NCBI GenBank assembly: GCA_964016885.1
Contig: OZ024743.1
Coordinates: forward strand, 177,444,001 to 177,508,000
DNA from: Eledone cirrhosa
Taxonomy: Eukaryota
Direction of reading: 5' to 3'
Length of the DNA stretch: 64,000 nt
Shown here: positions 1-64,000 of the stretch, piece after piece
How positions within the stretch are numbered: position 1 is the first letter of the stretch
Layout of the letters: every line of letters starts with the position of its first letter
The notes under the pieces: generated by a model
Database searches by the model: none
Told to the model about the DNA's origin: nothing
The model's input: the letters and a program-made list of their open reading frames with translations, nothing else
Made by a program: the position numbers and the translations under genes

Positions 1-3000
1 TGGGATTCATGTGGAGAATGTTTTGCATATTGTCAGATGTTATGAAAGTGGGATTCATGTGGAGAATGTTTTCCATATTGTCATATCTCATGAAAATGGG
101 ATTCATGTGGAGAATGTTTCCCATATTGTCAGATGTTATGAAAATGGGATTCATGTGGAGAATGTTTTGCATATTGTCAGATGTTATGAAAGTGGGATTC
201 ATGTGGAGAATGTTTTCCATTTTGTCAAATGTTACAAATGTAGGATTCATGCGGAGAATGTTTTGCATATTGTCAGATCTTATGGAAGTGGGATTCATGT
301 GGAGAATGCTTTGCATATTGTCAGATGTTATGAAAGTGGGATTAATGTGGAAAATATTTTCTATATTGTCAGATTTTATGAAAGTGGGATTCATGTGGAG
401 AATGTTTTCCATATTGTCAGATGTTATGAAAGTGGATTTCATGTGGAGAATATTTTACATATTGTCAGATGTTATGAAAGTGGGATTCATGTGGACAATG
501 TTTTCCATATTGTCAGATGTTATGAAAGTGGGGTTCATGTGGAGAATGTTTTACATATTGTCAGATGTTATGAATGTGGGATTAATGTGGAGAATGTTTT
601 CCATATTGTCAGATGTTATGAAAGTGGGATTAATGTGGAGAATATTTTCCATATTGTCAGATGTTATGAAAGTGGGATTCATGTGGAGAATGTTTTGCAT
701 ATTGTCAGATGCTATGAAAGTGCGATTGATGTGGAGAATGTTTTGCATATTGTCTGATCTTATGAAAGTGGGATTCATGTAGAGAATGTTTTCCATATTG
801 TCAGATGTTATGAAAGTGGGATTCATGTGGAGAATATTTTCCATATTGTCAGATCTTATGAAAGTGGGATTCATGTGGAGAATGTTTTGCATATTGTCAG
901 ATCTTATGAAAGTGGGATTCATGTGGAGAATGTTTTACATATTGTCATATCTTATGAAAGTGGGATTCATTTGGAGAATGTTTTGCATATTGTTAGATCT
1001 TATGAAAGTGGGATTCATGTGGAGAATGTTTTGCATACTGTCAGATCTTATGTAAGTGGGATTCATGTGGAGAATGGTTTGCATATTGTTAGATGTTATG
1101 AATGTGGGATTAATGTGGAGAATGTTTTACATATTGTCAGATGTTATGAAAGTGGAATTCATGTGGAGAATGTTTTCCATATTGTCAAATCTTATGAAAC
1201 TGGGCTTCATGTGGAGTATGTTTTGCATATTGTCAGATCTTATGAAACTGGGATTCATGTGGAGAATGTTTTCCATATTGTCAGATGTTATGAAACTGGG
1301 ATTCATGTGGAGAATGTTTTCCATATTTTCAGATGTTACGAAAGTGGGATTCATGTGATAATTTTTTTCCATATTGTCAGATGTTATGAAAGTGGGATTC
1401 ATGTGGAGAATGTTTTGCATATTGTCAGATGTTATGAAAGTGGGATTCATGTGGAGAATGTTTTCCATATTGTCAGATGTTATGAAAGTGGGATTCATGT
1501 GGAGAATGTTTTGCATATTGTCAGATGTTATGAAAGTGGGATTAATGTGGAGAATATTTTCTATATTATCAGATTTTATGAAAGTGGGATTCATGTGGTG
1601 AATGTTTTCCATATGTGGAGAATGTTTTACATCTTGTCAGATGTTATGAAAGTGGGATTCATGTGGAGAATGTTTTGCATATTGTCAGATGTTATGAAAG
1701 TGGGATTCATGTGGAGAATGTTTTACATATTGTCCGATGTTATGAAAGTGGGATTCATGTGGAGAATGTTTTCCATCTTATGAAAGTGGGATTCATGTGG
1801 AGTATGTTTTGCATATTGTCAGATCTTATGAAACTGGGATTCATGTGGAGAATGTTTTCGACATTGTCAGATGTTATGAAACTGGGATTCATGTGGAGAA
1901 TGTTTTCCATATTTTCAGATGTTACGAAAGTGGGTTTCATGTGAGAATTTTTTTCCATATTGTCAGATGTTATGAAAGTGGGATTCATGTGGAGAATGTT
2001 TTGCATATTGTCAGATGTTATGAAAGTGGGATTCATGTGAGAATGTTTTCCATATTGTCAGATGTTATGAAAGTGGCATTCATGTGGAGAATGTTTTGCA
2101 TATTGTCAGATGTTATGAAAGCGGGATTCATGTGGAGAATATTTTCTAAATTGTCAGATTTTATGAAAGTGGGATTCATGTGGAGAATGTTTTCCATATT
2201 GTCAGATGTTATGAAAGTGGGATTAATGTGGAGAATGTTTTACATATTGTCAGATGTTATGAAAGTGGGATTCATATGGAGAATGTTTTCCATATTGTCA
2301 GATCTTATGAAAGTGGGATTCATGTGGAGAATGTTTTACATATTGTCCGATGATATGAAAGTGGGCTTCATGTGGAGAATGTTTTCCATTTTGTCAGATG
2401 TTATGAAAGTGGGATTCATGTGGAGAATGTTTTCCATATTGTCAGATGTTATGAAAGTGGGATTCATGTGGAGAATGTTTTCCATATTGTCAGATCTTAT
2501 GAAAGTGGGATTCATGTGGAGAATGTTTTGCATATTGTCAGATCTTATGAAAGTGGGATTCATGTGGAGAATGTTTTCCATATTGTCAGATGTTATGAAA
2601 TTCGGATTCATGTGGAGAATGTTTTGCATATTGTCAGATGTTATGAAAGTGGGATTCATGTGGAGAATGTTTTCCATATTGTCATATCTCATGAAAATGG
2701 GATTCATGTGGAGAATGTTTCCCATATTGTCAGATGTTATGAAAATGGGATTCATGTGGAGAATGTTTTGCATATTGTCAGATGTTATGAAAGTGGGATT
2801 CATGTGGAGAATGTTTTCCATTTTGTCAAATGTTACAAATGTAGGATTCATGCGGAGAATGTTTTGCATATTGTCAGATCTTATGGAAGTGGGATTCATG
2901 TGGAGAATGCTTTGCATATTGTCAGATGTTATGAAAGTGGGATTAATGTGGAAAATATTTTCTATATTGTCAGATTTTATGAAAGTGGGATTCATGTGGA

Positions 3001-6000
3001 GAATGTTTTCCATATTGTCAGATGTTATGAAAGTGGGATTCATGTGGAGAATATTTTACATATTGTCAGATGTTATGAAAGTGGGATTCATGTGGACAAT
3101 GTTTTCCATATTGTCAGATGTTATGAAAGTGGGATTCATGTGGAGAATATTTTACATATTGTCCGATGTTATGAAAGTGGGATTCATGCGGAGAATGTTT
3201 TCAATATTGTCAGATGTTATGAAAGTGGGATTAATGTGGACAATGTTTTCCATATTGTCAGATTTTATGAAAGAGGGATTCATGTGGAGAATGTTTTCGA
3301 TATTGTCAGATGTTCTGAAAGTGGGATTAATGTGGAGAATATTTTCTATATTGTCAGATTTTATGAAAGAGGGATTCATGTGGAGAATGTTTTCGACATT
3401 GTCAGATGTTATGAAACTGGGATTCATGTGGAGAATGCTTTCCATATTGTCAGATTTTATGAAAGTGGGATTAATGTGGAGAATGTTTTACATATTGTCA
3501 GATGTTATGAAAGTGGGATTCATGTGGAGAATGTTTTCCATATTGTCAGATGTTATGAAAGTGGGATTAATGTGGAGAATGTTTTCCATATTGTCTGATG
3601 TTATGAATGTGGGATTCATGTGTAGAATGTTTTACATATTGTCAGATGTTATGAAAGCGGGATTCACATGGAGAATATTTTACATATTGTCAGATGTTAT
3701 GAAAGTGGGATTAATGTGGAGAATATTTTCTATATTGTCAGATTTTATGAAAGAGGGATTCATGTGGAGAATGTTTTCCATATTGTCAGATGTTCTGAAA
3801 GTGGGATTAATGTGGAGAATGTTTTACATATTGTCAGATGTTATGAAAGTGGGATTCATGTGGACAATGTTTTCCATATTGTCAGATGTTATGAAAGTGA
3901 GATTCACGTGGAGAATGTTTTAGATATTGTCAGATGTTATGAAAGTGGGATTTATGCGGAGAATGTTTTCCATATTGTCAGATGTTATGAAAGTGGGATT
4001 AATGTGGACAATGTTTTCCATATTGTCAGATGTTATGAAAGTGGGATTCATGTGGAGAATGTTTTACATATTGTCAGATGTTATGAAAGTGGGATTCATG
4101 CGGAGAATGTTTTCCATTCTGTCAGATGTTATGAAAGTGGGATTAATGTGGACAATGTTTTGCATATTGCCAGATGTTATGAAAGTGGGATTAATGTGGA
4201 GAATGTTTTACAAATTGTCAGATGTTATGAAAGAGGGATTCATGTGGAGAATGTTTTGCATATTGTCAGATGTTATGAAACTGGGATTAATGTGGAGAAT
4301 GTTTTACATATTGTCAGATGTTATGAAAGTGGGATTCATGTGGACAATGTTTTCCATATTGTCAGATGTTATGAAAGTGGGATTCAGGTGGAGAATGTTT
4401 TAGATATTGTCAGATGTTATGAAAGTGGGATTTATGCGGAGAATGTTTTCCATATTGTAAGATGTTATGAAAGTGGGATTCATGTGGAGAATGTTTTGCA
4501 TATTGTCAAATGTTATGAAAGTGGGATTCATGTGGAGAATGTTTTACATATTGTCAGATGTTATGAAAGTGGGATTCATGTGGACAATGTTTTCCATATT
4601 CTCAGATGTTATGAAAGTGGGATTCACGTGGGGAATGTTTTAGATATTGTCAGATGTTATGAAAGTGGGATTTATGCGGAGAATGTTTTCCATATTGTCA
4701 GATGTTATGAAAGTGGGATTAATGTGGACAATGTTTTCCATATTGTCAGATGTTATGAAAGTGGGATTCATGTGGAGAATGTTTTACATATTGTCAGATG
4801 TTATGAAAGTGGGATTCATGCGGAGAGTGTTTTCCATTTTGTCAGATGTTATGAAAGTGGGATTAATGTGGACAATGTTTTCCATATTGTCAGATGTTAT
4901 GAAAGTGGGATTCATGTGGAGAATATTTTGCATATTGTCAGATCTTATGTAAGTGGGATTCACGTGGAGAATGCTTTCCATATTGTCAGATTTTATGAAA
5001 GTGGGATTAATGTGGAGAATGTTTTACATATTGTCAGATGTTATGAGAGTGGGATTCATGTGGAGAATGTTTTACATATTGTCAGATCTTATGAAAGTGG
5101 GATTCATGTGGAGAATGTTTTGCATATTGTCAGATGTTATGAAAGTGGGATTCATGTGGAGAATATTTTGCATATTGTCAGATCTTATGAAAGTGGGATT
5201 CATGTGGAGAATGTTTTCCATATTGTCAGATGTTATGAAAGTGGGATTAATGTGGAGAATGTTTTCCATATTGTCAGATGTTATGAAAGTGGGATTCATG
5301 TGTAGAATGTTTTACATATTGTCAGATGTTATGAAAGTGGGATTCACATGGAGAATGTTTTACATATTGTCAGATGTTATGAAAGTGGGATTAATGTGGA
5401 GAATATTTTCTATATTGTCAGATTTTATGAAAGAGGGATTCATGTGGAGAATGTTTCCATATTGTCAGATGTTCTGAAAGTGGGATTAATGTGGAGAATG
5501 TTTTACATATTGTCAGATGTTATGAAAGTGGGATTCATGTGGACAATGTTTTCCATATTGTCAGATGTTATGAAAGTGGGATTCACGTGGAGAATGTTTT
5601 AGATATTGTCAGATGTTATGAAAGTGGGATTTATGCGGAGAATGTTTTCCATATTGTCAGATGTTATGAAAGTGGGATTAATGTGGACAATGTTTTCCAT
5701 ATTGTCAGATGTTATGAAAGTGGGATTCATGTGGAGAATGTTTTACATATTGTCAGATGTTATGAAAGTGGGATTCATGCGGAGAATGTTTTCCATTCTG
5801 TCAGATGTTATGAAAGTGTGATTAATGTGGACAATGTTTTGCATATTGTCAGATGTTTTAAAAGTGGGATTAATGTGGAGAATGCTTTACAAATTGTCAG
5901 ATGTTATGAAAGAGGGATTCATGTGGAGAATGTTTTGCATATTGTCAGATGTTATGAAAGTGGGATTAATGTGGAGAATGTTTTACATATTGTCAGATGT

Positions 6001-6989
6001 TATGAAAGTGGGATTCATGTGGAGAATGTTTTGCATATTGTCAGATGTTATGAAAGTGGGATTCATGTGGAGAATGTTTTCCATATTGTCAGATGTTATG
6101 AAAGTCGGATTCATGTGGAGAATGTTTTACATATTGTCAGATGTTACGAAAGTGGGATTCATGTGAGAATGTTTTCCAAATTGTCCGATGTTATGAAAGT
6201 GGGATTAATGTGGAGAATGTTTTCCATATTTTCAGATGTTACGAAAGTGGGATTCATGTGAGAATTTTTTTCCATATTGTCAGATGTTATGAAAGTGGGA
6301 TTCATGTGGAGAATGTTTTGCATTTTGTCAGATGTTATGAAAGTGGGATTCATGTGAGAATGTTTTCCATATTGTCAGATGTTATGAAAGTGGGATTCAT
6401 GTGGAGAATGTTTTGCATATTGTCAGATGTTATGAAAGTGGGATTCATGTGGAGAATGTTTTCCATATTGTCAGATGTTATGAAACTGGGATTCATGTGG
6501 AGAATGTTTTCCATATTTTCAGATGTTACGAAAGTGGGATTCATGTGAGAATTGTTTACCATATTGTCAGATGTTATGAAAGTGGGATTAATCTGGAGAA
6601 TGATTAACATGTTGTCAGATGTTATGAAAGTGGGATTCATGTGGAGAATGTTTTCCATATTGTCAGATGTTATGAAAGTGGGATTCATGCGGAGAATGTT
6701 TTACATATTGTCAGATGTTACGAAAGTGGGATTCATGTGAGAATGTTTTCCAAATTTTCAGATGTTATGAAAGTGGGATTAATGTGGAGAATGTTTTCCA
6801 TATTGTCAGATGTTATGAAAGTGGGATTCATGTGTAGAATGTTTTGCATATTGTCAGATCTTATGAAACTGGGATTCATGTGGAGTAATGTTTTCCATAT
6901 TGTCAAATGTTACGAAAGTGGGATTCATGTGAGAATTTTTCTACCATATTGTCAGATGTTATGAAAGTGGGATTAATCTGGAGAATGTT

Positions 6990-9900
6990 TTACATATTGT
7001 CAGATGTTATGAAAGTGGGAGTCATGTGGAGAATGTTTTGCATATTGTCAGATCTTATGAAAGAGGGATTCATGTGGAGAATGATTCCAATATTGTCAGA
7101 TGTTATGAAAGTGGGATTCATGTGGAGAATGTTTTGCATATTGTCAGATGTTATGAAAGTGGGATTCACGTGGAGAATGTTTTCCATATTGTCAGATGTT
7201 ATGAAAGTGGGATTCATGTGGAGAATGTTTTGCATTTTGTCAGATGTTTTGAAAGTGGGATTCATGTGGAGAATGTTTTCCATATTGTCAGATGTTATGA
7301 AACTGGGATTCATGTGGAGAATGTTTTCCATATTTTCACATGTTACGAAAGTGTGATTCATGTGAGAATTTTTTACCATATTGTCAGTTAGTATGAAAGT
7401 GGGATTAATCTGGTGAATGTTTTACATGTTGTCAGATGTTATGAAAGTGGGATTCATGTGGAGAATGTTTTGCATATTGTCAGATGTTATGAAAGTGGGA
7501 TTAATGTGGAGAATGTTTTACATATTGTCAGATGTTATGAAAGTGGGATTCATGTGGAGAATGTTTTGCATATTGTCAGATGTTATGAAAGTGTGATTAA
7601 TGTGGAGAATGTTTTACATATTGTCAGATGTTATGAAAGTGGGATTCATGTGGAGAATGTTTTCCATATTGTCAGATGTTATGAAAGTGGGATTAATGTG
7701 GAGAATGTTTTACATATTGTCAGATGTTATGAAAGTGGGATTCATGTGGAGAATGTTTTGCATATTGTCAGATGTTATGAAAGTGGGATTCATGTGGAGA
7801 ATGTTTTGCATATTGTCAGATGTTATGAAAGTGGGATTCATGTGGAGAATGTTTTACATATTGTCCGATGTTATGAAAGTGGGATTCATGTGGAGAATGT
7901 TTTCCATTTTGTCAGATCTTATGAAAGTGGGATTCATGTGGAGTATGTTTTGCATATTGTCAGATCTTATGAAACTGGGATTCATGTGGAGAATGTTTTC
8001 GACATTGTCAGATGTTATGAAACTGGGATTCATGTGGAGAATGTTTTCCATATTTTCAGATGTTACGAAAGTGGGATTCATGTGAGAATTTTTTTCCATA
8101 TTGTCAGATATTGTGAAAGAGGGATTCATGTGGAGAATGTTTTGCATATTGTCAGATGTTATGAAAGTGGGATTCATGTGAGAATGTTTTACATATTGTC
8201 AGATGTTATGAAAGTGGCATTCATGTGGAGAATGTTTTGCATATTGTCAGATGTTATGAAAGTGGGATTAATGTGGAGAATATTTTCTAAATTGTCAGAT
8301 TTTATGAAAGTGGGATTCATGTGGAGAATGTTTTCCATATTGTCAGATGTTATGAAAGTGGGATTAATGTGGAGAATGTTTTACATATTGTCAGATGTTA
8401 TGAAAGTGGGATTCATGTGGAGAATGTTTTCCATATTGTCAGATCTTATGAAAGTGGGATTCATGTGGAGAATGTTTTACATATTGTCCGATGATATGAA
8501 AGTGGGCTTGATGTGGAGAATGTTTTCCATTTTGTCAGATGTTATGAAAGTGGGATTAATGTGGAGAATGTTTTGCATATTGTCAGATGTTATGAAAGTG
8601 GGATTCATGTTGAGAATGTTTTACATATTGTCATATCTTATGAAAGTGGGATTCATTTGGAGAATGTTTTGCATATTGTTAGATCTTATGAAAGTGGGAT
8701 TCATGTGGAGAATGTTTTCCATATTGTCAGATCTTATGTAAGTGGGATTCATGTGGAGAATGTTTTGTATATTGTTAGATGTTATGAATGTGGGATTAAT
8801 GTGGAGAATGTTTTCCATATTGTCAGATGTTGTGAAAGTGGGATTAATGTGGAGAATATTTTCCATATTGTCAGATGTTATGAAAGTGGGATTCATGTGG
8901 AGAATGTTTTGCATATTGTCAGATGCTATGAAAGTGCGATTGATGTGGAGAATGTTTTGCATTATCTGATCTAATGGAGAATGTGGAGAATGCATTATAT
9001 GTGGAGAATGCATTATATGTGGAGAATGCATTATATGTGGAGAATGTTTTGCATTATCTGATCTTATGAAAGTGGGATTCATGTGGAGAATGTTTTCCAT
9101 TTTGTCAGATGTTATGAAAGTGGGATTAATGTGGAGAATGTTTTACATATTGTCAGATGATATGAAAGTGCGATTTATGTGGAGAATGTTTTGCATATTG
9201 TTTGATCTTATGAAAGTGGGATTCATGTGGAGAATGTTTTCCATATTGTCAGATGTTATGAAAGTGGGATTCATGTGGAGAATGTTTTCCATATTGTCAG
9301 ATCTTATGAAAGTGGGATTCATGTGGAGAATGTTTTGCATATTGTCAGATCTTATGAAAGTGGGATTCATGTGGAGAATGTTTTCCATATTGTCAGATGT
9401 TATGAAATTGGGATTCATGTGGAGAACGTTTTGCATATTGTCAGATGTTATGAAAGTGGGATTCATGTGGAGAATGTTTTCCATATTGTCATATCTCATG
9501 AAAATGGGATTCATGTGGAGAATATTTCCCATATTGTCAGATGTTATGAAAATGGGATTCATGTGGAGAATGTTTTGCATATTGTCAGATGTTATGAAAG
9601 TGGGATTCATGTGGAGAATGTTTTCCATTTTGTCAAATGTTACAAATGTAGGATTCATGCGGAGAATGTTTTGCATATTGTCAGATCTTATGGAAGTGGG
9701 ATTCATGTGGAGAATGCTTTGCATATTGTCAGATGTTATGAAAGTGGGATTAATGTGGAAAATATTTTCTATATTGTCAGATTTTATGAAAGTGGGATTC
9801 ATGTGGAGAATGTTTTCCATATTGTCAGATGTTATGAAAGTGGGATTCATGTGGAGAATATTTTACATATTGTCAGATGTTATGAAAGTGGGATTCATGT

Positions 9901-12800
9901 GGACAATGTTTTCCATATTGTCAGATGTTATGAAAGTGGGATTCATGTGGAGAATGTTTTCCATATTGTCAGATGTTATGAAAGTGGGATTAATCTGGAG
10001 AATGTTTTACATATTGTCAGATGTTATGAAAGTGGGATTCATGTGGACAATGTTTTCCATATTGTCAGATGTTATGAAAGTAGGATTCATGTGGAGAATG
10101 TTTTACATATTGTCAGATGTTTTGAAAGTGGGATTCATGCGGAGAATGTTTTCAATATTGTCAGATGTTATGAAAGTGGCATTAATGTGGACAATGTTTT
10201 CCATATTGTTAGATGTTATGAAAGTGGGATACATGTGGAGAATGTTTTACATATTGTCAGATGTTATGAAAGTAGGATTCATGCGGAGAATGTTTTCCAT
10301 ATTGTCAGTTGTTATGAAAGTGGGATTAATGTGGACAATGTTTTCCATATTGTCAGATGTTATGAAAGTGGGAGTCATGTGGAGAATGTTTTGCATATTG
10401 TCAGATCTTATGAAAGAGGGATTCATGTGGAGAATGATTCCAATATTGTCAGATGTTATGAAAGTGGGATTCATGTGGAGAATGTTTTGCATATTGTCAG
10501 ATGTTATGAAAGTGGGATTCACGTGGAGAATGTTTTCCATATTGTCAGATGTTATGAAAGTGGGATTCATGTGGAGAATGTTTTGCATATTGTCAGATGT
10601 TTTGAAAGTGGGATTCATGTGGAGAATGTTTTCCATATTGTCAGATGTTATGAAACTGGGATTCATGTGGAGAATGTTTTCCATATTTTCAGATGTTACG
10701 AAAGTGTGATTCATGTGAGAATTTTTTACCATATTGTCAGTTAGTATGAAAGTGGGATTAATCTGGTGAATGTTTTACATGTTGTCAGATGTTATGAAAG
10801 TGGGATTCATGTGGAGAATGTTTTGCATATTGTCAGATGTTATGAAAGTGGGATTAATGTGGAGAATGTTTTACATATTGTCAGATGTTATGAAAGTGGG
10901 ATTCATGTGGAGAATGTTTTGCATATTGTCAGATGTTATGAAAGTGTGATTAATGTGGAGAATGTTTTACATATTGTCAGATGTTATGAAAGTGGGATTC
11001 ATGTGGAGAATGTTTTCCATATTGTCAGATGTTATGAAAGTGGGATTAATGTGGAGAATGTTTTACATATTGTCAGATGTTATGAAAGTGGGATTCATGT
11101 GGAGAATGTTTTGCATATTGTCAGATGTTATGAAAGTGGGATTAATGTGGAGAATGTTTTACATCTTGTCAGATGTTATGAAAGTGGGATTCATGTGGAG
11201 AATGTTTTGCATATTGTCAGATGTTATGAAAGTGGGATTCATGTGGAGAATGTTTTACATATTGTCCGATGTTATGAAAGTGGGATTCATGTGGAGAATG
11301 TTTTCCATTTTGTCAGATCTTATGAAAGTGGGATTCATGTGGAGTATGTTTTGTATATTGTCAGATCTTATGAAACTGGGATTCATGTGGAGAATGTTTT
11401 CGACATTGTCAGCTGTTATGAAACTGAGATTCATGTGGAGAATGTTTTCCATATTTTCAGATGTTACGAAAGTGGGATTCATGTAAAAATTTTTTTCCAT
11501 ATTGTCAGATATTGTGAAAGTGGGATTCATGTGGAGAATGTTTTGCATATTGTCAGATGTTATGAAAGTGGGATTCATGTGAGAATGTTTTACATATTGT
11601 CAGATGTTATGAAAGTGGCATTCATGTGGAGAATGTTTTGCATATTGTCAGATGTTATGAAAGTGGGATTAATGTGGAGAATATTTTCTAAATTGTCAGA
11701 TTTTATGAAAGTGGGATTCATGTGGAGAATGTTTTCCATATTGTCAGATGTTATGAAAGTGGGATTAATGTGGAGAATGTTTTACATATTGTCAGATGTT
11801 ATGAAAGTGGGATTCATGTGGAGAATGTTTTCCATATTGTCAGATCTTATGAAAGTGGGATTCATGTGGAGAATGTTTTACATATTGTCCGATGATATGA
11901 AAGTGGGCTTGATGTGGAGAATGTTTTCCATTTTGTCAGATGTTATGAAAGTGGGATTAATGTGGAGAATGTTTTGCATATTGTCAGATGTTATGAAAGT
12001 GGGATTCATGTTGAGAATGTTTTACATATTGTCATATCTTATGAAAGTGGGATTCATTTGGAGAATGTTTTGCATATTGTTAGATCTTATGAAAGTGGGA
12101 TTCATGTGGAGAATGTTTTGCATATTGTCAGATCTTATGTAAGTGGGATTCATGTGGAGAATGTTTTGTATATTGTTAGATGTTATGAATGTGGGATTAA
12201 TGTGGAGAATGTTTTCCATATTGTCAGATGTTGTGAAAGTGGGATTAATGTGGAGAATATTTTCCATATTGTCAGATGTTATGAAAGTGGGATTCATGTG
12301 GAGAATGTTTTGCATATTGTCAGATGCTATGAAAGTGCGATTTATGTGGAGAATGTTTTGCATATTGTTTGATCTTATGAAAGTGGGATTCATGTGGAGA
12401 ATGTTTTCCATATTGTCAGATGTTATGAAAGTGGGATTCATGTGGAGAATGTTTTCCATATTGTCAGATCTTATGAAAGTGGGATTCATGTGGAGAATGT
12501 TTTGCATATTGTCAGATCTTATGAAAGTGGGATTCATGTGGAGAATGTTTTCCATATTGTTAGATGTTATGAAATTGGGATTCATGTGGAGAACGTTTTG
12601 CATATTGTCAGATGTTATGAAAGTGGGATTCATGTGGAGAATGTTTTCCATATTGTCATATCTCATGAACATGGGATTCATGTGGATAATGTTTCCCATA
12701 TTGTCAGATGTTATGAAAATGGGATTCATGTGGAGAATGTTTTGCATATTGTCAGATGTTATGAAAGTGGGATTCATGTGGAGAATGTTTTCCATATTGT
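6990..12800. repeat. Older higher-order duplication of about 3.35-3.4 kb within the satellite
   Basis: Diagnostic variants (aatgattccaata; ttagtatgaa...atctggtgaat) recur at offset 3353 (ORFs 7413/10766), and at 3401 (8513/11914) after gain of one monomer. Confidence 0.75.
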
Positions 12801-15800
12801 CAGATGTTATGAAAGTGGGATTCATGTGGAGAATATTTTACATATTGTCAGATGTTATGAAAGTGGGATTCATGTGGACAATGTTTTCCATATTGTCAGA
12901 TGTTATGAAAGTGGGATTCATGTGGAGAATGTTTTCCATATTGTCAGATGTTATGAAAGTGGGATTAATCTGGAGAATGTTTTACATATTGTCAGATGTT
13001 ATGAAAGTGGGATTCATGTGGACAATGTTTTCCAAATTGTCAGATGTTATGAAAGTAGGATTCATGTGGAGAATGTTTTACATATTGTCAGATGTTTTGA
13101 AAGTGGGATTCATGCGGAGAATGTTTTCAATATTGTCAGTTGTTATGAAAGTGGCATTAATGTGGACAATGTTTTCCATATTGTCAGATGTTATGAAAGT
13201 GGGATACATGTGGAGAATGTTTTACATATTTTCAGATGTTATGAAAGTAGGATTCATGCGGAGAATGTTTTCCATATTGTCAGTTGTTATGAAAGTGGGA
13301 TTAATGTGGACAATGTTTTCCATATTGTCAGATGTTATGAAAGTGGGATTCATGTGGAGAATATTTTGCATATTTTCAGATCTTATGAAAGTGGGATTCA
13401 TGTGGAGAATGCTTTCCATATTGTCAGATGTTATGAAAGTTGGATTCATGTGAGAATGTTTTCCATATTGTCAGATGTTATGAAAGTGGGATTCATGTGG
13501 AGAATGTTTTGCATATTGTCAGATCTTATGGAAGTGGGATTCATGTGGAGAATGTTTTGCATATTGTCAGATGTTATGAAAGTGGGATTAATGTGGAGAA
13601 TGTTTTCCATATTGTCAGATGTTATGAAAGTGGGATTCATGTGGAGAATGTTTTCCATATTGTCATATTTTATGAACGAGGGATTCATGTGGAGAATGTT
13701 TTCCATATTGTCAGATGTTCTGAAAGTGGGATTAATGTGGAGAATGTTTTCCATATTGTCAGATGTTATGAAAGTGGGATTCACGTGGAGAATGTTTTAG
13801 ATATTGTCAGATGTTATGAAAGTGGGATTTAGGCGGAGAATGTTTTCCATATTGTCAGATGTTATGAAAGTGGGATTAATGTGGACAATGTTTTCCATAT
13901 TGTCAGATGTTATGAAAGAGGGATTCATGTGGAGAATGTTTTACATATTGTCAGATGTTATGAAAGTGGGATTCATGCGGAGAATGTTTTCCATTTTGTC
14001 AGATGTTATGAAAGTGGGATTAATGTGGACAATGTTTTCCATATTGTCAGATGTTATGAAAGTGGGATTCATGTGGAGAATATTTTGCATATAGTCAGAT
14101 CTTATGAAAGTGGGATTCATGTGGAGAATGCTTTCCATATTGTCAGATTTTATGAAAGTGGGATTAATGTGGAGAATGTTTTACATATTGTCAGATGTTA
14201 TGAAAGTGGGATTCATGTGGAGAATGTTTTACATATTGTCAGATCTTTTGAAAGTGGGATTGATGCGGAGAATGTTTTCAATATTGTCAGATGTTATGAA
14301 AGTGGCATTAATGTGGACAATGTTTTCCATATTGTCAGATGTTATGAAAGTGGGATACATGTGGAGAATGTTTTACATATTGTCAGATGTTATGAAAGTA
14401 GGATTCATGCGGAGAATGTTTTCCATATTGTCAGTTGTTATGAAAGTGGGATTAATGTGGACAATGTTTTCCATATTGTCAGATGTTATGAAAGTGGGAT
14501 TCATGTGGAGAATATTTTGCATATTGTCAGATTTTATGAAAGTGGGATTCATGTGGAGAATGCTTTCCATATTGTCAGATGTTATGAAAGTTGGATTCAT
14601 GTGAGAATGTTTTCCATATTGTCAGATGTTATGAAAGTGGGATTCATGTGGAGAATGTTTTGCATATTGTCAGATCTTATGGAAGTGGGATTCATGTGGA
14701 GAATGTTTTGCATATTGTCAGATGTTATGAAAGTGGGATTAATGTGGAGAATGTTTTCCATATTGTCAGATGTTATGAAAGTGGGATTCATGTGGAGAAT
14801 GTTTTCCATATTGTCAGATTTTATGAACGAGGGATTCATGTGGAGAATGTTTTCCATATTGTCAGATGTTCTGAAAGTGGGATTAATGTGGAGAATGTGT
14901 TAGATATTGTCAGATGTTATGAAAGTGGGATTTAGGCGGAGAATGTTTTCCATATTGTCAGATTTTATGAAAGTGGGATTCATGTGGAGAATGCTTTCCA
15001 TATTGTCAGATTTTATGAAAGTGGGATTAATGTGGAGAATGTTTTACATATTGTCAGATGTTATGAAAGTGGGATTCATGTGGAGAATGTTTTACATATT
15101 GTCAGATCTTATGAAAGTGGGATTCATGTGGAGAATGTTTTGCATATTGTCAGATGTTTATGAAAGTGGGATTCATGTGGAGAATATTTTGCATATTGTC
15201 AGATCTTATGAAAGTGGGATTCATGTGGAGAATGTTTTCCATATTGTCAGATGTTATGAAAGTGGGATTAATGTGGAGAATGTTTTCCATATTGTCAGAT
15301 GTTATGAAAGTGGGATTCATGTGTAGAATGTTTTACATATTGTCAGATGTTATGAAATTGGGATTCACATGGAGAATGTTTTACATATTGTCAGATGTTA
15401 TGAAAGTGGGATTAATGTGGAGAATATTTTCTATATTGTCAGATTTTATGAAAGAGGGATTCATGTGGAGAATGTTTTCCATATTGTCAGATGTTCTGAA
15501 AGTGGGATTAATGTGGAGAATGTTTTACATATTGTCAGAGGTTATGAAAGTGGGATTCATGTGGACAATGTTTTCCATATTGCCAGATGTTATGAAAGTG
15601 GGATTCACGTGGAGAATGTTTTAGATATTGTCAGATGTTATGAAAGTGGGATTTTTGCGGAGAATGTTTTCCATATTGTCAGATGTTATGAAAGTGGGAT
15701 TAATGTGCACAATGTTTTCCATATTGTCAGATGTTATGAAAGTGGGATTCATGTGGAGAATGTTTTACATATTGTCAGATGTTATGAAAGTGGGATTCAT

Positions 15801-18800
15801 GCGGAGAATGTTTTCCATTCTGTCAGATGTTATGAAAGTGGGATTAATGTGGACAATGTTTTGCATATTGTCAGATGTTATGAAAGTGGGATTCATGTGG
15901 AGAATATTTTGCATATTGTCAGATCTTATGAAAGTGGGATTCATGTGGAGAATGCTTTCCATATTGTCAGATTTTATGAAAGTGGGATTAATGTGGAGAA
16001 TGTTTTACATATTGTCAGATGTTATGAAAGTGGGATTCATGTGGAGAATGTTTTACATATTGTCAGATCTTATGAAAGTGGGATTCATGTGGAGAATGTT
16101 TTGCATATTGTCAGATGTTATGAAAGTGGGACTCATGTGGAGAATATTTTGCATATTGTCAGATCTTATGAAAGTGGGATTCATTTGGAGAATGTTTTGC
16201 ATATTGTGAGATCTTATGAAAGTGGGATTCATGTGGAGAATGTTTTGCATATTGTCAGATCTTATGTAAGTGGGATTCATGTGGAGAATGTTTTGCATAC
16301 CGTTAGATGTTATGAATGTGGGATTAATGTGGAGAATGTTTTCCATATTGTCAGATGTTGTGAAAGTGGGATTAATGTGGAGAATATTTTCCATATTGTC
16401 AGATGTTATGAAAGTGGGATTCATGTGGAGAATGTTTTGCATATTGTCAGATGCTATGAAAGTGCAATTGATGTGGAGAATGTTTTGCATATTGTCTGAT
16501 CTTATAAAAGTGGGATTCATGTGGAGAATGTTTTCCATATTGTCAGATGTTATGAAAGTGGGATTCATGTGGAGAATGTTTTCCATATTGTCAGATCTTA
16601 TGAAAGTGGGATTCATGTGGAGAATGTTTTGCATATTGTCAGATCTTATGAAAGTGGGATTCATGTGGAGAATGTTTTCCATATTGTCAGATGTTATGAA
16701 ATTGGGATTCATGTGGAGAATGTTTTGCATATTGTCAGATGTTATGAAAGTGGGATTCATGTGGAGAATGTTTTCCATTTTGTCAAATGTTACAAATGTA
16801 GGATTCATGCGGAGAATGTTTTGCATATTGTCAGATGTTATGAAAGTGGGATTAATGTGGAAAATATTTTCTATATTGTCAGATTTTATGAAAGTGGGAT
16901 ACATGTGGAGAATGTTTTCCATATTGTCAGATGTTATGAAAGTGGGATTAATGTGGAGAATGTTTTACATATTGTCAGATGTTATGAAAGTGGGATACAT
17001 GTGGAGAATGTTTTACATATTGTCAGATGTTATGAAAGTAGGATTCATGCGGAGAATGTTTTCCATATTGTCAGATGTTATGAAAGTGGGATTAATGTGG
17101 ACAATGTTTTCCATATTGTCAGATGTTATGAAAGTGGGATTCATGTGGAGAATATTTTGCATATTGTCAGATCTTATGAAAGTGGGATTCATGTGGAGAA
17201 TGCTTTCCATATTGTCAGATGCTACAAAAGTGGGATTCATGTTGAGAATGTTTTGCATATTGTCAGATGTTATGAAAGTTGGATTAATGTGGAGAATGTT
17301 TTACATATTGTCAGATGTTATGAAAGTGGGATTCATGTGAGAATGTTTTCCATATTTTCAGATGTTACGAAAGCGGGATTCATGTGAGAATTTTTTTCCA
17401 TATTGTCAGATGTTATGAAAGTGGGATTCATGTGGAGAATGTTTTGCATATTGTCAGATGTTATGAAAGTGGGATTCATGTGAGAATGTTTTACATATTG
17501 TCAGATGTTATGAAAGTGGCATTCATGTGGAGAATGTTTTGCATATTGTCAGATGTTATTAAAGTTGGATTAATGTGGAGAATATTTTCTAAATTGTCAG
17601 ATTTTATGAAAGTGGGATTCATGTGGAGAATGTTTTCCATATTGTCAGATGTTATGAAAGTGGGATTAATGTGGAGAATGTTTTACATATTGTCAGATGT
17701 TATGAAAGTGGGATTCATGTGGAGAATGTTTTCCATATTGTCAGATCTTATGAAATGGGATTCATGTGGAGAATGTTTTACATATTGTCCGATGATATGA
17801 AAGTGGGCTTCATGTGGAGAATGTTTTCCATTTTGTCAGATGTTATGAAAGTGGGATTAATGTGGAGAATGTTTTGCATATTGTCAGATGTTATGAAAGT
17901 GGGATTCATGTGGAGAATGTTTTACATATTGTCATATCTTATGAAAGTGGGATTCATTTGGAGAATGTTTTGCATATTGTTAGATCTTATGAAAGTGGGA
18001 TTCATGTGGAGAATGTTTTGCATATTGTCAGATCTTATGTAAGTGGGATTCATGTGGAGAAGGTTTTGCATATTGTTAGATGTTATGAATGTGGGATTAA
18101 TGTGGAGAATGTTTTCCATATTGTCAGATGTTGTGAAAGTGGGATTAATGTGGAGAATATTTTCCATATTGTCAGATGTTATGAAAGTGGGATTCATGTG
18201 GAGAATGTTTTGCATATTGTCAGATGCTATGAAAGTGCGATTGACGTGGAGAATGTTTTGCATTATCTGATCTTATGGAGAATGTGGAGAATGCATTATA
18301 TGTGGAGAATGCATTATATGTGGAGAATGCATTATATGTGGAGAATGTTTTGCATTATCTGATCTTATGAAAGTGGGATTCATGTGGAGAATGTTTTCCA
18401 TTTTGTCAGATGTTATGAAAGTGGGATTAATGTGGAGAATGTTTTACATATTGTCAGATGCTATGAAAGTGCGATTTATGTGGAGAATGTTTTGCATATT
18501 GTTTGATCTTATGAAAGTGGGATTCATGTGGAGAATGTTTTCCATATTGTCAGATGTTATGAAATTGGGATTCATGTGGAGAATGTTTTGCATATTGTCA
18601 GATGTTATGAAAGTGGGATTCATGTGGAGAATGTTTTCCATATTGTCATATCTCATGAAAATGGGATTCATGTGGAGAATGTTTCCCATATTGTCAGATG
18701 TTATGAAAATGGGATTCATGTGGAGAATGTTTTGCATATTGTCAGATGTTATGAAAGTGGGATTCATGTGGAGAATGTTTTCCATTTTGTCAAATGTTAC

Positions 18801-21099
18801 AAATGTAGGATTCATGCGGAGAATGTTTTGCATATTGTCAGATCTTATGGAAGTGGGATTCATGTGGAGAATGCTTTGCATATTGTCAGATGTTATGAAA
18901 GTGGGATTAATGTGGAAAATATTTTCTATATTGTCAGATTTTATGAAAGTGGGATTCATGTGGAGAATGTTTTCCATATTGTCAGATGTTATGAAAGTGG
19001 GATTAATCTGGAGAATGTTTTACATATTGTCAGATGTTATGAAAGTGGGATTCATGTGGACAATGTTTTCCATATTGTCAGATGTTATGAAAGTAGGATT
19101 CATGTGGAGAATGTTTTACATATTGTCAGATGTTATGAAAGTGGGATTCATGCGGAGAATGTTTTCAATATTGTCAGATGTTATGAAAGTGGCATTAATG
19201 TGGACAATGTTTTCCATATTTTCAGATGTTATGAAAGTGGGATACATGTGGAGAATGTTTTACATATTGTCAGATGTTATGAAAGTAGGATTCATGCGGA
19301 GAATGTTTTCCATATTGTCAGTTGTTATGAAAGTGGGATTAATGTGGACAATGTTTTCCATATTGTCAGATGCTAGGAAAGTGCGATTGATGTGGAGAAT
19401 GTTTTGCATTATCTGATCTTATGGAGAATGTGGAGAATGCATTATATGTGGAGAATGCATTATATGTGGAGAATGCATTATATGTGGAGAATGTTTTGCA
19501 TTATCTGATCTTATGAAAGTGGGATTCATGTGGAGAATGTTTTCCATTTTGTCAGATGTTATGAAAGTGTGATTAATGTGGAGAATGTTTTACATATTGT
19601 CAGATGCTATGAAAGTGCGATTTATGTGGAGAATGTTTTGCATATTGTTTGATCTTATGAAAGTGGGATTCATGTGGAGAATGTTTTCCATATTGTCAGA
19701 TGTTATGAAAGTGGGATTCATGTGGAGAATGTTTTGCATATTGTCAGATCTTATGAAAGTGGGATTCATGTGGAGAATGTTTTCCATATTGTCAGATGTT
19801 ATGAAATTGTGATTCATGTGGAGAATGTTTTGCATATTGTCAGATGTTATGAAAGTGGGATTCATGTGGAGAATGTTTTCCATATTGTCATATCTCATGA
19901 AAATGGGATTCATGTGGAGAATGTTTCCCATATTGTCAGATGTTATGAAAATGGGATTCATGTGGAGAATGTTTTGCATATTGTCAGATGTTATGAAAGT
20001 GGGATTCATGTGGAGAATGTTTTCCATTTTGTCAAATGTTACAAATGTAGGATTCATGCGGAGAATGTTTTGCATATTGTCAGATCTTATGGAAGTGGGA
20101 TTCATGTGGAGAATGCTTTGTATATTGTCAGATGTTATGAAAGTGGGATTAATGTGGAAAATATTTTCTATATTGTCAGATTTTATGAAAGTGGGATTCA
20201 TGTGGAGAATGTTTTCCATATTGTCAGATGTTATGAAAGTGGGATTAATCTGGAGAATGTTTTACATATTGTCAGATGTTATGAAAGTGGGATTCATGTG
20301 GACAATGCTTTCCATATTGTCAGATGTTATGAAAGTAGGATTCATGTGGAGAATGTTTTACATATTGTCAGATGTTATGAAAGTGGGATTCATGCGGAGA
20401 ATGTTTTCAATATTGTCAGATGTTATGAAAGTGGCATTAATGTGGACAATGTTTTCCATATTGTCAGATGTTATGAAAGTGGGATACATGTGGAGAATGT
20501 TTTACATATTGTCAGATGTTATGAAAGTAGGATTCATGCGGAGAATGTTTTCCATATTGTCAGTTGTTATGAAAGTGGGATTAATGTGGACAATGTTTTC
20601 CATATTGTCAGATGTTATGAAAGTGGGATTCATGCGGAGAATGCTTTCCATATTGTCAGATGTTACAAATGTGGGATTCATGTTGAGAATGTTTTGCATA
20701 TTGTCAGATCTTATGAAAGTGGGATTCATGTTGTGAATGTTTTGCATACTGTCAGATCTTATGAAACTGGGATTCATGTGGAGAATGCTTTCCATATTGT
20801 CAGATGTTACAAAAGTGGGATTCATGTTGAGAATGTTTTGCATATTGTCAGATGTTATGAAAGTTGGATTAATGTGGAGAATGTTTTACATATTGTCAGA
20901 TGTTATGAAAGTGGGATTCATGTGAGAATGTTTTCTATATTGTCAGATTTTATGAAAGAGGGATTCATGTGGAGAATATTTTCTATATTGTCAGATTTTA
21001 TGAAAGAGGGATTCATGTGGAGAATATTTTCCATATTGTCAGATGTTATGAAAGTGGGATTCACGTGGAGAATGTTTTCCATATTGTCAGATGTTATGA

Positions 21100-24000
21100 A
21101 AGTGGGATTCATGTGGAGAATGTTTTCCATATTGTCAGATGTTCTGAAAGTGGGATTAATGTGGAGAATGTTTTCCATATTGTCAGATGTTATGAAAGTG
21201 GGATTCATGTGGAGAATGTTTTACATATTGTCAGATGTTATGAAAGTGGGATTAATGTGGAGAATATTTTCCATATTGTCAGATGTTATGAAAGTGGGAT
21301 TCACGTGGAGAATGTTTTAGATATTGTCAGATGTTATGAAAGTGGGATTTATGCAGAGAATGTTTTCCATATTGTCAGATGTTATGAAAGTGGGATTAAT
21401 GTGGACAATGTTTTCCATATTGTCAGATGTTATGAAAGTGGGATTCATGTGGAGAATGTTTTCCATATTGTCAGATGTTATGAAAGTGGGATTAATGTGG
21501 ACAATGTTTTCCATATTGTCAGATGTTATGAAAGTGGGATTCATGTGGAGAATATTTTGCATATAGTCAGATCTTATGAAAGTGGGATTCATGTGGAGAA
21601 TGCTTTCCATATTGTCAGATTTTATGAAAGTTGGATTAATGTGGAGAATGTTTTACATATTGTCAGATGTTATGAAAGTGGGATTCATGTGGAGAATGTT
21701 TTACATATTGTCAGATCTTATGAAAGTGGGATTCATGTGGAGAATGTTTTGCATATTGTCAGATGTTATGAAAGTAGGATTCATGTGGAGAATATTTTGC
21801 ATATTGTCAGATCTTATGAAAGTGGGATTCATGTGGAGAATGTTTTCCATATTGTCAGATGTTATGAAAGTGGGATTAATGTGGAGAATGTTTTCCATAT
21901 TGTCAGATGTTATGAAAGTGGGATTCATCTGTAGAATGTTTTACATATTGTCAGATGTTATGAAAGTGGGATTCACATGGAGAATGTTTTACATATTGTC
22001 AGATGTTATGAAAGTGGGATTAATGTGGAGAATATTTTCTATATTGTCAGATTTTATGAAAGAGGGATTCATGTGGAGAATGTTTTACATATTGTCAGAG
22101 GTTATGAAAGTGGGATTCATGTGGACAATGTGTTCCATATTGTCAGATGTTATGAAAGTGGGATTAATGTGGAGAATGTTTTCCATATTGTCAGATGTTC
22201 TGAAAGTGGGATTAATGTGGAGAATGTTTTACATATTGTCAGAGGTTATGAAAGTGGGATTCATGTGGACAATGTGTTCCATATTGTCAGATGTTATGAA
22301 AGTGGGATTCACGTGCAGAATGTTTTAGATATTGTCAGATGTTATGAAAGTGGGATTTATGCGGAGAATGTTTTCCATATTGTCAGATGTTATGAAAGTG
22401 GGATTAATGTGGACAATGTTTTCCATATTGTCAGATGTTATGAAAGTGGGATTCATGTGGAGAATGTTTTACATATTGTCAGATGTTATGAAAGTGGGAT
22501 TCATGCGGAGAATGTTTTCCATTCTGCCAGATGTTATGAAAGTGGGATTAATGTGGACAATGTTTTGCATATTGTCAGATGTTATGAAAGTGGGATTCAT
22601 GTGGAGAATATTTTGCATATTGTCAGATCTTATGAAAGTGGGATTCATGTGGAGAATGCTTTCCATATTGTCAGATTTTATGAAAGTGGGATACATGTGG
22701 AGAATGTTTTCCATATTGTCAGATCTTATGAAAGTGGGATTCATTTGGAGAATGTTTTGCATATTGTTAGATCTTATGAAAGTGGGATTCATGTGGAGAA
22801 TGTTTTGCATATTGTCAGATCTTATGTAAGTGGGATTCATGTGGAGAATGTTTTGCATATTGTTAGATGTTATGAATGTGGGATTAATGTGGAGAATGTT
22901 TTCCATATTGTCAGATGTTATGAAAGTGGGATTCATGTGGAGAATGTTTTACATATTGTCAGATCTTATGAAAGTGGGATTCATGTGGAGAATATGTTGC
23001 ATATTGTCAGATCTTATGAAAGTGGGATTCATTTGGAGAATGTTTTGCATATTGTTAGATCTTATGAAAGTGGGATTCATGTGGAGAATGTTTTGCATAT
23101 TGTCAGATCTTATGTAAGTGGGATTCATGTGGAGAATGTTTTGCATATTGTTAGATGTTATGAATGTGGGATTAATGTGGAGAATGTTTTCCATATTGTC
23201 AGATGTTGTGAAAGTGGGATTAATGTGGAGAATATTTTCCATATTGTCAGATGTTATGAAAGTGGGATTCATGTGGAGAATGTTTTGCATATTGTCAGAT
23301 GGTATGAAAGTGCGATTGATGTGGAGAATGTTTTGCATATTGTCTGATCTTATGAAAGTGGGATTCATGTGGAGAATGTTTTCCATATTGTCAGATGTTC
23401 TGAAAGTGGGATTAATGTGGAAAATGTTTTCCATATTGTCAGATGTTATGAAAGTGGGATTCATGTGGAGAATGTTTTACATATTGTCAGATGTTATGAA
23501 AGTGGGATTAATGTGGAGAATGTTTTCCATATTGTCAGATGTTATGAAAGTGGGATTCACGTGGAGAATGTTTTAGATATTGTCAGATGTTATGAAAGTG
23601 GGATTTATGCAGAGAATGTTTTCCATATTGTCAGATGTTATGAAAGTGGGATTAATGTGGACAATGTTTTCCATATTGTCAGATGTTATGAAAGTGGGAT
23701 TCATGTGGAGAATGTTTTCCATATTGTCAGATGTTATGAAAGTGGGATTAATGTGGACAATGTTTTCCATATTGTCAGATGTTATGAAAGTGGGATTCAT
23801 GTGGAGAATATTTTGCATATAGTCAGATCTTATGAAAGTGGGATTCATGTGGAGAATGCTTTCCATATTGTCAGATTTTATGAAAGTTGGATTAATGTGG
23901 AGAATGTTTTACATATTGTCAGATGTTATGAAAGTGGGATTCATGTGGAGAATGTTTTACATATTGTCAGATCTTATGAAAGTGGGATTCATGTGGAGAA

Positions 24001-25611
24001 TGTTTTGCATATTGTCAGATGTTATGAAAGTAGGATTCATGTGGAGAATATTTTGCATATTGTCAGATCTTATGAAAGTGGGATTCATGTGGAGAATGTT
24101 TTCCATATTGTCAGATGTTATGAAAGTGGGATTAATGTGGAGAATGTTTTCCATATTGTCAGATGTTATGAAAGTGGGATTCATCTGTAGAATGTTTTAC
24201 ATATTGTCAGATGTTATGAAAGTGGGATTCACATGGAGAATGTTTTACATATTGTCAGATGTTATGAAAGTGGGATTAATGTGGAGAATATTTTCTATAT
24301 TGTCAGATTTTATGAAAGAGGGATTCATGTGGAGAATGTTTTACATATTGTCAGAGGTTATGAAAGTGGGATTCATGTGGACAATGTGTTCCATATTGTC
24401 AGATGTTATGAAAGTGGGATTAATGTGGAGAATGTTTTCCATATTGTCAGATGTTCTGAAAGTGGGATTAATGTGGAGAATGTTTTACATATTGTCAGAG
24501 GTTATGAAAGTGGGATTCATGTGGACAATGTGTTCCATATTGTCAGATGTTATGAAAGTGGGATTCACGTGGAGAATGTTTTAGATATTGTCAGATGTTA
24601 TGAAAGTGGGATTTATGCGGAGAATGTTTTCCATATTGTCAGATGTTATGAAAGTGGGATTAATGTGGACAATGTTTTCCATATTGTCAGATGTTATGAA
24701 AGTGGGATTCATGTGGAGAATGTTTTACATATTGTCAGATGTTATGAAAGTGGGATTCATGCGGAGAATGTTTTCCATTCTGCCAGATGTTATGAAAGTG
24801 GGATTAATGTGGACAATGTTTTGCATATTGTCAGATGTTATGAAAGTGGGATTCATGTGGAGAATATTTTGCATATTGTCAGATCTTATGAAAGTGGGAT
24901 TCATGTGGAGAATGCTTTCCATATTGTCAGATTTTATGAAAGTGGGATACATGTGGAGAATGTTTTCCATATTGTCAGATCTTATGAAAGTGGGATTCAT
25001 TTGGAGAATGTTTTGCATATTGTTAGATCTTATGAAAGTGGGATTCATGTGGAGAATGTTTTGCATATTGTCAGATCTTATGTAAGTGGGATTCATGTGG
25101 AGAATGTTTTGCATATTGTTAGATGTTATGAATGTGGGATTAATGTGGAGAATGTTTTCCATATTGTCAGATGTTATGAAAGTGGGATTCATGTGGAGAA
25201 TGTTTTACATATTGTCAGATCTTATGAAAGTGGGATTCATGTGGAGAATATGTTGCATATTGTCAGATCTTATGAAAGTGGGATTCATTTGGAGAATGTT
25301 TTGCATATTGTTAGATCTTATGAAAGTGGGATTCATGTGGAGAATGTTTTGCATATTGTCAGATCTTATGTAAGTGGGATTCATGTGGAGAATGTTTTGC
25401 ATATTGTTAGATGTTATGAATGTGGGATTAATGTGGAGAATGTTTTCCATATTGTCAGATGTTGTGAAAGTGGGATTAATGTGGAGAATATTTTCCATAT
25501 TGTCAGATGTTATGAAAGTGTTATTCATGTGGAGAATGTTTTGCATATTGTCAGATGGTATGAAAGTGCGATTGATGTGGAGAATGTTTTGCATATTGTC
25601 TGATCTTATGA
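21100..25611. repeat. Higher-order tandem duplication of a 2256-bp (47-monomer) block within the satellite
   Basis: Rare variants recur at an offset of exactly 2256 (gttctg 21141/23397; tgtctg 23341/25597). ORF pairs 21317/23573, 21977/24233 and 22332/24588 are near-identical with the same offset. Confidence 0.9.
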
Positions 25612-28456
25612 AAGTGGGATTCATGTGGAGAATGTTTTCCATATTGTCAGATGTTATGAAAGTGGGATTCATGTGGAGAATGTTTTCCATATTGTCAGAT
25701 CTTATGAAAGTGGGATTCATGTGGAGAATGTTTTGCATATTGTCAGATCTTATGAAAGTGGGATTCATGTGGAGAATGTTTTCCATATTGTCAGATGTTA
25801 TGAAAATAGGATTCATGTGGAGAATGTTTTGCATATTGTCAGATGTTATGAAAGTGGGATTCATGTGGAGAATGTTTTCCATTTTGACAAATGTTACAAA
25901 TGTAGGATTCATGCGGAGAATGTTTTGCATATTGTCAGATGTTATGAAAGTGGGATTAATGTGGAAAATATTTTCTATATTGTCAGATTTTATGAAAGTG
26001 GGATACATGTGGAGAATGTTTTCCATATTGTCAGATGTTATGAAAGTGGGATTAATGTGGAGAATGTTTTACATATTGTCAGATGTTATGAAAGTGGGAT
26101 ACATGTGGAGAATGTTTTACATATTGTCAGATGTTATGAAAGTAGGATTCATGCGGAGAATGTTTTCCATATTGTCAGATGTTATGAAAGTGGGATTAAT
26201 GTGGACAATGTTTTCCATATTGTCAGATGTTATGAAAGTGGGATTCATGTGGAGAATATTTTGCATATTGTCAGATCTTATGAAAGTGGGATTCATGTGG
26301 AGGATGCTTTCCATATTGTCAGATGTTACAAAAGTGGGATTCATGTTGAGAATGTTTTGCATATTGTCAGATGTTATGAAAGTTGGATTAATGTGGAGAA
26401 TGTTTTACATATTGTCAGATGTTATGAAAGTGGGATTCATGTGAGAATGTTTTCCATATTGTCAGATGTTATGAAAGTGGGATTCATGTGGAGAATGTTT
26501 TGCATATTGTCAGATCTTATGGAAGTGGGATTCATGTGGAGAATGTTTTCCATATTGTCAGATGTTATGAAAGTGGGATTCATGTGGAGAATATTTTGCA
26601 TATTGTCAGATCTTATGGAAGTGGGATTCATGTGGAGAATGTTTTCTATATTGTCAGATGTTATGAAAGTGGGATTCATGTGGAGAATATTTTGCATATT
26701 GTCAGATCTTATGAAAGTGGGAATCATGTGGAGAATGCTTTCCATATTGTCAGATGTTACAAAAGTGGGATTCATGTTGAGAATGTTTTGCATATTGTCA
26801 GATGTTATGAAAGTTGTATTAATGTGGAGAATGTTTTACATATTGTCAGATGTTATGAAAGTGGGATTCATGTGAGAATGTTTTCCATATTGTCAGATGT
26901 TATGAAAGTGGGATTCATGTGGAGAATGTTTTGCATATTGTCAGATCTTATGGAAGTGGGATTCATGTGGAGAATGTTTTCCATATTGTCAGATGTTATG
27001 AAAGTGGGATTCATGTGGAGAATATTTTGCATATTGTCAGATCTTATGAAAGTGGGATTCATGTGGAGAATGCTTTCCATATTGTCAGATTTTATGAAAG
27101 TGGGATTAATGTGGAGAATGTTTTACATATTGTCAGATGTTATGAAAGTGGGATTCATGTGGAGAATGTTTTACATATTGTCAGATCTTATGAAAGTGGG
27201 ATTCATGTGGAGAATGTTTTGCATATTGCCAGATGTTATGAAAGTGGGATTCCTGTGGAGAATATTTTGCATATTGTCAGATCTTATGAAAGTGGGATTC
27301 ATGTGGAGAATGTTTTCCATATTGTCAGATGTTATGAAAGTGGGATTAATGTGGAGAATGTTTTCCATATTGTCAGATGTTATGAAAGTGGGATTCATGT
27401 GTAGAATGTTTTACATATTGTCAGATGTTATGAAAGTGGGATTCACATGGAGAATGTTTTACATATTGTCAGATGTTATGAAAGTGGGATTAATGTGGAG
27501 AATATTTTCTATATTGTCAGATTTTATGAAAGAGGGATTCATGTGGAGAATGTTTTCCATATTGTCAGATGTTCTGAAAGTGGGATTAACGTGGAGAATG
27601 TTTTACATATTGTCAGATGTTATGAAAGTGGGATTCATGTGGACAATGTTTTCCATATTGTCAGATGTTATGAAAGGGGGATTCACGTGGAGAATGTTTT
27701 AGATATTGTCAGATGTTATGAAAGTGGGATTCATGCGGAGAATGTTTCCCATTCTGTCAGATGTTATGAAAGTGGGATTAATGTGGACAATGTTTTGCAT
27801 ATTGTCAGATGTTATGAAAGTGGGATTCATGTGGAGAATATTTTGCATATTGTCAGATCTTATGAAAGTGGGATTCATGTGGAGAATGCTTTCCATATTG
27901 TCAGATTTTATGAAAGTGGGATTAATGTGGAGAATGTTTTACATATTGTCAGATGTTATGAAAGTGGGATTCATGTGGAGAATGTTTTACATATTGTCAG
28001 ATCTTATGAAAGTGGGATTCATGTGGAGAATGTTTTGCATATTGTCAGATGTTATGAAAGTGGAATTCATGTGGAGAATATTTTGCATATTGTCAGATCT
28101 TATGAAAGTGGGATTCATGTGGAGAATGTTTTCCATATTGTCAGATGTTATGAAAGTGGGATTAATGTGGAGAATGTTTTCCATATTGTCAGATGTTATG
28201 AAAGTGGGATTCATGTGTAGAATGTTTTACATATTGTCAGATGTTATGAAAGTGGGATTCACATGGAGAATGTTTTACATATTGTCAGATGTTATGAAAG
28301 TGGGATTCGTGTGGAGAATGTTTTGCATATTTTCAGATCTTATGAAAGTGGGATTAATGTGGAGAATGTTTTCCATATTGTCCGATGTTATGAAAGTGGG
28401 ATTCATGTGGAGAAAATTTTACATATTGTTAGATGTTATGTAAGTGGGATTCATGT

Positions 28457-28950
28457 CCACAATTCAAGATAGTCAGCTGTTCGGGGGCAGCGGTGGGCCG
28501 GGTCGAGGGATGGACTTTAGTGTCTACCTCGACGGACTGCCGCGGCTCTCGGCCACTGAGGCGAAGTGTTGCGAAAAGCCAATAACAGCCGCTGAAGTAA
28601 GGGAGGCAATGACTGGCTGCAGAAGGGGTAAATCGCCTGGTTTGGATGGTCTGCCCTATGAACTTTACGTACAGATGCCAGACTTGTTCGGAGGCCTCTT
28701 GGCGGACGTCTACTGCAACTGGCAACAGAACGGGAGAATTCCCAGTTCTGTGAGCCGAGGAGTGGTGGCACTGCTGAGAAAGGATCCGAACAAGGGGGAT
28801 AACATAGATAATTTCCGGCCCATAACTCTGCTAAACACAGAGTTCAAGATTTTGGCCAAGGTGCTAACAAAGAGGTTGGCGCTTGTCGTTGGTGGTCTGG
28901 TAGGAGAGGCGCAGCCATACGCCATTCCCGACAGATCCATCCACGACAAA
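28457..28950 (+). pseudogene. Inverted fragment of Tx1-type ORF2 (linker plus RT N-terminus)
   Basis: Translates as QLFGG...EKPITAAEVREAM...KSPGLDGLPYELY...NFRPITLLNTEFKILAKVL...SIHDK, which are L1/Tx1 pre-RT and RT motifs. It is near-identical to minus-strand 38490-38950. Confidence 0.9.
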
Positions 28951-30770
28951 CCTCTCCGAAAAAGCACAGCAACTCCTTCCCCCGATCCAGGACGGCTGGG
29001 AGATGCGTACACATCGTAGCCGCCGAAGATCGGTGCGAAGGCCCGTGCCTCGGAGTTTCTGGTCTCGCTGATGGCCACTACATCTATGTTTAGTGACCTG
29101 AGGTCGTTGAGCAGGTGACCCTGCCTCCATGACGACCCCAAGCCACGCGCATTTATGCTGCCTATTCTGAGTGAGGTCATGTTTAAAATAGAGTGGAAAA
29201 GATGGGAAAGATCACTTACCGTACTTTTCGTAGAGGAGGGATGGTTTTTCCATCACTTTTCCCTTGATCGTCTGGTGAATCATCCCTTTGGCTGGTCATC
29301 GGCTCTTCTGTGAGTATATCCGAATATACTCTCCGGTTGAGTGTCCCTCCTAGGTCTCTGAAATCACCAACTGCGTTGTGGAATTTCGTTTTAATGTTTG
29401 TGTATTGTTTCTATGTTATTCTTACCAGTCTTATGTTCGTTGGTGTTTTGATTGGTGCTGGTATTATGTAGTCCTGCTGTGAAATGTCTGTGTGTTCAAT
29501 TATGTAAGTCATTGGTTTCTTGTTATGTGTATTTATTGCTGTGCATTTCTTTTTCTGGGGGTGCGGTGGGGTTCTGCTATTTTCTTGTCGTTGTTGCTGG
29601 GTGTGTGTGTTTTGTTGTTGTGTTTGCGATCTTGGTGCTTGTGGTGGTGGTGTTGAAGGTGTTGTTGTTGGCGGTGGGGTTGCCGCCGGAGGTGATGGTG
29701 GTGCTAGTGTGGGTGGTGATGGTGTTGGTGGTGTGGCTGCTGTAAGTCTCTTTGCAGTAGCCTTTACCCTTTTTTCGTTTGGTGTTGGTGGTGTTGCTAC
29801 TGTGAGTCTCTTTGCAGTAGACTTTCCGCTGCCACACAGACTCCAAGGCTTTTTGTATTTGAGCCTCTGTGGCTCTTTCAACCCTACGGGATTTTGTACT
29901 TACTGTACGGTACGTGACCGTACAGTGCTGTTGGGTTTCGAAACATTTTTCCGCTGCCTTGCAGATTGCTCGGTGTTCAGTTTTTGTCACCATCTTCTTC
30001 GCTTCCTCTAATTCCTCATTTGTTATGAGGATTGTTTCCAGGTTCTTCGCGATACCTGCAAACGAGATTGGTTTTTCTTTGCTGCTGTTGTTGTTGTCGT
30101 CAGAGCTGCTGTTACTTTTGTTGTTGCTGCAGGTACCACGACTACTGCCGCCGCTGCTGTTGCTGTTGTTGTTGTTGTTGTTGCTGCTGCTAATGCTGTT
30201 GTTGTTTATGCTGCTGCTGATGCTGTTGCGGCTGCTACTGTTGTTTTCATTGTCACTGTTGCTGTTGTTATTACGGCTGCTACTGCTATTATTCCTGACG
30301 TCAGACGAATGAAATGGGTTTTCGTATTTCCCGCACACCTGTTTCGTCGTTGTCGTCGTCGTCGTGGAGAAATCTTGCACGCTTTGCACGAGACTTTTCT
30401 TTTCTGTCGTCGCTTGCGAAAGAGAAGGGAGGGAGAGAGACACATTTAAAGAAGGGAGGGAGAGAGACAATCTTCTCTCTGCGGTAGTGACGATTGAGGA
30501 AGAAGAAGACGGAATGAGTGGGAGTGACCTATGAAAATTCCTTTTCGTAGCCATGTTGTTTTTTTTGTTTAAAATAAATATTGGGCACAAAACCCCAATA
30601 AGCAGTTATTTAACCCCGAAGGGCCAAATAACGGGCAGAAAGACCCCTCTCGCGAGGAGGAGGGTGTTTTTGTCGACAAGTTGGTTAAAGTTTTAAGCAA
30701 TTTACAATTGTTATAGCGGTCAAAATTTACAATACCTTACAGAGCCGAGCCTCCGTCAACCATAGCATTC
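28951..30770 (-). mobile_element. Tx1/L1-clade LINE copy A: 5' end, internally deleted ORF1, start of APE endonuclease
   Basis: ORF2 starts at 29180 (MTSLRIGSINARGL...DVVAISETR...GVAVLF, the APE N-terminus). ORF1 starts at about 30554 with an Asn/Ser-rich N-terminus. The 5' end is almost identical to copy C and abuts (AAT)n at 30771. Confidence 0.88.
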
Positions 30771-30793
30771 AATAATAATAATAATAATAATAA
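30771..30793. repeat. (AAT)n tract between Tx1 copies A and B
   Basis: aataataat... directly between the 5' end of A and the 3' tail of B. Confidence 0.95.
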
Positions 30794-31027
30794 TTTCATT
30801 TATTAGCCACAAGGGCCGACATGTAAGGGACAATACAAAGACAGGGACAGTGGGGGTTTACAATAAGGTCGAGTAAAAGTGCACAATGGCAAGACTAATT
30901 TAACAATGAAAATATAAAAATATAAATAAACATTGCGTAAATATAACAAAATAAATTCCCCAATCCTGAACCACCCTGCGCTTCTAGGGCACCCAGGGAG
31001 AGCACCCCTCTCCTCAAGTTAGCTAGC

Positions 31028-34000
31028 CTATAGACGCATGGTCAGAGTAGGCCCATTCACACGAGCTATTCTCGCCACATTCACCCACCTTTTAGCAAAT
31101 GTACTGGGGGGCAGCACTTCTCTCTCCACCCTCACTTTCCTTTCCACGTGAAACTTGAAGAAGTTGATGAGGGATTGGCCGAAGAGAAAAGTGTCTGTCT
31201 TTAGTCCTTTCAACCTGGTCCACCATATAATCTCTTTCGCAACTGCCACCAGACAGAGGAAAACTTCCTGCTCTTCCTGACCTAAGGAAGGCGGTGGATC
31301 GATCTTCACTATGGACTCGGCCGATAGCCGGATTCGTTCCACACGCGACAGTAGCTGTTCGACATAACTCCACAAGTCAGTAATGGACAAGTGCGTGCAG
31401 ACGGTTTCGTCGTTCTGTGCACATCCATCCTGGGCAGGTCCGTCTGACAGCACTTCCGTGGCTGTAGAGTTTATCCCGAACCGGCAGTGCCCCCGGTAGC
31501 ACTGCCAAGCGAGGGATTTCTGGAAATTGTCCATCGTCCCCGGCTCAAAAGTCCTCCGGTACAGACTGGTCAGTTCGACTTCGTCGAGGCCCAAAGCTTC
31601 TCCGAGTGCGTCATCGCACTTGCCCACCACTAATCCTCTATAGAACTCGAGAGTGGAAGTTCCACTGATCGCATTGGTAGAGGGCAGTGAGTGCCTGGCA
31701 ACATTCCAGGTGCCAGTCACCCAGTCTCAGTCTCTTCTTGACCCAGGACTGCAGCTCAGTCAAAGAAATGAGCTGCGGAAAGGCCCGTCTGATAAACGGC
31801 GACCACACCTGTTCACCGTTGAGGCAGAATATCTGGAGATGTCGCAGCCTCAACGCATGTCTGCGCAGATGGACCTGCGTAGACGGTGCTGGCAGCAGAT
31901 GGACCGCAGCAGATGGACCGCCTCACCAACGGAAATTGTCCCCTCCACAAGAATTTGAAGAGGAACCGTTCCAACTTGACGAGGCGCGGACGGGGGCAAG
32001 GCACGACGGTCAGGCGGTAGTAGATGACGGACGCGATGTACGCATTCGCCACCTCCGCGCGACCTTTCAGTGATAGCTTCCTCCCAGCCCATTTTTAGGT
32101 GAGACTGGCTACTCTGCTCGTTACCTCGTCCCAATTCTTTTACACTTGGAGGTCTGGTCCGAACTAAACCCCGAGCAACTTTACCGGTCCGTCCGTCCAG
32201 CGCCCCACGACGCTGTTGGACGGCATGGGCTTGCCTCTCCAGGTTCCGAGCTGCAAGCCCACCGACTTTTCCGGGTTAAGTTTGGCTCCTGTCAACCTTT
32301 CATATTCCTTCAATAAGGTGCCGACCACCTCGATTTCTGAGGTGTTCGACACCATCACGGTGATGTCGTCCGCATAAGCCGACACCGCCTTTCCACGTCC
32401 CGGTTCGAGCGGGATGCCCTGCAACAGCTCCAGCTTCCGCAGTAAAGGCTCGTGAGTCAATACGTACAGAAGGGAAGAGAGAGGGCACCCTTGACGAACC
32501 GCTCGGGAGAGCCGAAATGGTTCCGAGAGGTGTCCATTAACCTTGACCACCGAGCGTGTGCCGCTGTGCATTGTAACGATCCAGCTTCTAAAGGCAGGGC
32601 CGAAGCCAGCTGCTTTGAGGACAAACTCCAGATACTGATGGTCGACCCTATCGAATGCTTTCGATTGATCTAAATTGATCAGTGCCCCACCGAAGCCAGG
32701 TTTACACCCTACCCTATCTATGATGTATCGCATGAGGTGGCGATTGTCGTGTATGGACCTGGCCGGGATTACGCAGGTTTGCGCCTCCCCAACCAAATCC
32801 TCGACGACAAGCGCCAATCTCTTTGCTAACACCTTCGCCAAAATCTTAAACTCCCTTTTGAGCAGAGTTATGGGCCTGAAGTTGTCTAATGTATCCCTCT
32901 TGTTCTCGTCTTTCCTTATCAGCGTCACCACTCCCCTGCTCACAGAACTGGGAATACTCCCATTCTGCTGCCAGTTGCAGTAGAGTGTTTCGAGGAGTTC
33001 GGAGAACAAGTCTGGCATATTTACGTAAAGCTCGTAGGGCAGGCCATCCAAACCGGGTGACTTGCGCCTCATGCAGCCGACAAGTGCGTCCTGAATTTCG
33101 GCTGAAGTAATCGGCCTTTCGCAGCGCTCAGCGTCGACCGTCGAGAGTTGCGGCAATCTCGTGTCTGTCTCGGTTCGCCAAAGACCGAATTGTTGTTTTA
33201 TTACCACGCTGCGCCTCCGCCACGCGGGCCCATCGAACAGCTTTAGTTCCCTCGTTTCTCAGCGCACGCGTCTTAGCTCTGACAATGCAACCTTCGTGTT
33301 TGGCATTGAAGAAATGGTCTAATGCCATTATCGCCGCTAGCACGTCAGTTGCGATGCCACTACAAATAGCCTCGTCTAAGTTATCTACCAGCTCCCCCTC
33401 CTTTCTATTTTTCTCTAACGCTAGTTCTTTGCTGAACTCTATCGAAGTTACTCTAATCTCTCTTTTGAGAGCCACCCACCATCTGTTGTTGATGACCCCC
33501 TGTCAACTTTTGCTTAACTAAATTGTTGACTCGGTCCCTGTAAGCCTTACGTGCCGGAAATGACATGTTCAGCTTCCAGTAACCCGGTCCTAACCTACGC
33601 GTTTTATTTAGGTCGACCGTACAGATCACAAATTTGTGATCTAAATAGGCGACCGTTTTAAAAAGTGGACAGCCCACACTATTTCTATCTATTTTCCTAA
33701 TGAAAATCCTGTCTATATACGATCTAGATGACCCCATTCGGTTGGTCCATGTCCATACTGGCACATTGGGGAAATCTAGTCGATACCTGTCAGACAGTTG
33801 GAACTGGCTGAGTAGGTGTTTGAGGCTTTTGCACCCCCCGCTCCTATCGGCTACTCCCACACAATCCCAGCGTGCGTCTAAGATGCCATTCCAGTCCCCC
33901 GCTAACAGTAAAGGGCGAGACGTACCCAGAAAGGTCTCCAGGCGCCTAAAGAAGTCAGGTCGTCCGGCCCCTGTAGGGGCGTAGACGGCCAGCAGTCTAA

Positions 34001-34316
34001 AGGCACCACCTTCGCTACTGCTCACATCCAAGACCACCAACTTACCGTCCGGGTCCCGGAAGATCGACCTTACCTCGAGATCCAGTCCTTTCCTAAACAG
34101 CACTGCCACCCCAACCCCCATTCCCGGCCTGCTAATAGATGCGAAGATCTGATAGTCGTCGAAAATGGGGGCTAGTGCGCGCGTGTCGGAAATTCTGGTC
34201 TCGCTGACGGCAATCACATCCATATCCAGCGACCGGAGGTCGTTGAGCAGGTGACCCTGCTTCCAGTGTGACCCCAGGTCGCAAACATTTAAACTTCCTA
34301 CTCTTAATATGGCCAT
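31028..34316 (-). pseudogene. Tx1 copy B ORF2 (APE endonuclease, reverse transcriptase, C-terminal Cys/His region), frameshifted
   Basis: Motifs GSLNV/SETR, GDWN, IDRIF, LDHK (APE); KSPGLDG, FRPITLL, LDQSKAFDRV, VRQGCPLS, AYADD (RT). They are split across ORFs 33453-34316, 33128-33475, 32164-33207, 31813-32052 and 31028-31720. Confidence 0.92.
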
Positions 34317-34325
34317 ATTGGTAAG

Positions 34326-36262
34326 CTAAGAGAGAGAGAGGGAAGGTTTACTTACCTCCCAGGTCTTGTGAAGGTCGGGTGGTTCGACCTCCATGGTTGG
34401 TGGGGTTTCTTTTGGGAACCCCTTTAAAAGTCTTGATGTGGGTTTCACATTCGGGGTTCCCACGTCTTGAGGAAAGCTCTCTCGAATTTCTTTGAAGGAA
34501 TTGAGTGACATTCGGACCAGAAGCAAATCTTCTGGCACGCAAAATGTGCTCATTTCAAAAATCTCCCCCTCTATTTGAATGTCCTCGCTTCGCGCTAAAA
34601 GGGCCATCAGTTTATCGTTGGCCCTTCTGACAAGCACGAAGTTTTTAACATTTTGATGGTGTGGTTTTATTTGTTTTCGTTTTGGTGACTGTGGTGGCGA
34701 TGGTTTTGGTGGTGTTGTTTCGGGTATGTCTATGTTTGTTGTAGGTGTGGTGTCTGCAATTTCAGGTATTTGTGTGTTTATTTGTACTTGTGTTTGTTTA
34801 GGTTGTTTGCGTTTCGGGGATTGTGGAGGTGGTGTCGATGTTGCTGTTGGTGATGATGTTATTGGGGAAGTGTTTGCGTTAGTGGTGTCTGTATTTTTTG
34901 TTGTGTATGTTTCTGTGTTTTGTTGGGGCTTTTTTTGTGAGTTTTCTCTGTTTTTTTGCATCTTCGGAAGACAAAGGGTCTGTGTCTGTGTCTGTGTGTG
35001 CGTTTATTGTTTTGTCTATGTGTATAATTGGGGGTAGGGGGAGTGGGAGAGCTTTCCTCGTTTTCTCCTTGGATTGGTTTTGGTGTTGGTGGTGATCCGG
35101 CTGCTTTTGATGTTGGTATCCATGTTTTTGTTGGTGTTGTTTTTGGTGGTGGTGGTGGTGCAGATTTCCGTGCTTACACTGGCGTTGGCAACAAAGGAGG
35201 TTTGCGACCCCCTGCATTTTTGCGCTGAGGGCAGAAGGCTTGAAGATGTGTTGCTTCCCCGCAGACGAAGCAGCGTGGCCTTCCCTCAATGATTAGTTGG
35301 ATTGTTGTCCCGTCCTGCAGGCGGGCAAAATCCGGGATGTTATTCATATCCTCCGGTTTCATTTGGAGAATAATCTCCAAATCCATTCCGGACCAGTCCT
35401 CTCTCTCTGTCCTTTTGATATCCAGGAGGGTAGTGTCTGTCCTCTCCTCGATTACGCATCCCAGCAGCCAGCATATGTTCATTCCTGGTGGGATGCTGGG
35501 AATGCGTACCTTTACTGTCCTTTTACCCATGTAGGACGGATGCATGATAATGCGTTCCGTTCTGCAGGGGGTCACCGAGTGCTTAATAGCGAGGGCCTCG
35601 GTTTTGAACAGTACCGAGATGGTACCGAACTGTTTGCCTCTTGCTTTGTACTCTATGTTACTTCCGATGTACTCCAAAGCGGCCTCGACCTCTGCTTGGC
35701 TGGCAGGTTCCACTTTTCGTGTCTGTACCGAAATACATCGAAAGAACACCGTCCTCCTTTGCATGGCCGCTATTGCCTCGTCCGGAATGGTCAGGTTTGC
35801 CCAGTACTTCTCCCGTTTAATTAGCCTCCACGCTTGGGCCAACTGTTCGTCTTTATCGCTAATATCAATATCAATATTCAATAAGCGCTTTGTTTTTGCT
35901 GCTGCTGCAGCAAATGTGATGTTTCTGATGCTCTTATTGTTGGTGTTGTCATTTTTGATGTTGTTATTGGTGTTGCCACCGCCATCCGTGTTTACATTGA
36001 AGCTGTCGGTGTTATTGTCGTTATTGCTCTGAGTTGTTGTTGTTGTGGTGGTGGTGGTGGCGGTGGTGGTGATGTCGTTTTCAGATGATACTGTTGCTAT
36101 CACAGAAGATTATGATGGTAGCTTTTGAGTTTTGCCTTCACATTCAGTAGAGTGGATGACAGGCATGACTGTAGCCGTCGTAGTCGTGGTGAAATCTACA
36201 GTGGCTGCCTTTAAACTTTTGACCTGAACGTTGTTTACCGTTTCAAGGTTGAAAATTTCCAT
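34326..36262 (-). pseudogene. Tx1 copy B ORF1 (gag-like nucleic-acid-binding protein), frameshifted
   Basis: ORF 35174-36103 ends in GRPRCFVCGEATHLQAFC (zinc knuckle). A Thr/Pro-rich C-terminal part lies in 34326-34961, and an upstream ATG is at about 36262. Confidence 0.8.
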
Positions 36263-36487
36263 AATTTTCTTTTGGTGGGGAAGCGATTTTTTTCGAAGTT
36301 TTTAAAAATAAATCTTAATATTCGGGCTTAAGGCCTGAATATTGAGAGGTATCCCTCTCTTTAAATCAAGATGTGTACCTTAAGTTTCGTTAACGACAAG
36401 AAAATACAAAAAATGACACTTTAAAACAGCTTAAAGTTACGAACCTTTTCCCCCGCAGATTTGTACTGTCTTCACACATGTGCGGCC

Positions 36488-36511
36488 AATGATAATAATA
36501 ATAATAATAAT
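36488..36511. repeat. (AAT)n tract between Tx1 copies B and C
   Basis: aatgataataataataataataat at the head-to-tail junction. Confidence 0.93.
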
Positions 36512-39500
36512 GCTTTCTTTATTAACCACAAGGGTTTACATAAAGTAGACATTAAGGACAGTACAGGACAATACAGGACCGTACAAATGGGCATTTCTGC
36601 GTGTAAAAAAAACAGGGGATGTAATAAAAAATAACAATGAAAAATTCCCCAATAGGGGGGAGACTTCCGAGGGACATTTGTGGAGAAAGCCCATTAAAAG
36701 GCCGCAGTGACCCTGACCACCAGGGCAAGTGCCCTCTCCCAGTTTTCCACCTTTAATTTACAGACAGATACCCAGAGTAGGCCCATTCACACGGGCGATA
36801 CTTGCTTCTCTCACCCATCTTTCAACAAAATGCTGGGAAGAGAGCACTTCCCTCTCTACACTGATTTTCCTTTTCAAATGAAATTTGAAAAAGTTAATCA
36901 GGGCATCACCGAAGAGGTAAGTGCTCGTCTTCAGCCCTTTCAAACGTGTCCACCATACTATCTCTTTCGCCATGGCCACCAGACAAATAAAAACTGCCTG
37001 GAGTTCCCGGCTAAAGGACGAGGGCAGGGAAATCCTAACGATGGACTCAGCTGATAGCTGGATCCGTCCTACACGTGACAGCAGGTTTTCCACATAAACC
37101 CACAAGTCAGCAATGCTCGGACACTGGACGAGTGCGTGCAGGACGGTTTCGTCGCCCTGCGCGCATCTCGGACATGCCCGGCTGACGGCACCTCCGTGCC
37201 TGTAGAGTTTATCCCGAACTGGCAAAGCTCCTCGGTAGCACTGCCAGGCCAGGGATTTCTGGAAGTTGTCCATAGGCCCCGGCCCGAAAGTCCTTCCGAA
37301 GAGATTGGCTAGTTGATTTTCGTCGACGCCTAGAGTTTCTCCAAGTACGTCGTCGCTCTTCCTCTCCACTAATCCTCTATAGAACACCAAGGTGGAGTTT
37401 CCACCGATCACATTGCCCGATTGGTCGAGGGCTGTGAGCGCCTGAAGACATTCCAGTCTCCAAGCGCTCCCTCTCTGTCTTCACTTGACCCAGGACTGCA
37501 GCTCCGTCAAGGAGACGAGCTGGGGAAAGACGTGTCTAGCAAACGGCGACCACACCTGATCACCGTCGAGGAAGAGGTGGAGATGTCGTAGCCTGAGCGC
37601 GTGTCTGCGCATCATCATCCACGGCATGCCCATCCCTCCACGTAGCGGGTGTTGACAGCAGATGGACCGCCTGACGATTGGAGCGCGTGCCTTCCACAAA
37701 AAGCGAAAGAGCAAACGTTCCAGCGCAGTCAGGCGGGGCTTAGGACAAGGTACGACGGTCAGGCGGTATTAGATGACGGACGCGATGTACGCTTTGGCCA
37801 CCTCCGCTCGACCTTTCAGAGATAGCTTCCTCTCCGCCAATTTCTGGGTGAGAGAAGCCACCCTGCTCGTCACCTCGTCCCAGTTTTTGTCCGTCTGGAG
37901 GTCCAGACCGAACCAGACCCCTAGCAATTTAACCGTCCGTCCATCCTGCGCCCGACGACGCTGTTGGACGGCATGGACCTGCCTCTCCAGGTGCCGAGCT
38001 TCAGGCCCACTGACTTTTCCTGGTTGATCATTGCTCCTGTCACCGCTTCGTATTCACTTAGTGTAGTGCCGATTGCCTCGATGTGTTTGGCGTTCGACAC
38101 CACTACGGTGACATCGTCCGCATATGCTGACACGGATCTTCCGCATCCTAGTTCGTGCGGGACCCCCCTCAACGTCTCCAGTTTGTGCAGTAATGGCTCG
38201 AGAGTCAATACGTACAATAGGGACGAGAGGGGACATCCTTGGCGGACCGAGCGCATGATGTTGAACGGTTCGGAAAGGTGACCGTTCACTCTCACCACAG
38301 AGCAGATGTCGCTGTGCATGGCAGCGATCCAGCCTCTGAAGACGGGTCCAAAGCCAGCCGCCCTCTGGACTGGCGCTAGGTAACGATGGTCGACCCTATC
38401 GAAAGCTTTCGACTGATCTAAATTGATCAAGCACCCACCTGTGCCAGGTTCCCTAGCTACCTTCTCTATGGTGTATCGCATGAGCTGGAGTTTGTCGTGG
38501 ATGGATCTGTCGGGAGTTGCGCACGTCTGTGCCTCTTCCACCAGACCACCAACGACAAGCGCCAACCTCTTTGCTAGGTACCTTGGCCAAAATCTTAAAC
38601 TCTGTGTTTAGCAGATTTATGGGCCTGAAATTATCTATGTTATCCCCCTTGTTCGGATCCTTTCTCAGCAGCGTCACAGCTCCTCGGCTCACAGAGCTGG
38701 GAATTCTCCCGTTCTGTTGCCAGTTGCATTAGACGTCCGCCAAGAGGACTCCGAACAAGTCTGGCATCTGTACGTAAAGTTCATAGGGCAGACCATCCAA
38801 ACCAGGCGATTTACCCCTTGTGCAGCCAGTTATTGCCTCCCGTACTTCAGCGGCTGTTATCGGCTTTTCGCAACACTCCGCCTCAGTGGCCGAGAGCCGC
38901 GGCAGTTCGTCGAGGTAGACACTAAAGTCCATCCGCTGCCCCCCGAACAGCTGCGCGAAGTGTCGCTGAAAAGCTTCACACATTTGCCCGGGATCGAGTA
39001 GCATGCGCCCGTCGTGGTCCACCAAAGACCGGATCGTGGCTTTGTTGCCACGACGCGCCTCCGCCACTCGGGCCCATTGAACGGCTTTCGTCCCCTCGTG
39101 TCTGAGAGCACGCACCCTAGCTCTGACAACGCAGCCTTCGTGCTTTGCATTGAAGAATTGGTCAAGGGCCAATTACGCCGCAAGTACGTCTGTCGCGATT
39201 CCTTTGCTAAGCGCCTCGTCTAATTTTCTAACTAATTCTACCTCTGCTCTATTTTTCTCTATTGCTAAAGCCTTACTAAACCTAATGGACTCTATTCTAA
39301 TTGCTCTTTTCAGAGCAAACCACCACTTGTTGTTGACGATGGCCCCCGTCAAAATACTCTATCTAGATATGATCTGGATGACCCTATGCGAATTGTCCAA
39401 GTCCACATGTGTATTTATTGCTGTGCATTTCTTTTTCTGGGGGTGGGGTGTGGTTCTGCTATTTTCTTGTCGTTGTTGCTGGGTGTGTGTGTTTTGTTGT

Positions 39501-41396
39501 TGTGTTTGCGATCTTGGTGCTTGTGGTGGTGGTGTTGAAGGTGTTGTTGTTGGCGGTGGGGTTGCCTCCGGTGGTGATGGTGGTACTAGTGTGGGTGGTG
39601 ATGGTGTTGGTGGTGTGGCTGCTGTAAGTCTCTTTGCAGTATCCTTTACCCTTTTTTCGTTTCTTTCCTCCTTTTTCGAAGGCGACGATGCGCTGCTTCT
39701 GCGTTTGTGCCTTCTCGCGACCTTTTGCCATCCTTCTCCCACCTCACACTCCATGTCCGATTCTGTGAGGTCGGGGAGGGGTACCAGCTCCACTCTTTCA
39801 CTTGTTGTTGTTGGTGATGTTTGCAGTGGTGTCTATGTTGCAGCTGCAGTAGGTATTGCTGTTGTTGTTGTTAATACTTCCACTGCTGCTGCTGTTCTTG
39901 ATTTCCGTGGCGTGGGTATGGGTGCCATGGACCTATCCTTCCTGGTTGCCGCCTGTCCTGTTGCTGGTAGCAGTGGAGCCGGTTTCGGAAGGAGGTGGGT
40001 TTTCTCCTTTCTCAGGGTCTTCTCATTGCAGAAGGCCCTGAGGTGAGTCTTCGAAAGCATTTCGGGCGTTTGCCCTCAACACTTACGGGCAGTTGAGTGC
40101 CGTTATCGAAGTCTATCACATCCGGGATAGCTACGATGCAATACTGCTTGGTTTGGATTAACATCTCAATGGAGGTGCCGACCCAATCTTCTCGTACTTT
40201 TTTCTGTACTTGCAGTATAGTTGTTTTGTCCTAGATTCCGACGAGGACAGACGCGGCCAGCCAAGGGGGACGTGGCCATCCCGGGGGGGGGGGGGGGTCA
40301 GTTTGACCCTCACCATTTTTTGTCTGCAGTAGGAGGGCACCAACACCATTTCCTCGCTCCTTAGGGTCACTAGGGATTGAGCGTTTGCCTCCTGGGGTGT
40401 GGAAAAAAGCACGTCCACGGTGGCATATTTCTTGCCTCGGGTGATATGCGTTTTCCGCTCCCACACAGACCCTAAGGCTTTTTGTATTTGAGCCTATGTG
40501 GCTCTTTCAACCCTACGGGATTTTGACCGTACAGTGCTGTTGGGTTTCTAAAGATTTTTCGGCTGCCTTGCAGATTGCTCGGTGTCCGGTTTTCGTTACC
40601 ATCTTCTTTGCTTCCTGTAATTCCTCATTTGTTATAAGGATGGTTTCCAGGTTCTTTGCGATACCTGCAAACGAGATTGTTTTTTCTTTCTTGTTGTCGT
40701 CAGAGCTGCTGTTACTTTTGTTGTTGCTGCTGGTACTACGACTGCCGCCGCCGCTGTTGCTGTGGTTGTTGTTGTTGTTGCTGCTCCTGCTGTTGTTGTT
40801 GCTGTTGCTGCTAATGATGTTGTTGTTTGTGCTGCTGCTGATGCTGTTGCGGCTGCTACTGTTGTTTTCCTTGTCACTGTTGCTGCTGCTGTTGTTATTA
40901 CGGCTGCTGCTGCTATTATTCATGACGTCAGAAGAATGAAATGGGTTTCCGTATTAACCGCACACATTTTCGTCGTTGTCGTCGTCGTGGAGAAATGTTC
41001 CACGTTTTGCACGTGATCTTGGAAACTATCAGAAACTATATTTTTATTTTTATTTATTGGTGTCGCTTGCGAAAGAGAAGGGAGGGAGAGAGACAATCTT
41101 CTCTCTGATGTAGTGACGATTGAGGAAGAAGAAGACGGAATGAGTGGGAGTGACTTGTGAAAATTCTTTTTTGTAGCCATGTTTTTTTTTCGGTTTAAAA
41201 TAAATATTGGGCACAAAACCCCAATAAGCGGTTATTTAACCCCGAAGGGCCAAATAATGGTCAGAAAGACCCCTCTCACGAGGAGGAGGGTGTTTTTGTC
41301 TACAATTTGGTTAAAGTTTTAAACAATTTACAATTGTTATAGCGGTTAAAATTTACTATACCTTACAGAGCCGAGCCTCCGTCAACCATGGCATTC
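36512..41396 (-). mobile_element. Tx1/L1-clade LINE copy C (same family as A), APE domain deleted
   Basis: RT motifs LDQSKAFDRV, VRQGCPLS and AYADD (37921-38565); CCHC CPRCAQGDETVLHALVQC (36758-37411). ORF1 starts at about 41180 and is fused near 39405 to the end of APE (VDLD). The 3' end reads CCCTTGTGGTTAATAAAGAAAGC(ATT)n. Confidence 0.9.
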
Positions 41397-41453
41397 AATA
41401 ATAACAATGATAATGATATTATTATTATCAATAATAATAATAATAATAATATT
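41397..41453. repeat. Degenerate (AAT)n/(ATT)n tract between Tx1 copy C and Dong copy 1
   Basis: aataataacaatgataatgatattattattatcaataataataataataataatatt. Confidence 0.9.
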
Positions 41454-44400
41454 ATCAAATGATAAAATCTCATACGGGATCGGCCGTCACCCGGGTCAAA
41501 AAGAGCCGCGTCCCTCAGAGAGGAACGAGACTGGGGTCGAAAAATCAGCTAATGGTTCAAACCTTCCCATCACTTCGGGGCTGGAGACCTCCCATAACCG
41601 GAATACTCCTACAGTTGGCCCTCCATGCTCACCACCAAGAAATCCAAATAAAAAGAGGGAAAAATGGTCAGGGGAAGACAATAAAGAAGTCCTTAAGACG
41701 TTCTACACTGCCATGTACTACCCATCAAATATATCGAATACAGAACAGACATATATCAACTGGAAAAAGAAACATCCCGAAAACAGAGGCTATATTGACA
41801 GTAACAAACTAGCCAATATACGAAGAAATATTGTTAACAATAAGTTACTAACTGATATAGAAATTGATCAGATCAAGCTATTAGCACAAAGTCAGCGAAG
41901 GGAAAATGAAACATGTGTCAGTGAAAACGAGGTAAATTGTAACACTTCGAATCCCAGGGTAGGCGAGGAATCACTGACAACAGAACACATTAAAGAAAGG
42001 ATCGAGAAAGTGGAGGGAGTGCATGCTCAAGATGAAACTCAAAATGAAAACAATGAGATCGTAATTGATAGAGAAATGAATGAGAATGAACTTGCCAACT
42101 TGAAGGATGAAATTATGATCGAATAGATGAAAATGAAAGAATTTGACATGGAGGAACGAAACACCCTCCCTAAGATCCAGAACTCCAAACAGAACCCAAA
42201 GATAATACACAAGATTAACATAATTCTCAAAAACATTATCATCACAAACAAACTAAACATTACTGATTTAAATCATCTCTATTATGCATCGGCTAAAGTC
42301 ACCACTCACTTATGTGGAGGGAAAATGAAAAAACAAAGGAATTCCTACAAGAAATCTACTTGGCAAGAGAACATCAATCGCCAAATAAACCTTCTCCGAT
42401 CTGACATAGAAATGTTAACAAACTACAAAGTAGGTGAACATGTTAAACAAACTAAACTTAGAAAATTGAAAAGAAAATAGAGTATAAAATTAACAAGTGA
42501 CATAGACATGCTTATAGAAATAATTAAGCAAAAAGTGTCGGCCAAAGCTGTTCATATAAGGCGCTTTGAAAAACGATCTAGATTCTATAAGGACAATAAT
42601 ATGTTCAAAAACAACCAAAGAAACTTCTACAGAAAAATTGACAAGTCAACAATAACTACTAAATCAATACCACCCAAGGAGGAAGTGCAAGAATTCTGGT
42701 AAAAGATCTGGGCTGAAGAAAAAGTTCATAATATACATGCCCCATGGATAGACAGACAAATGAAAGATACAGCTCACCTTGAGGAACAAATATGGGAAAA
42801 TATAACAGTTGAACAGTTGCGTTTGGCTCTTAGAAAAACCAGCAAATGTAAATCCCCAGGAAAAGACAAAATAACAAATTTCTGGATAAATGCCTTCACA
42901 GAGTCTCATGAGCTGTTAGCCCAACTTTACTATGAAATAGTTAAGGAGCCAGAAAAGATAGCATCATGGCTAGTTAACGGCATTACATTCCTGCTTCCGA
43001 AGAATGATGAGACAAACAATCCCAAAAATTACAGACCGATACCTTTCTTGACCACAATGTATAACATTTTAACATCAGTCCTAACTGAAGGACGACCCCT
43101 CTAGTCTTTGTTGACACTCGTCCTAAAAGTGGTAACACGAAATGATTACCCCTTGGCGGTTAAGGATAAAACGCGAGTTTAGACTAGATAAATGCGCCAA
43201 AGCAACGTTCACCAGAGGAAAGCTGCTGAAAAGTTCAGACATTAATCTTGATCGGAGGAATGTAATAAGAGAACTTGATCAAGAGGAAACTTGCAAATAT
43301 CTAGGTGTTTGTGAAGGAGACGGAATCAAGCACTCGACAATGAGGGAAAGGATAAGGAAGGAATGTTACCGCAGAGTAAGGGCAATCTTAAGAACGGAAT
43401 TGAATGCAAGGAATAGGATCGATGCCATAAACACGCTTGCCATACCAGTAGTAACCTACAGTTAAAATGTCATCAACTGGTCAAGAACAGAGATCCGTAG
43501 GCTCGATACAAAAATTTGAAAATTCTTAACCATGCACAGAATGCATCACCCTAAGGCAGATACAGATAGAATATATCTCCCTAGGAAAGAAGGAGGACGT
43601 GGGTTAATCCAGTTAGATATTGCGTTGAAAACCGCAACAATTGGATTATCTACATATCTAGGGAATCATATGATTGGGTGATCAAACTCGTTTTGAAACA
43701 CGAGAGCATCAAAAGATCATACTCCATTACAAAAGATGCACAAAGATACAGTAATGGACTACAAATTTCAGAAGTCCCATTTATTGCTGAAATGGAAAAC
43801 ACAGAAAAAGCAAAGCAGGTAAAAGTAACTGCAAAGAAAGAACTGCTACATAAACTGGCTAAGAAATGGCAAGAAAAGCCTCTGTATGGAAAATACCCAG
43901 AAAGAGCTAACAATCCTGATTTTGACAAAACTTTAACCCATCAGTGGTTGGCATCCTCTGGACTGAAATCGGAGACTGAAGGACTGATTATATCAGCACA
44001 AGATCAGTGTCTGCCAACAAAAAATTACCAAGCCAACATAATAAAAAAATGGATGCAACCCATTATGCCATGTATGTAAAAAACAACCAGAGACCATTGA
44101 TCATATAATTTCAATGTGCAGTCCTATAGCTCCAACCGAATACCTAAACAGGCATGACAGATCTGCACAATACATACATTGGATAATGTGTAAGCATTTT
44201 GACCTGCCCCATCAAAAGAATTGGTGGGAGCATCAACCACCTCCCATACTTGAAAAAGATCACATCTCAATCTTGTGGAACTTTAGCATCCAAACAGACC
44301 GAAAAATAGATGCAAATAGACCTGATATAATACTGAAGGACTTTAAAAAGAGGATATGCCTGCTAATTGATATGTCTGTCTCCAATAGACAAGAATGTAT

Positions 44401-44773
44401 CTATAAAAACATTTGAAAAATTGAGTAAGTATAAGGACCTGGTGATAGAAATTGGAAAAATGTGGAAATTGAGAACTAAAACAATACCAGTGGTTGTAGG
44501 CGCTCTAGGAATGATACCTAAGGTGTCTAATGATTACTTATCGCAAATCCTAGGAAACCCGCATATAGGAGAAATACAAAAGATAGTACTAATGGGAACT
44601 GCCCATATACTAAGGAAGATTCTGTCAATATAAGTACATCACAAGTCTAAACACCTAAATATGCATGTGTGTGTATGTATGTTCTTTCTTGAACATGGCG
44701 GACCTTGTTGTCTCTTGAGGTCACTGGTTGTGACTTGGTGATAACTCGTATGAACATAAGGCAAGATAAATGC
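41454..44773 (+). mobile_element. R4/Dong-clade RT-RLE retrotransposon copy 1, decayed, RT core deleted
   Basis: Motifs KREKWSGEDN, KSPGKDKI, NYRPI, YLPRKEGGRGL, WLASSGLKSETEGLIISAQDQ, CX2C...HIISMC, RHD, RPDI...LLID...KLSKYKDL (restriction-like endonuclease). The element ends in (AAT)n. Confidence 0.9.
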
Positions 44774-44789
44774 AAATAATAATAATAAT

Positions 44790-47700
44790 TGTTTCTACTT
44801 TTGGCACAAGGGCTGACATCAAGAAAAACATTACAGACGGCACAGGACGGTACAGGACGGTACGATGTGGGTTTTGTGCGTGTAAATATTTTTATTATTT
44901 ATATAAGAAAAGAAAAAAAGGACATAGAAACATATATATATATAAACAATACAAATGAAAATTGAAACAATGAAAAATACACAAATAGGGGGGAAACCTC
45001 CGACGGGTACTGGTGGCGAAAACCACACAAAAGACCACAGCCACCCTGACCACCAGGACAAGCGCCCTCTCTCAATTTTTTCCATTTCTCAAACTACAGA
45101 CGTATATTCAGAGCGGTCCCGTTTACTCGGACCATTCTCGCTACATTCACCCACCTTTCAACAAACTTGCTAGAAAGCAGTACTTGCCTCTCCACCCTGA
45201 TTTTCCTCTGCAAGTTAAACTTGAAAAAGTTAATTAGGGATTCGCCGAAGAGGAAAGTGTCTGTCTTTAAACCTTTGAACCTTGTCCACTACACAATCTC
45301 TTTCGCCATGGCTACCAGGCAGATGAAAACCGCCTGCCCTTCCTCCTCGAAGGAAGACGGCGAGACCATCTGCACAATGGACTCAGTCGATAACCGGATC
45401 AGTCCTACAGGCGACAGCAACTGTTCGACATACCTCCACAAGGCAGCAATGCTCGGGCACTGAACGAGTGCGTGCACGACGGATTCGTCGCTCTGCGCGC
45501 ATCTCGGACAGGTTCGGCTGACGGCACTTCCTTGCTTGTAGAGCTTATCTCGAACCGGTAGCACTGCCAGGCCAGGGATTTTTGGAAGTTATCCATAGAC
45601 CCTGGGCTGAAAGTTCTCCGTAAGAGAGCAAACAGCTGATCTTCTTCGACGCTCAAGATCTCTCCAAGAACGTTGTCGCTCTTCCCCTCCACTAGTCTTC
45701 CATAGAACGCCGAGGTGGATGTTCCACCGATACTGGTGCCCAGCTGGCAGAGGGCAGTGAGCGCCTGGAGACATTCCAGTTTCCAAGCGCTATCCCTCGG
45801 TCTTTTTCTGACCCAGGACTGCAGCTCCATCAAGGAGACGAGCTGTGGGAAAACGTGCCTGGCGAACGGCGACCACACCTGTTCACCGTCAAGGAAGCAC
45901 CAGAGATGTCGCAGCCTCAGCGCATGTTTGCGCATCATCAGCCATGGCATGCCCAGTCCTCCACGCAACGGGAGTTGACAGCAGATGGAACGTCTGACCA
46001 TGGGAGCACGTCCCTTCCACAAAAAGCGGAAGAGGAGGCGCTCCATTTTGGTGAGAGTTGGGCCGGAGCAAGGGACAACGGTGAGGCGGTAGCAGATGAC
46101 GGATGCGATGTACGCATTCGCCACCTCCGCTCGGCCTTTCAGGGACAGCTTCCTCTCAGCCCATTTCTGGGTGAGGGAGACCACCTTGCTCGTCTCCTCG
46201 TTCCAGTGTTTCTCCATCTGGAGGCCCGGTCCGAACCAGGCCCCGAGCAATTTAACCGGTCCGTCCGTCCAACGCCCCACGACGCTGTCGGACGGCATGG
46301 ACTTTCCTCTCCAGGTGCCGAGTTGCAAGCCCACCGACTTTTCCTGGTTTATCTTTGCTCCTGTCACCGCTTCGTATTCCTTGAGAGCGGTGCCGAGCAT
46401 CTGGACGTGTCTGTTGCTCGACACCACCACGGTGACGTCGTCGGCGTAAGCCGACTCGGATTTCCCTCATCCTAATTCGCGTGGGACGCCTCTCATCGCC
46501 GCCAGTTTGTGCAGTAACGGCTCGAGAGCCAATACGTACAAGAGGGACGAGAGGGGACAACCCTGGCGGACTGAGCGCATGATGCTTAACGGCTGCGACA
46601 GGTGACCGTTCACTCTCACAACTGAGCAGATGTCGCTGTACATCGCTGCGATCCAACCCCTGTAAACGGGCCCGAAACCGGATACCTCGAAAACCGCCGC
46701 CAGGTACCGATGGTCGACCCAATCGAATGCTTTGGATTGATCCAAGTTGATCAGGGCCCCACCCGTGCCAGGTTCCTTAACCACCCTCTCTATGATGTAT
46801 CACATGAGGTGGAGGTTGTCGTGTATGGATCTGTCCGGAATGGCACATGTCTGCGCCTCTCCCACCAGACCCTTGACGACAAGCGCCAACCTCGTTGCTA
46901 ACACCTTGGCCAAAATCTTGAACTCTGCGTTTAGCAGGGTTATGGGCCTGAAATTATCGATTATCCCCTTGTTCGGGTCTTTTCTCAGCAGCAGCACCGC
47001 TTCCCGGCTCACAAAACTGGGAATGCTCCCGTTCTGCTGCCAGTTGCAGTGGACGTCTGCCAAGAGGTCTGGCATAAATGCATAAAGCTCGTAGCGCAGA
47101 CCACCCAAACCTGGCGCTTTACCCCTCGTGCAGTTAGCCATCGCTTCCCGTATTCCACCGGCTATTATTGGCTTTTCGCAACACTGTGCTGCGGTCGTCG
47201 AGAGCCGAGGCAGTCCGTCGAGGTATGCACTGAAGTCCATACCCTGGATCCGGGCCGCCGCTGCTCCCGAACAGTTCAGCAAAGTGCTGCTGAAAAGCTT
47301 CACACATCCGCTCGGGTTCGAGGATCACGCACCCGCTTTGGTCAGACAAAGACTGAATTGTGGCTTTGTTGCCATGTCGCGCCTCTGCCACCCGGGCCCA
47401 TTGGACGGCTTTTGTCCCCACATGTTTCACGGCATGCGCTCTAGCTCTGACAACGCAGCCTTCGTGTTTTGCGTTGAAGAATTGGTCGAGTGCCAATCTC
47501 GCCGCAAGCACGTCGGTTGCGATGCTTGTCCTAAACGCCACTTCTAGCTTTGTGACTAGCTCTCCCTCTACTCTATTTTCCTCTATCACTACTCCTTTGC
47601 TAAACCTAATTGACTCTACTTTAATTGCCCTTTTCAGGGCGAACCACAACCTATTGTTGACGACCGGTCCCGTCAACGCCCGCTTAACTAATACGCTAAT

Positions 47701-50140
47701 CCGGTCTCTGTAGGCTTTGCGCGCCGGGAAAGACGCGTTCAACTTCCAGTAACCGGGCCCTTTGTTTATGAAGTCTGTCTATGTCGATCTCACAGATCAC
47801 AAATTTGTGGTCTGTGTAGTCGACTATTTTAAATTGTGGACAACTTATACTAGCCTTATCTAGTTCTCTGCAGAATACCTTATAGAGATACGATCTGGAT
47901 GACCCGATGCGGTTTGTCCATGTCCACATTGGCACATTCGGGTGATCCAGTCGATACCTGTCAGACAGTTCAAAACGTCTGAGCAGGTTGGTGAGGCTCT
48001 TGCACCCTCCTCCCCTATCCACTAGCCTCACACAATCCCAGCGTGCATCCAAGATACCGTTCCAGTCGCCCACTAACACTAAAGAGCGGGACGTTCCGAG
48101 AAAGGTCTCTAGACGTCTGAAGAAATCTGGCCGTCCTGCCCCTGTTGGGGCGTAGACAGCTACTAGCCTGAAAGCATTGCCTTCGCTGCCGGTCACGTCC
48201 AACCACACCGACTTCCCTTCTGGGTCTAGGAAGATGGCCCGTATGGCGAGATCCAAGCCTCTCCGAAAAAGGACGGCAACCCCTGCCCCCGATCCTGGAC
48301 GGCTGGGAGATGCGTATACATCGTAGCCGCCGAAGATCAGTGCGAAGGCTTGTGCTTCGGAGATTCTGGTCTCACTGATGGCCACCACATCTATGTTTAG
48401 TGACCTGAGGTCGTTGAGCAGGTGACCCTGCTTCCAAGATGACCCCAGGCCACGTGCATTTATACTGCCTATTCTGAGTACGGCCATGTTGGATGAGAAA
48501 CGAGGCAAGTGAGAAAGGGTCACTTACCTTGATCGTGTGGTGAAGGGACAGTAGAACCGTTCCTTTCGCTGGTCATGGGTGTTTCCAAGAGGATGTCGGT
48601 GTATATCCTCTTGGTAACTAACCCTCAGAAATCTCCAACTGCGTTGGGGAATTTTGGTTTTAAAGGTTTGTACTGTTCTATTGAGATTTCAATGATGCTT
48701 ATGTTTGTCGGGAGAGCTCTTGGTGTTGGTGGGTTGTAGTAGTTTTTTTTCTGTGATGTCTGTGTGCTGCTTTATATATTGTATGAGTTCTTTTTTTGCC
48801 ATGTTTATGGCTGTGTACTTTTTGGTGAGAGGGTGATTTTGTTGCTGTTTTCTTCTTGTTGCTGTTTGGTGTGTGTGTTTTGTTTTGTTTTGTTTGCCTT
48901 GTTGGTGTTTTTGGTGATGCTGGTGGTGGTGTGCTTGCTGTTGTCAGTGGTGCTTGTGGTTTTGATGGTGATGGTGGTGGTGTTGCTGCAAGTTTCCTTG
49001 CTGCCTTTACCCCTCTTTGTATGCCTTCGCTTTTGGAGGGTGAATCTAAGGGTATTTTTCTTTTTTGTCTTTTGTGGCAGACCGTTTGCCACTTCACTTC
49101 CGCCTCACTCTCCATGTCGGATTCCGTGGCGTCTGGGAGAGGTATGTGCTCCAGGGCTGTTGGTGGTGGTAGTGGAGCCCTCTTCGGCAATTTTGTTGCT
49201 GGTGTAGCTACTTCAAATGTAGCTATTGGTGTTGCCGCCACTGATGCTGCTGTTTAGTTGTCCGTGGCCTTGGTACGGGTGCCACGGACGTTGCCCCGCT
49301 ACTCACCGTGGAAGGGGCTTCTGCGTTTGTTGCCTGCCCTGCTCTTGGTTGCAGCGGACCAGGTATTGGCAGGAGAGGGGCCTTCTTCTTCGCTGTCTTC
49401 TGCGGACAAAAGGCCCTGAGGTGACCCTTCGACCCACAGAGATAACATTTTGGCCGTCTTCCTTCTACGCTTATAGGGAGTTGGAGTCCTTCCTCGATGT
49501 CTATGATATCGGCGATAGCGTCGATACATTCCTGGTCAGTTTGTATAAGCATTTGCATGCCTATACCTGAGCAGTTCTCTCTCCCTATTTTCTCTACTTG
49601 CAGCATGGTCGTCCTGTTCTCGATTCCAGCGAGGACAGACACGGCCAGCCAAGGTATGGGCACGTCGGGTAGGACCTGGGGCACTTTGAACCTCACAATT
49701 TTCTGCCCGCAGTAGGAGGGTACCAAGACTATTTCTTCACACTTTAGAGTTTCCAAAGAGTGAGACTTTGCTTCCTGGGGGCTGGCTAAAAGTACGTCTA
49801 CTGTGGCGTATTTTCTGCCTCGGGTGAGGTGGGTTTTGCGTGCCCAGACGCACCCCAAGGCCTTTTGGATTTGAGCCTCTGTGGCTCTCCACCCGATGTT
49901 AGATTTTGCTTACGGTGCGGTAAGTCACCGTCCGTAGCTGCTGGTCCTTGAAAAAATCGGGTGGCGGTTTCAGGGAGATTCTATTGGCGCTTCTTGTCAC
50001 CACGGCCCTTGCGACTGCCATCTCCTCCTCTGTGACTAACACGGTCTCGATATTTTGGGCGACACCTGCAAAAGCAGTGGTCCCTTTTTCAGCAGCACCA
50101 CTATTGCTGCCGCTACTGGTGTTACTGGTGGTGAATAAAA
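44790..50140 (-). mobile_element. Tx1/L1-clade LINE copy D, near full length, decayed; 5' end uncertain
   Basis: ORF2 runs from about 48487 (MAVLRIGSINARGL) to about 45094 with APE, RT and CCHC motifs across frameshifts. ORF1 carries KCYLCGSKGHLRAFC. The 3' end reads CCCTTGTGCCAAAAGTAGAAACA(ATT)n and is tail-to-tail with Dong copy 1. Confidence 0.9.
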
Positions 50141-50141
50141 C

Positions 50142-50525
50142 CTCCTCTGTCTACACTATATAGAACAGCCAAATAACAGCAATTTCACCACCACAACAAT
50201 CTAGATACACCACTTATCCCATCACTCCTCTGTGTACAATAAGTACAACAGCCAGACAACGGCAATTTCATGATTACTATTATTGTATCTCAAGTTTCCT
50301 CAAAATGTTTAATTCAAATATTAAGTAAATATGTCAACACATATATTAAACATACGCGAGAAACCGCATAGATATACAGATCAAACAAACGCACCCTACT
50401 ACAGTCTATTCAACAGAACTCAGTAACGACACGCCATCACTACTGTCACCGCCGCCACCACTCCATCATTGCTACCACTATCCTATCACCGCCCCTACCA
50501 CTCCTTCATTGCTACCACCACTATT
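50142..50525. repeat. Unassigned spacer containing two imperfect short tandem duplications (about 83-bp and about 39-bp period)
   Basis: ctcctctgt..acagcca..acagcaatttca recurs at about 50143 and 50225; tcaccgcc..ccactcc.tcattgctaccac recurs at about 50446 and 50486. Confidence 0.6.
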
Positions 50526-50757
50526 CCCCCACTACCTTCTGTTAACTTAAGAAAGGGGAAGGTGGCGGTATCACTAGAAAAGGGAGAGGCTAGCAAAAGA
50601 TATAAATAGACTGACTTAGTGACCCGGTCAAACGTCAACGACTATGGCACTGCTGGCTCCCCCCTTCCCCACCAACAATAGCAAACACCCAAGCACCACC
50701 ACCGACATAGCCAACAACAACAACAGGCAACTTCAACAAAAAGTATATTATATTATT

Positions 50758-50993
50758 AATAATAATTTCATTCTTAAGCCACGCAATGCTCACATTAAGG
50801 AACCACTCATGATAATAACAATTTAAAAAACAACAAAATAGAAAACCCATGACCAAGAAATACCGGGATGGCGGCCGGCGGGGAATAGCCGTGTCTCTAG
50901 GGGAGGACCCCCGCCCTCTAGTTTTGGTTGACACTCGTCCTAGAAGTGGTAACACGAAATGATTACCCCTTGGCGGTTAAGGATAAAACGCGA
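50758..50993 (-). mobile_element. Possible short 3' fragment of a further Tx1-related element
   Basis: Plus-strand aataatttcattcttaagccac...acattaagga resembles the copy B terminus aataatttcatttattagccac...acatgtaaggga and starts at an AAT tract. No clear protein motif is present. Confidence 0.4.
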
Positions 50994-51006
50994 CAAAATA
51001 TAGTAA

Positions 51007-54000
51007 ATATCAAATGATAAAATCTCATACCGGATCGGCCGTCACCCGGGTCAAAAAGGGCCACGTCCCTCAGAGAGGAACCAGACTGGGGTCGAAAAAT
51101 CAGCTAATGGTTCAAACCTTCCCATCACTTCGGGGCTGGAGGTCTCCCATAACCGGAATACTCTTACTGTGGCCCTCCATGCTCACCACCAAGAAATCCA
51201 AAGAAAAAGATAGAAAAATGGTCAAGGGAAGACAATAAAGAAGTCCTTGAGACTTTCTACACTGCCATGTACTACCCATCAAATAGATCGAATACAGAAC
51301 AGACATATATCAACTGGAAAAAGAAACATCCCGAAAACAGAGGCTATATTGAATGAATGAGAATGAACTTGCCAACTTGAAGGATGAAATTATGATCGAA
51401 TGGATGAAAATGAAAGAATCTGACATGGAGGAACGAGACACCCTCCCTAAGATCCAGAATTCCAAACAGAACCCAAAGATGATACACAAGACTAACATAA
51501 TTCTCAAAAACATTATCATCACAAACAAACTAAACATTACTGATTTAAATCATCTCTATTATGCATCGGCTAAAGTCACCACTCACTTATGTGGAGTGGA
51601 AATGAAAAAACAAAGGACTCCCACGAGAAATCTATTTGGCAAGAGAACATCAATCGCCAAATAATCCTTCTCCGATCTGACATAGAAATTTTAACAAACT
51701 ATAAAGTAGGTGAACATGTTAAACAAACTAAACTTAGAAAATTGAAAAGAAAATAGAGTATAAAATTAACAAGTGACATAGACATGCTGATAGAAATCAT
51801 CAAGCAAAAAGTGTCGGCCAAAGCTGCTCGTATAAGGCACTTTGAAAAACGATCTAGATTCTATAAGGACAATAATATGTTCAAAAACAACCAAAGAAAC
51901 TTCTACAGAAAAATTGGCAAGTCAACAATAACTGCTAAATCAATACCACCCAAGGAGGAAGTGCAAGAATTCTGGGAAAAGATCTGGGCCGAAGAAAAAG
52001 TTCATAATATACATGCCCCATCGATAGACAGACAAATGAAAGATACATTCACCTTGAGGAACAAATATGGGAAAATATAACAGTTGAACAGTTGCGTTTT
52101 GACTCTTAGAAAAACCAGCAAATGTAAATCCCCAGGAAAAGACAAAATACCAAATTTTTGGATAAAAGCCTTCACATAGTCTAATGAGCCCAACTTTACA
52201 ATGAAATAGTTAAGGAGCCAGAAAAGGTACCATCATGGCTAGTTAATGGCATTACAATCCTACTTCCGAAGAATGATGAGACAAACAAACCCCAAAATTA
52301 CAGACCGATAACTTGCTTGACCACAATGTATAACATTTTAACATCAGTCCTAACTGAATATACATATGAAAGATTGTTCTACATATGACCACCTGCTAAC
52401 AAATGATCTATTTCCCAATGAGCAGAAAGCGTGTCAACGAGGCTCATATGGCTGTAAGGATCAGCTTTTGGTTAACAAAATGATACTGGAAGATTGTCAT
52501 AATAGACACAAAAATCTATCAATTGCTTGGATAGATTATAAAAAAGCATTCGATAGTTTGCCATACAGTTGGATTGAAAAATGTTTAGAGATTTTCAAAA
52601 TATCTCCCGTTGTCAGGAGGTTCCTGTCATTCAGTATGAAGACATGGAAAACGACACTCCTTTTGAATAGTGAAAAAAAATGACTGGAAGCTGGAGAAGT
52701 TTATATTAATTGTGGAATTTTTCAGGGTGACTCTTTATCACCGCTTTTATTCTGCATCGCACTTATGCCATTAAGTAAAATGCTCAATGAAACAAAACAT
52801 GGATATAAAGTCTATGACAAAACCATTAATCACTTGTTCTACATGGATGACCTGAAACTATTCGCAAAAAATGATGAACAATTGCAAGGGCTATTATCCA
52901 CTGTGAAGCAGTTCAGTGATGACATTAAAATGGAGTTTGGACTAGATAAATGCGCCAAAGCAACGTTCACCAGAGGAAAGCTGCTGAAAAGTTCAAACAT
53001 TAATCTTGATCGGGGGAATGTGATAAGAGAACTTGATCAAGAGGAAACTTACAAATATCTAGGTGTTTGTGAAGGAGACGGAATCAAGCACTCGACAATG
53101 AGGGAAAGGATAAGGAAGGAATGTTACCGCAGAGTAAGAGCAATCTTAAGAACGGAATTGAATGCAAGGAATAGGATCGATGCCATAAACACGCTTGCCA
53201 TACCAGTAGTAACCTACAGTTACAATGTCATCAACTGGTCAAGCACAGAGATCCGTAGGCTCGATACAAAAACTTGAAAATTCTTAACCATGCACAGAAT
53301 GCATCACCCTAAAGCAGATACAGATAGAATATATCTTCCTAGGAAAGAAGGAGGACGTGGGTTAATCCAGTTAGACATTGCGTTGAAAACTGCAACAATT
53401 GGATTATCTACATAACTAAGGGAACCACATGATTGGATGATCAAACTCGTTTTGAAATACGAAAGGATCAAAAGATCATACTCCATTACAAAAGATGCAC
53501 AAAGATACAGTAATGGACTACAAATTTCAGAAGTCCCATTTACTGCTGAAATGGAAAACACAGAAAAAGCAAAGCAGGTAAAAGTAACTGCAAAGAAAGA
53601 ACTGCTACATAAACTGGCTAAGAAATGGCAAGAAAAGCCTCTGTATGGAAAATACCCAGAACGAGCTAACACTCCTGATGTTGACAAAGCTTTAACCCAC
53701 CAGTGGTTGGCATCCTCTGGACTGAAATCGGAGACTGAAGGACTGATTATATTAGCACAAGATCAGTGTCTGCCAACAAAAAATTACCAAGCCAACATAA
53801 TAAAAAATGGATGCAACCCATTATGCCGTGTATGTAAAAAACAACCAGAGACCATTGACCCCTAATTCCAATGTGCAGTCCTATAGCTCCAACCGAATAC
53901 CTAAACAGGCATGACAGAGCTGCACAATACATACATTGGATAATGTGTAAGCATTTTGACCTGCCCCATCAAAAGAATTGGTGGGAGCATCAACCACCTC

Positions 54001-54534
54001 CCATACTTGAAAAATATCACATCTTAATCTTGTGGAACTTTAGCATCCAAACAGACCGAAAAATAGATGCAAATAGACCTGATATAATACTGAAGGACTT
54101 TAAAAAGAGGGTATGCCTGCTAATTGATATGTCCGCCTCCAATAGACAAGAATGTATCTATAAAAACATTTGAAAAATTGAGCAAGTATAAGGACCTGGT
54201 GATAGAAATTTGAAAAATGTGGAAATTGAGAACTAAAACAATACCAGTGGTTGTAGGCGCTCTAGGAATGATACCTAAGGGGTCTAATGATTACTTATCG
54301 CAAATCCCAGGAAACCCGCGTATAGGAGAAATACTAAAGATAGTACTAATGGGAACTGCCCATATACTAAGGAAGATTCTGTCAATATAAGTACATCACA
54401 AGTCAAAACACCTAAAGATGCATGTGTGAGTATGTATGTTCTTTCTTGAACATGGCGGACCTTGTTGTCACTTGAGGTCACTGGTTGTGACTTGGTGATA
54501 ACTCGTATGAACATAAAACAAGATAAATGCAGCT

Positions 54535-54535
<1 letters not shown>
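51007..54535 (+). mobile_element. R4/Dong-clade RT-RLE retrotransposon copy 2, decayed
   Basis: Same family and same start as copy 1. It retains the RT core (WIDYKKAFDS, GIFQGDSLSPLLF, HLFYMDDLKL), CRVC..., RHD and the RLE, has a deletion of about 275 bp at about 51352, and ends in a long (AAT)n. Confidence 0.92.

Positions 54536-54596
<61 letters not shown>
54536..54596. repeat. (AAT)n tract, about 20 units
   Basis: Pure taataataa... run. Confidence 0.97.
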
Positions 54597-54600
<4 letters not shown>

Positions 54601-54937
54601 CAATACCAGTGGTTGTAGGCGCTCTATGATGATACCTAAAACAATACCAGTGGTTGTAGGCGCTCTAGGAATGATACCTAAGGGGTCTAATGATTACTTA
54701 TCGCAAATCCCAGGAAACCCGCGTATAGGAGAAATACAAAAGATAATACTAATGGGAACTTCCCATATACTAAGGAAGATTCTGTCAATATAAGTATATC
54801 ACAAGTCTAAACACCTAAAGATGCGTGTGTGAGTATGTATCTTCTTTCTTGAACATGGCGGACCTTGTTGTCTCTTGAGGTCACTGGTTGTGACTTGGTG
54901 ATAACTCGTATGAACATAAAGCAAGATAAATGCAGCT

Positions 54938-54938
<1 letters not shown>
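54597..54938 (+). mobile_element. 5'-truncated Dong copy 3 (RLE C-terminus and 3' UTR)
   Basis: Near-identical to 54235-54535, with a 41-bp tandem duplication at its 5' end; followed by (AAT)n 54939-54976. Confidence 0.9.
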
Positions 54939-54976
<38 letters not shown>

Positions 54977-55240
54977 GCTGAAAAATATTTGGGCCAGATA
55001 TCTGGAAAGCTATATCTGCAAGAGATATAGCAAATAGTGCTGACTGGCACAGTCCATGTCCTTAGAAGGGCATTATCAATTTAAATACCTTGCAAATACA
55101 TTTATTGTTTTTATGTCTTTATTGTATCATTTATATAACAGTTGATTGTTAAATATATGTATTACCAAATGTTGTCTCAGGTGTCAGGTTGACACTCGGG
55201 AATGATTTGGGAAAGAAGCAGAATTCAAAGGAAGTTTCAA
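54977..55240 (+). mobile_element. 3' fragment of a second Dong-like family
   Basis: Translates as AEKYLGQISGKLYLQEI*QIVLTGTVHVLRRALSI*, homologous to the Dong C-terminus IQKIVLMGTAHILRKILSI*. Bounded by AAT tracts. Confidence 0.75.
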
Positions 55241-55257
55241 ATAATGATAATAATAAT

Positions 55258-55375
55258 TGTTTCTACTTTTGGCACAAGGCCAGCAATTATCCCAGTGCAT
55301 TACTGGTACTTTATTTTATTGACCTCGTAAGGATGACAGGCAAACTTAACCTCGGCGGGATTTGAACTCAGACTG
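55258..55375 (-). mobile_element. tRNA-derived SINE, 5'-truncated
   Basis: Minus strand has a B-box-like GAGTTCAAATCC, a central TTTGCC..CATCC..GGTC.ATAAAATAAAGTACCAG domain (resembling the Meta/MESC-type domain, from memory) and the tail CCTTGTGCCAAAAGTAGAAACA(ATT)n. Confidence 0.8.
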
Positions 55376-55392
55376 TAAATAATAATAATAAT

Positions 55393-55570
55393 TGTTTCTA
55401 CTTTTGGCACAAGGCCAGCAATTATCTGAGTGTATTACTGATACTTTATTTTATGGACCCCATAAGGATGAAAGGCAAAGTTAACCTCGGCGGGATTTGA
55501 ACTCAGAATAGAAAGGGCCGTAACTCTATGCTGCAAAGCATGGCGTCAGACCCTCTAACGATTCTGACAA
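55393..55570 (-). mobile_element. tRNA-derived SINE, same family
   Basis: Same tail, central domain and B-box as 55258-55375, with a longer 5' part containing an A-box-like segment; head-to-tail with the previous copy through an AAT tract. Confidence 0.8.
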
Positions 55571-55748
55571 GTCAATGATCATAATCCTTTCTAACATCAA
55601 AATTATAATTTGTATCATAATAATAATAACATCAACAATAACACTCCTCAGTTTTTTTTTAATTGTTTTTCTTTCGTTTTAAAAAAATACCCAGTAGAGA
55701 TATCGTGCTTCATTGATAAACCGATTTTTTTAAATAGATGCAGTTAAC

Positions 55749-56141
55749 TCAATGTGAACTGCTAGAATCGCTTTTATCCACGAGTAGTTTATTTAAAAAG
55801 AGAGAATTCGTATTAAGATTGATATATTTAGATCCTGAAGAGCTGTTCTGTATCTTTTTCATTGGAATATAGTTTACACCTTGTGATGATTTTCGAAGAC
55901 TTTTGCAAAGCGGACTTTTTGAAGAGACATCATTTTCATAACTATTAACATTGGAGTTGTTGGATGAGAGCAAAGGAACATTTGTAAGTGAAAGAGAGAA
56001 AGAAGTAGCGTTATAATTGTCGTAATCTTCATTTTCTTGTTCTTGCTCTTGTTCAATATCTTGTTGCTGTTGCTCATTCAAATTATCTTCTTTTTCAATT
56101 AAGTCTTGTTTCAGTTGCTGTTCTTGCTGTTCTTTCTGTTG

Positions 56142-56195
<54 letters not shown>

Positions 56196-57008
56196 TTCTT
56201 GCTGTTGTAGCTGCGACTGTAATCCCTGTTGTTGACAGTTTGTTTCATCGTGACGATTGTGAAAATCATAAGGCTTAATGACATTATTGGGTTGTTTCAG
56301 CTGTAGAAGTCTGGGGAATTGCTTGTGTTGGTGATGAATTTTGTTATTGTTATTGTTGGTTTTAATGCTGTTACTGCTATTGCTGCTGCCACTACTGTCA
56401 TGACTTATTTGTTGCTCTTGTTGATTTGATTGATTGAGGCTGTCTTGAAGTTGAGGTTGAGGTTGAAGATGATGATGATGAGAGGTGGGATTTGAAGAAG
56501 GGATGGGATTAGGATGTGAATTTGTATGAGGGTGAGGATGATGATTATGGTAATGTAGAGGGAGAAGTAAGTTTTCCTCAGCATTGGTGTCTCTTTGAGT
56601 TTCAGTATTATCTTTTCTGGAATCAAACTGAGATTTATTCTCATTCTTAGGAATTGATGATTCTTGGTTCATATACAAATAATTTATATAAGAACGTATT
56701 CCAGGAACATAGCGATTACCTTTACGGTTACACGTGTTTGTGTTAATATCTTGAGATGTCTGTTTAGCAGTTTTCTTGTAGGTGTCAACTGAGCCAGATT
56801 TCTGCTCATTATTGTCATTATTGATCTCTCTATCTGATGAATTGTTCTCAGACATTTCAGATATTGATTCAGAAATCAAAGACGAATAAGAACTTTTGTT
56901 GTCATCTCTTTTAGTTAAGGAGTTCTCTAGATTAGGAAGTTCGACAAACGTTTCTTTTGAAAGATTGTATTGAAATGTCGGTAACGTATATGTCGCTGTA
57001 TTCGGGTC
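55749..57008 (-). CDS. ALK: ALK/LTK-like receptor tyrosine kinase, terminal coding exon (419 aa plus stop; low-complexity, polyQ tail)
   Basis: Acceptor ttattttag|GAC at 57009; an open 1260-bp frame in phase 0 continuing into ORF 55749-56879. It starts DPNTATYTLP, comparable to DPDVINTALP at the start of the last human ALK exon. Confidence 0.75.
56136..56195 (-). repeat. Coding polyglutamine tract Q20 including a pure (CAG)14
   Basis: Plus strand reads ctg(ttg)4(ctg)14ttg, in frame within the terminal exon. Confidence 0.9.
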
Positions 57009-57122
57009 CTAAAATAAATAAGAAACAGAAATTAATAATAATAATAATTGTTTCTACTTTTCTACTTTGTTTAAGGAGGAGGCTAGCCTGCTCTGTAATA
57101 TCCGTGGAGAGATAGAGAGATA

Positions 57123-57752
57123 GAGAGGAAACTGTGGCTCACATCGTATCCGAGTGTAAACATCTAGCTCAGACTCACTATCAAGGGTGGAGGCACGAGA
57201 TAATAGGAAAGGCGATTCACTGGCATTCATGCAAACTAAATAATTTACCACATTCTGAGAAGTGGTATCTTCATAAGCCAGAGTCTGTGGCAGAAAACGA
57301 TCGAGTGAAGGTGCTATGGGATTTCAGGATACAGACAAGAAATGTGAACACAATAGGTCTGACCTGGTAGTTTTTGACAAGGAAAATATCATGCCTGATT
57401 GTAGATGTATCCTGTCCGATTGACACAAGAGTGCAAGAAAAGGAGAGGGAGAAAATTAACCAATACCAAGTTTTAAAGTGGGAATTAAAAAGCATTTGGG
57501 ACTGTCATGGGATCAAGGTCGTTCCAATTGTCATAGGGGCATTAGGTATTTGGTACTATCTCAAAGAGTTTTCAAGGATGGTTAAAGAACATTAGTCCAT
57601 CCCACTTGTTTTGAACACTTCAAAAGGCATGTTTGTTGGGAACAGCAAGAACCCTCCTATACATCCTGAATATCTGAGGCTGCAGGTAGCGACTTGATGT
57701 TCATTTGAACAAACTTTCTTGTTAAATATCTTCAATGACTGAGACCCCAAGA
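57123..57752 (+). mobile_element. 3' fragment of a third Dong/R4-like family (intronic)
   Basis: ETVAHIVSEC, RHE, VLWDFRIQT, LIVDVSCPID..EKEREKINQYQVL, VPIVIGALG (CCHC and RLE region); ends in AAT repeats. Confidence 0.85.
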
Positions 57753-57812
57753 AAATAATAATAATGAAAATAATAAGATAAATGAAATGACAGTAATAAT
57801 AATATTAATAAT

Positions 57813-58641
57813 GTAAGACAAAAGCCAAACAGGAAAACTTGAAGGAAATTTCTAGACTGTGGCAAGAAATAACATTGCATGTGCAATACCTCAAACGAGC
57901 TTGGTAAGCTGATGTAGATGTGGAAATAAACCATCAGTGGATGCATACTACTGGTTTGAAAGCTGAAACAACAGGATTTAGCCTATCAGCTCAAGATCAG
58001 AATCTCATCTCCCGAAACTATCAAGCTAATGTCTTGCACAACGGGGCTGATACAGAGTGTAGATTCTGCAATGACATACTGGAAAGTATTGACCACTTTG
58101 TTGCAGGTTGCTCAGTCTTTGTTCCTAAAGAATATAAAACCAGGCATGACTGAGTTGGCCAATACTTACACTGGAGTATATGCCGTCACTATGATATCCT
58201 TCACCCTAAGAAATGGTATAGACACCACCCACAGACAGTCACTGAGAGAGAGAATGTTAACATCCTATAGGATTACGGGAGTAACTGATCAGATGTCGTC
58301 ATCAATGACCGAAGACAAAAAAACATGCTTGTTAATTGATACGATAATGCCTACTGATAAAAACATTTCAGCAAAAGAATTCTAGAAACTATCATACGAT
58401 GTGATAATTGAAAACCCAAATCATTCCGTTTGTTGTCGGTGCCATACGAATGATCAAGAAAGGCAGACAAATTCTTTGACCAGATCCCAGAGAAACCAGC
58501 TATATATGAGGTTCAAACGAATGTGCTGTCATAAACCGTTCACCTTCTCAGGAAGTTTCTCTTCATCTAATCTATACGTGTCTTAGGTCTCTTGTTGAGA
58601 CCCGACAGGAAGATTAAATAAAATGGAAATAAAAAAAACCC
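57813..58641 (+). mobile_element. 3' fragment of a fourth Dong/R4-like family (intronic, old)
   Basis: HQWMHTTGLKAETTGFSLSAQDQ, CRFC...IDHFVAGC, RHD, LLIDTIMPTDKNIS; ends in aataataat. Confidence 0.85.
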
Positions 58642-59505
58642 AATAATAATCTATATATTCATTAAATTGTTTCTCCACACGTAATCTTTAGTAAGAGGCG
58701 AAATATTTGTCTGCTCGGGTGAAGGAGAAGGGGGGTGAGGGGGAGAGGGAGAAGAAAAAGAAGGGTGAAGAAGGGTGAAGAAAGAAGATGAAGAAGGAAG
58801 AAGAGGACACTTTCTAACTTTGTAAATTATGCTGATACAGTTGGCAGAACAATGCACTATCAATGGATCCCAGTATCTAATTTGACGCCTCAAAACGTAA
58901 ATAAATGTTGCTTTTCATCTCTGTAATTTAGATTAAACGTGTAACCGTACAAACATCTTCAGGGCTGATCCTTATTTCCTTTTAAAAAAATACTTGAATA
59001 TTGATTATATCTCATTGAAGAAAATCTGTATGACATCATTATTTTATTCTTTTATTCTAATTTATGTGTTCAGCATTAAACGGTTTGATTATATTACTTC
59101 GGGATATGTTAAAAATAAAATGGAGGAAAAGAAGCGAATAAGTTTACATATTGATTTATTCTTAATTGCTGAAATAGAACAAAATGCTAGAATGGCATTA
59201 ACTCTAATATACTGCATGTGTTTTATTGATCCAATGAGAATATAAACCCTACTGCCTTAAACAAAACGAATACACATTGAACAGTGTTGCACTTGATATA
59301 CGAAACGAGTTGGTCGTGAATGGATCTATTTTGCTTGATTAATACTGACCTGGGGCTAAATAATAACAATACTAACATCCACAACAACAACAGTGTATAG
59401 CACCCTGGCAGAATCAATATTTTATAGTAGTATCATTGAAAGTTATAAACTAGCATTGGTTAACTGCAATAACTTAGAGTGTACAAACTTGATAAAATAA
59501 ATAAT

Positions 59506-59689
59506 TGTTTCTACTTTAGGCACAAGGCCATCAATTACTCAGTGCATTACTGGTACTTTATTTTATCGACCCCGTAAGGATGAAAGGCAAAGTCAACCTC
59601 GGCGGGATTTGAACTCAGATCGAGAAGGGACGTAACTATGCTTGAAAACATGGCGTCCGACCCTCTACCGATACTGCCAATCCACCGCC
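59506..59689 (-). mobile_element. tRNA-derived SINE with a 15-bp target-site duplication
   Basis: Same family as 55393; flanked by identical gataaaataaataat at 59491-59505 and 59690-59704. Confidence 0.88.
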
Positions 59690-59704
59690 GATAAAATAAA
59701 TAAT

Positions 59705-60068
59705 GGTTCTTGATTGAGACACAAGACAAACAAATGTAGGGAAGGGGCAAGTTGATTAAGTCGACTCCAGTACGTTACAGGTACTTTATTTTATCGACCA
59801 TGTAAGGATGAAGAGCAAAGCTAACTTCGGCGGAATGTGAAAATATTAATGGTTTCTGATTTAAGCACAAGGCCAACAGTTTAGGTAGAGAAGAAAGTTG
59901 ATTAAATCGACCCGAGAGGGTTACTGGTACTATATCTAATCGACCCCGTAAAGATTAAAAGCAAAGCTAACCTCGGCGTGATGGGAACTCAGCATGTAAA
60001 GAGTCGTAACTATATACCACAATTAATGTTGTTCGACACTCTATTCCGATTGTGCCACATCACCACCA
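59705..60068 (-). mobile_element. Two older related SINE copies (about 59705-59845 and about 59850-60068)
   Basis: They share the central domain and carry an extra gttgattaa.tcgac segment. The tail variant is CCTTGTGCTTAAATCAGAAACC-ATT. Confidence 0.75.
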
Positions 60069-60078
60069 TTATAATAAT

Positions 60079-60418
60079 TGTTTCTACTATTAGGCACAAG
60101 GCCAGCAATTACCCAGTACATAACTAGTACTTTATTTTATCGACCCCGTAATGATGAAAGGCAAAGTTAACCTCAGCAGGATTTGAACTCAGAATAGCAA
60201 GGGCCGTAACTCTATGGGTCAAAGCATAGCGTCCGACCCTCAACCGATACTGCCAATCCAATAATAATTGTTTCTACTTTTGGCACAAGGCCAGCAATTA
60301 TCCAGTGCATTACTGGTAATTTATTTTATCGACCCCGTAAGGATGAAAGGCAAAGTTAACCTCGGCGGAATTAGGGGCGTAACTCTTTGCGTCAAAGCAT
60401 GGCGTCCGACCCTCTACT
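60079..60418 (-). mobile_element. Two tandem SINE copies (60079-60259 and 60269-60418)
   Basis: Each starts on the plus strand with ataataattgtttctact..ggcacaaggccagcaatta and has the family central domain; they are joined by AAT repeats. Confidence 0.85.
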
Positions 60419-60559
60419 AATAATAATGATAATTAAATTTACTAATCAAACCTAAAAAAAGAACAACTAAACTAAATCATTAATCAGCTGGCTCTGTTAT
60501 CGACTTATTGCTGCAGTAATTAATATAAGCTTAATGCCATGTGAAGAATTAATTATAAT

Positions 60560-60770
60560 GGTTTCTGATTTAGGAAAAACGTCAATAATTTTGGGGAGGG
60601 GAAGTTGATTAAATTAACTCCAATGCGTTACAGGTACTTTATCTATAGATCATGTAAGGATGAAAGGCAAAGCTACCCTGGAGGTATTTGAACGCAGAAT
60701 GTAAGGGACCGTAATTCTAAGTCACAAAGCATGTTGCCTGACACTACCAATACTGCCAATCAACCGTTCT
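60560..60770 (-). mobile_element. Older SINE copy
   Basis: ggtttctgatttagg...gtaaggatgaaaggcaaag...atttgaac; diverged from the copies above. Confidence 0.7.
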
Positions 60771-60859
60771 TCATGAGAACAAATAATAGTGGCAGAGAAA
60801 ATATAATAATTTCTTTATTTTTCTTCACTAAAATTGTGTTTTTAAACAACTTTACTTAC

Positions 60860-60950
60860 CTCATAGCAATATTGAAGTTTCTGAACAATGGTTGAGAAAG
60901 AAGGTCTCATGTCTGGATTAGGGTCCCAAGTGCAGGTCATTATGTGGAAT
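60860..60950 (-). CDS. ALK: ALK/LTK-like kinase exon, subdomain XI (91 bp)
   Basis: AG|...|GTAAGT boundaries; translates (I)FHIMTCTWDPNPDMRPSFSTIVQKLQYCYE. Size and phase match the penultimate ALK exon as I recall it, and the frame joins both neighbouring exons. Confidence 0.85.
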
Positions 60951-61154
60951 CTGTGCATAAATAAATCAATAAATTAAAAAAAAATACAACAAACAATAGA
61001 ATCTCAGTGCAGACATGACTGTAAATGTGTATTTGTGCTTCAGTCACAACTGATCGTCTAATAAGTCATAGATGTAATTGCTTGGGTTCCAACTATATCA
61101 TATATACCAAACTTGTCACGTATTTGTGTCGTATATACATACACACACACGCGT

Positions 61155-61345
<191 letters not shown>

Positions 61346-61769
61346 ATCTTGTGCTATATTTGTGTCGCACATAAATATATATATATATATATATAGCAAT
61401 CTCTTGTAACATATTTCTGTTGCATATATATACCAATCTTGTAGCTTATTCGTCCGTTTGATGGCTTCTGTGTATTTTTCCTTGCATCTGTTGCCAAATA
61501 TGCGATGAAATTCGTGTTGTATATGTATATTTAAACTGTGTTGGTTTATGGTATAACTTCTGAAATACCTTCTATAAGAAATGAAAATGGATCGCTTACT
61601 CAGTTCAGTAGTAGGTAAATTGCTTGAATGCATTGTATCACACTCATCTTAATTTTCTTATCAATATTTATAATTTTGGTACATATACAGTAAATACAAA
61701 TAAATAGATATGTGTTGATGTTCTTTATCTTTTACTCAATGCCTCGTCTCTCTCACTCTCCCCATCTCT

Positions 61770-62075
61770 CATTATTATATACAAATTGGGGCCCACGCAC
61801 TAGCCATCCCGCGGCCTCAGTGGACAGAATAAGGAAGTCGTTTCCCGGGAGGATGGTGAGGGAGACGCGTTGGAAGAGGCATTCCATCTCACGAGGCTCA
61901 CACCTGTTCGTAGCCAACTCCATACCGATGGTGGTGAGTAAGGAGGTGGTACTAGCGCCAAGGACATCAGAAGTCTCGCCTCCCAGGGGCTTGACTGCAA
62001 ACCTGTCGGAGAGTGACCAATATTTGGAGAGTTTATCTTCCTCGGCCTTAAGTGCAGCAGAGCCTGCAGGTTGCC
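61770..62075 (-). mobile_element. 5'-truncated CRE-like (RLE) non-LTR retrotransposon 3' fragment
   Basis: AGSAALKAEEDKLSKY..L...F.V.PLGGET..VLG.....LL..IG..L......RE...LFQRVSLTIL.GN matches the C-terminal RLE pattern of CRE-like elements. It forms a GC-rich island in an AT-rich intron. Confidence 0.7.
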
Positions 62076-62385
62076 ACTGGAGAAAATATTTCCCACAATG
62101 TGATACCATTTTGCCATTATATACACTCATATATACATATGTGTGTATGTGTGTGAGCATGTATGTAAGTATGCATGTGTATATGTGTGTGTGTTACATT
62201 TGTCAGGGATGAAAGGACCATATAACGGAGAATAATCGATGTTCTTCGAATGGAAAGCCGCGAGCCTGATTATTAAAATAAACCTAAACCTATATACAAT
62301 ATATCCTTGAAATTGTCTATGCTCAAGTGATACATGAATAGCTCGTACAATAATATAAGGGATGTGAGATTCATTAAATGCTTAC

Positions 62386-62520
62386 ATAGATAGAGGGCAG
62401 TTCTCTGGTGAAGACAATCTCCCACCGTCCAAAACATATTGCATGACTTCTTGGTTGGCTTTCCCAGGGTAAGGGTCGCTGGCCATGGAAAATATTTCCC
62501 ACAACGTGATACCATAAGCC
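62386..62520 (-). CDS. ALK: ALK/LTK-like kinase exon, subdomains IX-X (135 bp)
   Basis: tcttttttag|G...AT|gtaagc boundaries; translates (W)AYGITLWEIFSMASDPYPGKANQEVMQYVLDGGRLSSPENCPLS, an insulin-receptor-superfamily kinase closest to the ALK WEIFSLGYMPYP..SNQEV....GGR..PP.NCP pattern. Upstream exons are not seen in the window. Confidence 0.88.
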
Positions 62521-62639
62521 CTAAAAAAGAAGAAAATACTATGTGCACAAGAAAGATTTACGTGAATAAAATATATAAAATGAACGACATTCAATGGTTT
62601 AAGTTGGAAGTCATTTACAATAAGAAATGATATCAGCTA

Positions 62640-62900
62640 TACTGTTCCTGTTGCTGATCCAATGACACGTGTATCAGTTGTTCAAACAACCGAACATCAT
62701 GCAAGTGGAATTAACTTGCACAGGGTTATGTATTCCATAGACATATGTATCCTAGATGTTGTATATGAGAGGATTCAGTGTGACGTCACAACGGTGTAAC
62801 TCCTTTTTGCCAGCTGAGTGGACTGGAGTAACATGAAATAAAATGTCTTGGGCATGAACATAACACGTCTCCAAAAATCCAACTCTAGGCCTTATCGTGT
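62640..62900 (-). mobile_element. Degraded CORE-type SINE
   Basis: Plus-strand cagctgagtggactggag..acatgaaataaaatgtcttg...aacataacac resembles the reverse complement of a CORE-SINE central region. Recognised from memory. Confidence 0.5.
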
Positions 62901-62944
62901 GTTGAACTAAGCCATATATCATTACTGTTATTTAGTGAATTGTC

Positions 62945-63025
62945 TGTTCAGATTATGCCGAGCTCAACTTGGCCTTTCATCCATTTCGGGTCTATAAACC
63001 AGTATCAGTCATGTACTAGGATCGA
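62945..63025 (+). mobile_element. Degraded SINE fragment (same central domain as the AAT-tailed SINEs, opposite strand)
   Basis: gccgagctcaacttggcctttcatccatttcgggtctataaa..agtatcag. Confidence 0.55.
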
Positions 63026-63399
63026 TTCTTCCTCTACATCTCTTTCTCACTTCCATTCACATCAAGAATCTTGCAAAACATAAGCATGTATATATGTATG
63101 TAAAAGGTAAACAGAAATAACAAAAACATAACTGCAGAGTACACGGAAGAAATATATTAGTTTAATACTTGAAATAGGAGAAAAAAAGTCATAACGTTTC
63201 GGACACTTTCAAATAATTTACCCTAATAACAAATGTTTTGATAATCCAATAGAGAAAGTTTGCTAAACATCAATTTTTCTACATGTAAATATCCTTTATA
63301 TATATAACAGGTGCGCTTTCCAGACCCCTTTTTTTTTATCATTTCCCTTATATTTACATATATATATATACCAATTATCATTATCATCATCATACATAT

Positions 63400-63444
63400 T
63401 TATCTCTCTCTCTCTCTCTCTGTAAATACACACACATACACACA

Positions 63445-63532
<88 letters not shown>

Positions 63533-63640
63533 TATATATATATACACACATATATATACACACACATATTTATATATATACACCGACATACACAGACACA
63601 CACACACGTATATATATATATATATGAGAGAAAGAGAGAT
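63400..63640. repeat. Compound (TC)/(CA)/(TA)n microsatellite
   Basis: Adjacent tctc, caca and long tata runs. Confidence 0.95.
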
Positions 63641-64000
63641 GTTTAGTGTTTAGAGAATTTTTTGTGGAAGCGAGATGACAGAGTGATCACTGGTGAGAGA
63701 CGTCATATAGTGTACAAGAGCAGGATGAGATTTTGTAAAGAAAGGGAACACTACAAACCAGCCACTGTTAAAATGAAGACTGACTCTAAAATGGGATGGG
63801 ATTTTTTTTTTTTGGGGGGGGGGGGTCTCATTGACCTGCACGGCATATACCACTTTCTCCTCTTTCCAGTAAGAGGCCAGAGCTTACTGTTATTTGGAAG
63901 ACAAATATCAAAATATGGTGGATTGGTTGAACTCTGAGAAATGGGCGGCATCATATTTCCCTGCAGTTGTAAGAATCAGAAGATTTGTCGGAACCAGAGT

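Follow-up and report, generated by a model that had tools for sequence, protein, structure and literature searches.

In a 64-kb window of the Eledone cirrhosa genome (the window being the whole stretch of DNA that was analysed), Tx1-like LINEs (Tx elements) and SINEs on the one hand and Dong-like LINEs (D elements) on the other are probably stacked within AAT repeats in fixed, opposite orientations that reflect a different predicted nicked strand for each group. The preliminary description had read the locus as a polarised AAT landing pad. That reading holds locally, through the 5' junctions, the tracts at 41397 and 60418 that are not element tails and the uniform polarity of the main stack; six of 19 5' junctions depart from it.

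On the plus strand of the whole window, we counted 16 AAT-class runs and a single ATT-class run, the latter inside the 41397 tract. The 16 positions named as AAT runs in the preliminary description all carry one, with at least three perfect units at 14 and only two at 59500 and 60071. Most runs in the window are the tails of the elements themselves, the exceptions being the 41397 and 60418 tracts. A 48-bp satellite array of 593 copies (1-28456, no strand assigned) abuts the end of the main stack, which runs from 28457 to 55630 (27 kb) beyond the 3' end of a kinase gene; 26,843 of its 27,174 bases (99%) belong to elements. The host gene, encoding an ALK/LTK-like receptor tyrosine kinase with orthologs XP_014778553.1 and GAB1600539.1, is intact. 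Its last coding exon (55749-57009, minus strand) is an open frame of 419 codons, which had been considered as a retroelement ORF1 and was rejected as such, and two further minus-strand exons with GT/AG boundaries lie at 60860-60946 and 62385-62519. Because of the positions of these exons, the small clusters at 57033-60780 fall in the last intron of the kinase gene, apart from the large stack and not continuous with it. The single tract proposed over 30771-60420 is thus split by the exon at 55749-57009, and the proposed self-renewing stack of about 25 kb fits the interval 28457-55630, the right-hand 3.4 kb being a separate intronic set.

As had been described, the 5' parts of four APE-RT elements lie on the minus strand; the leftmost RT piece does not follow this rule. 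It is an inverted fragment of the TxA/TxC family (28457-28950, plus strand, 94% identical to TxC) and the sole Tx piece on plus. TxA (28951-30770, minus) retains the 5' UTR, an internally deleted ORF1 and the start of the APE. An (AAT)8 run (30771-30794, plus) serves as its 5' flank and as the tail of TxB (30795-36487, minus), a full-length, decayed two-ORF APE-RT LINE with 3 stops and 5 frameshifts across 752 aligned codons. The next tract, of 8 AAT units (36488-36511, plus), is the 5' flank of TxB and the tail of TxC (36512-41396, minus). TxC belongs to the TxA family (92-98%), has lost most of its APE and has kept the RT and zf-RVT. The 5' ends of TxA and TxC fall on the same nucleotide. 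Their deletions are different and mutually exclusive, which ruled out TxA as a straight duplicate of TxC, and contigs from run X2 carry sequence of the TxA type where TxC is broken, so that neither element can simply be copied from the other. No unique (non-AAT) target-site duplication was found around TxB or TxC by inspection by eye. TxD (44790-50753, minus) is an APE-RT LINE with a putative zinc knuckle in ORF1. Its 5' end is probably near 50750; this extent was rejected at first and reinstated on the distance from the ORF1 motif to the presumed 5' end (about 680 nt, where the other Tx elements have 567-710 nt) and on the similar read depth over 49900-50579 in run X1. Next to it lies a 42-nt Tx-type 3' stub (50767-50808, minus) with an ATT tail at 50748-50766. 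Only 0-2 of 1000 shuffles match the TxB, TxC or TxD ends as well as this stub does.

The Tx ORF2 has an N-terminal APE, an RT and a C-terminal zinc-binding region, the architecture of the Tx1 clade of the L1 group. Pfam matches were Exo_endo_phos in TxB and TxD (E 1e-12), RVT_1 in TxB (E 1e-27) and zf-RVT in TxC (E 1e-8), and the solved endonucleases closest to the Tx APE are the L1 EN and its chimeras. The ORF1 zf-CCHC of TxD reached E 0.0035 at 17.8 bits, under the 20.8 cut-off; in TxB ORF1 the CCHC spacing is visible in the translation, without a Pfam match. A separate ORF1 with a CCHC zinc knuckle is a feature of the Tx1 clade. No named Tx1 reference appeared among the best 120 of 1,110 homologs, the 10 clusters or the atlas matches, and we take TxA-TxD to be Tx1-like from their architecture and known Tx1 features, not from an RT phylogeny. 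The APE hairpin loop that is predicted to contact DNA is near-identical between TxB and TxD. Decay is similar in TxB, TxC and TxD (0.6-1.1 breaks per 100 codons). Copy number is high, judging by reads and contigs from 4 of 10 runs over 35600-51000 with repeat rows (including 36482-36520) omitted, and a summed depth of 8.8e3-9.2e5 over all 30 bins in run X4 indicates that the families are high-copy elsewhere. No loose ends at 5' junctions occurred among the 24 listed (16,364 more exist). Scans for two patterns, one from the Tx 5' end and one from the 3' end common to SINEs and Tx, gave no match in metagenome contigs and two in genomes, both Helicobacter and taken as chance; at the protein level, no relative turned up in viral contigs.

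The Dong-like pieces all lie on plus, as previously stated; their number, given before as six, is at least seven (eight if a 41-nt tandem copy at 54599 is counted separately). D1 (41453-44773) is a Dong/R4-like RT-RLE LINE truncated at its 5' end immediately before the ATG, in which 80 nt (43097-43176) copied from the 5' leader stand in for about 570 nt of RT. The AAT tract at 44774-44789 (plus) is common to D1 and TxD, which meet there tail to tail. D2 (50823-54535) is 96-97% identical to D1, with an ORF start near 51007 and an uncertain 5' boundary. It is followed on plus (54536-54976) by a (TAA)21 tail, two copies of the D2 3' end (41 nt and 300 nt) and a (TAA)12 tail. Directly on the latter sits the 5' end of D5 (54977-55238), a 3' piece of another Dong-like family (tblastn E 2e-6) that was absent from the preliminary description. 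In the intron, D3 (57069-57753) is an older 3' piece with CCHC-RLE and a 5' junction without AAT, and D4 (57813-58641), an older 3' piece of another family, has its 5' end on the degenerate D3 tail (57754-57812). At least four families are represented, with 0.6-3.6 breaks per 100 codons. Their translations carry CCHC, RHD and PD..D motifs, which we take to resemble those of R4. D2 aligns to single-ORF homologs of 1,210-1,237 aa and shows the Dong/R4 architecture (single ORF, RT-CCHC-RLE, no APE). The solved RTs closest to the Dong-like RT are R2 proteins, and its homologs show 42-74% identity among the best 120 listed, which are given without clade names. TAA is on the sense strand at all Dong-like 3' ends and at four of the five scored 5' ends (D1, the duplicate, D5 and D4; not D3). 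A search for an HDV-like ribozyme in the Dong-like leader, for which D1 offers no leader and D2 a possibly truncated 5' end, gave no Rfam ribozyme match at E<=1 and none by a simple descriptor; the 14 Rfam matches of any kind were all far under the gathering score.

The tailed SINE pieces, described before as lying on the minus strand, do so in nine of nine cases and carry ATT tails, the same target and orientation as the Tx LINEs. They comprise two SINEs head to tail at 55258-55581 (ATT tails 55239-55257 and 55378-55392), an AAT tract with a 20-nt SINE-type 3' stub at 57033-57068 (24 nt before the splice acceptor), a head-to-tail row of five SINEs at 59506-60417, belonging to two related types and with only short AAT-like tracts between them, and an older SINE of the second type at 60559-60770, whose 5' junction has no clear AAT. 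The last 21 nt of TxD are identical to the 3' end of one SINE type; TxB and TxC end in a looser version of the motif, and the TxD 3' end may itself be a SINE-derived chimera. Just before the tail, the Tx and SINE 3' ends have in common a four-pair hairpin with a CUUGU loop, on three different stems, of which we found no report in a literature search. The hairpin does not exceed shuffled sequences in stability (z -0.85 to +1.25), its covariation is weak (reached by 12-66 of 500 shuffles) and it is broken in TxD. The octopus SINEs OK, OR1 and OR2 are tRNA-derived; ARAGORN found no tRNA here.

The 5' junctions are informative, and they come from a single 32-kb region. A junction was scored positive at 10 or more AAT matches out of 12, which 349 of 32,323 background positions (1.1%) reach. 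The claim that nearly all element boundaries are AAT is borne out at 13 of 19 5' junctions and fails at the remaining six, clearly so at 57068/57069 (SINE stub versus Dong-like piece) and at 55581. Six of the 19 boundaries were set partly by eye, and 13 were fixed by alignment to another copy or an intact homolog; AAT was found at 9 of these 13 (p about 1e-15). Among SINEs, 4 of 9 5' junctions pass the score and three more reach 9/12. The three full-length Tx 5' ends represent two families of about 75% similarity, and each end is preceded on the sense strand by ATT, always in one phase. With the probable TxD end, the count of Tx 5' ends abutting ATT is three certain and one probable, all within one stack; the criterion for target specificity used in PMC4494074 is that more than 20% of flanks have one sequence type. 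Four or five of the 13 positive junctions fall on a tract that is not clearly the tail of a neighbour: two on the 41397 tract, one on the 60418 tract, and the stub on 50809. The key informative junction is 41397-41452 (plus), a degenerate AAT tract of about 18 units with a 4-unit inverted ATT patch inside, where the 5' ends of TxC and D1 meet head to head and which is the tail of neither; it is degenerate in the manner of an old genomic microsatellite. At 60418-60432 (plus), an AAT tract at a SINE 5' end is no recognised element's tail. Within the main stack, all 11 elements have one polarity (p about 0.001; 0.004 with duplicates merged); the agreement among the four separate clusters is not significant (p = 0.125).

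These patterns suggest how the stack may have grown. Each type of element would insert by target-primed reverse transcription from a nick in the AAT repeat. By that mechanism, ATT on the sense strand of Tx and SINE elements would imply priming from the AAT strand, and TAA on that of Dong elements priming from the ATT strand. Every insertion would leave an AAT tract of unchanged polarity on both sides, its tail renewing the target, so that a first tract beside the satellite could grow to 27 kb of stacked elements, and the separate clusters would have arisen from smaller tracts within the adjacent kinase intron. SINEs likely use the Tx ORF2 protein, which would recognise the common 3' hairpin before the tail. 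The 5' junction of silkworm Dong carries sense-strand TAA (PMC3774820), the polarity of D1-D5. Human L1 inserts at TT|AAAA (PMC6007223), that is, it nicks the T-rich strand; from a default preference of the L1 kind, Tx elements would be expected in the opposite orientation. The APE and RLE endonucleases may themselves have converged on opposite strands, but pairing of an RNA tail with the nicked strand would yield the same polarity.

Such pairing is the basis of a less likely but serious alternative, in which the endonucleases are only loosely AT-rich-specific and priming succeeds where the nicked strand pairs with an (AUU)n or (UAA)n RNA tail; AAT tracts would remain the landing pad, with a fixed polarity set by the tail. 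It yields all the junction patterns at the locus, the six AAT-negative 5' junctions fit a relaxed system, and RTE LINEs and their SINEs have been proposed to be steered by terminal microsatellite-like repeats (PMC6007223). Against it, the identical ATT phase at the three full-length Tx 5' ends is found at a junction that the tail does not form, the predicted DNA-contacting loop is almost the same in TxB and TxD, and site specificity is usual in the Tx1 and R4 clades (PMC4640811, PMC6007223).

We consider it quite improbable that no targeting took place and that the AAT runs are tails only, left by template jumping of the RT from an RNA 5' end to the next tail and by passive pile-up beside the satellite. 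Most AAT-positive 5' junctions do touch a neighbour's tail, the 28-kb satellite borders the stack, and the D2 tail duplications and internal D1 leader copy indicate template switching or local recombination here; one-time formation of a concatemer would also be compatible with the element ages, since TxB, TxC and TxD are similarly decayed. Yet this process cannot produce the head-to-head tract at 41397, the 60418 tract or the two tail-to-tail junctions with one common tract (44774, 55239), nor can it fix the opposite orientation of all Dong-like pieces, which represent four or more families decayed to different degrees, and it needs three full-length 5-6 kb cDNAs of two families in a single event. 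Local duplication, recombination between AAT tracts or misassembly is a far fainter prospect as the source of stack and polarity. The same-family pairs TxA/TxC (92-98%) and D1/D2 (96-97%) and the repeated D2 3' end speak for it; against it, no element pair is identical, the elements represent no fewer than three Tx and four Dong-like families, the adjacent host gene is intact, and recombination between tracts would still require AAT at the 5' ends.

The proposed targeted insertion into AAT from opposite strands has close relatives among known systems. Dong elements of the R4 clade (Bombyx mori, Anopheles, Biomphalaria) are TAA-specific, and silkworm Dong has a demonstrated HDV-like ribozyme at its 5' end (PMC3774820). 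The D elements share with Dong a single ORF, RT, CCHC, PD..D-type endonuclease and sense-strand TAA at either end; they differ in having their tracts in common with an APE lineage, and in nothing else essential. In Octopus vulgaris, Dong-R4 is abundant and recently active, with 5 families and 1,129 insertions (PMC13282606). Tx1-clade families target TC, TTC, TTCC and TTTC microsatellites (Kibi, Koshi and crocodilian Tx1; PMC4494074). Like these, our Tx elements are two-ORF APE-RT LINEs in a microsatellite; unlike them, their sense-strand target is (ATT)n, equivalent to (TTA)n, which differs by one letter from the Koshi TTC provided that the latter is also sense-strand, and their host is a cephalopod. 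We found no report of an ATT-targeting Tx1-like lineage in our literature searches, although Repbase Reports or the supplements of PMC4494074 could list one. Keno (APE, Tx1 clade) and Utopia (RLE, NeSL clade) reached the U2 snRNA target in parallel (PMC4640811), also an APE and an RLE lineage on one target; those two have identical 3' flanks and the same orientation, whereas here the target is a tail-renewed microsatellite and the orientations are opposite. TRAS and SART lie in opposite orientation in silkworm telomeric repeats and form arrays (PMC10088271), which resembles the present arrayed LINE families in one simple repeat, except that both are R1-clade APE elements at telomeres and here APE is set against RLE in an internal microsatellite. 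In crocodilians, SINEU and Tx1-Mar were paired by their common target, with sequential tandem insertions into it (PMC4494074). The SINEs here are likewise in tandem and probably tied to Tx1-like machinery; the crocodilian link was a Mariner target plus a 5' head, and ours is an ATT tail plus a 3' hairpin motif. Both phenomena therefore have precedents: an APE and an RLE lineage converging on a single target, and opposite orientation within a single repeat.

Repeats make up about two-thirds of octopus genomes, and the SINE, Dong-R4 and L1-Tx1 fractions are large. The available parts of the octopus repeat papers PMC13282606, PMC8967140 and PMC9115989 neither analyse target sites nor name a LINE partner of the SINEs. 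If the locus is representative, one microsatellite accounts for the landing sites of three element classes, and would explain both their hotspot clustering and the enzyme that spread the SINEs. Targeted insertion from opposite strands, if true, adds a new sequence-specific APE endonuclease and offers a clean natural comparison, APE versus RLE on opposite strands of a single repeat, with which to ask if enzyme or RNA tail chooses the site. Because the concepts have precedents, the gain is a new testable case rather than a new principle. Only tentatively do we go further, to an octopod Tx1-like lineage whose APE specifically nicks the AAT strand of (AAT)n, opposite to the Dong RLE, and which drives the expansion of octopus SINEs (11.6% of the O. 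vulgaris genome) through a conserved 3' CUUGU hairpin. If that were true, the AAT tracts would be part, with the SINEs and the two LINE classes, of a single self-feeding system responsible for much of the repeat landscape of octopus genomes.

Sixteen positions had been listed in the preliminary description as AAT runs, and the repeat is present at all of them, with at least three perfect units at 14 and two units at 59500 and 60071. In the whole window there are 16 AAT-class runs on the plus strand and one ATT-class run, the latter inside the tract at 41397. All 17 are confined to 28457-55630 or 57033-60860. The former interval is one stack beyond the stop codon of a host kinase gene, with elements making up 26,843 of its 27,174 bases, and 57033-60780 holds small clusters within the last intron of the same gene. 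Because host exons lie at 55749-57008, 60860-60946 and 62385-62519, all on minus, the main stack and the intronic clusters are separate. The earlier picture of one shared tract at 30771-60420 thus holds for the most part in the left 27 kb and is mistaken as to a single continuous tract, which the kinase gene divides. The stack itself is real, strongly non-random and polarised. The window opens with a 48-bp satellite array (1-28456; 28.5 kb, 593 copies, 89% identity), whose higher-order blocks are marked by an 18-bp sub-repeat at 8981, 18282 and 19428.

We delimited the elements with Pfam, by aligning the window to itself and by tblastn with intact homologs. Tx1 and Dong are putative clade names, based on domain architecture and on motifs that we take to be typical, not on a tree. 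The four Tx1-like APE-RT LINEs are TxA (5' end at 30770), TxB (30795-36487), TxC (36512-41396) and TxD (beginning at 44790), and a 42-nt Tx-type 3' stub lies on minus. The 5' parts of all four are on minus, as first described; the one exception to the strand rule is an RT fragment at 28457-28950, inverted and from the TxA/TxC family, which has satellite on one side, the APE of TxA on the other and AAT at neither joint. TxA and TxC belong to a single family (92-98% identity), and TxB, TxC and TxD are 74-79% alike in self-alignment. Among named homologs of the APE-type RT, the best comes from Argonauta hians (67%). Protein comparison gave no match for 50134-50750, which we read from spacing and depth as the variable 5' region of TxD and which could be a separate repeat. 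Three Branchiostoma relatives of Tx ORF2 (P0090, P0110 and P0255) have adjacent locus tags and share a longest contig of 74 kb, a hint that lancelets too hold stacks of this lineage.

The Dong-like RT-RLE pieces are on plus, as had been claimed, and number seven rather than six with the addition of D5: D1, D2, the repeated D2 end, the small tandem copy (counted as one of the seven), D5, D3 and D4. In self-alignment D3, D4 and D5 have no DNA match of at least 60 nt to D1/D2 or to one another. Decay amounts to 0.6-1.3 breaks per 100 codons in TxB, TxC, TxD, D1 and D2, 2.3 in D3 and 3.6 in D4. Within D1, ~570 nt of RT has given way to 80 nt (43097-43176) copied from the Dong 5' leader (96% to 50914-50993), which points to a double template switch.

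Since the elements' own tails account for the 3' runs, we scored for AAT the 12 nt outside each of 19 5' junctions in the window. Thirteen of the 19 score at least 10/12, versus 349 of 32,323 background positions. Alignment fixed 13 of the boundaries, of which nine pass (p ~1e-15), and the other six were judged in part by eye. D3, the stub at 57049 and the SINE at 55393 fail clearly and three SINEs narrowly (9/12), and the 5' end of D2, whose position could not be fixed, was excluded. All three full-length Tx 5' ends are preceded by ATT in the same phase. The main stack has one polarity in 11/11 elements (p 0.001; 0.004 for nine with duplicates merged), and the four clusters agree in polarity to an extent that is not remarkable (p 0.125).

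Nine tailed SINE pieces lie on minus. The last 21 nt of one SINE type are identical to those of TxD, and a looser version is found in TxB, TxC and the stub ends. A CUUGU loop is closed by a four-pair stem that differs among TxB, TxC and the SINE. Across 12 ends 75% of cells pair versus 8-50% in slid controls; 12-66 of 500 shuffles attain the observed pairing measures, and hairpin folding energies are no better than those of shuffles. The TxD end (44790-44811), with a Tx-like 5' arm, a SINE-like 3' arm and a broken stem, may be a Tx/SINE chimera whose parts meet at the common loop. Judged from these shared ends, the SINEs are likely tied to the Tx machinery. An old SINE core at 62946-63017, outside the clusters and with no visible tail, is on plus, opposite to every other SINE piece.

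The host exons are the last three of a receptor tyrosine kinase gene, ALK/LTK-like and intact (55749-62519, minus), with a long Q/N-rich tail. The gene has matches among proteins of Octopus bimaculoides and A. hians; together with the A. hians homolog of the APE-type RT, these point to an octopod host. The last exon is an open frame of 419 codons with matches to a kinase C-terminal region (E 8e-45 and 2e-24; Pfam PK_Tyr_Ser-Thr), and the other two have ~90% identity to homologs and GT/AG boundaries. Its orthologs go under the database names alpha-protein kinase 1 and CSK-like, although the nearest solved structures are ALK. A SINE-type stub and its ATT tail (57010-57068) end upstream of the splice acceptor of the last exon, at a distance of 24 nt, near enough to touch the branch-point region.

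In target-primed reverse transcription, the nick falls on the strand complementary to the sense strand of the element, and the nicked end serves as primer for cDNA synthesis on the RNA tail. With ATT on the sense strand of Tx and SINEs, the AAT strand would be nicked; with TAA on that of the Dong-like elements, the ATT strand would be. Each insertion would split the tract and add a tail of the same polarity, so that targets multiply, which would explain why head-to-tail, head-to-head and tail-to-tail joins have plus-strand AAT in common. We consider it probable, with real reservation, that endonuclease strand choice sets this predicted polarised insertion into AAT. Tail-guided priming with a relaxed enzyme is a less likely account. 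Human L1 inserts at TT|AAAA (PMC6007223), with the nick on the T-rich strand; Tx here has the opposite orientation, which is therefore not a default L1 preference.

Most passing junctions adjoin a neighbour's tail, as would be expected from either template jumping or insertion into the tail. Two tracts separate these accounts: the degenerate one at 41397-41452, with a 5' end on either side, and the one at 60418; 50809 may be a third. We regard template jumping with passive build-up as improbable. Duplication or artefact seems more remote still. Every bin of 35600-51000 is covered in each of the four runs, out of ten listed, that were compared with it (summed depth 8.8e3-9.2e5 in X4); the families are therefore dispersed and of high copy number. 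One of the runs may come from the source sample. Contigs of run X2 continue past the APE break of TxC with TxA-type sequence; the deletion is therefore private to TxC. Pattern and protein scans of three contig collections gave no usable match.

Each ingredient of the stack has precedent in the accessible portions of the papers cited here. Dong targets TAA (PMC3812793), on its own sense strand (PMC3774820); Kibi, Koshi and crocodilian families of the Tx1 clade target TC, TTC, TTCC and TTTC, and SINEU is carried by Tx1-Mar and inserts in tandem (PMC4494074). Keno (APE) and Utopia (RLE) converge on one U2 site (PMC4640811), and TRAS and SART lie in telomeric repeats, facing opposite ways (PMC10088271). 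In O. vulgaris, SINEs make up 11.6% of the genome, and both Dong-R4 and L1-Tx1 have active families (PMC13282606); the main text of that paper, as far as accessible, holds no target analysis. Neither an ATT-specific Tx1 nor a partner LINE of octopus SINEs was found in the accessible parts of PMC8967140, PMC9115989, PMC3747384, PMC4758252 and PMC11203168. The combination is unreported in the literature searched, a scope that stops short of Repbase Reports and most subscription papers. What appear to be unreported are an ATT target for a Tx1-like lineage, the use of that target by Dong as well but in the opposite orientation, and the link to the SINEs.

What the first reader, a model, noticed from the sequence alone, without database searches (positions are those of the whole stretch)
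44712..58602. Covarying 3'-UTR stem-loop conserved across four divergent Dong-like families
Seen: each family has CT(T/C/G)(G)AGG leading into a hairpin with a 5-nt loop shortly before the AAT tail. The examples are AGGTCAC-tggtt-GTGACTT (44718, 54475, 54878), GTGTC-aggtt-GACAC (55181), AGGCTGC-aggta-GCGACTT (57677, one mismatch) and GGTCTC-ttgtt-GAGACC (58586). Stem sequences differ while pairing is kept, and the rest of the UTRs show little similarity. Known: 3' stem-loops are RT recognition signals in L2 and other stringent LINEs. Inference: this is the cis signal for R4/Dong target-primed reverse transcription.
Basis: partly seen in the sequence, partly recalled or inferred. Interest (0 to 1): 0.7.

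Follow-up and report, generated by a model that had tools for sequence, protein, structure and literature searches.

The report
Conserved 3' hairpin of Dong retrotransposons
Four distantly related jumping-gene families in this animal genome end in the same small bulged RNA hairpin, which likely is the tag their own reverse transcriptase grabs to copy them, a signal known from other retrotransposon groups but not found described for this one.

Summary
Six sites belong to four R4/Dong-like non-LTR families (three sites are one family; C-terminal proteins 27-53% identical). Each carries the same ~39-nt fold about 40-60 nt before an (AAT)n run: lower stem, 2-nt 5' bulge, A-G-G-led 7-position upper stem, 5-nt loop. 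Models trained on three families find the fourth as the top untrained hit in the window. 9 of 16 pairs show double-sided changes (permutation p 0.0002-0.0003, not tree-corrected). G-U pairs point to the sense RNA. Corrections: much of the upper stem is conserved in sequence, not covarying; in family C the hairpin overlaps the stop codon; the 'AAT tail' is probably the (TAA)n target, since it also precedes 4 of 6 copies. Relatives of the protein keep basic residues at the positions of the arginines with which R2Bm binds its 3' UTR. Best reading (0.72): the template-selection signal for target-primed reverse transcription. No binding data, and no 3' ends from other genomes could be obtained, so n = 4. 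A new variant of a known kind of signal.

The parts
44707..44745 (+). Family A copy 1 bulged stem-loop (upper stem 44718-44736, loop UGGUU; one U-U mismatch in the lower stem)
   Evidence: (z -4.2)
54464..54502 (+). Family A copy 2 bulged stem-loop (16 of 16 pairs; upper stem 54475-54493)
   Evidence: (z -5.3)
54867..54905 (+). Family A copy 3 bulged stem-loop (upper stem 54878-54896)
55168..55206 (+). Family B bulged stem-loop (upper stem 55179-55197, loop AGGUU; lower stem imperfect)
   Evidence: (z -2.2)
57666..57704 (+). Family C bulged stem-loop (upper stem 57677-57695, loop AGGUA); overlaps the last three codons and the stop codon TGA 57675-57677
   Evidence: (z -1.4)
58574..58612 (+). 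Family D bulged stem-loop (upper stem 58585-58603, loop UUGUU; 4-bp lower stem)
   Evidence: (z -3.1)
41453..44775 (+). Dong-like element, family A copy 1: decayed single ORF (N-terminal helical domain, RT with an internal deletion, CCHC knuckle, REL endonuclease; stop 44631-44633) plus 141-nt 3' UTR
51008..54537 (+). Dong-like element, family A copy 2: near full-length decayed ORF (stop 54388-54390) plus 146-nt 3' UTR
54599..54940 (+). 5'-truncated family A copy 3 with a 41-bp tandem duplication at its 5' end (stop 54791-54793)
54977..55240 (+). 5'-truncated family B element: last 35 codons (stop 55082-55084) plus 155-nt 3' UTR
57070..57754 (+). 5'-truncated family C element, the most divergent lineage (stop 57675-57677; 76-nt 3' UTR); 5' end approximate
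57815..58642 (+). 5'-truncated family D element (stop 58568-58570; 71-nt 3' UTR); 5' end approximate
41397..41451 (.). (AAT)n run directly 5' of copy A1: likely target microsatellite
54536..54598 (.). (TAA)21 between A2 and A3: 3' flank of one copy and 5' flank of the next
54939..54976 (.). (TAA)12 between A3 and B
57754..57814 (.). Degenerate AAT-rich run between C and D

Best explanation
The motif is a bulged stem-loop at the 3' end of four R4/Dong-like retrotransposon families that likely serves as the RNA signal by which the element's own protein would select its transcript for target-primed reverse transcription into (TAA)n microsatellites. Shown from sequence: same fold, same register, same place 38-58 nt before the AAT run, in families whose proteins are 27-53% identical. 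Predicted: the sense RNA folds into a lower stem, a 2-nt bulge (or a 3x1 internal loop, since the invariant A pairs in only two of four families), a 6-7 bp upper stem and a W-K-G-U-W loop. Inferred by analogy: the basic helix N-terminal to the RT (the NTE-1 equivalent) docks in the major groove at the invariant A-G-G next to the bulge, the loop's invariant G-U adds identity, the unconserved ~30-50 nt spacer acts as a tether to the RT active site, and the nicked TAA strand primes cDNA synthesis, perhaps helped by co-transcribed AAU repeats.
For: Conservation and position. Covariation with one sequence per family: 54-55 of 64 cells paired against 46 in permutations (p 0.0017 / 0.00035); 9 of 16 pairs with double-sided changes (p 0.0002-0.0003); tool count on 5 distinct rows 87.5% paired against 30-54% for slid partners; the 2-nt 5' bulge register pairs 28 of 32 cells against 10-18 for registers off that diagonal. 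Strand: sense folds better than antisense in 6 of 6 copies and holds 16 G-U against 3 A-C pairs. Distance to the AAT run is steady (38, 43, 43, 42, 58, 38 nt) while distance from the stop codon runs from overlap to 83 nt, as expected of a signal measured from the RNA 3' end. Protein side: the model of an intact relative (P0003, pLDDT 89.5) matches R2 proteins best (R2Tg Z 34.2, rmsd 4.4, 786 aligned; R2Bm Z 33.9, rmsd 4.6, 763 aligned, starting at model 310 = R2Bm 305). A profile alignment gives the same register, putting R312, K315, R316 (77, 70 and 77 of 78 rows) on R2Bm Arg307, Arg310, Arg311, which read stem P1 of the R2 3' UTR (PMC10499050, section read). Window copy A1 keeps all three, A2 two of three. 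Precedent: 3' stem-loops are required by UnaL2 and ZfL2 (PMC1636434, PMC4176376); Entamoeba R4-type LINEs share about 70 nt of 3' end with their SINEs (PMC2996970, PMC3747384 Table 1), which implies 3'-end recognition in this clade.
Against: No binding, probing or retrotransposition data. Only four families from one genome; permutation tests ignore relatedness and the structure was chosen after seeing all four, so p-values are optimistic; upper stem alone p 0.02, lower stem alone p 0.01-0.04. In whole-UTR folding the hairpin is not dominant in A1 (pair probability about 0.05) or C (at most 0.37), and B's lower stem prefers a shifted register; C alone has z -1.4. All copies are decayed. The register of the basic helix has modest posterior support in the profile alignment. 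No SINE in the window carries the motif.
Confidence: 0.72

Rival explanations
1. The hairpin is a real, selected RNA structure but acts at another step: 3'-end formation, stability, export or translation of a transcript without a poly(A) tail, through a host protein (in the manner of the histone mRNA stem-loop).
For: All sequence evidence shows selection on an RNA fold near the 3' end, not which protein reads it. Family D's upper stem superficially recalls a histone-type stem (recalled resemblance). In C it overlaps the stop codon.
Against: No match to any Rfam family at these sites down to E = 1; loop of 5 nt closed by C-G plus a bulged lower stem; distance to the stop codon is not conserved; the element protein keeps the basic helix used by R2 for 3' UTR binding.
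Confidence: 0.14
2. The protein reads mainly the conserved bases, or the four families acquired one 3' end by recombination or template switching in this host, and pairing is secondary or a relic.
For: 12 of 41 columns are invariant and sequence-only scoring recovers the held-out family as top or second hit in 4 of 4 tests, while pairing alone does so in 1 of 4. All families share one genome and one target, which favours exchange.
Against: Families share only 18-23 of 41 motif positions and no flanking similarity, yet keep pairing through double-sided changes at 9 pairs; combining pairing with sequence widens the margin in all four tests; in C the lower stem's 5' strand is coding sequence and still pairs.
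Confidence: 0.1
3. The pattern is a chance or post hoc pick, or works as DNA or on the opposite strand (for example in the host pre-mRNA that runs antisense here).
For: Hairpins of this shape are common in the window; one non-Dong site at 30655 passes a strict descriptor (1 of 7 hits); n = 4.
Against: Leave-one-out recovery, unguided alignment and folding, G-U asymmetry and weaker antisense folding, and presence in 6 of 6 Dong-like 3' ends found in the window.
Confidence: 0.04

Closest known systems
L2-clade 3' tail stem-loop (eel UnaL2, zebrafish ZfL2-1/ZfL2-2; PMC1636434, PMC4176376)
   Same: About 36-39 nt hairpin at the 3' end; two stems separated by a bulge or hinge; 5-nt loop; followed by short repeats.
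   Different: Loop here is W-K-G-U-W, not GGAUA; hinge is a 2-nt 5' bulge with an invariant A, not a single bulged C plus U-U; the host elements are single-ORF REL-endonuclease elements, not APE-type L2; a 30-50 nt spacer follows; function is proven for L2, untested here.
R2 3' UTR core ('R2 tag' of R2Bm; pseudoknot-hinge-stem of vertebrate R2; PMC10499050, PMC12180492)
   Same: Closest solved protein relatives; same RT, thumb, zinc knuckle and REL layout; aligned basic NTE-1 helix.
   Different: R2 RNA signals are two stems with a single-stranded junction, or a pseudoknot; here a single bulged hairpin. R2 targets 28S rDNA and has N-terminal zinc fingers; these elements sit in (TAA)n and show none in the aligned N-termini.
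R4/Dong clade (Dong of Bombyx mori, DongAg, DongBg, ostracod Dong; PMC7998251, PMC3812793)
   Same: RT plus REL endonuclease, N-terminal Myb/SANT-like helices, insertion in (TAA)n; a Pediculus protein, a species listed in the published R4/Dong alignment, is 44% identical over 99% of the query.
   Different: No 3' RNA structure is mentioned in the passages seen; the motif is the addition.
Entamoeba EhLINE1/EhSINE1 and R4-1_ED/EdSINE1 pairs (PMC2996970, PMC3747384)
   Same: R4-type LINEs whose SINEs share about 70 nt of 3' end, implying 3'-end recognition.
   Different: No stem-loop is named in the text searched (0 hits for stem, hairpin, secondary structure); the sequences could not be compared here.

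Membership tests
[quoted passage not shown] | Single ORF with central RT domain | tested here: met
   RVT_1 E 5e-16; copy A2 aligns to one 1237-aa relative from near its N-terminus to its last residue across stops and frameshifts
[quoted passage not shown] | C-terminal CCHC knuckle and restriction-enzyme-like endonuclease, no APE domain | tested here: met
   Motifs in translations of A, C, D (B holds only the last 35 codons); model of a relative matches R2 proteins to the C-terminus; no APE Pfam hit in 5 of 5 relatives scanned
[quoted passage not shown] | N-terminal Myb/SANT-like domain without zinc fingers | tested here: inconclusive
   Confident four-helix model of window 41641-41898; wide fold search lists many Myb/SANT domains (NgTRF Z 6.1, rmsd 4.6, 74 aligned; R2Bm 144-214 Z 5.1, rmsd 3.9, 71 aligned) but all Z below 8; Foldseek gave nothing at E 0.001
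[quoted passage not shown] | Insertion into (TAA)n microsatellite (Dong branch) | tested here: met
   AAT run 3' of 6 of 6 copies and directly 5' of 4 of 6 (A1, A3, B, D); C has it about 20 nt further up behind a SINE remnant; A2 lacks a clear run
[quoted passage not shown] | RT phylogeny grouping with named Dong, R4 or Rex6 references | tested here: inconclusive
   No named reference sequence was in hand; tree of C-terminal domains (quick method) holds only mostly unnamed relatives; similarity to the Pediculus protein (E 4e-129) far exceeds that of a relative to R2 (E 4e-28)
Stringent-type LINE 3' recognition stem-loop | Conserved stem-loop near the 3' terminus with compensatory changes | tested here: met
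   (four families, one genome)
Stringent-type LINE 3' recognition stem-loop | Required for retrotransposition and bound by the element's protein | not testable with these tools
   needs binding, TPRT or cell assays
Stringent-type LINE 3' recognition stem-loop | Shared with a partner SINE tail | tested here: inconclusive
   The SINE copies in this window lack the motif; the rest of the genome was not available
L2-clade (UnaL2-type) stem-loop | GGAUA loop, single bulged nucleotide with U-U or A-A hinge, in an APE-type L2 element | tested here: not met
   Loops are UGGUU, AGGUU, AGGUA, UUGUU with a 2-nt bulge; host elements are REL-type; L2 features from PMC1636434
Any Rfam family (including the histone 3' stem-loop) | Covariance-model match | tested here: not met
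   None of 14 matches at E up to 1 in 28400-64000 overlaps a motif

The most novel reading that the evidence does not exclude
The ~39-nt bulged hairpin is a clade-wide 'Dong tag': conserved across R4/Dong elements of many animals, sufficient to make any RNA a template for Dong reverse transcriptase, cross-read among families only 30-50% identical, and bound by the same arginine helix that R2 uses on a quite different RNA fold. It would give a minimal portable signal for RNA-templated insertion into (TAA)n repeats.
Probability: 0.3. Interest if true: 0.75.

Novelty: new variant of a known kind. Interest (0 to 1): 0.5.

Why it matters
How each non-LTR clade picks its own RNA is known for L2, R1, R2 and a few others; for R4/Dong the searches here found no described RNA signal. 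A defined 39-nt candidate with invariant bases, and three matched basic residues on the protein, make the question testable with a handful of mutants. It also gives a covariance model for finding Dong 3' ends and any SINEs or processed copies they mobilise, and, if sufficient on its own, a tag for microsatellite-directed gene writing like the R2 tag. It would not surprise a specialist that a stringent element has a 3' hairpin, which caps the score.

Tried and rejected
Outside DNA: the scan of prokaryotic genome contigs for stray eukaryotic copies gave 1 locus from 82 pattern matches, a chance match inside a bacterial gene (the model finds nothing notable there); tblastn of relatives against plasmids and phages gave no match. 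Metagenome and viral contig collections stayed unchecked, and names for five relatives could not be looked up. So no 3' end from another genome was tested. Supplements: Octopus repeat paper (summary table only; consensus library is on Zenodo, not seen), ostracod paper (no 'taataataa' string), EhSINE1 paper (file 1, part 1 of 4: coordinates only; four DOC files unreadable and may hold the sequences). The original Dong paper is not held. R-scape was not available and n = 4 would lack power. The inverted-repeat finder listed the upper stem only for D among the pairs shown, because it ignores G-U pairs. The 250 nt upstream of copy A2 show no unusual folding (z +0.8) and no Rfam ribozyme match. The careful tree did not finish; the quick tree left out B (too short) and 17 of 120 relatives without a complete C-terminus. 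The 30655 descriptor hit was rejected: it lies outside any Dong-like element and is not among the model hits. No complex prediction was made.
Full report
Setting. The window is eukaryotic repeat-rich DNA: a 48-bp satellite (1-28456), a block of APE-type L1/Tx1-like LINEs (about 28.5-50.5 kb), and on the + strand six pieces of single-ORF elements that end in a restriction-enzyme-like endonuclease domain. The mix of Dong-R4, L1-Tx1 and abundant SINEs resembles that reported for octopus (PMC13282606, passages seen), but no call established the host.

The elements. A 494-aa stretch of copy A2 found 876 proteins at E up to 1e-20 among 5565 candidates; the best of the 120 listed is 67% identical, most are unnamed, and one named hit is a Pediculus humanus reverse transcriptase (44%), a species used in a published R4/Dong alignment (PMC7998251, passages seen; accession not checked). 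Solved relatives are R2 proteins. The six pieces are four families: A (three copies, 94-97% identical in DNA), B, C and D. C-terminal protein identities between families are 27-53% (A-B 18 of 34, A-C 63 of 171, A-D 75 of 170, B-C 9 of 33, B-D 14 of 32, C-D 45 of 153; decay lowers these). In a quick tree A, C and D fall in three places, C on a long branch with one relative (support 98); B was too short to include.

The observation. The invariant A faces U in A and C but C in B and D, so it may be unpaired, which makes a 3x1 internal loop; RNAalifold on an unguided alignment of whole 3' ends chooses that form and predicts no other consensus helix.

Is it more than chance? Shape alone is not rare (93 hits in 35.5 kb on both strands; 3-30% of shuffled 3' ends). 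The combination is. Covariance models from three families rank the fourth as the best untrained hit in the whole window: A at E 2e-9 to 4e-8, C at 0.0017, D at 0.014, with background starting at E 1.4 (E-values rough; structure and register were fixed after seeing all four). A scripted version covers B as well: 0 of 71,001 background windows reach the held-out score in 4 of 4 tests. Flanks are unrelated. With one row per family, 54-55 of 64 cells pair (permutation mean 46; p 0.0017 and 0.00035) and 9 of 16 pairs change on both sides (p 0.0002-0.0003); taken apart, the upper stem gives p 0.02 and the lower 0.01-0.04. These tests ignore relatedness. Only two upper-stem pairs truly covary (C-G, G-C, U-G at one; A-U, U-A, G-C at the next); the rest of the upper stem is conserved in sequence. 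Sense strands fold better than antisense in 6 of 6 copies, with 16 G-U against 3 A-C pairs, which points to the element's own RNA rather than DNA or an antisense host transcript. Against: within the whole UTR the hairpin dominates in A2 and D and the upper stem in B, but not in A1 (about 0.05) or C (at most 0.37).

Position and the 'tail'. The upper stem ends 38, 43, 43, 42, 58 and 38 nt before the AAT run, whereas the gap from the stop codon is 73, 73, 73, 83, overlap and 3 nt. In C the stop codon itself forms the bulge and the invariant A. AAT runs also lie directly 5' of A1, A3, B and D, and A2-A3-B and C-D stand head to tail, each separated by such a run. Dong elements target (TAA)n in insects, molluscs and cnidarians (PMC7998251; PMC3812793; passages seen). 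The run is therefore best read as the target; whether some repeats are transcribed and help priming is open.

Protein side. An AlphaFold model of an intact relative (P0003, 78-row alignment, mean pLDDT 89.5) superposes on R2Bm from model residue 310 = R2Bm 305 (Z 33.9, rmsd 4.6, 763 aligned). A profile search gives the same register, with modest posterior support. This places R312, K315 and R316, kept in 77, 70 and 77 of 78 rows, on R2Bm Arg307, Arg310 and Arg311, which recognise G33 of stem P1 in the R2 3' UTR (PMC10499050, section 8 read). It shows that the family has the helix an RNA signal would need; it does not show that this hairpin is the ligand. The N-terminal domain of copy A1 folds as four helices whose weak matches are rich in Myb/SANT domains (Z below 8).

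Mechanism, step by step. Shown: conserved motif, its place, its strand bias, the AAT context, the protein layout. Predicted: the fold. Inferred: the newly made protein binds the hairpin of its own RNA through the basic helix at A-G-G beside the bulge and through the loop; the Myb-like domain and endonuclease nick (TAA)n; the spacer lets the RNA 3' end reach the RT; premature termination gives the 5'-truncated copies, all of which keep the hairpin. Confidence 0.72. Rivals: another RNA-level role through a host protein (0.14), sequence-only reading or 3'-end exchange (0.10), chance or other strand (0.04).

What is known. Required 3' stem-loops with a 5-nt loop and a hinge are proven for UnaL2 (PMC1636434, passages) and ZfL2-1/-2 (PMC4176376, abstract and section 13). 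A background section lists 3' stem-loops for SART1, UnaL2, ZfL2, SmaI, R2, plant and algal L1, Tad1 and RTE, not R4 (PMC5135761). Vertebrate R2 uses a pseudoknot-hinge-stem (PMC12180492, passages). Entamoeba R4-type LINE/SINE pairs share 3' ends (PMC3747384, passages and Table 1; PMC2996970, passages). Ten full-text searches (listings seen) showed no paper describing a Dong or R4 3' hairpin, and two octopus repeat papers gave no 'hairpin' or 'UTR' hit where those terms were searched (main text of PMC8967140; supplement of PMC13282606). PMC4758252 and PMC2657916 (passages) added nothing. The library lacks subscription papers: the original Dong, R4 and Rex6 reports, Kojima and Fujiwara 2004 and Repbase entries were not seen and may mention such a structure.

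Verdict. A real, probably functional RNA element; it works like a stringent-type LINE 3' recognition hairpin but is not a member of the L2 type or of any Rfam family. New variant of a known kind, shown in one genome only. Interest 0.5; 0.75 if it proves a clade-wide, portable tag.

Noticed in passing
window 1-28456: 48-bp satellite of about 593 copies, 89% matches, with strong GC skew (about +0.53) and long stop-free frames that are by-products of the repeat.
   Followed up: no
window 28457-50500: Several nested L1/Tx1-like LINEs, mostly on the minus strand (APE endonuclease, RT, zf-RVT, a zinc knuckle), 67-98% alike in parts; one begins right after the SINE remnant that follows copy A1.
   Followed up: partly
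window 44775-44811, 55243-55560, 57034-57061, 59492-60770: A SINE-like repeat on the minus strand, with a B-box-like motif (recalled label) and an (ATT)n end, sits in or beside the same AAT runs as the Dong copies; it lacks the Dong hairpin but has a 4-bp stem with a 5-nt loop near its 3' end.
   Followed up: partly
window 43090-43176 and 50914-50993: In copy A1 about 570 bp of the RT core are replaced by an 80-bp piece 96% identical to sequence just upstream of copy A2, which suggests that 50770-51007 is the family's 5' UTR and that a template switch or rearrangement occurred.
   Followed up: partly
window 41453 and 51008: Copies A1 and A2 begin to align at the same point, a few bases before a candidate start codon; relatives align from residue 4-8 onward and share an N-terminal basic motif.
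   Followed up: partly
window 55749-57008, minus strand: A 419-codon open frame rich in Q, N and S without a Pfam match, probably a host exon; the Dong pieces flank it in the opposite orientation.
   Followed up: no
window 54596-54681: 41-bp tandem duplication at the 5' junction of copy A3, of the kind a re-start or slippage during reverse transcription could leave.
   Followed up: no
P0106, P0109, P0110: Three full-length relatives carry an extra Pfam PF02338 domain (OTU-like protease; name recalled) beside the RT.
   Followed up: no

Follow-up and report, generated by a model that had tools for sequence, protein, structure and literature searches.

A probably chimeric LINE tail and a hairpin predicted in both LINE and SINE 3′ ends: a candidate L1/Tx1-like partner of an octopus SINE

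LINE copy D, a member of an L1/Tx1-like lineage, ends in 22 nucleotides that are identical to the 3′ tail of a SINE family in the same window (the whole 64-kb stretch of octopus DNA that was analysed). Copy D is very probably a chimera joined at the motif CCTTGTG. The case is a caution, in that the perfect tail match in one copy is that of a chimera and the informative signal lies in the imperfect matches. That this LINE lineage is the true partner copying the SINE is likely but unproven. The complete reading, in which the tail of copy D is chimeric, a hairpin is common to the native LINE tails and the SINE, the LINE copies the SINE and both are steered to ATT repeats, has in our judgement slightly better than an even chance of being right. 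An earlier note on this DNA had proposed a partnership with ATT targeting through the exact tail of copy D; the partnership is kept as likely, because the AATAAA-type native tails, which that note treated as a refutation, themselves appear homologous to the SINE tail, but it is not carried by the exact tail of copy D.

Positions 1-28456 of the window are a 48-bp satellite (593 copies, 89% matches), strongly G-skewed and with long stop-free frames, and beyond these 28.4 kb retroposons are crowded together in a nest, linked to one another by runs of ATT/AAT. Adjoining the satellite is a head-to-tail array (28457-50870) of at least five L1/Tx1-like copies of different subfamilies (about 74-82% identical), every copy being joined by an ATT run. 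The minus-strand copies follow head-to-tail in the order E, D, C, B, A, and copy A is scrambled and partly inverted. Identity with copy D is about 79% for C and about 74% for B, and the 3′ UTR of copy D is alignable with those of B and C. The features concerned are these:

30794 to 30817, minus strand: native tail of LINE copy B, with predicted stem GGCC/GGCT and loop CTTGT, then (ATT)8
36512 to 36533, minus strand: native tail of LINE copy C, with predicted stem AACC/GGTT and loop CTTGT, then an AATAAA-type stretch and (ATT)6
41453 to 44774, plus strand: R4/Dong-like copy 1, lying within the ATT run that separates D from C, its polarity opposite to that of the LINE
44775 to 44789, minus strand: (ATT)5, separating copy D from the 3′ end of Dong-like copy 1
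44790 to 44811, minus strand: SINE-type tail of 22 nt ending LINE copy D (exact match to three SINE copies)
44805 to 44811, minus strand: CCTTGTG, the predicted hairpin loop and its closing pair, common to LINE and SINE tails
44812 to 50750, minus strand: LINE copy D, disrupted and of nearly full length; the 5′ limit is approximate
45097 to 45564, 45501 to 47321 and 47696 to 48523, minus strand: ORF2 pieces of copy D (C-terminus, reverse transcriptase (RT) and endonuclease, respectively)
49223 to 49909, minus strand: ORF1 piece of copy D with a CCHC knuckle
50758 to 50800, minus strand: decayed short tail E, lying directly 5′ of copy D and kin to the tail of B (83% over 36 nt to 30775-30810)

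The LINE is an L1-group non-LTR retrotransposon, having an APE endonuclease, an RT, a C-terminal zinc domain and an RT nearest to that of L1. The Pfam domains Exo_endo_phos (APE endonuclease) and RVT_1 were found in copy D, and RVT_1 and zf-RVT in P0001, a relative that is 71% identical to copy D. P0001 matches human L1 ORF2p with an E value of about 1e-50, as against 1e-24 for R2, and human L1 ORF2p is also the closest among solved structures. A search of NCBIfam gave sub-threshold RT and endonuclease models only, and one of the protein-cluster Atlas RVT_1 clusters only. A CCHC zinc knuckle in ORF1 is a trait of the Tx1 clade, and the Tx1 label would fit the CX2CX4HX4C knuckle in the ORF1 pieces of B and D; these pieces have no Pfam match, and no named Tx1 reference occurs among the matches listed in the searches for ORF2 relatives. 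Among the same matches, Argonauta hians supplies the nearest named relative (61%), which makes an octopod the likely host, and the nearest named animal relative outside the cephalopods is a lancelet protein (30%). Two JGI proteins are 81-85% identical to P0001. The ORF2 lineage may be a distinct branch of the L1 group. The closest non-cephalopod relatives of ORF2 are metagenome proteins (P0003-P0016 and P0041-P0131) with about 37-47% identity, mostly above the 30% of the lancelet. Protein scans gave no further loci.

Eight copies, none longer than about 215 nt, belong to the SINE family; they fall into a short and a long type and all lie on the minus strand between 55258 and 60770, and the three diverged ones at 59705, 59851 and 60560 had been overlooked before.

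55258 to 55575, minus strand: two short-type SINEs head-to-tail (55258-55372 and 55393-55575), both with the exact tail
57049 to 57061, minus strand: a stub with 13 nt of the SINE tail, behind (AAT)5
59506 to 59690, minus strand: the most complete SINE (short type), with A/B-box-like head, central body and tail
59705 to 60418, minus strand: four further SINEs head-to-tail, long at 59705 and 59851, short at 60079 and 60269
60560 to 60770, minus strand: decayed long-type SINE that has lost the predicted hairpin

These elements are short, multicopy and non-coding, and one of them has a target-site duplication, as expected of SINEs. The copy at 59506 is flanked by a 15-bp duplication of degenerate ATT repeat (59491-59505 and 59691-59705) that accounts for its entire apparent tail, as would be expected if the RNA annealed to the target to prime synthesis. 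Its A/B boxes were read by eye only; ARAGORN reported 0 tRNA genes, and no tRNA match is among the six Rfam hits. The MetaSINE, CORE-SINE and Ceph-SINE superfamilies are each marked by a central domain; an exact-string search for the SINE body motifs in the searchable supplement files of PMC4824008, PMC4758252 and PMC5786205 gave no match to the SINE body, and a reading of the element as a MetaSINE gained no support from that motif search. Further loci were found neither with the SINE body pattern in the genome contig collection nor with the tail patterns in the viral and metagenome contig collections. A decayed piece of SINE body in reverse orientation is present at 62946-63017 (plus strand, 73% over 74 nt, no recognisable tail). 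In addition, an open frame of 419 residues at 55749-57008 (minus strand) spans a (CAG)15-type repeat and has no Pfam match; it may be an exon of the host lying among the SINE arrays.

The 22-nt string at the end of copy D has five matches with three or fewer mismatches in 64 kb, all on the minus strand, as against 0 in 100 shuffles. Exact copies are at 44790-44811, 55258, 55393 and 60269 (minus strand), each with an ATT run after it; the minus-strand copy at 59506 has one mismatch and the tail at 60079 one substitution and one inserted base. What the earlier note had reported of these matches, namely the identity with three SINEs, the differences of 1-2 nt at 59506 and 60079 and the 13-nt stub at 57049, was confirmed. 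Copy D is LINE-like through CCCTTGTG and SINE-identical from CCTTGTG on. It had been missed that the tails of B and C are homologous to that of copy D up to and including CCCTTGTG.

In a partner pair the SINE 3′ end is homologous to the 3′ end of a LINE family, and for this comparison the exact identity of copy D was excluded, being chimeric. Copy C has such homology: its tail agrees with three SINE tails at 14, 15 and 17 of 22 positions without gaps (empirical p 0.00015-0.00055, with the SINE copies left in the null), and the 17 of 22 reached with the long-type SINE tail equals the match between the short-type and long-type SINEs. Moreover, copy C and the SINE have the same spacing from the hairpin to AGAAA-(ATT)n. 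The homology of copy B is seen only with gaps (8/22 ungapped; gapped p 0.0006-0.0024), and tail E agrees with the SINE tails at 6-7 of 22 positions. The stretch common to LINE and SINE tails is about 22-26 nt.

Copies B (GGCC/GGCT) and C (AACC/GGTT) and the short-type SINE (TGGC/GCCA) are each predicted to form four pairs around the loop CTTGT. Outside the satellite CCTTGTG occurs at 12 sites, eight of which (B, C and six SINE tails) have 3-4 pairs, the remaining ones, copy D and three unrelated sites, having one. RNAalifold, given B, C and four of the eight SINEs, found the same three pairs unaided, none of them broken and two with two-sided changes. The covariation over ten rows, including D, was 0.46 vs 0.15 or less for slid partners, a figure from about three independent lineages and for a structure chosen from the same sequences; it was reached by 18 of 500 shuffles, such counts not being probabilities, and by itself is not significant. 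By base composition the chance of two extra pairs is 0.14, or about 0.02 for two lineages. The predicted stem is weak (-0.6 to -3.4 kcal/mol), and it is absent from the two decayed SINEs at 59705 and 60560. Copy D is the one tail with an intact CCTTGTG whose predicted hairpin is broken: here a LINE arm (AGCC) meets a SINE arm (GCCA) and folding leaves only the closing pair, with C-C and A-A mismatches. Were the tail of the majority of sequencing reads, described below, placed on copy D, three pairs would return, as read by eye.

Four of 22 listed sequencing runs were aligned to 44640-45389. Run X20 consists of raw RAD-seq reads from organism H, in which about half of the sampled window words are present and which may be a relative of the window species. 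In this run 1717 reads, which may derive from few loci, fit the 3′ UTR of copy D and diverge at 44805 into an AATAAA-type tail (consensus agreement 0.92). On the element strand the divergent consensus has GGCC after the loop, then AATAAA and ATT repeats, like B and C, and 198 more reads (12 starts) with an extra C after 44804 fit the same tail. The AATAAA-type tail accounts for at least 71-73% of the reads anchored in the copy D 3′ UTR (depth about 2630-2690), up to about 28% of the anchored reads being unclassified. In run X16 the alignment of contig 19, a whole-genome contig, stops at 44800 with 28 letters left, according to the contig coordinates. The 22-mer behaves as a SINE tail: the contigs bearing it extend behind 44811 into SINE body (220, 105 and 106 contigs in three organisms), and its summed depth is 26, 118 and 90 times that of the next 25 bases in the three organisms, a ratio that is not a copy number. 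The SINE tail is far more abundant than the LINE 3′ UTR. By the exact match to three SINEs and the departure of the family reads at 44805, the last 15 nt of the copy D tail (44790-44804) are probably SINE-derived, and CCTTGTG (44805 to 44811) would be the crossover point.

A chimera at CCTTGTG, which had been offered earlier as an alternative, agrees with all of this: the identity stops exactly at the motif, the predicted hairpin is broken, and no SINE body is found at the 5′ flank of D. A search for SINE body in 41400-55240 gave none (best hits 10-13 nt, E 3.1), and a plain insertion of copy D into a SINE at CCTTGTG, being unlikely for that reason, was rejected. The earlier note had preferred a D family that is natively SINE-tailed and the direct donor of the SINE tail. 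This, or an active D subfamily of that kind, is now very improbable, because at least 71-73% of the anchored X20 reads end in the AATAAA-type tail, the stem of D is broken by the C-C and A-A mismatches and the identity goes no further than the shared motif, although the identity is 22/22, the unclassified reads could amount to about 28% and the RAD stacks may represent few loci from a related species. The finding that the earlier note had named as counting against its view, AATAAA-type tails like those of B and C in most copies of the D family, is what the X20 reads contain.

It is hardly credible that the junction of D and SINE tail was created by misassembly where two repeats meet. Repeats are nested here, and none of the contigs listed bridges the junction (44811/44812 with the SINE tail); however, an unbridged junction proves nothing when the contigs listed are a part of the whole, and the join falls inside a 7-nt shared motif and preserves the exact tail length of copy C. 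The start of contig 2 of run X1 at 44811 was considered as junction evidence and is uninformative, as the assembly graph may branch at a nearby 10-bp repeat. Returning to the chimera, its tail would have arisen once or in a small subfamily. A SINE may have lain just downstream, with a deletion running from the CCTTGTG of D to its own; reverse transcription may have switched at the loop from a SINE RNA template to a LINE RNA one; or a short gene conversion may have taken place. These three routes would be indistinguishable here.

The tail likeness could also be a relic or a coincidence, with copy D chimeric as above, the SINE copied by some other LINE (RTE, CR1, L2 or Dong-R4) and only ATT-rich sites in common. 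The short common stretch and the weak covariation speak for this reading, as does the prominence of RTE, Dong-R4 and CR1 in octopus (PMC13282606, PMC8967140, in the parts accessible); in the accessible text of PMC3747384, CR1 and RTE dominate the known pairs and L1-clade pairs are rare. We regard it as rather unlikely, because copy C matches the long-type SINE tail at 17 of 22 positions, as well as the short-type SINE does, the stem letters differ yet pair, and the five Dong-like tails in the window have no match and the opposite polarity. The LINE tails compared with the SINE are limited to those of this LINE and the five Dong-like elements.

The transfer might also have gone the other way: a Tx1-like ancestor that targeted SINE tails, or read through into them, would have taken over the SINE 3′ end, copy D being a recent repeat of the event. 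Tx1 families often target other repeats (PMC4494074, as far as its accessible text goes), copy D shows that such capture happens, and the SINE tail far outnumbers the LINE 3′ UTR. This is improbable, since no SINE body is present at any LINE 5′ flank and B and C pair with different letters, which suggests that the LINE needs the stem.

The LINE and the SINE lie head-to-tail in ATT repeats with one polarity. An ATT run is found at the 5′ flank of LINE copies A, B, C and D, all of them at one locus and degenerate for C and D, and directly at the 5′ flank of six of the eight SINEs; ATT-rich flanks are common in the window. Two plus-strand elements, 41453 to 44774 and 50860-54975, which we take to be of the R4/Dong type, are about 95% identical to each other with internal rearrangements. 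In the second the 3′ end is duplicated, with (TAA)21 and (TAA)13, and the first lacks the last 5 nt present at these two ends. Three more diverged Dong-like fragments are at 54977, 57060 and 57800. Dong-like elements were rejected as partner of the SINE, their five tails being without match (p no better than 0.04 against the SINE tail) and of opposite polarity. Record 17 of run X16 has a Dong-like end beside a SINE-type tail at a diverged locus, so this neighbourhood is not unique. Furthermore, a U5 snRNA-like piece at 58650-58733 (minus strand) scores 27.9 bits (E 0.31), under the gathering score of 40, with a nearly exact loop-I region; it has (ATT)3 after it and the polarity of the LINE and SINE copies, and may have originated as an snRNA retrocopy inserted at ATT. 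Such a retrocopy would argue for relaxed recognition, provided that this LINE produced it.

For the preferred reading, that the LINE copies the SINE, we infer the following mechanism. The ORF2 protein of the LINE would bind a short 3′ stem-loop (loop CUUGU, stem of 3-4 bp), and its endonuclease would nick an ATT/AAT microsatellite, where the AUU end of the RNA could anneal and prime reverse transcription. The SINE RNA would mimic the stem-loop and be copied in trans, giving head-to-tail arrays of LINE and SINE with the same polarity. A bolder version is tentative and falls somewhat short of an even chance: an animal LINE of the L1/Tx1 group would read a minimal hairpin (CUUGU, 3-4 bp) and not poly(A), would drive a major octopus SINE and send both to ATT, and would have produced copy D by a template switch at the loop.

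The SINE of the window is abundant, as octopus SINEs are, one of which is OK. Others named from octopus are OR1, OR2 and 'tRNA-Core/tRNA-Deu' (PMC4824008, PMC4758252, PMC8967140), and SINEs make up 11.6% of the Octopus vulgaris genome, for which 80 L1-Tx1 families are on record (PMC13282606). Papers on octopus repeats list L1-Tx1, Dong-R4, RTE, CR1 and abundant SINEs (PMC13282606, PMC8967140, PMC9115989), and in their accessible parts none names a partner LINE of the octopus SINEs. A table of 58 pairs, as far as accessible, has no mollusc and no Tx1 and contains only three L1-clade pairs, from maize/sorghum and Chlamydomonas (PMC3747384, PMC3472496). The searchable literature held no tail-sharing pair of Tx1 and SINE and no partner of an octopus SINE; Repbase, Dfam, SINEBase and subscription papers (Ohshima and Okada 1994, 2005; Kojima and Fujiwara 2004) may hold one. 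If true, the present case would be, within that literature, the first tail-sharing SINE partner for the L1/Tx1 group in animals.

In its behaviour the pair resembles the stringent SINE/LINE pairs and is a candidate member of them. UnaSINE/UnaL2 and zebrafish ZfL2 likewise have a short 3′ hairpin with a conserved loop and a variable stem, followed by a short tandem repeat (PMC4176376, PMC3747384), and for zebrafish L2 elements recognition of the stem-loop by ORF2 has been shown (PMC4176376). The partners of that type are of the L2, CR1 or RTE clade, whereas here the LINE is of the L1 group, the common stretch is about 22-26 nt and the recognition is putative; LINE-derived SINE tails have been published with about 50-100 nt (PMC3472496, PMC3747384).

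With regard to targeting, the Tx1 families Kibi at (TC)n and Koshi at (TTC)n and the crocodilian ones at (TTCC)n/(TTTC)n are alike in inserting into microsatellites with fixed polarity (PMC4494074). The target here is (ATT)n, and no such Tx1 target is named in the accessible text of that paper, its figure aside. The same paper describes the crocodilian pair of SINEU and Tx1-Mar, in which, as is supposed here, the SINE would owe its mobilisation to a Tx1 LINE and take over the target preference of that LINE. SINEU, however, is linked to the LINE through the target and a 5′ head and has a poly(A) end, no LINE that shares the SINEU-1 3′ terminus having been found (PMC4494074), whereas the link here is the 3′ tail.

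It is an open question whether L1-group LINEs were originally stringent for the tail and later relaxed to poly(A), and an animal case that combines a hairpin of 13 nt with compensatory variants found in nature would open this question to direct test. The nearest likeness on the L1 side is in green plants and algae, where in ZmSINE2/3 with LINE1-1_ZM and SINEX-3_CR with L1-1_CR the 3′ end of an L1-clade LINE is common with a tRNA-derived SINE (PMC3472496, PMC3747384), and for the maize ZmSINE2/3 pair compensatory stem changes were reported (PMC3472496). Those green-plant and algal pairs have about 50-80 nt in common and poly(A)/poly(T) ends, whereas the candidate described here is from an animal, ends in (ATT)n and is targeted to a microsatellite.
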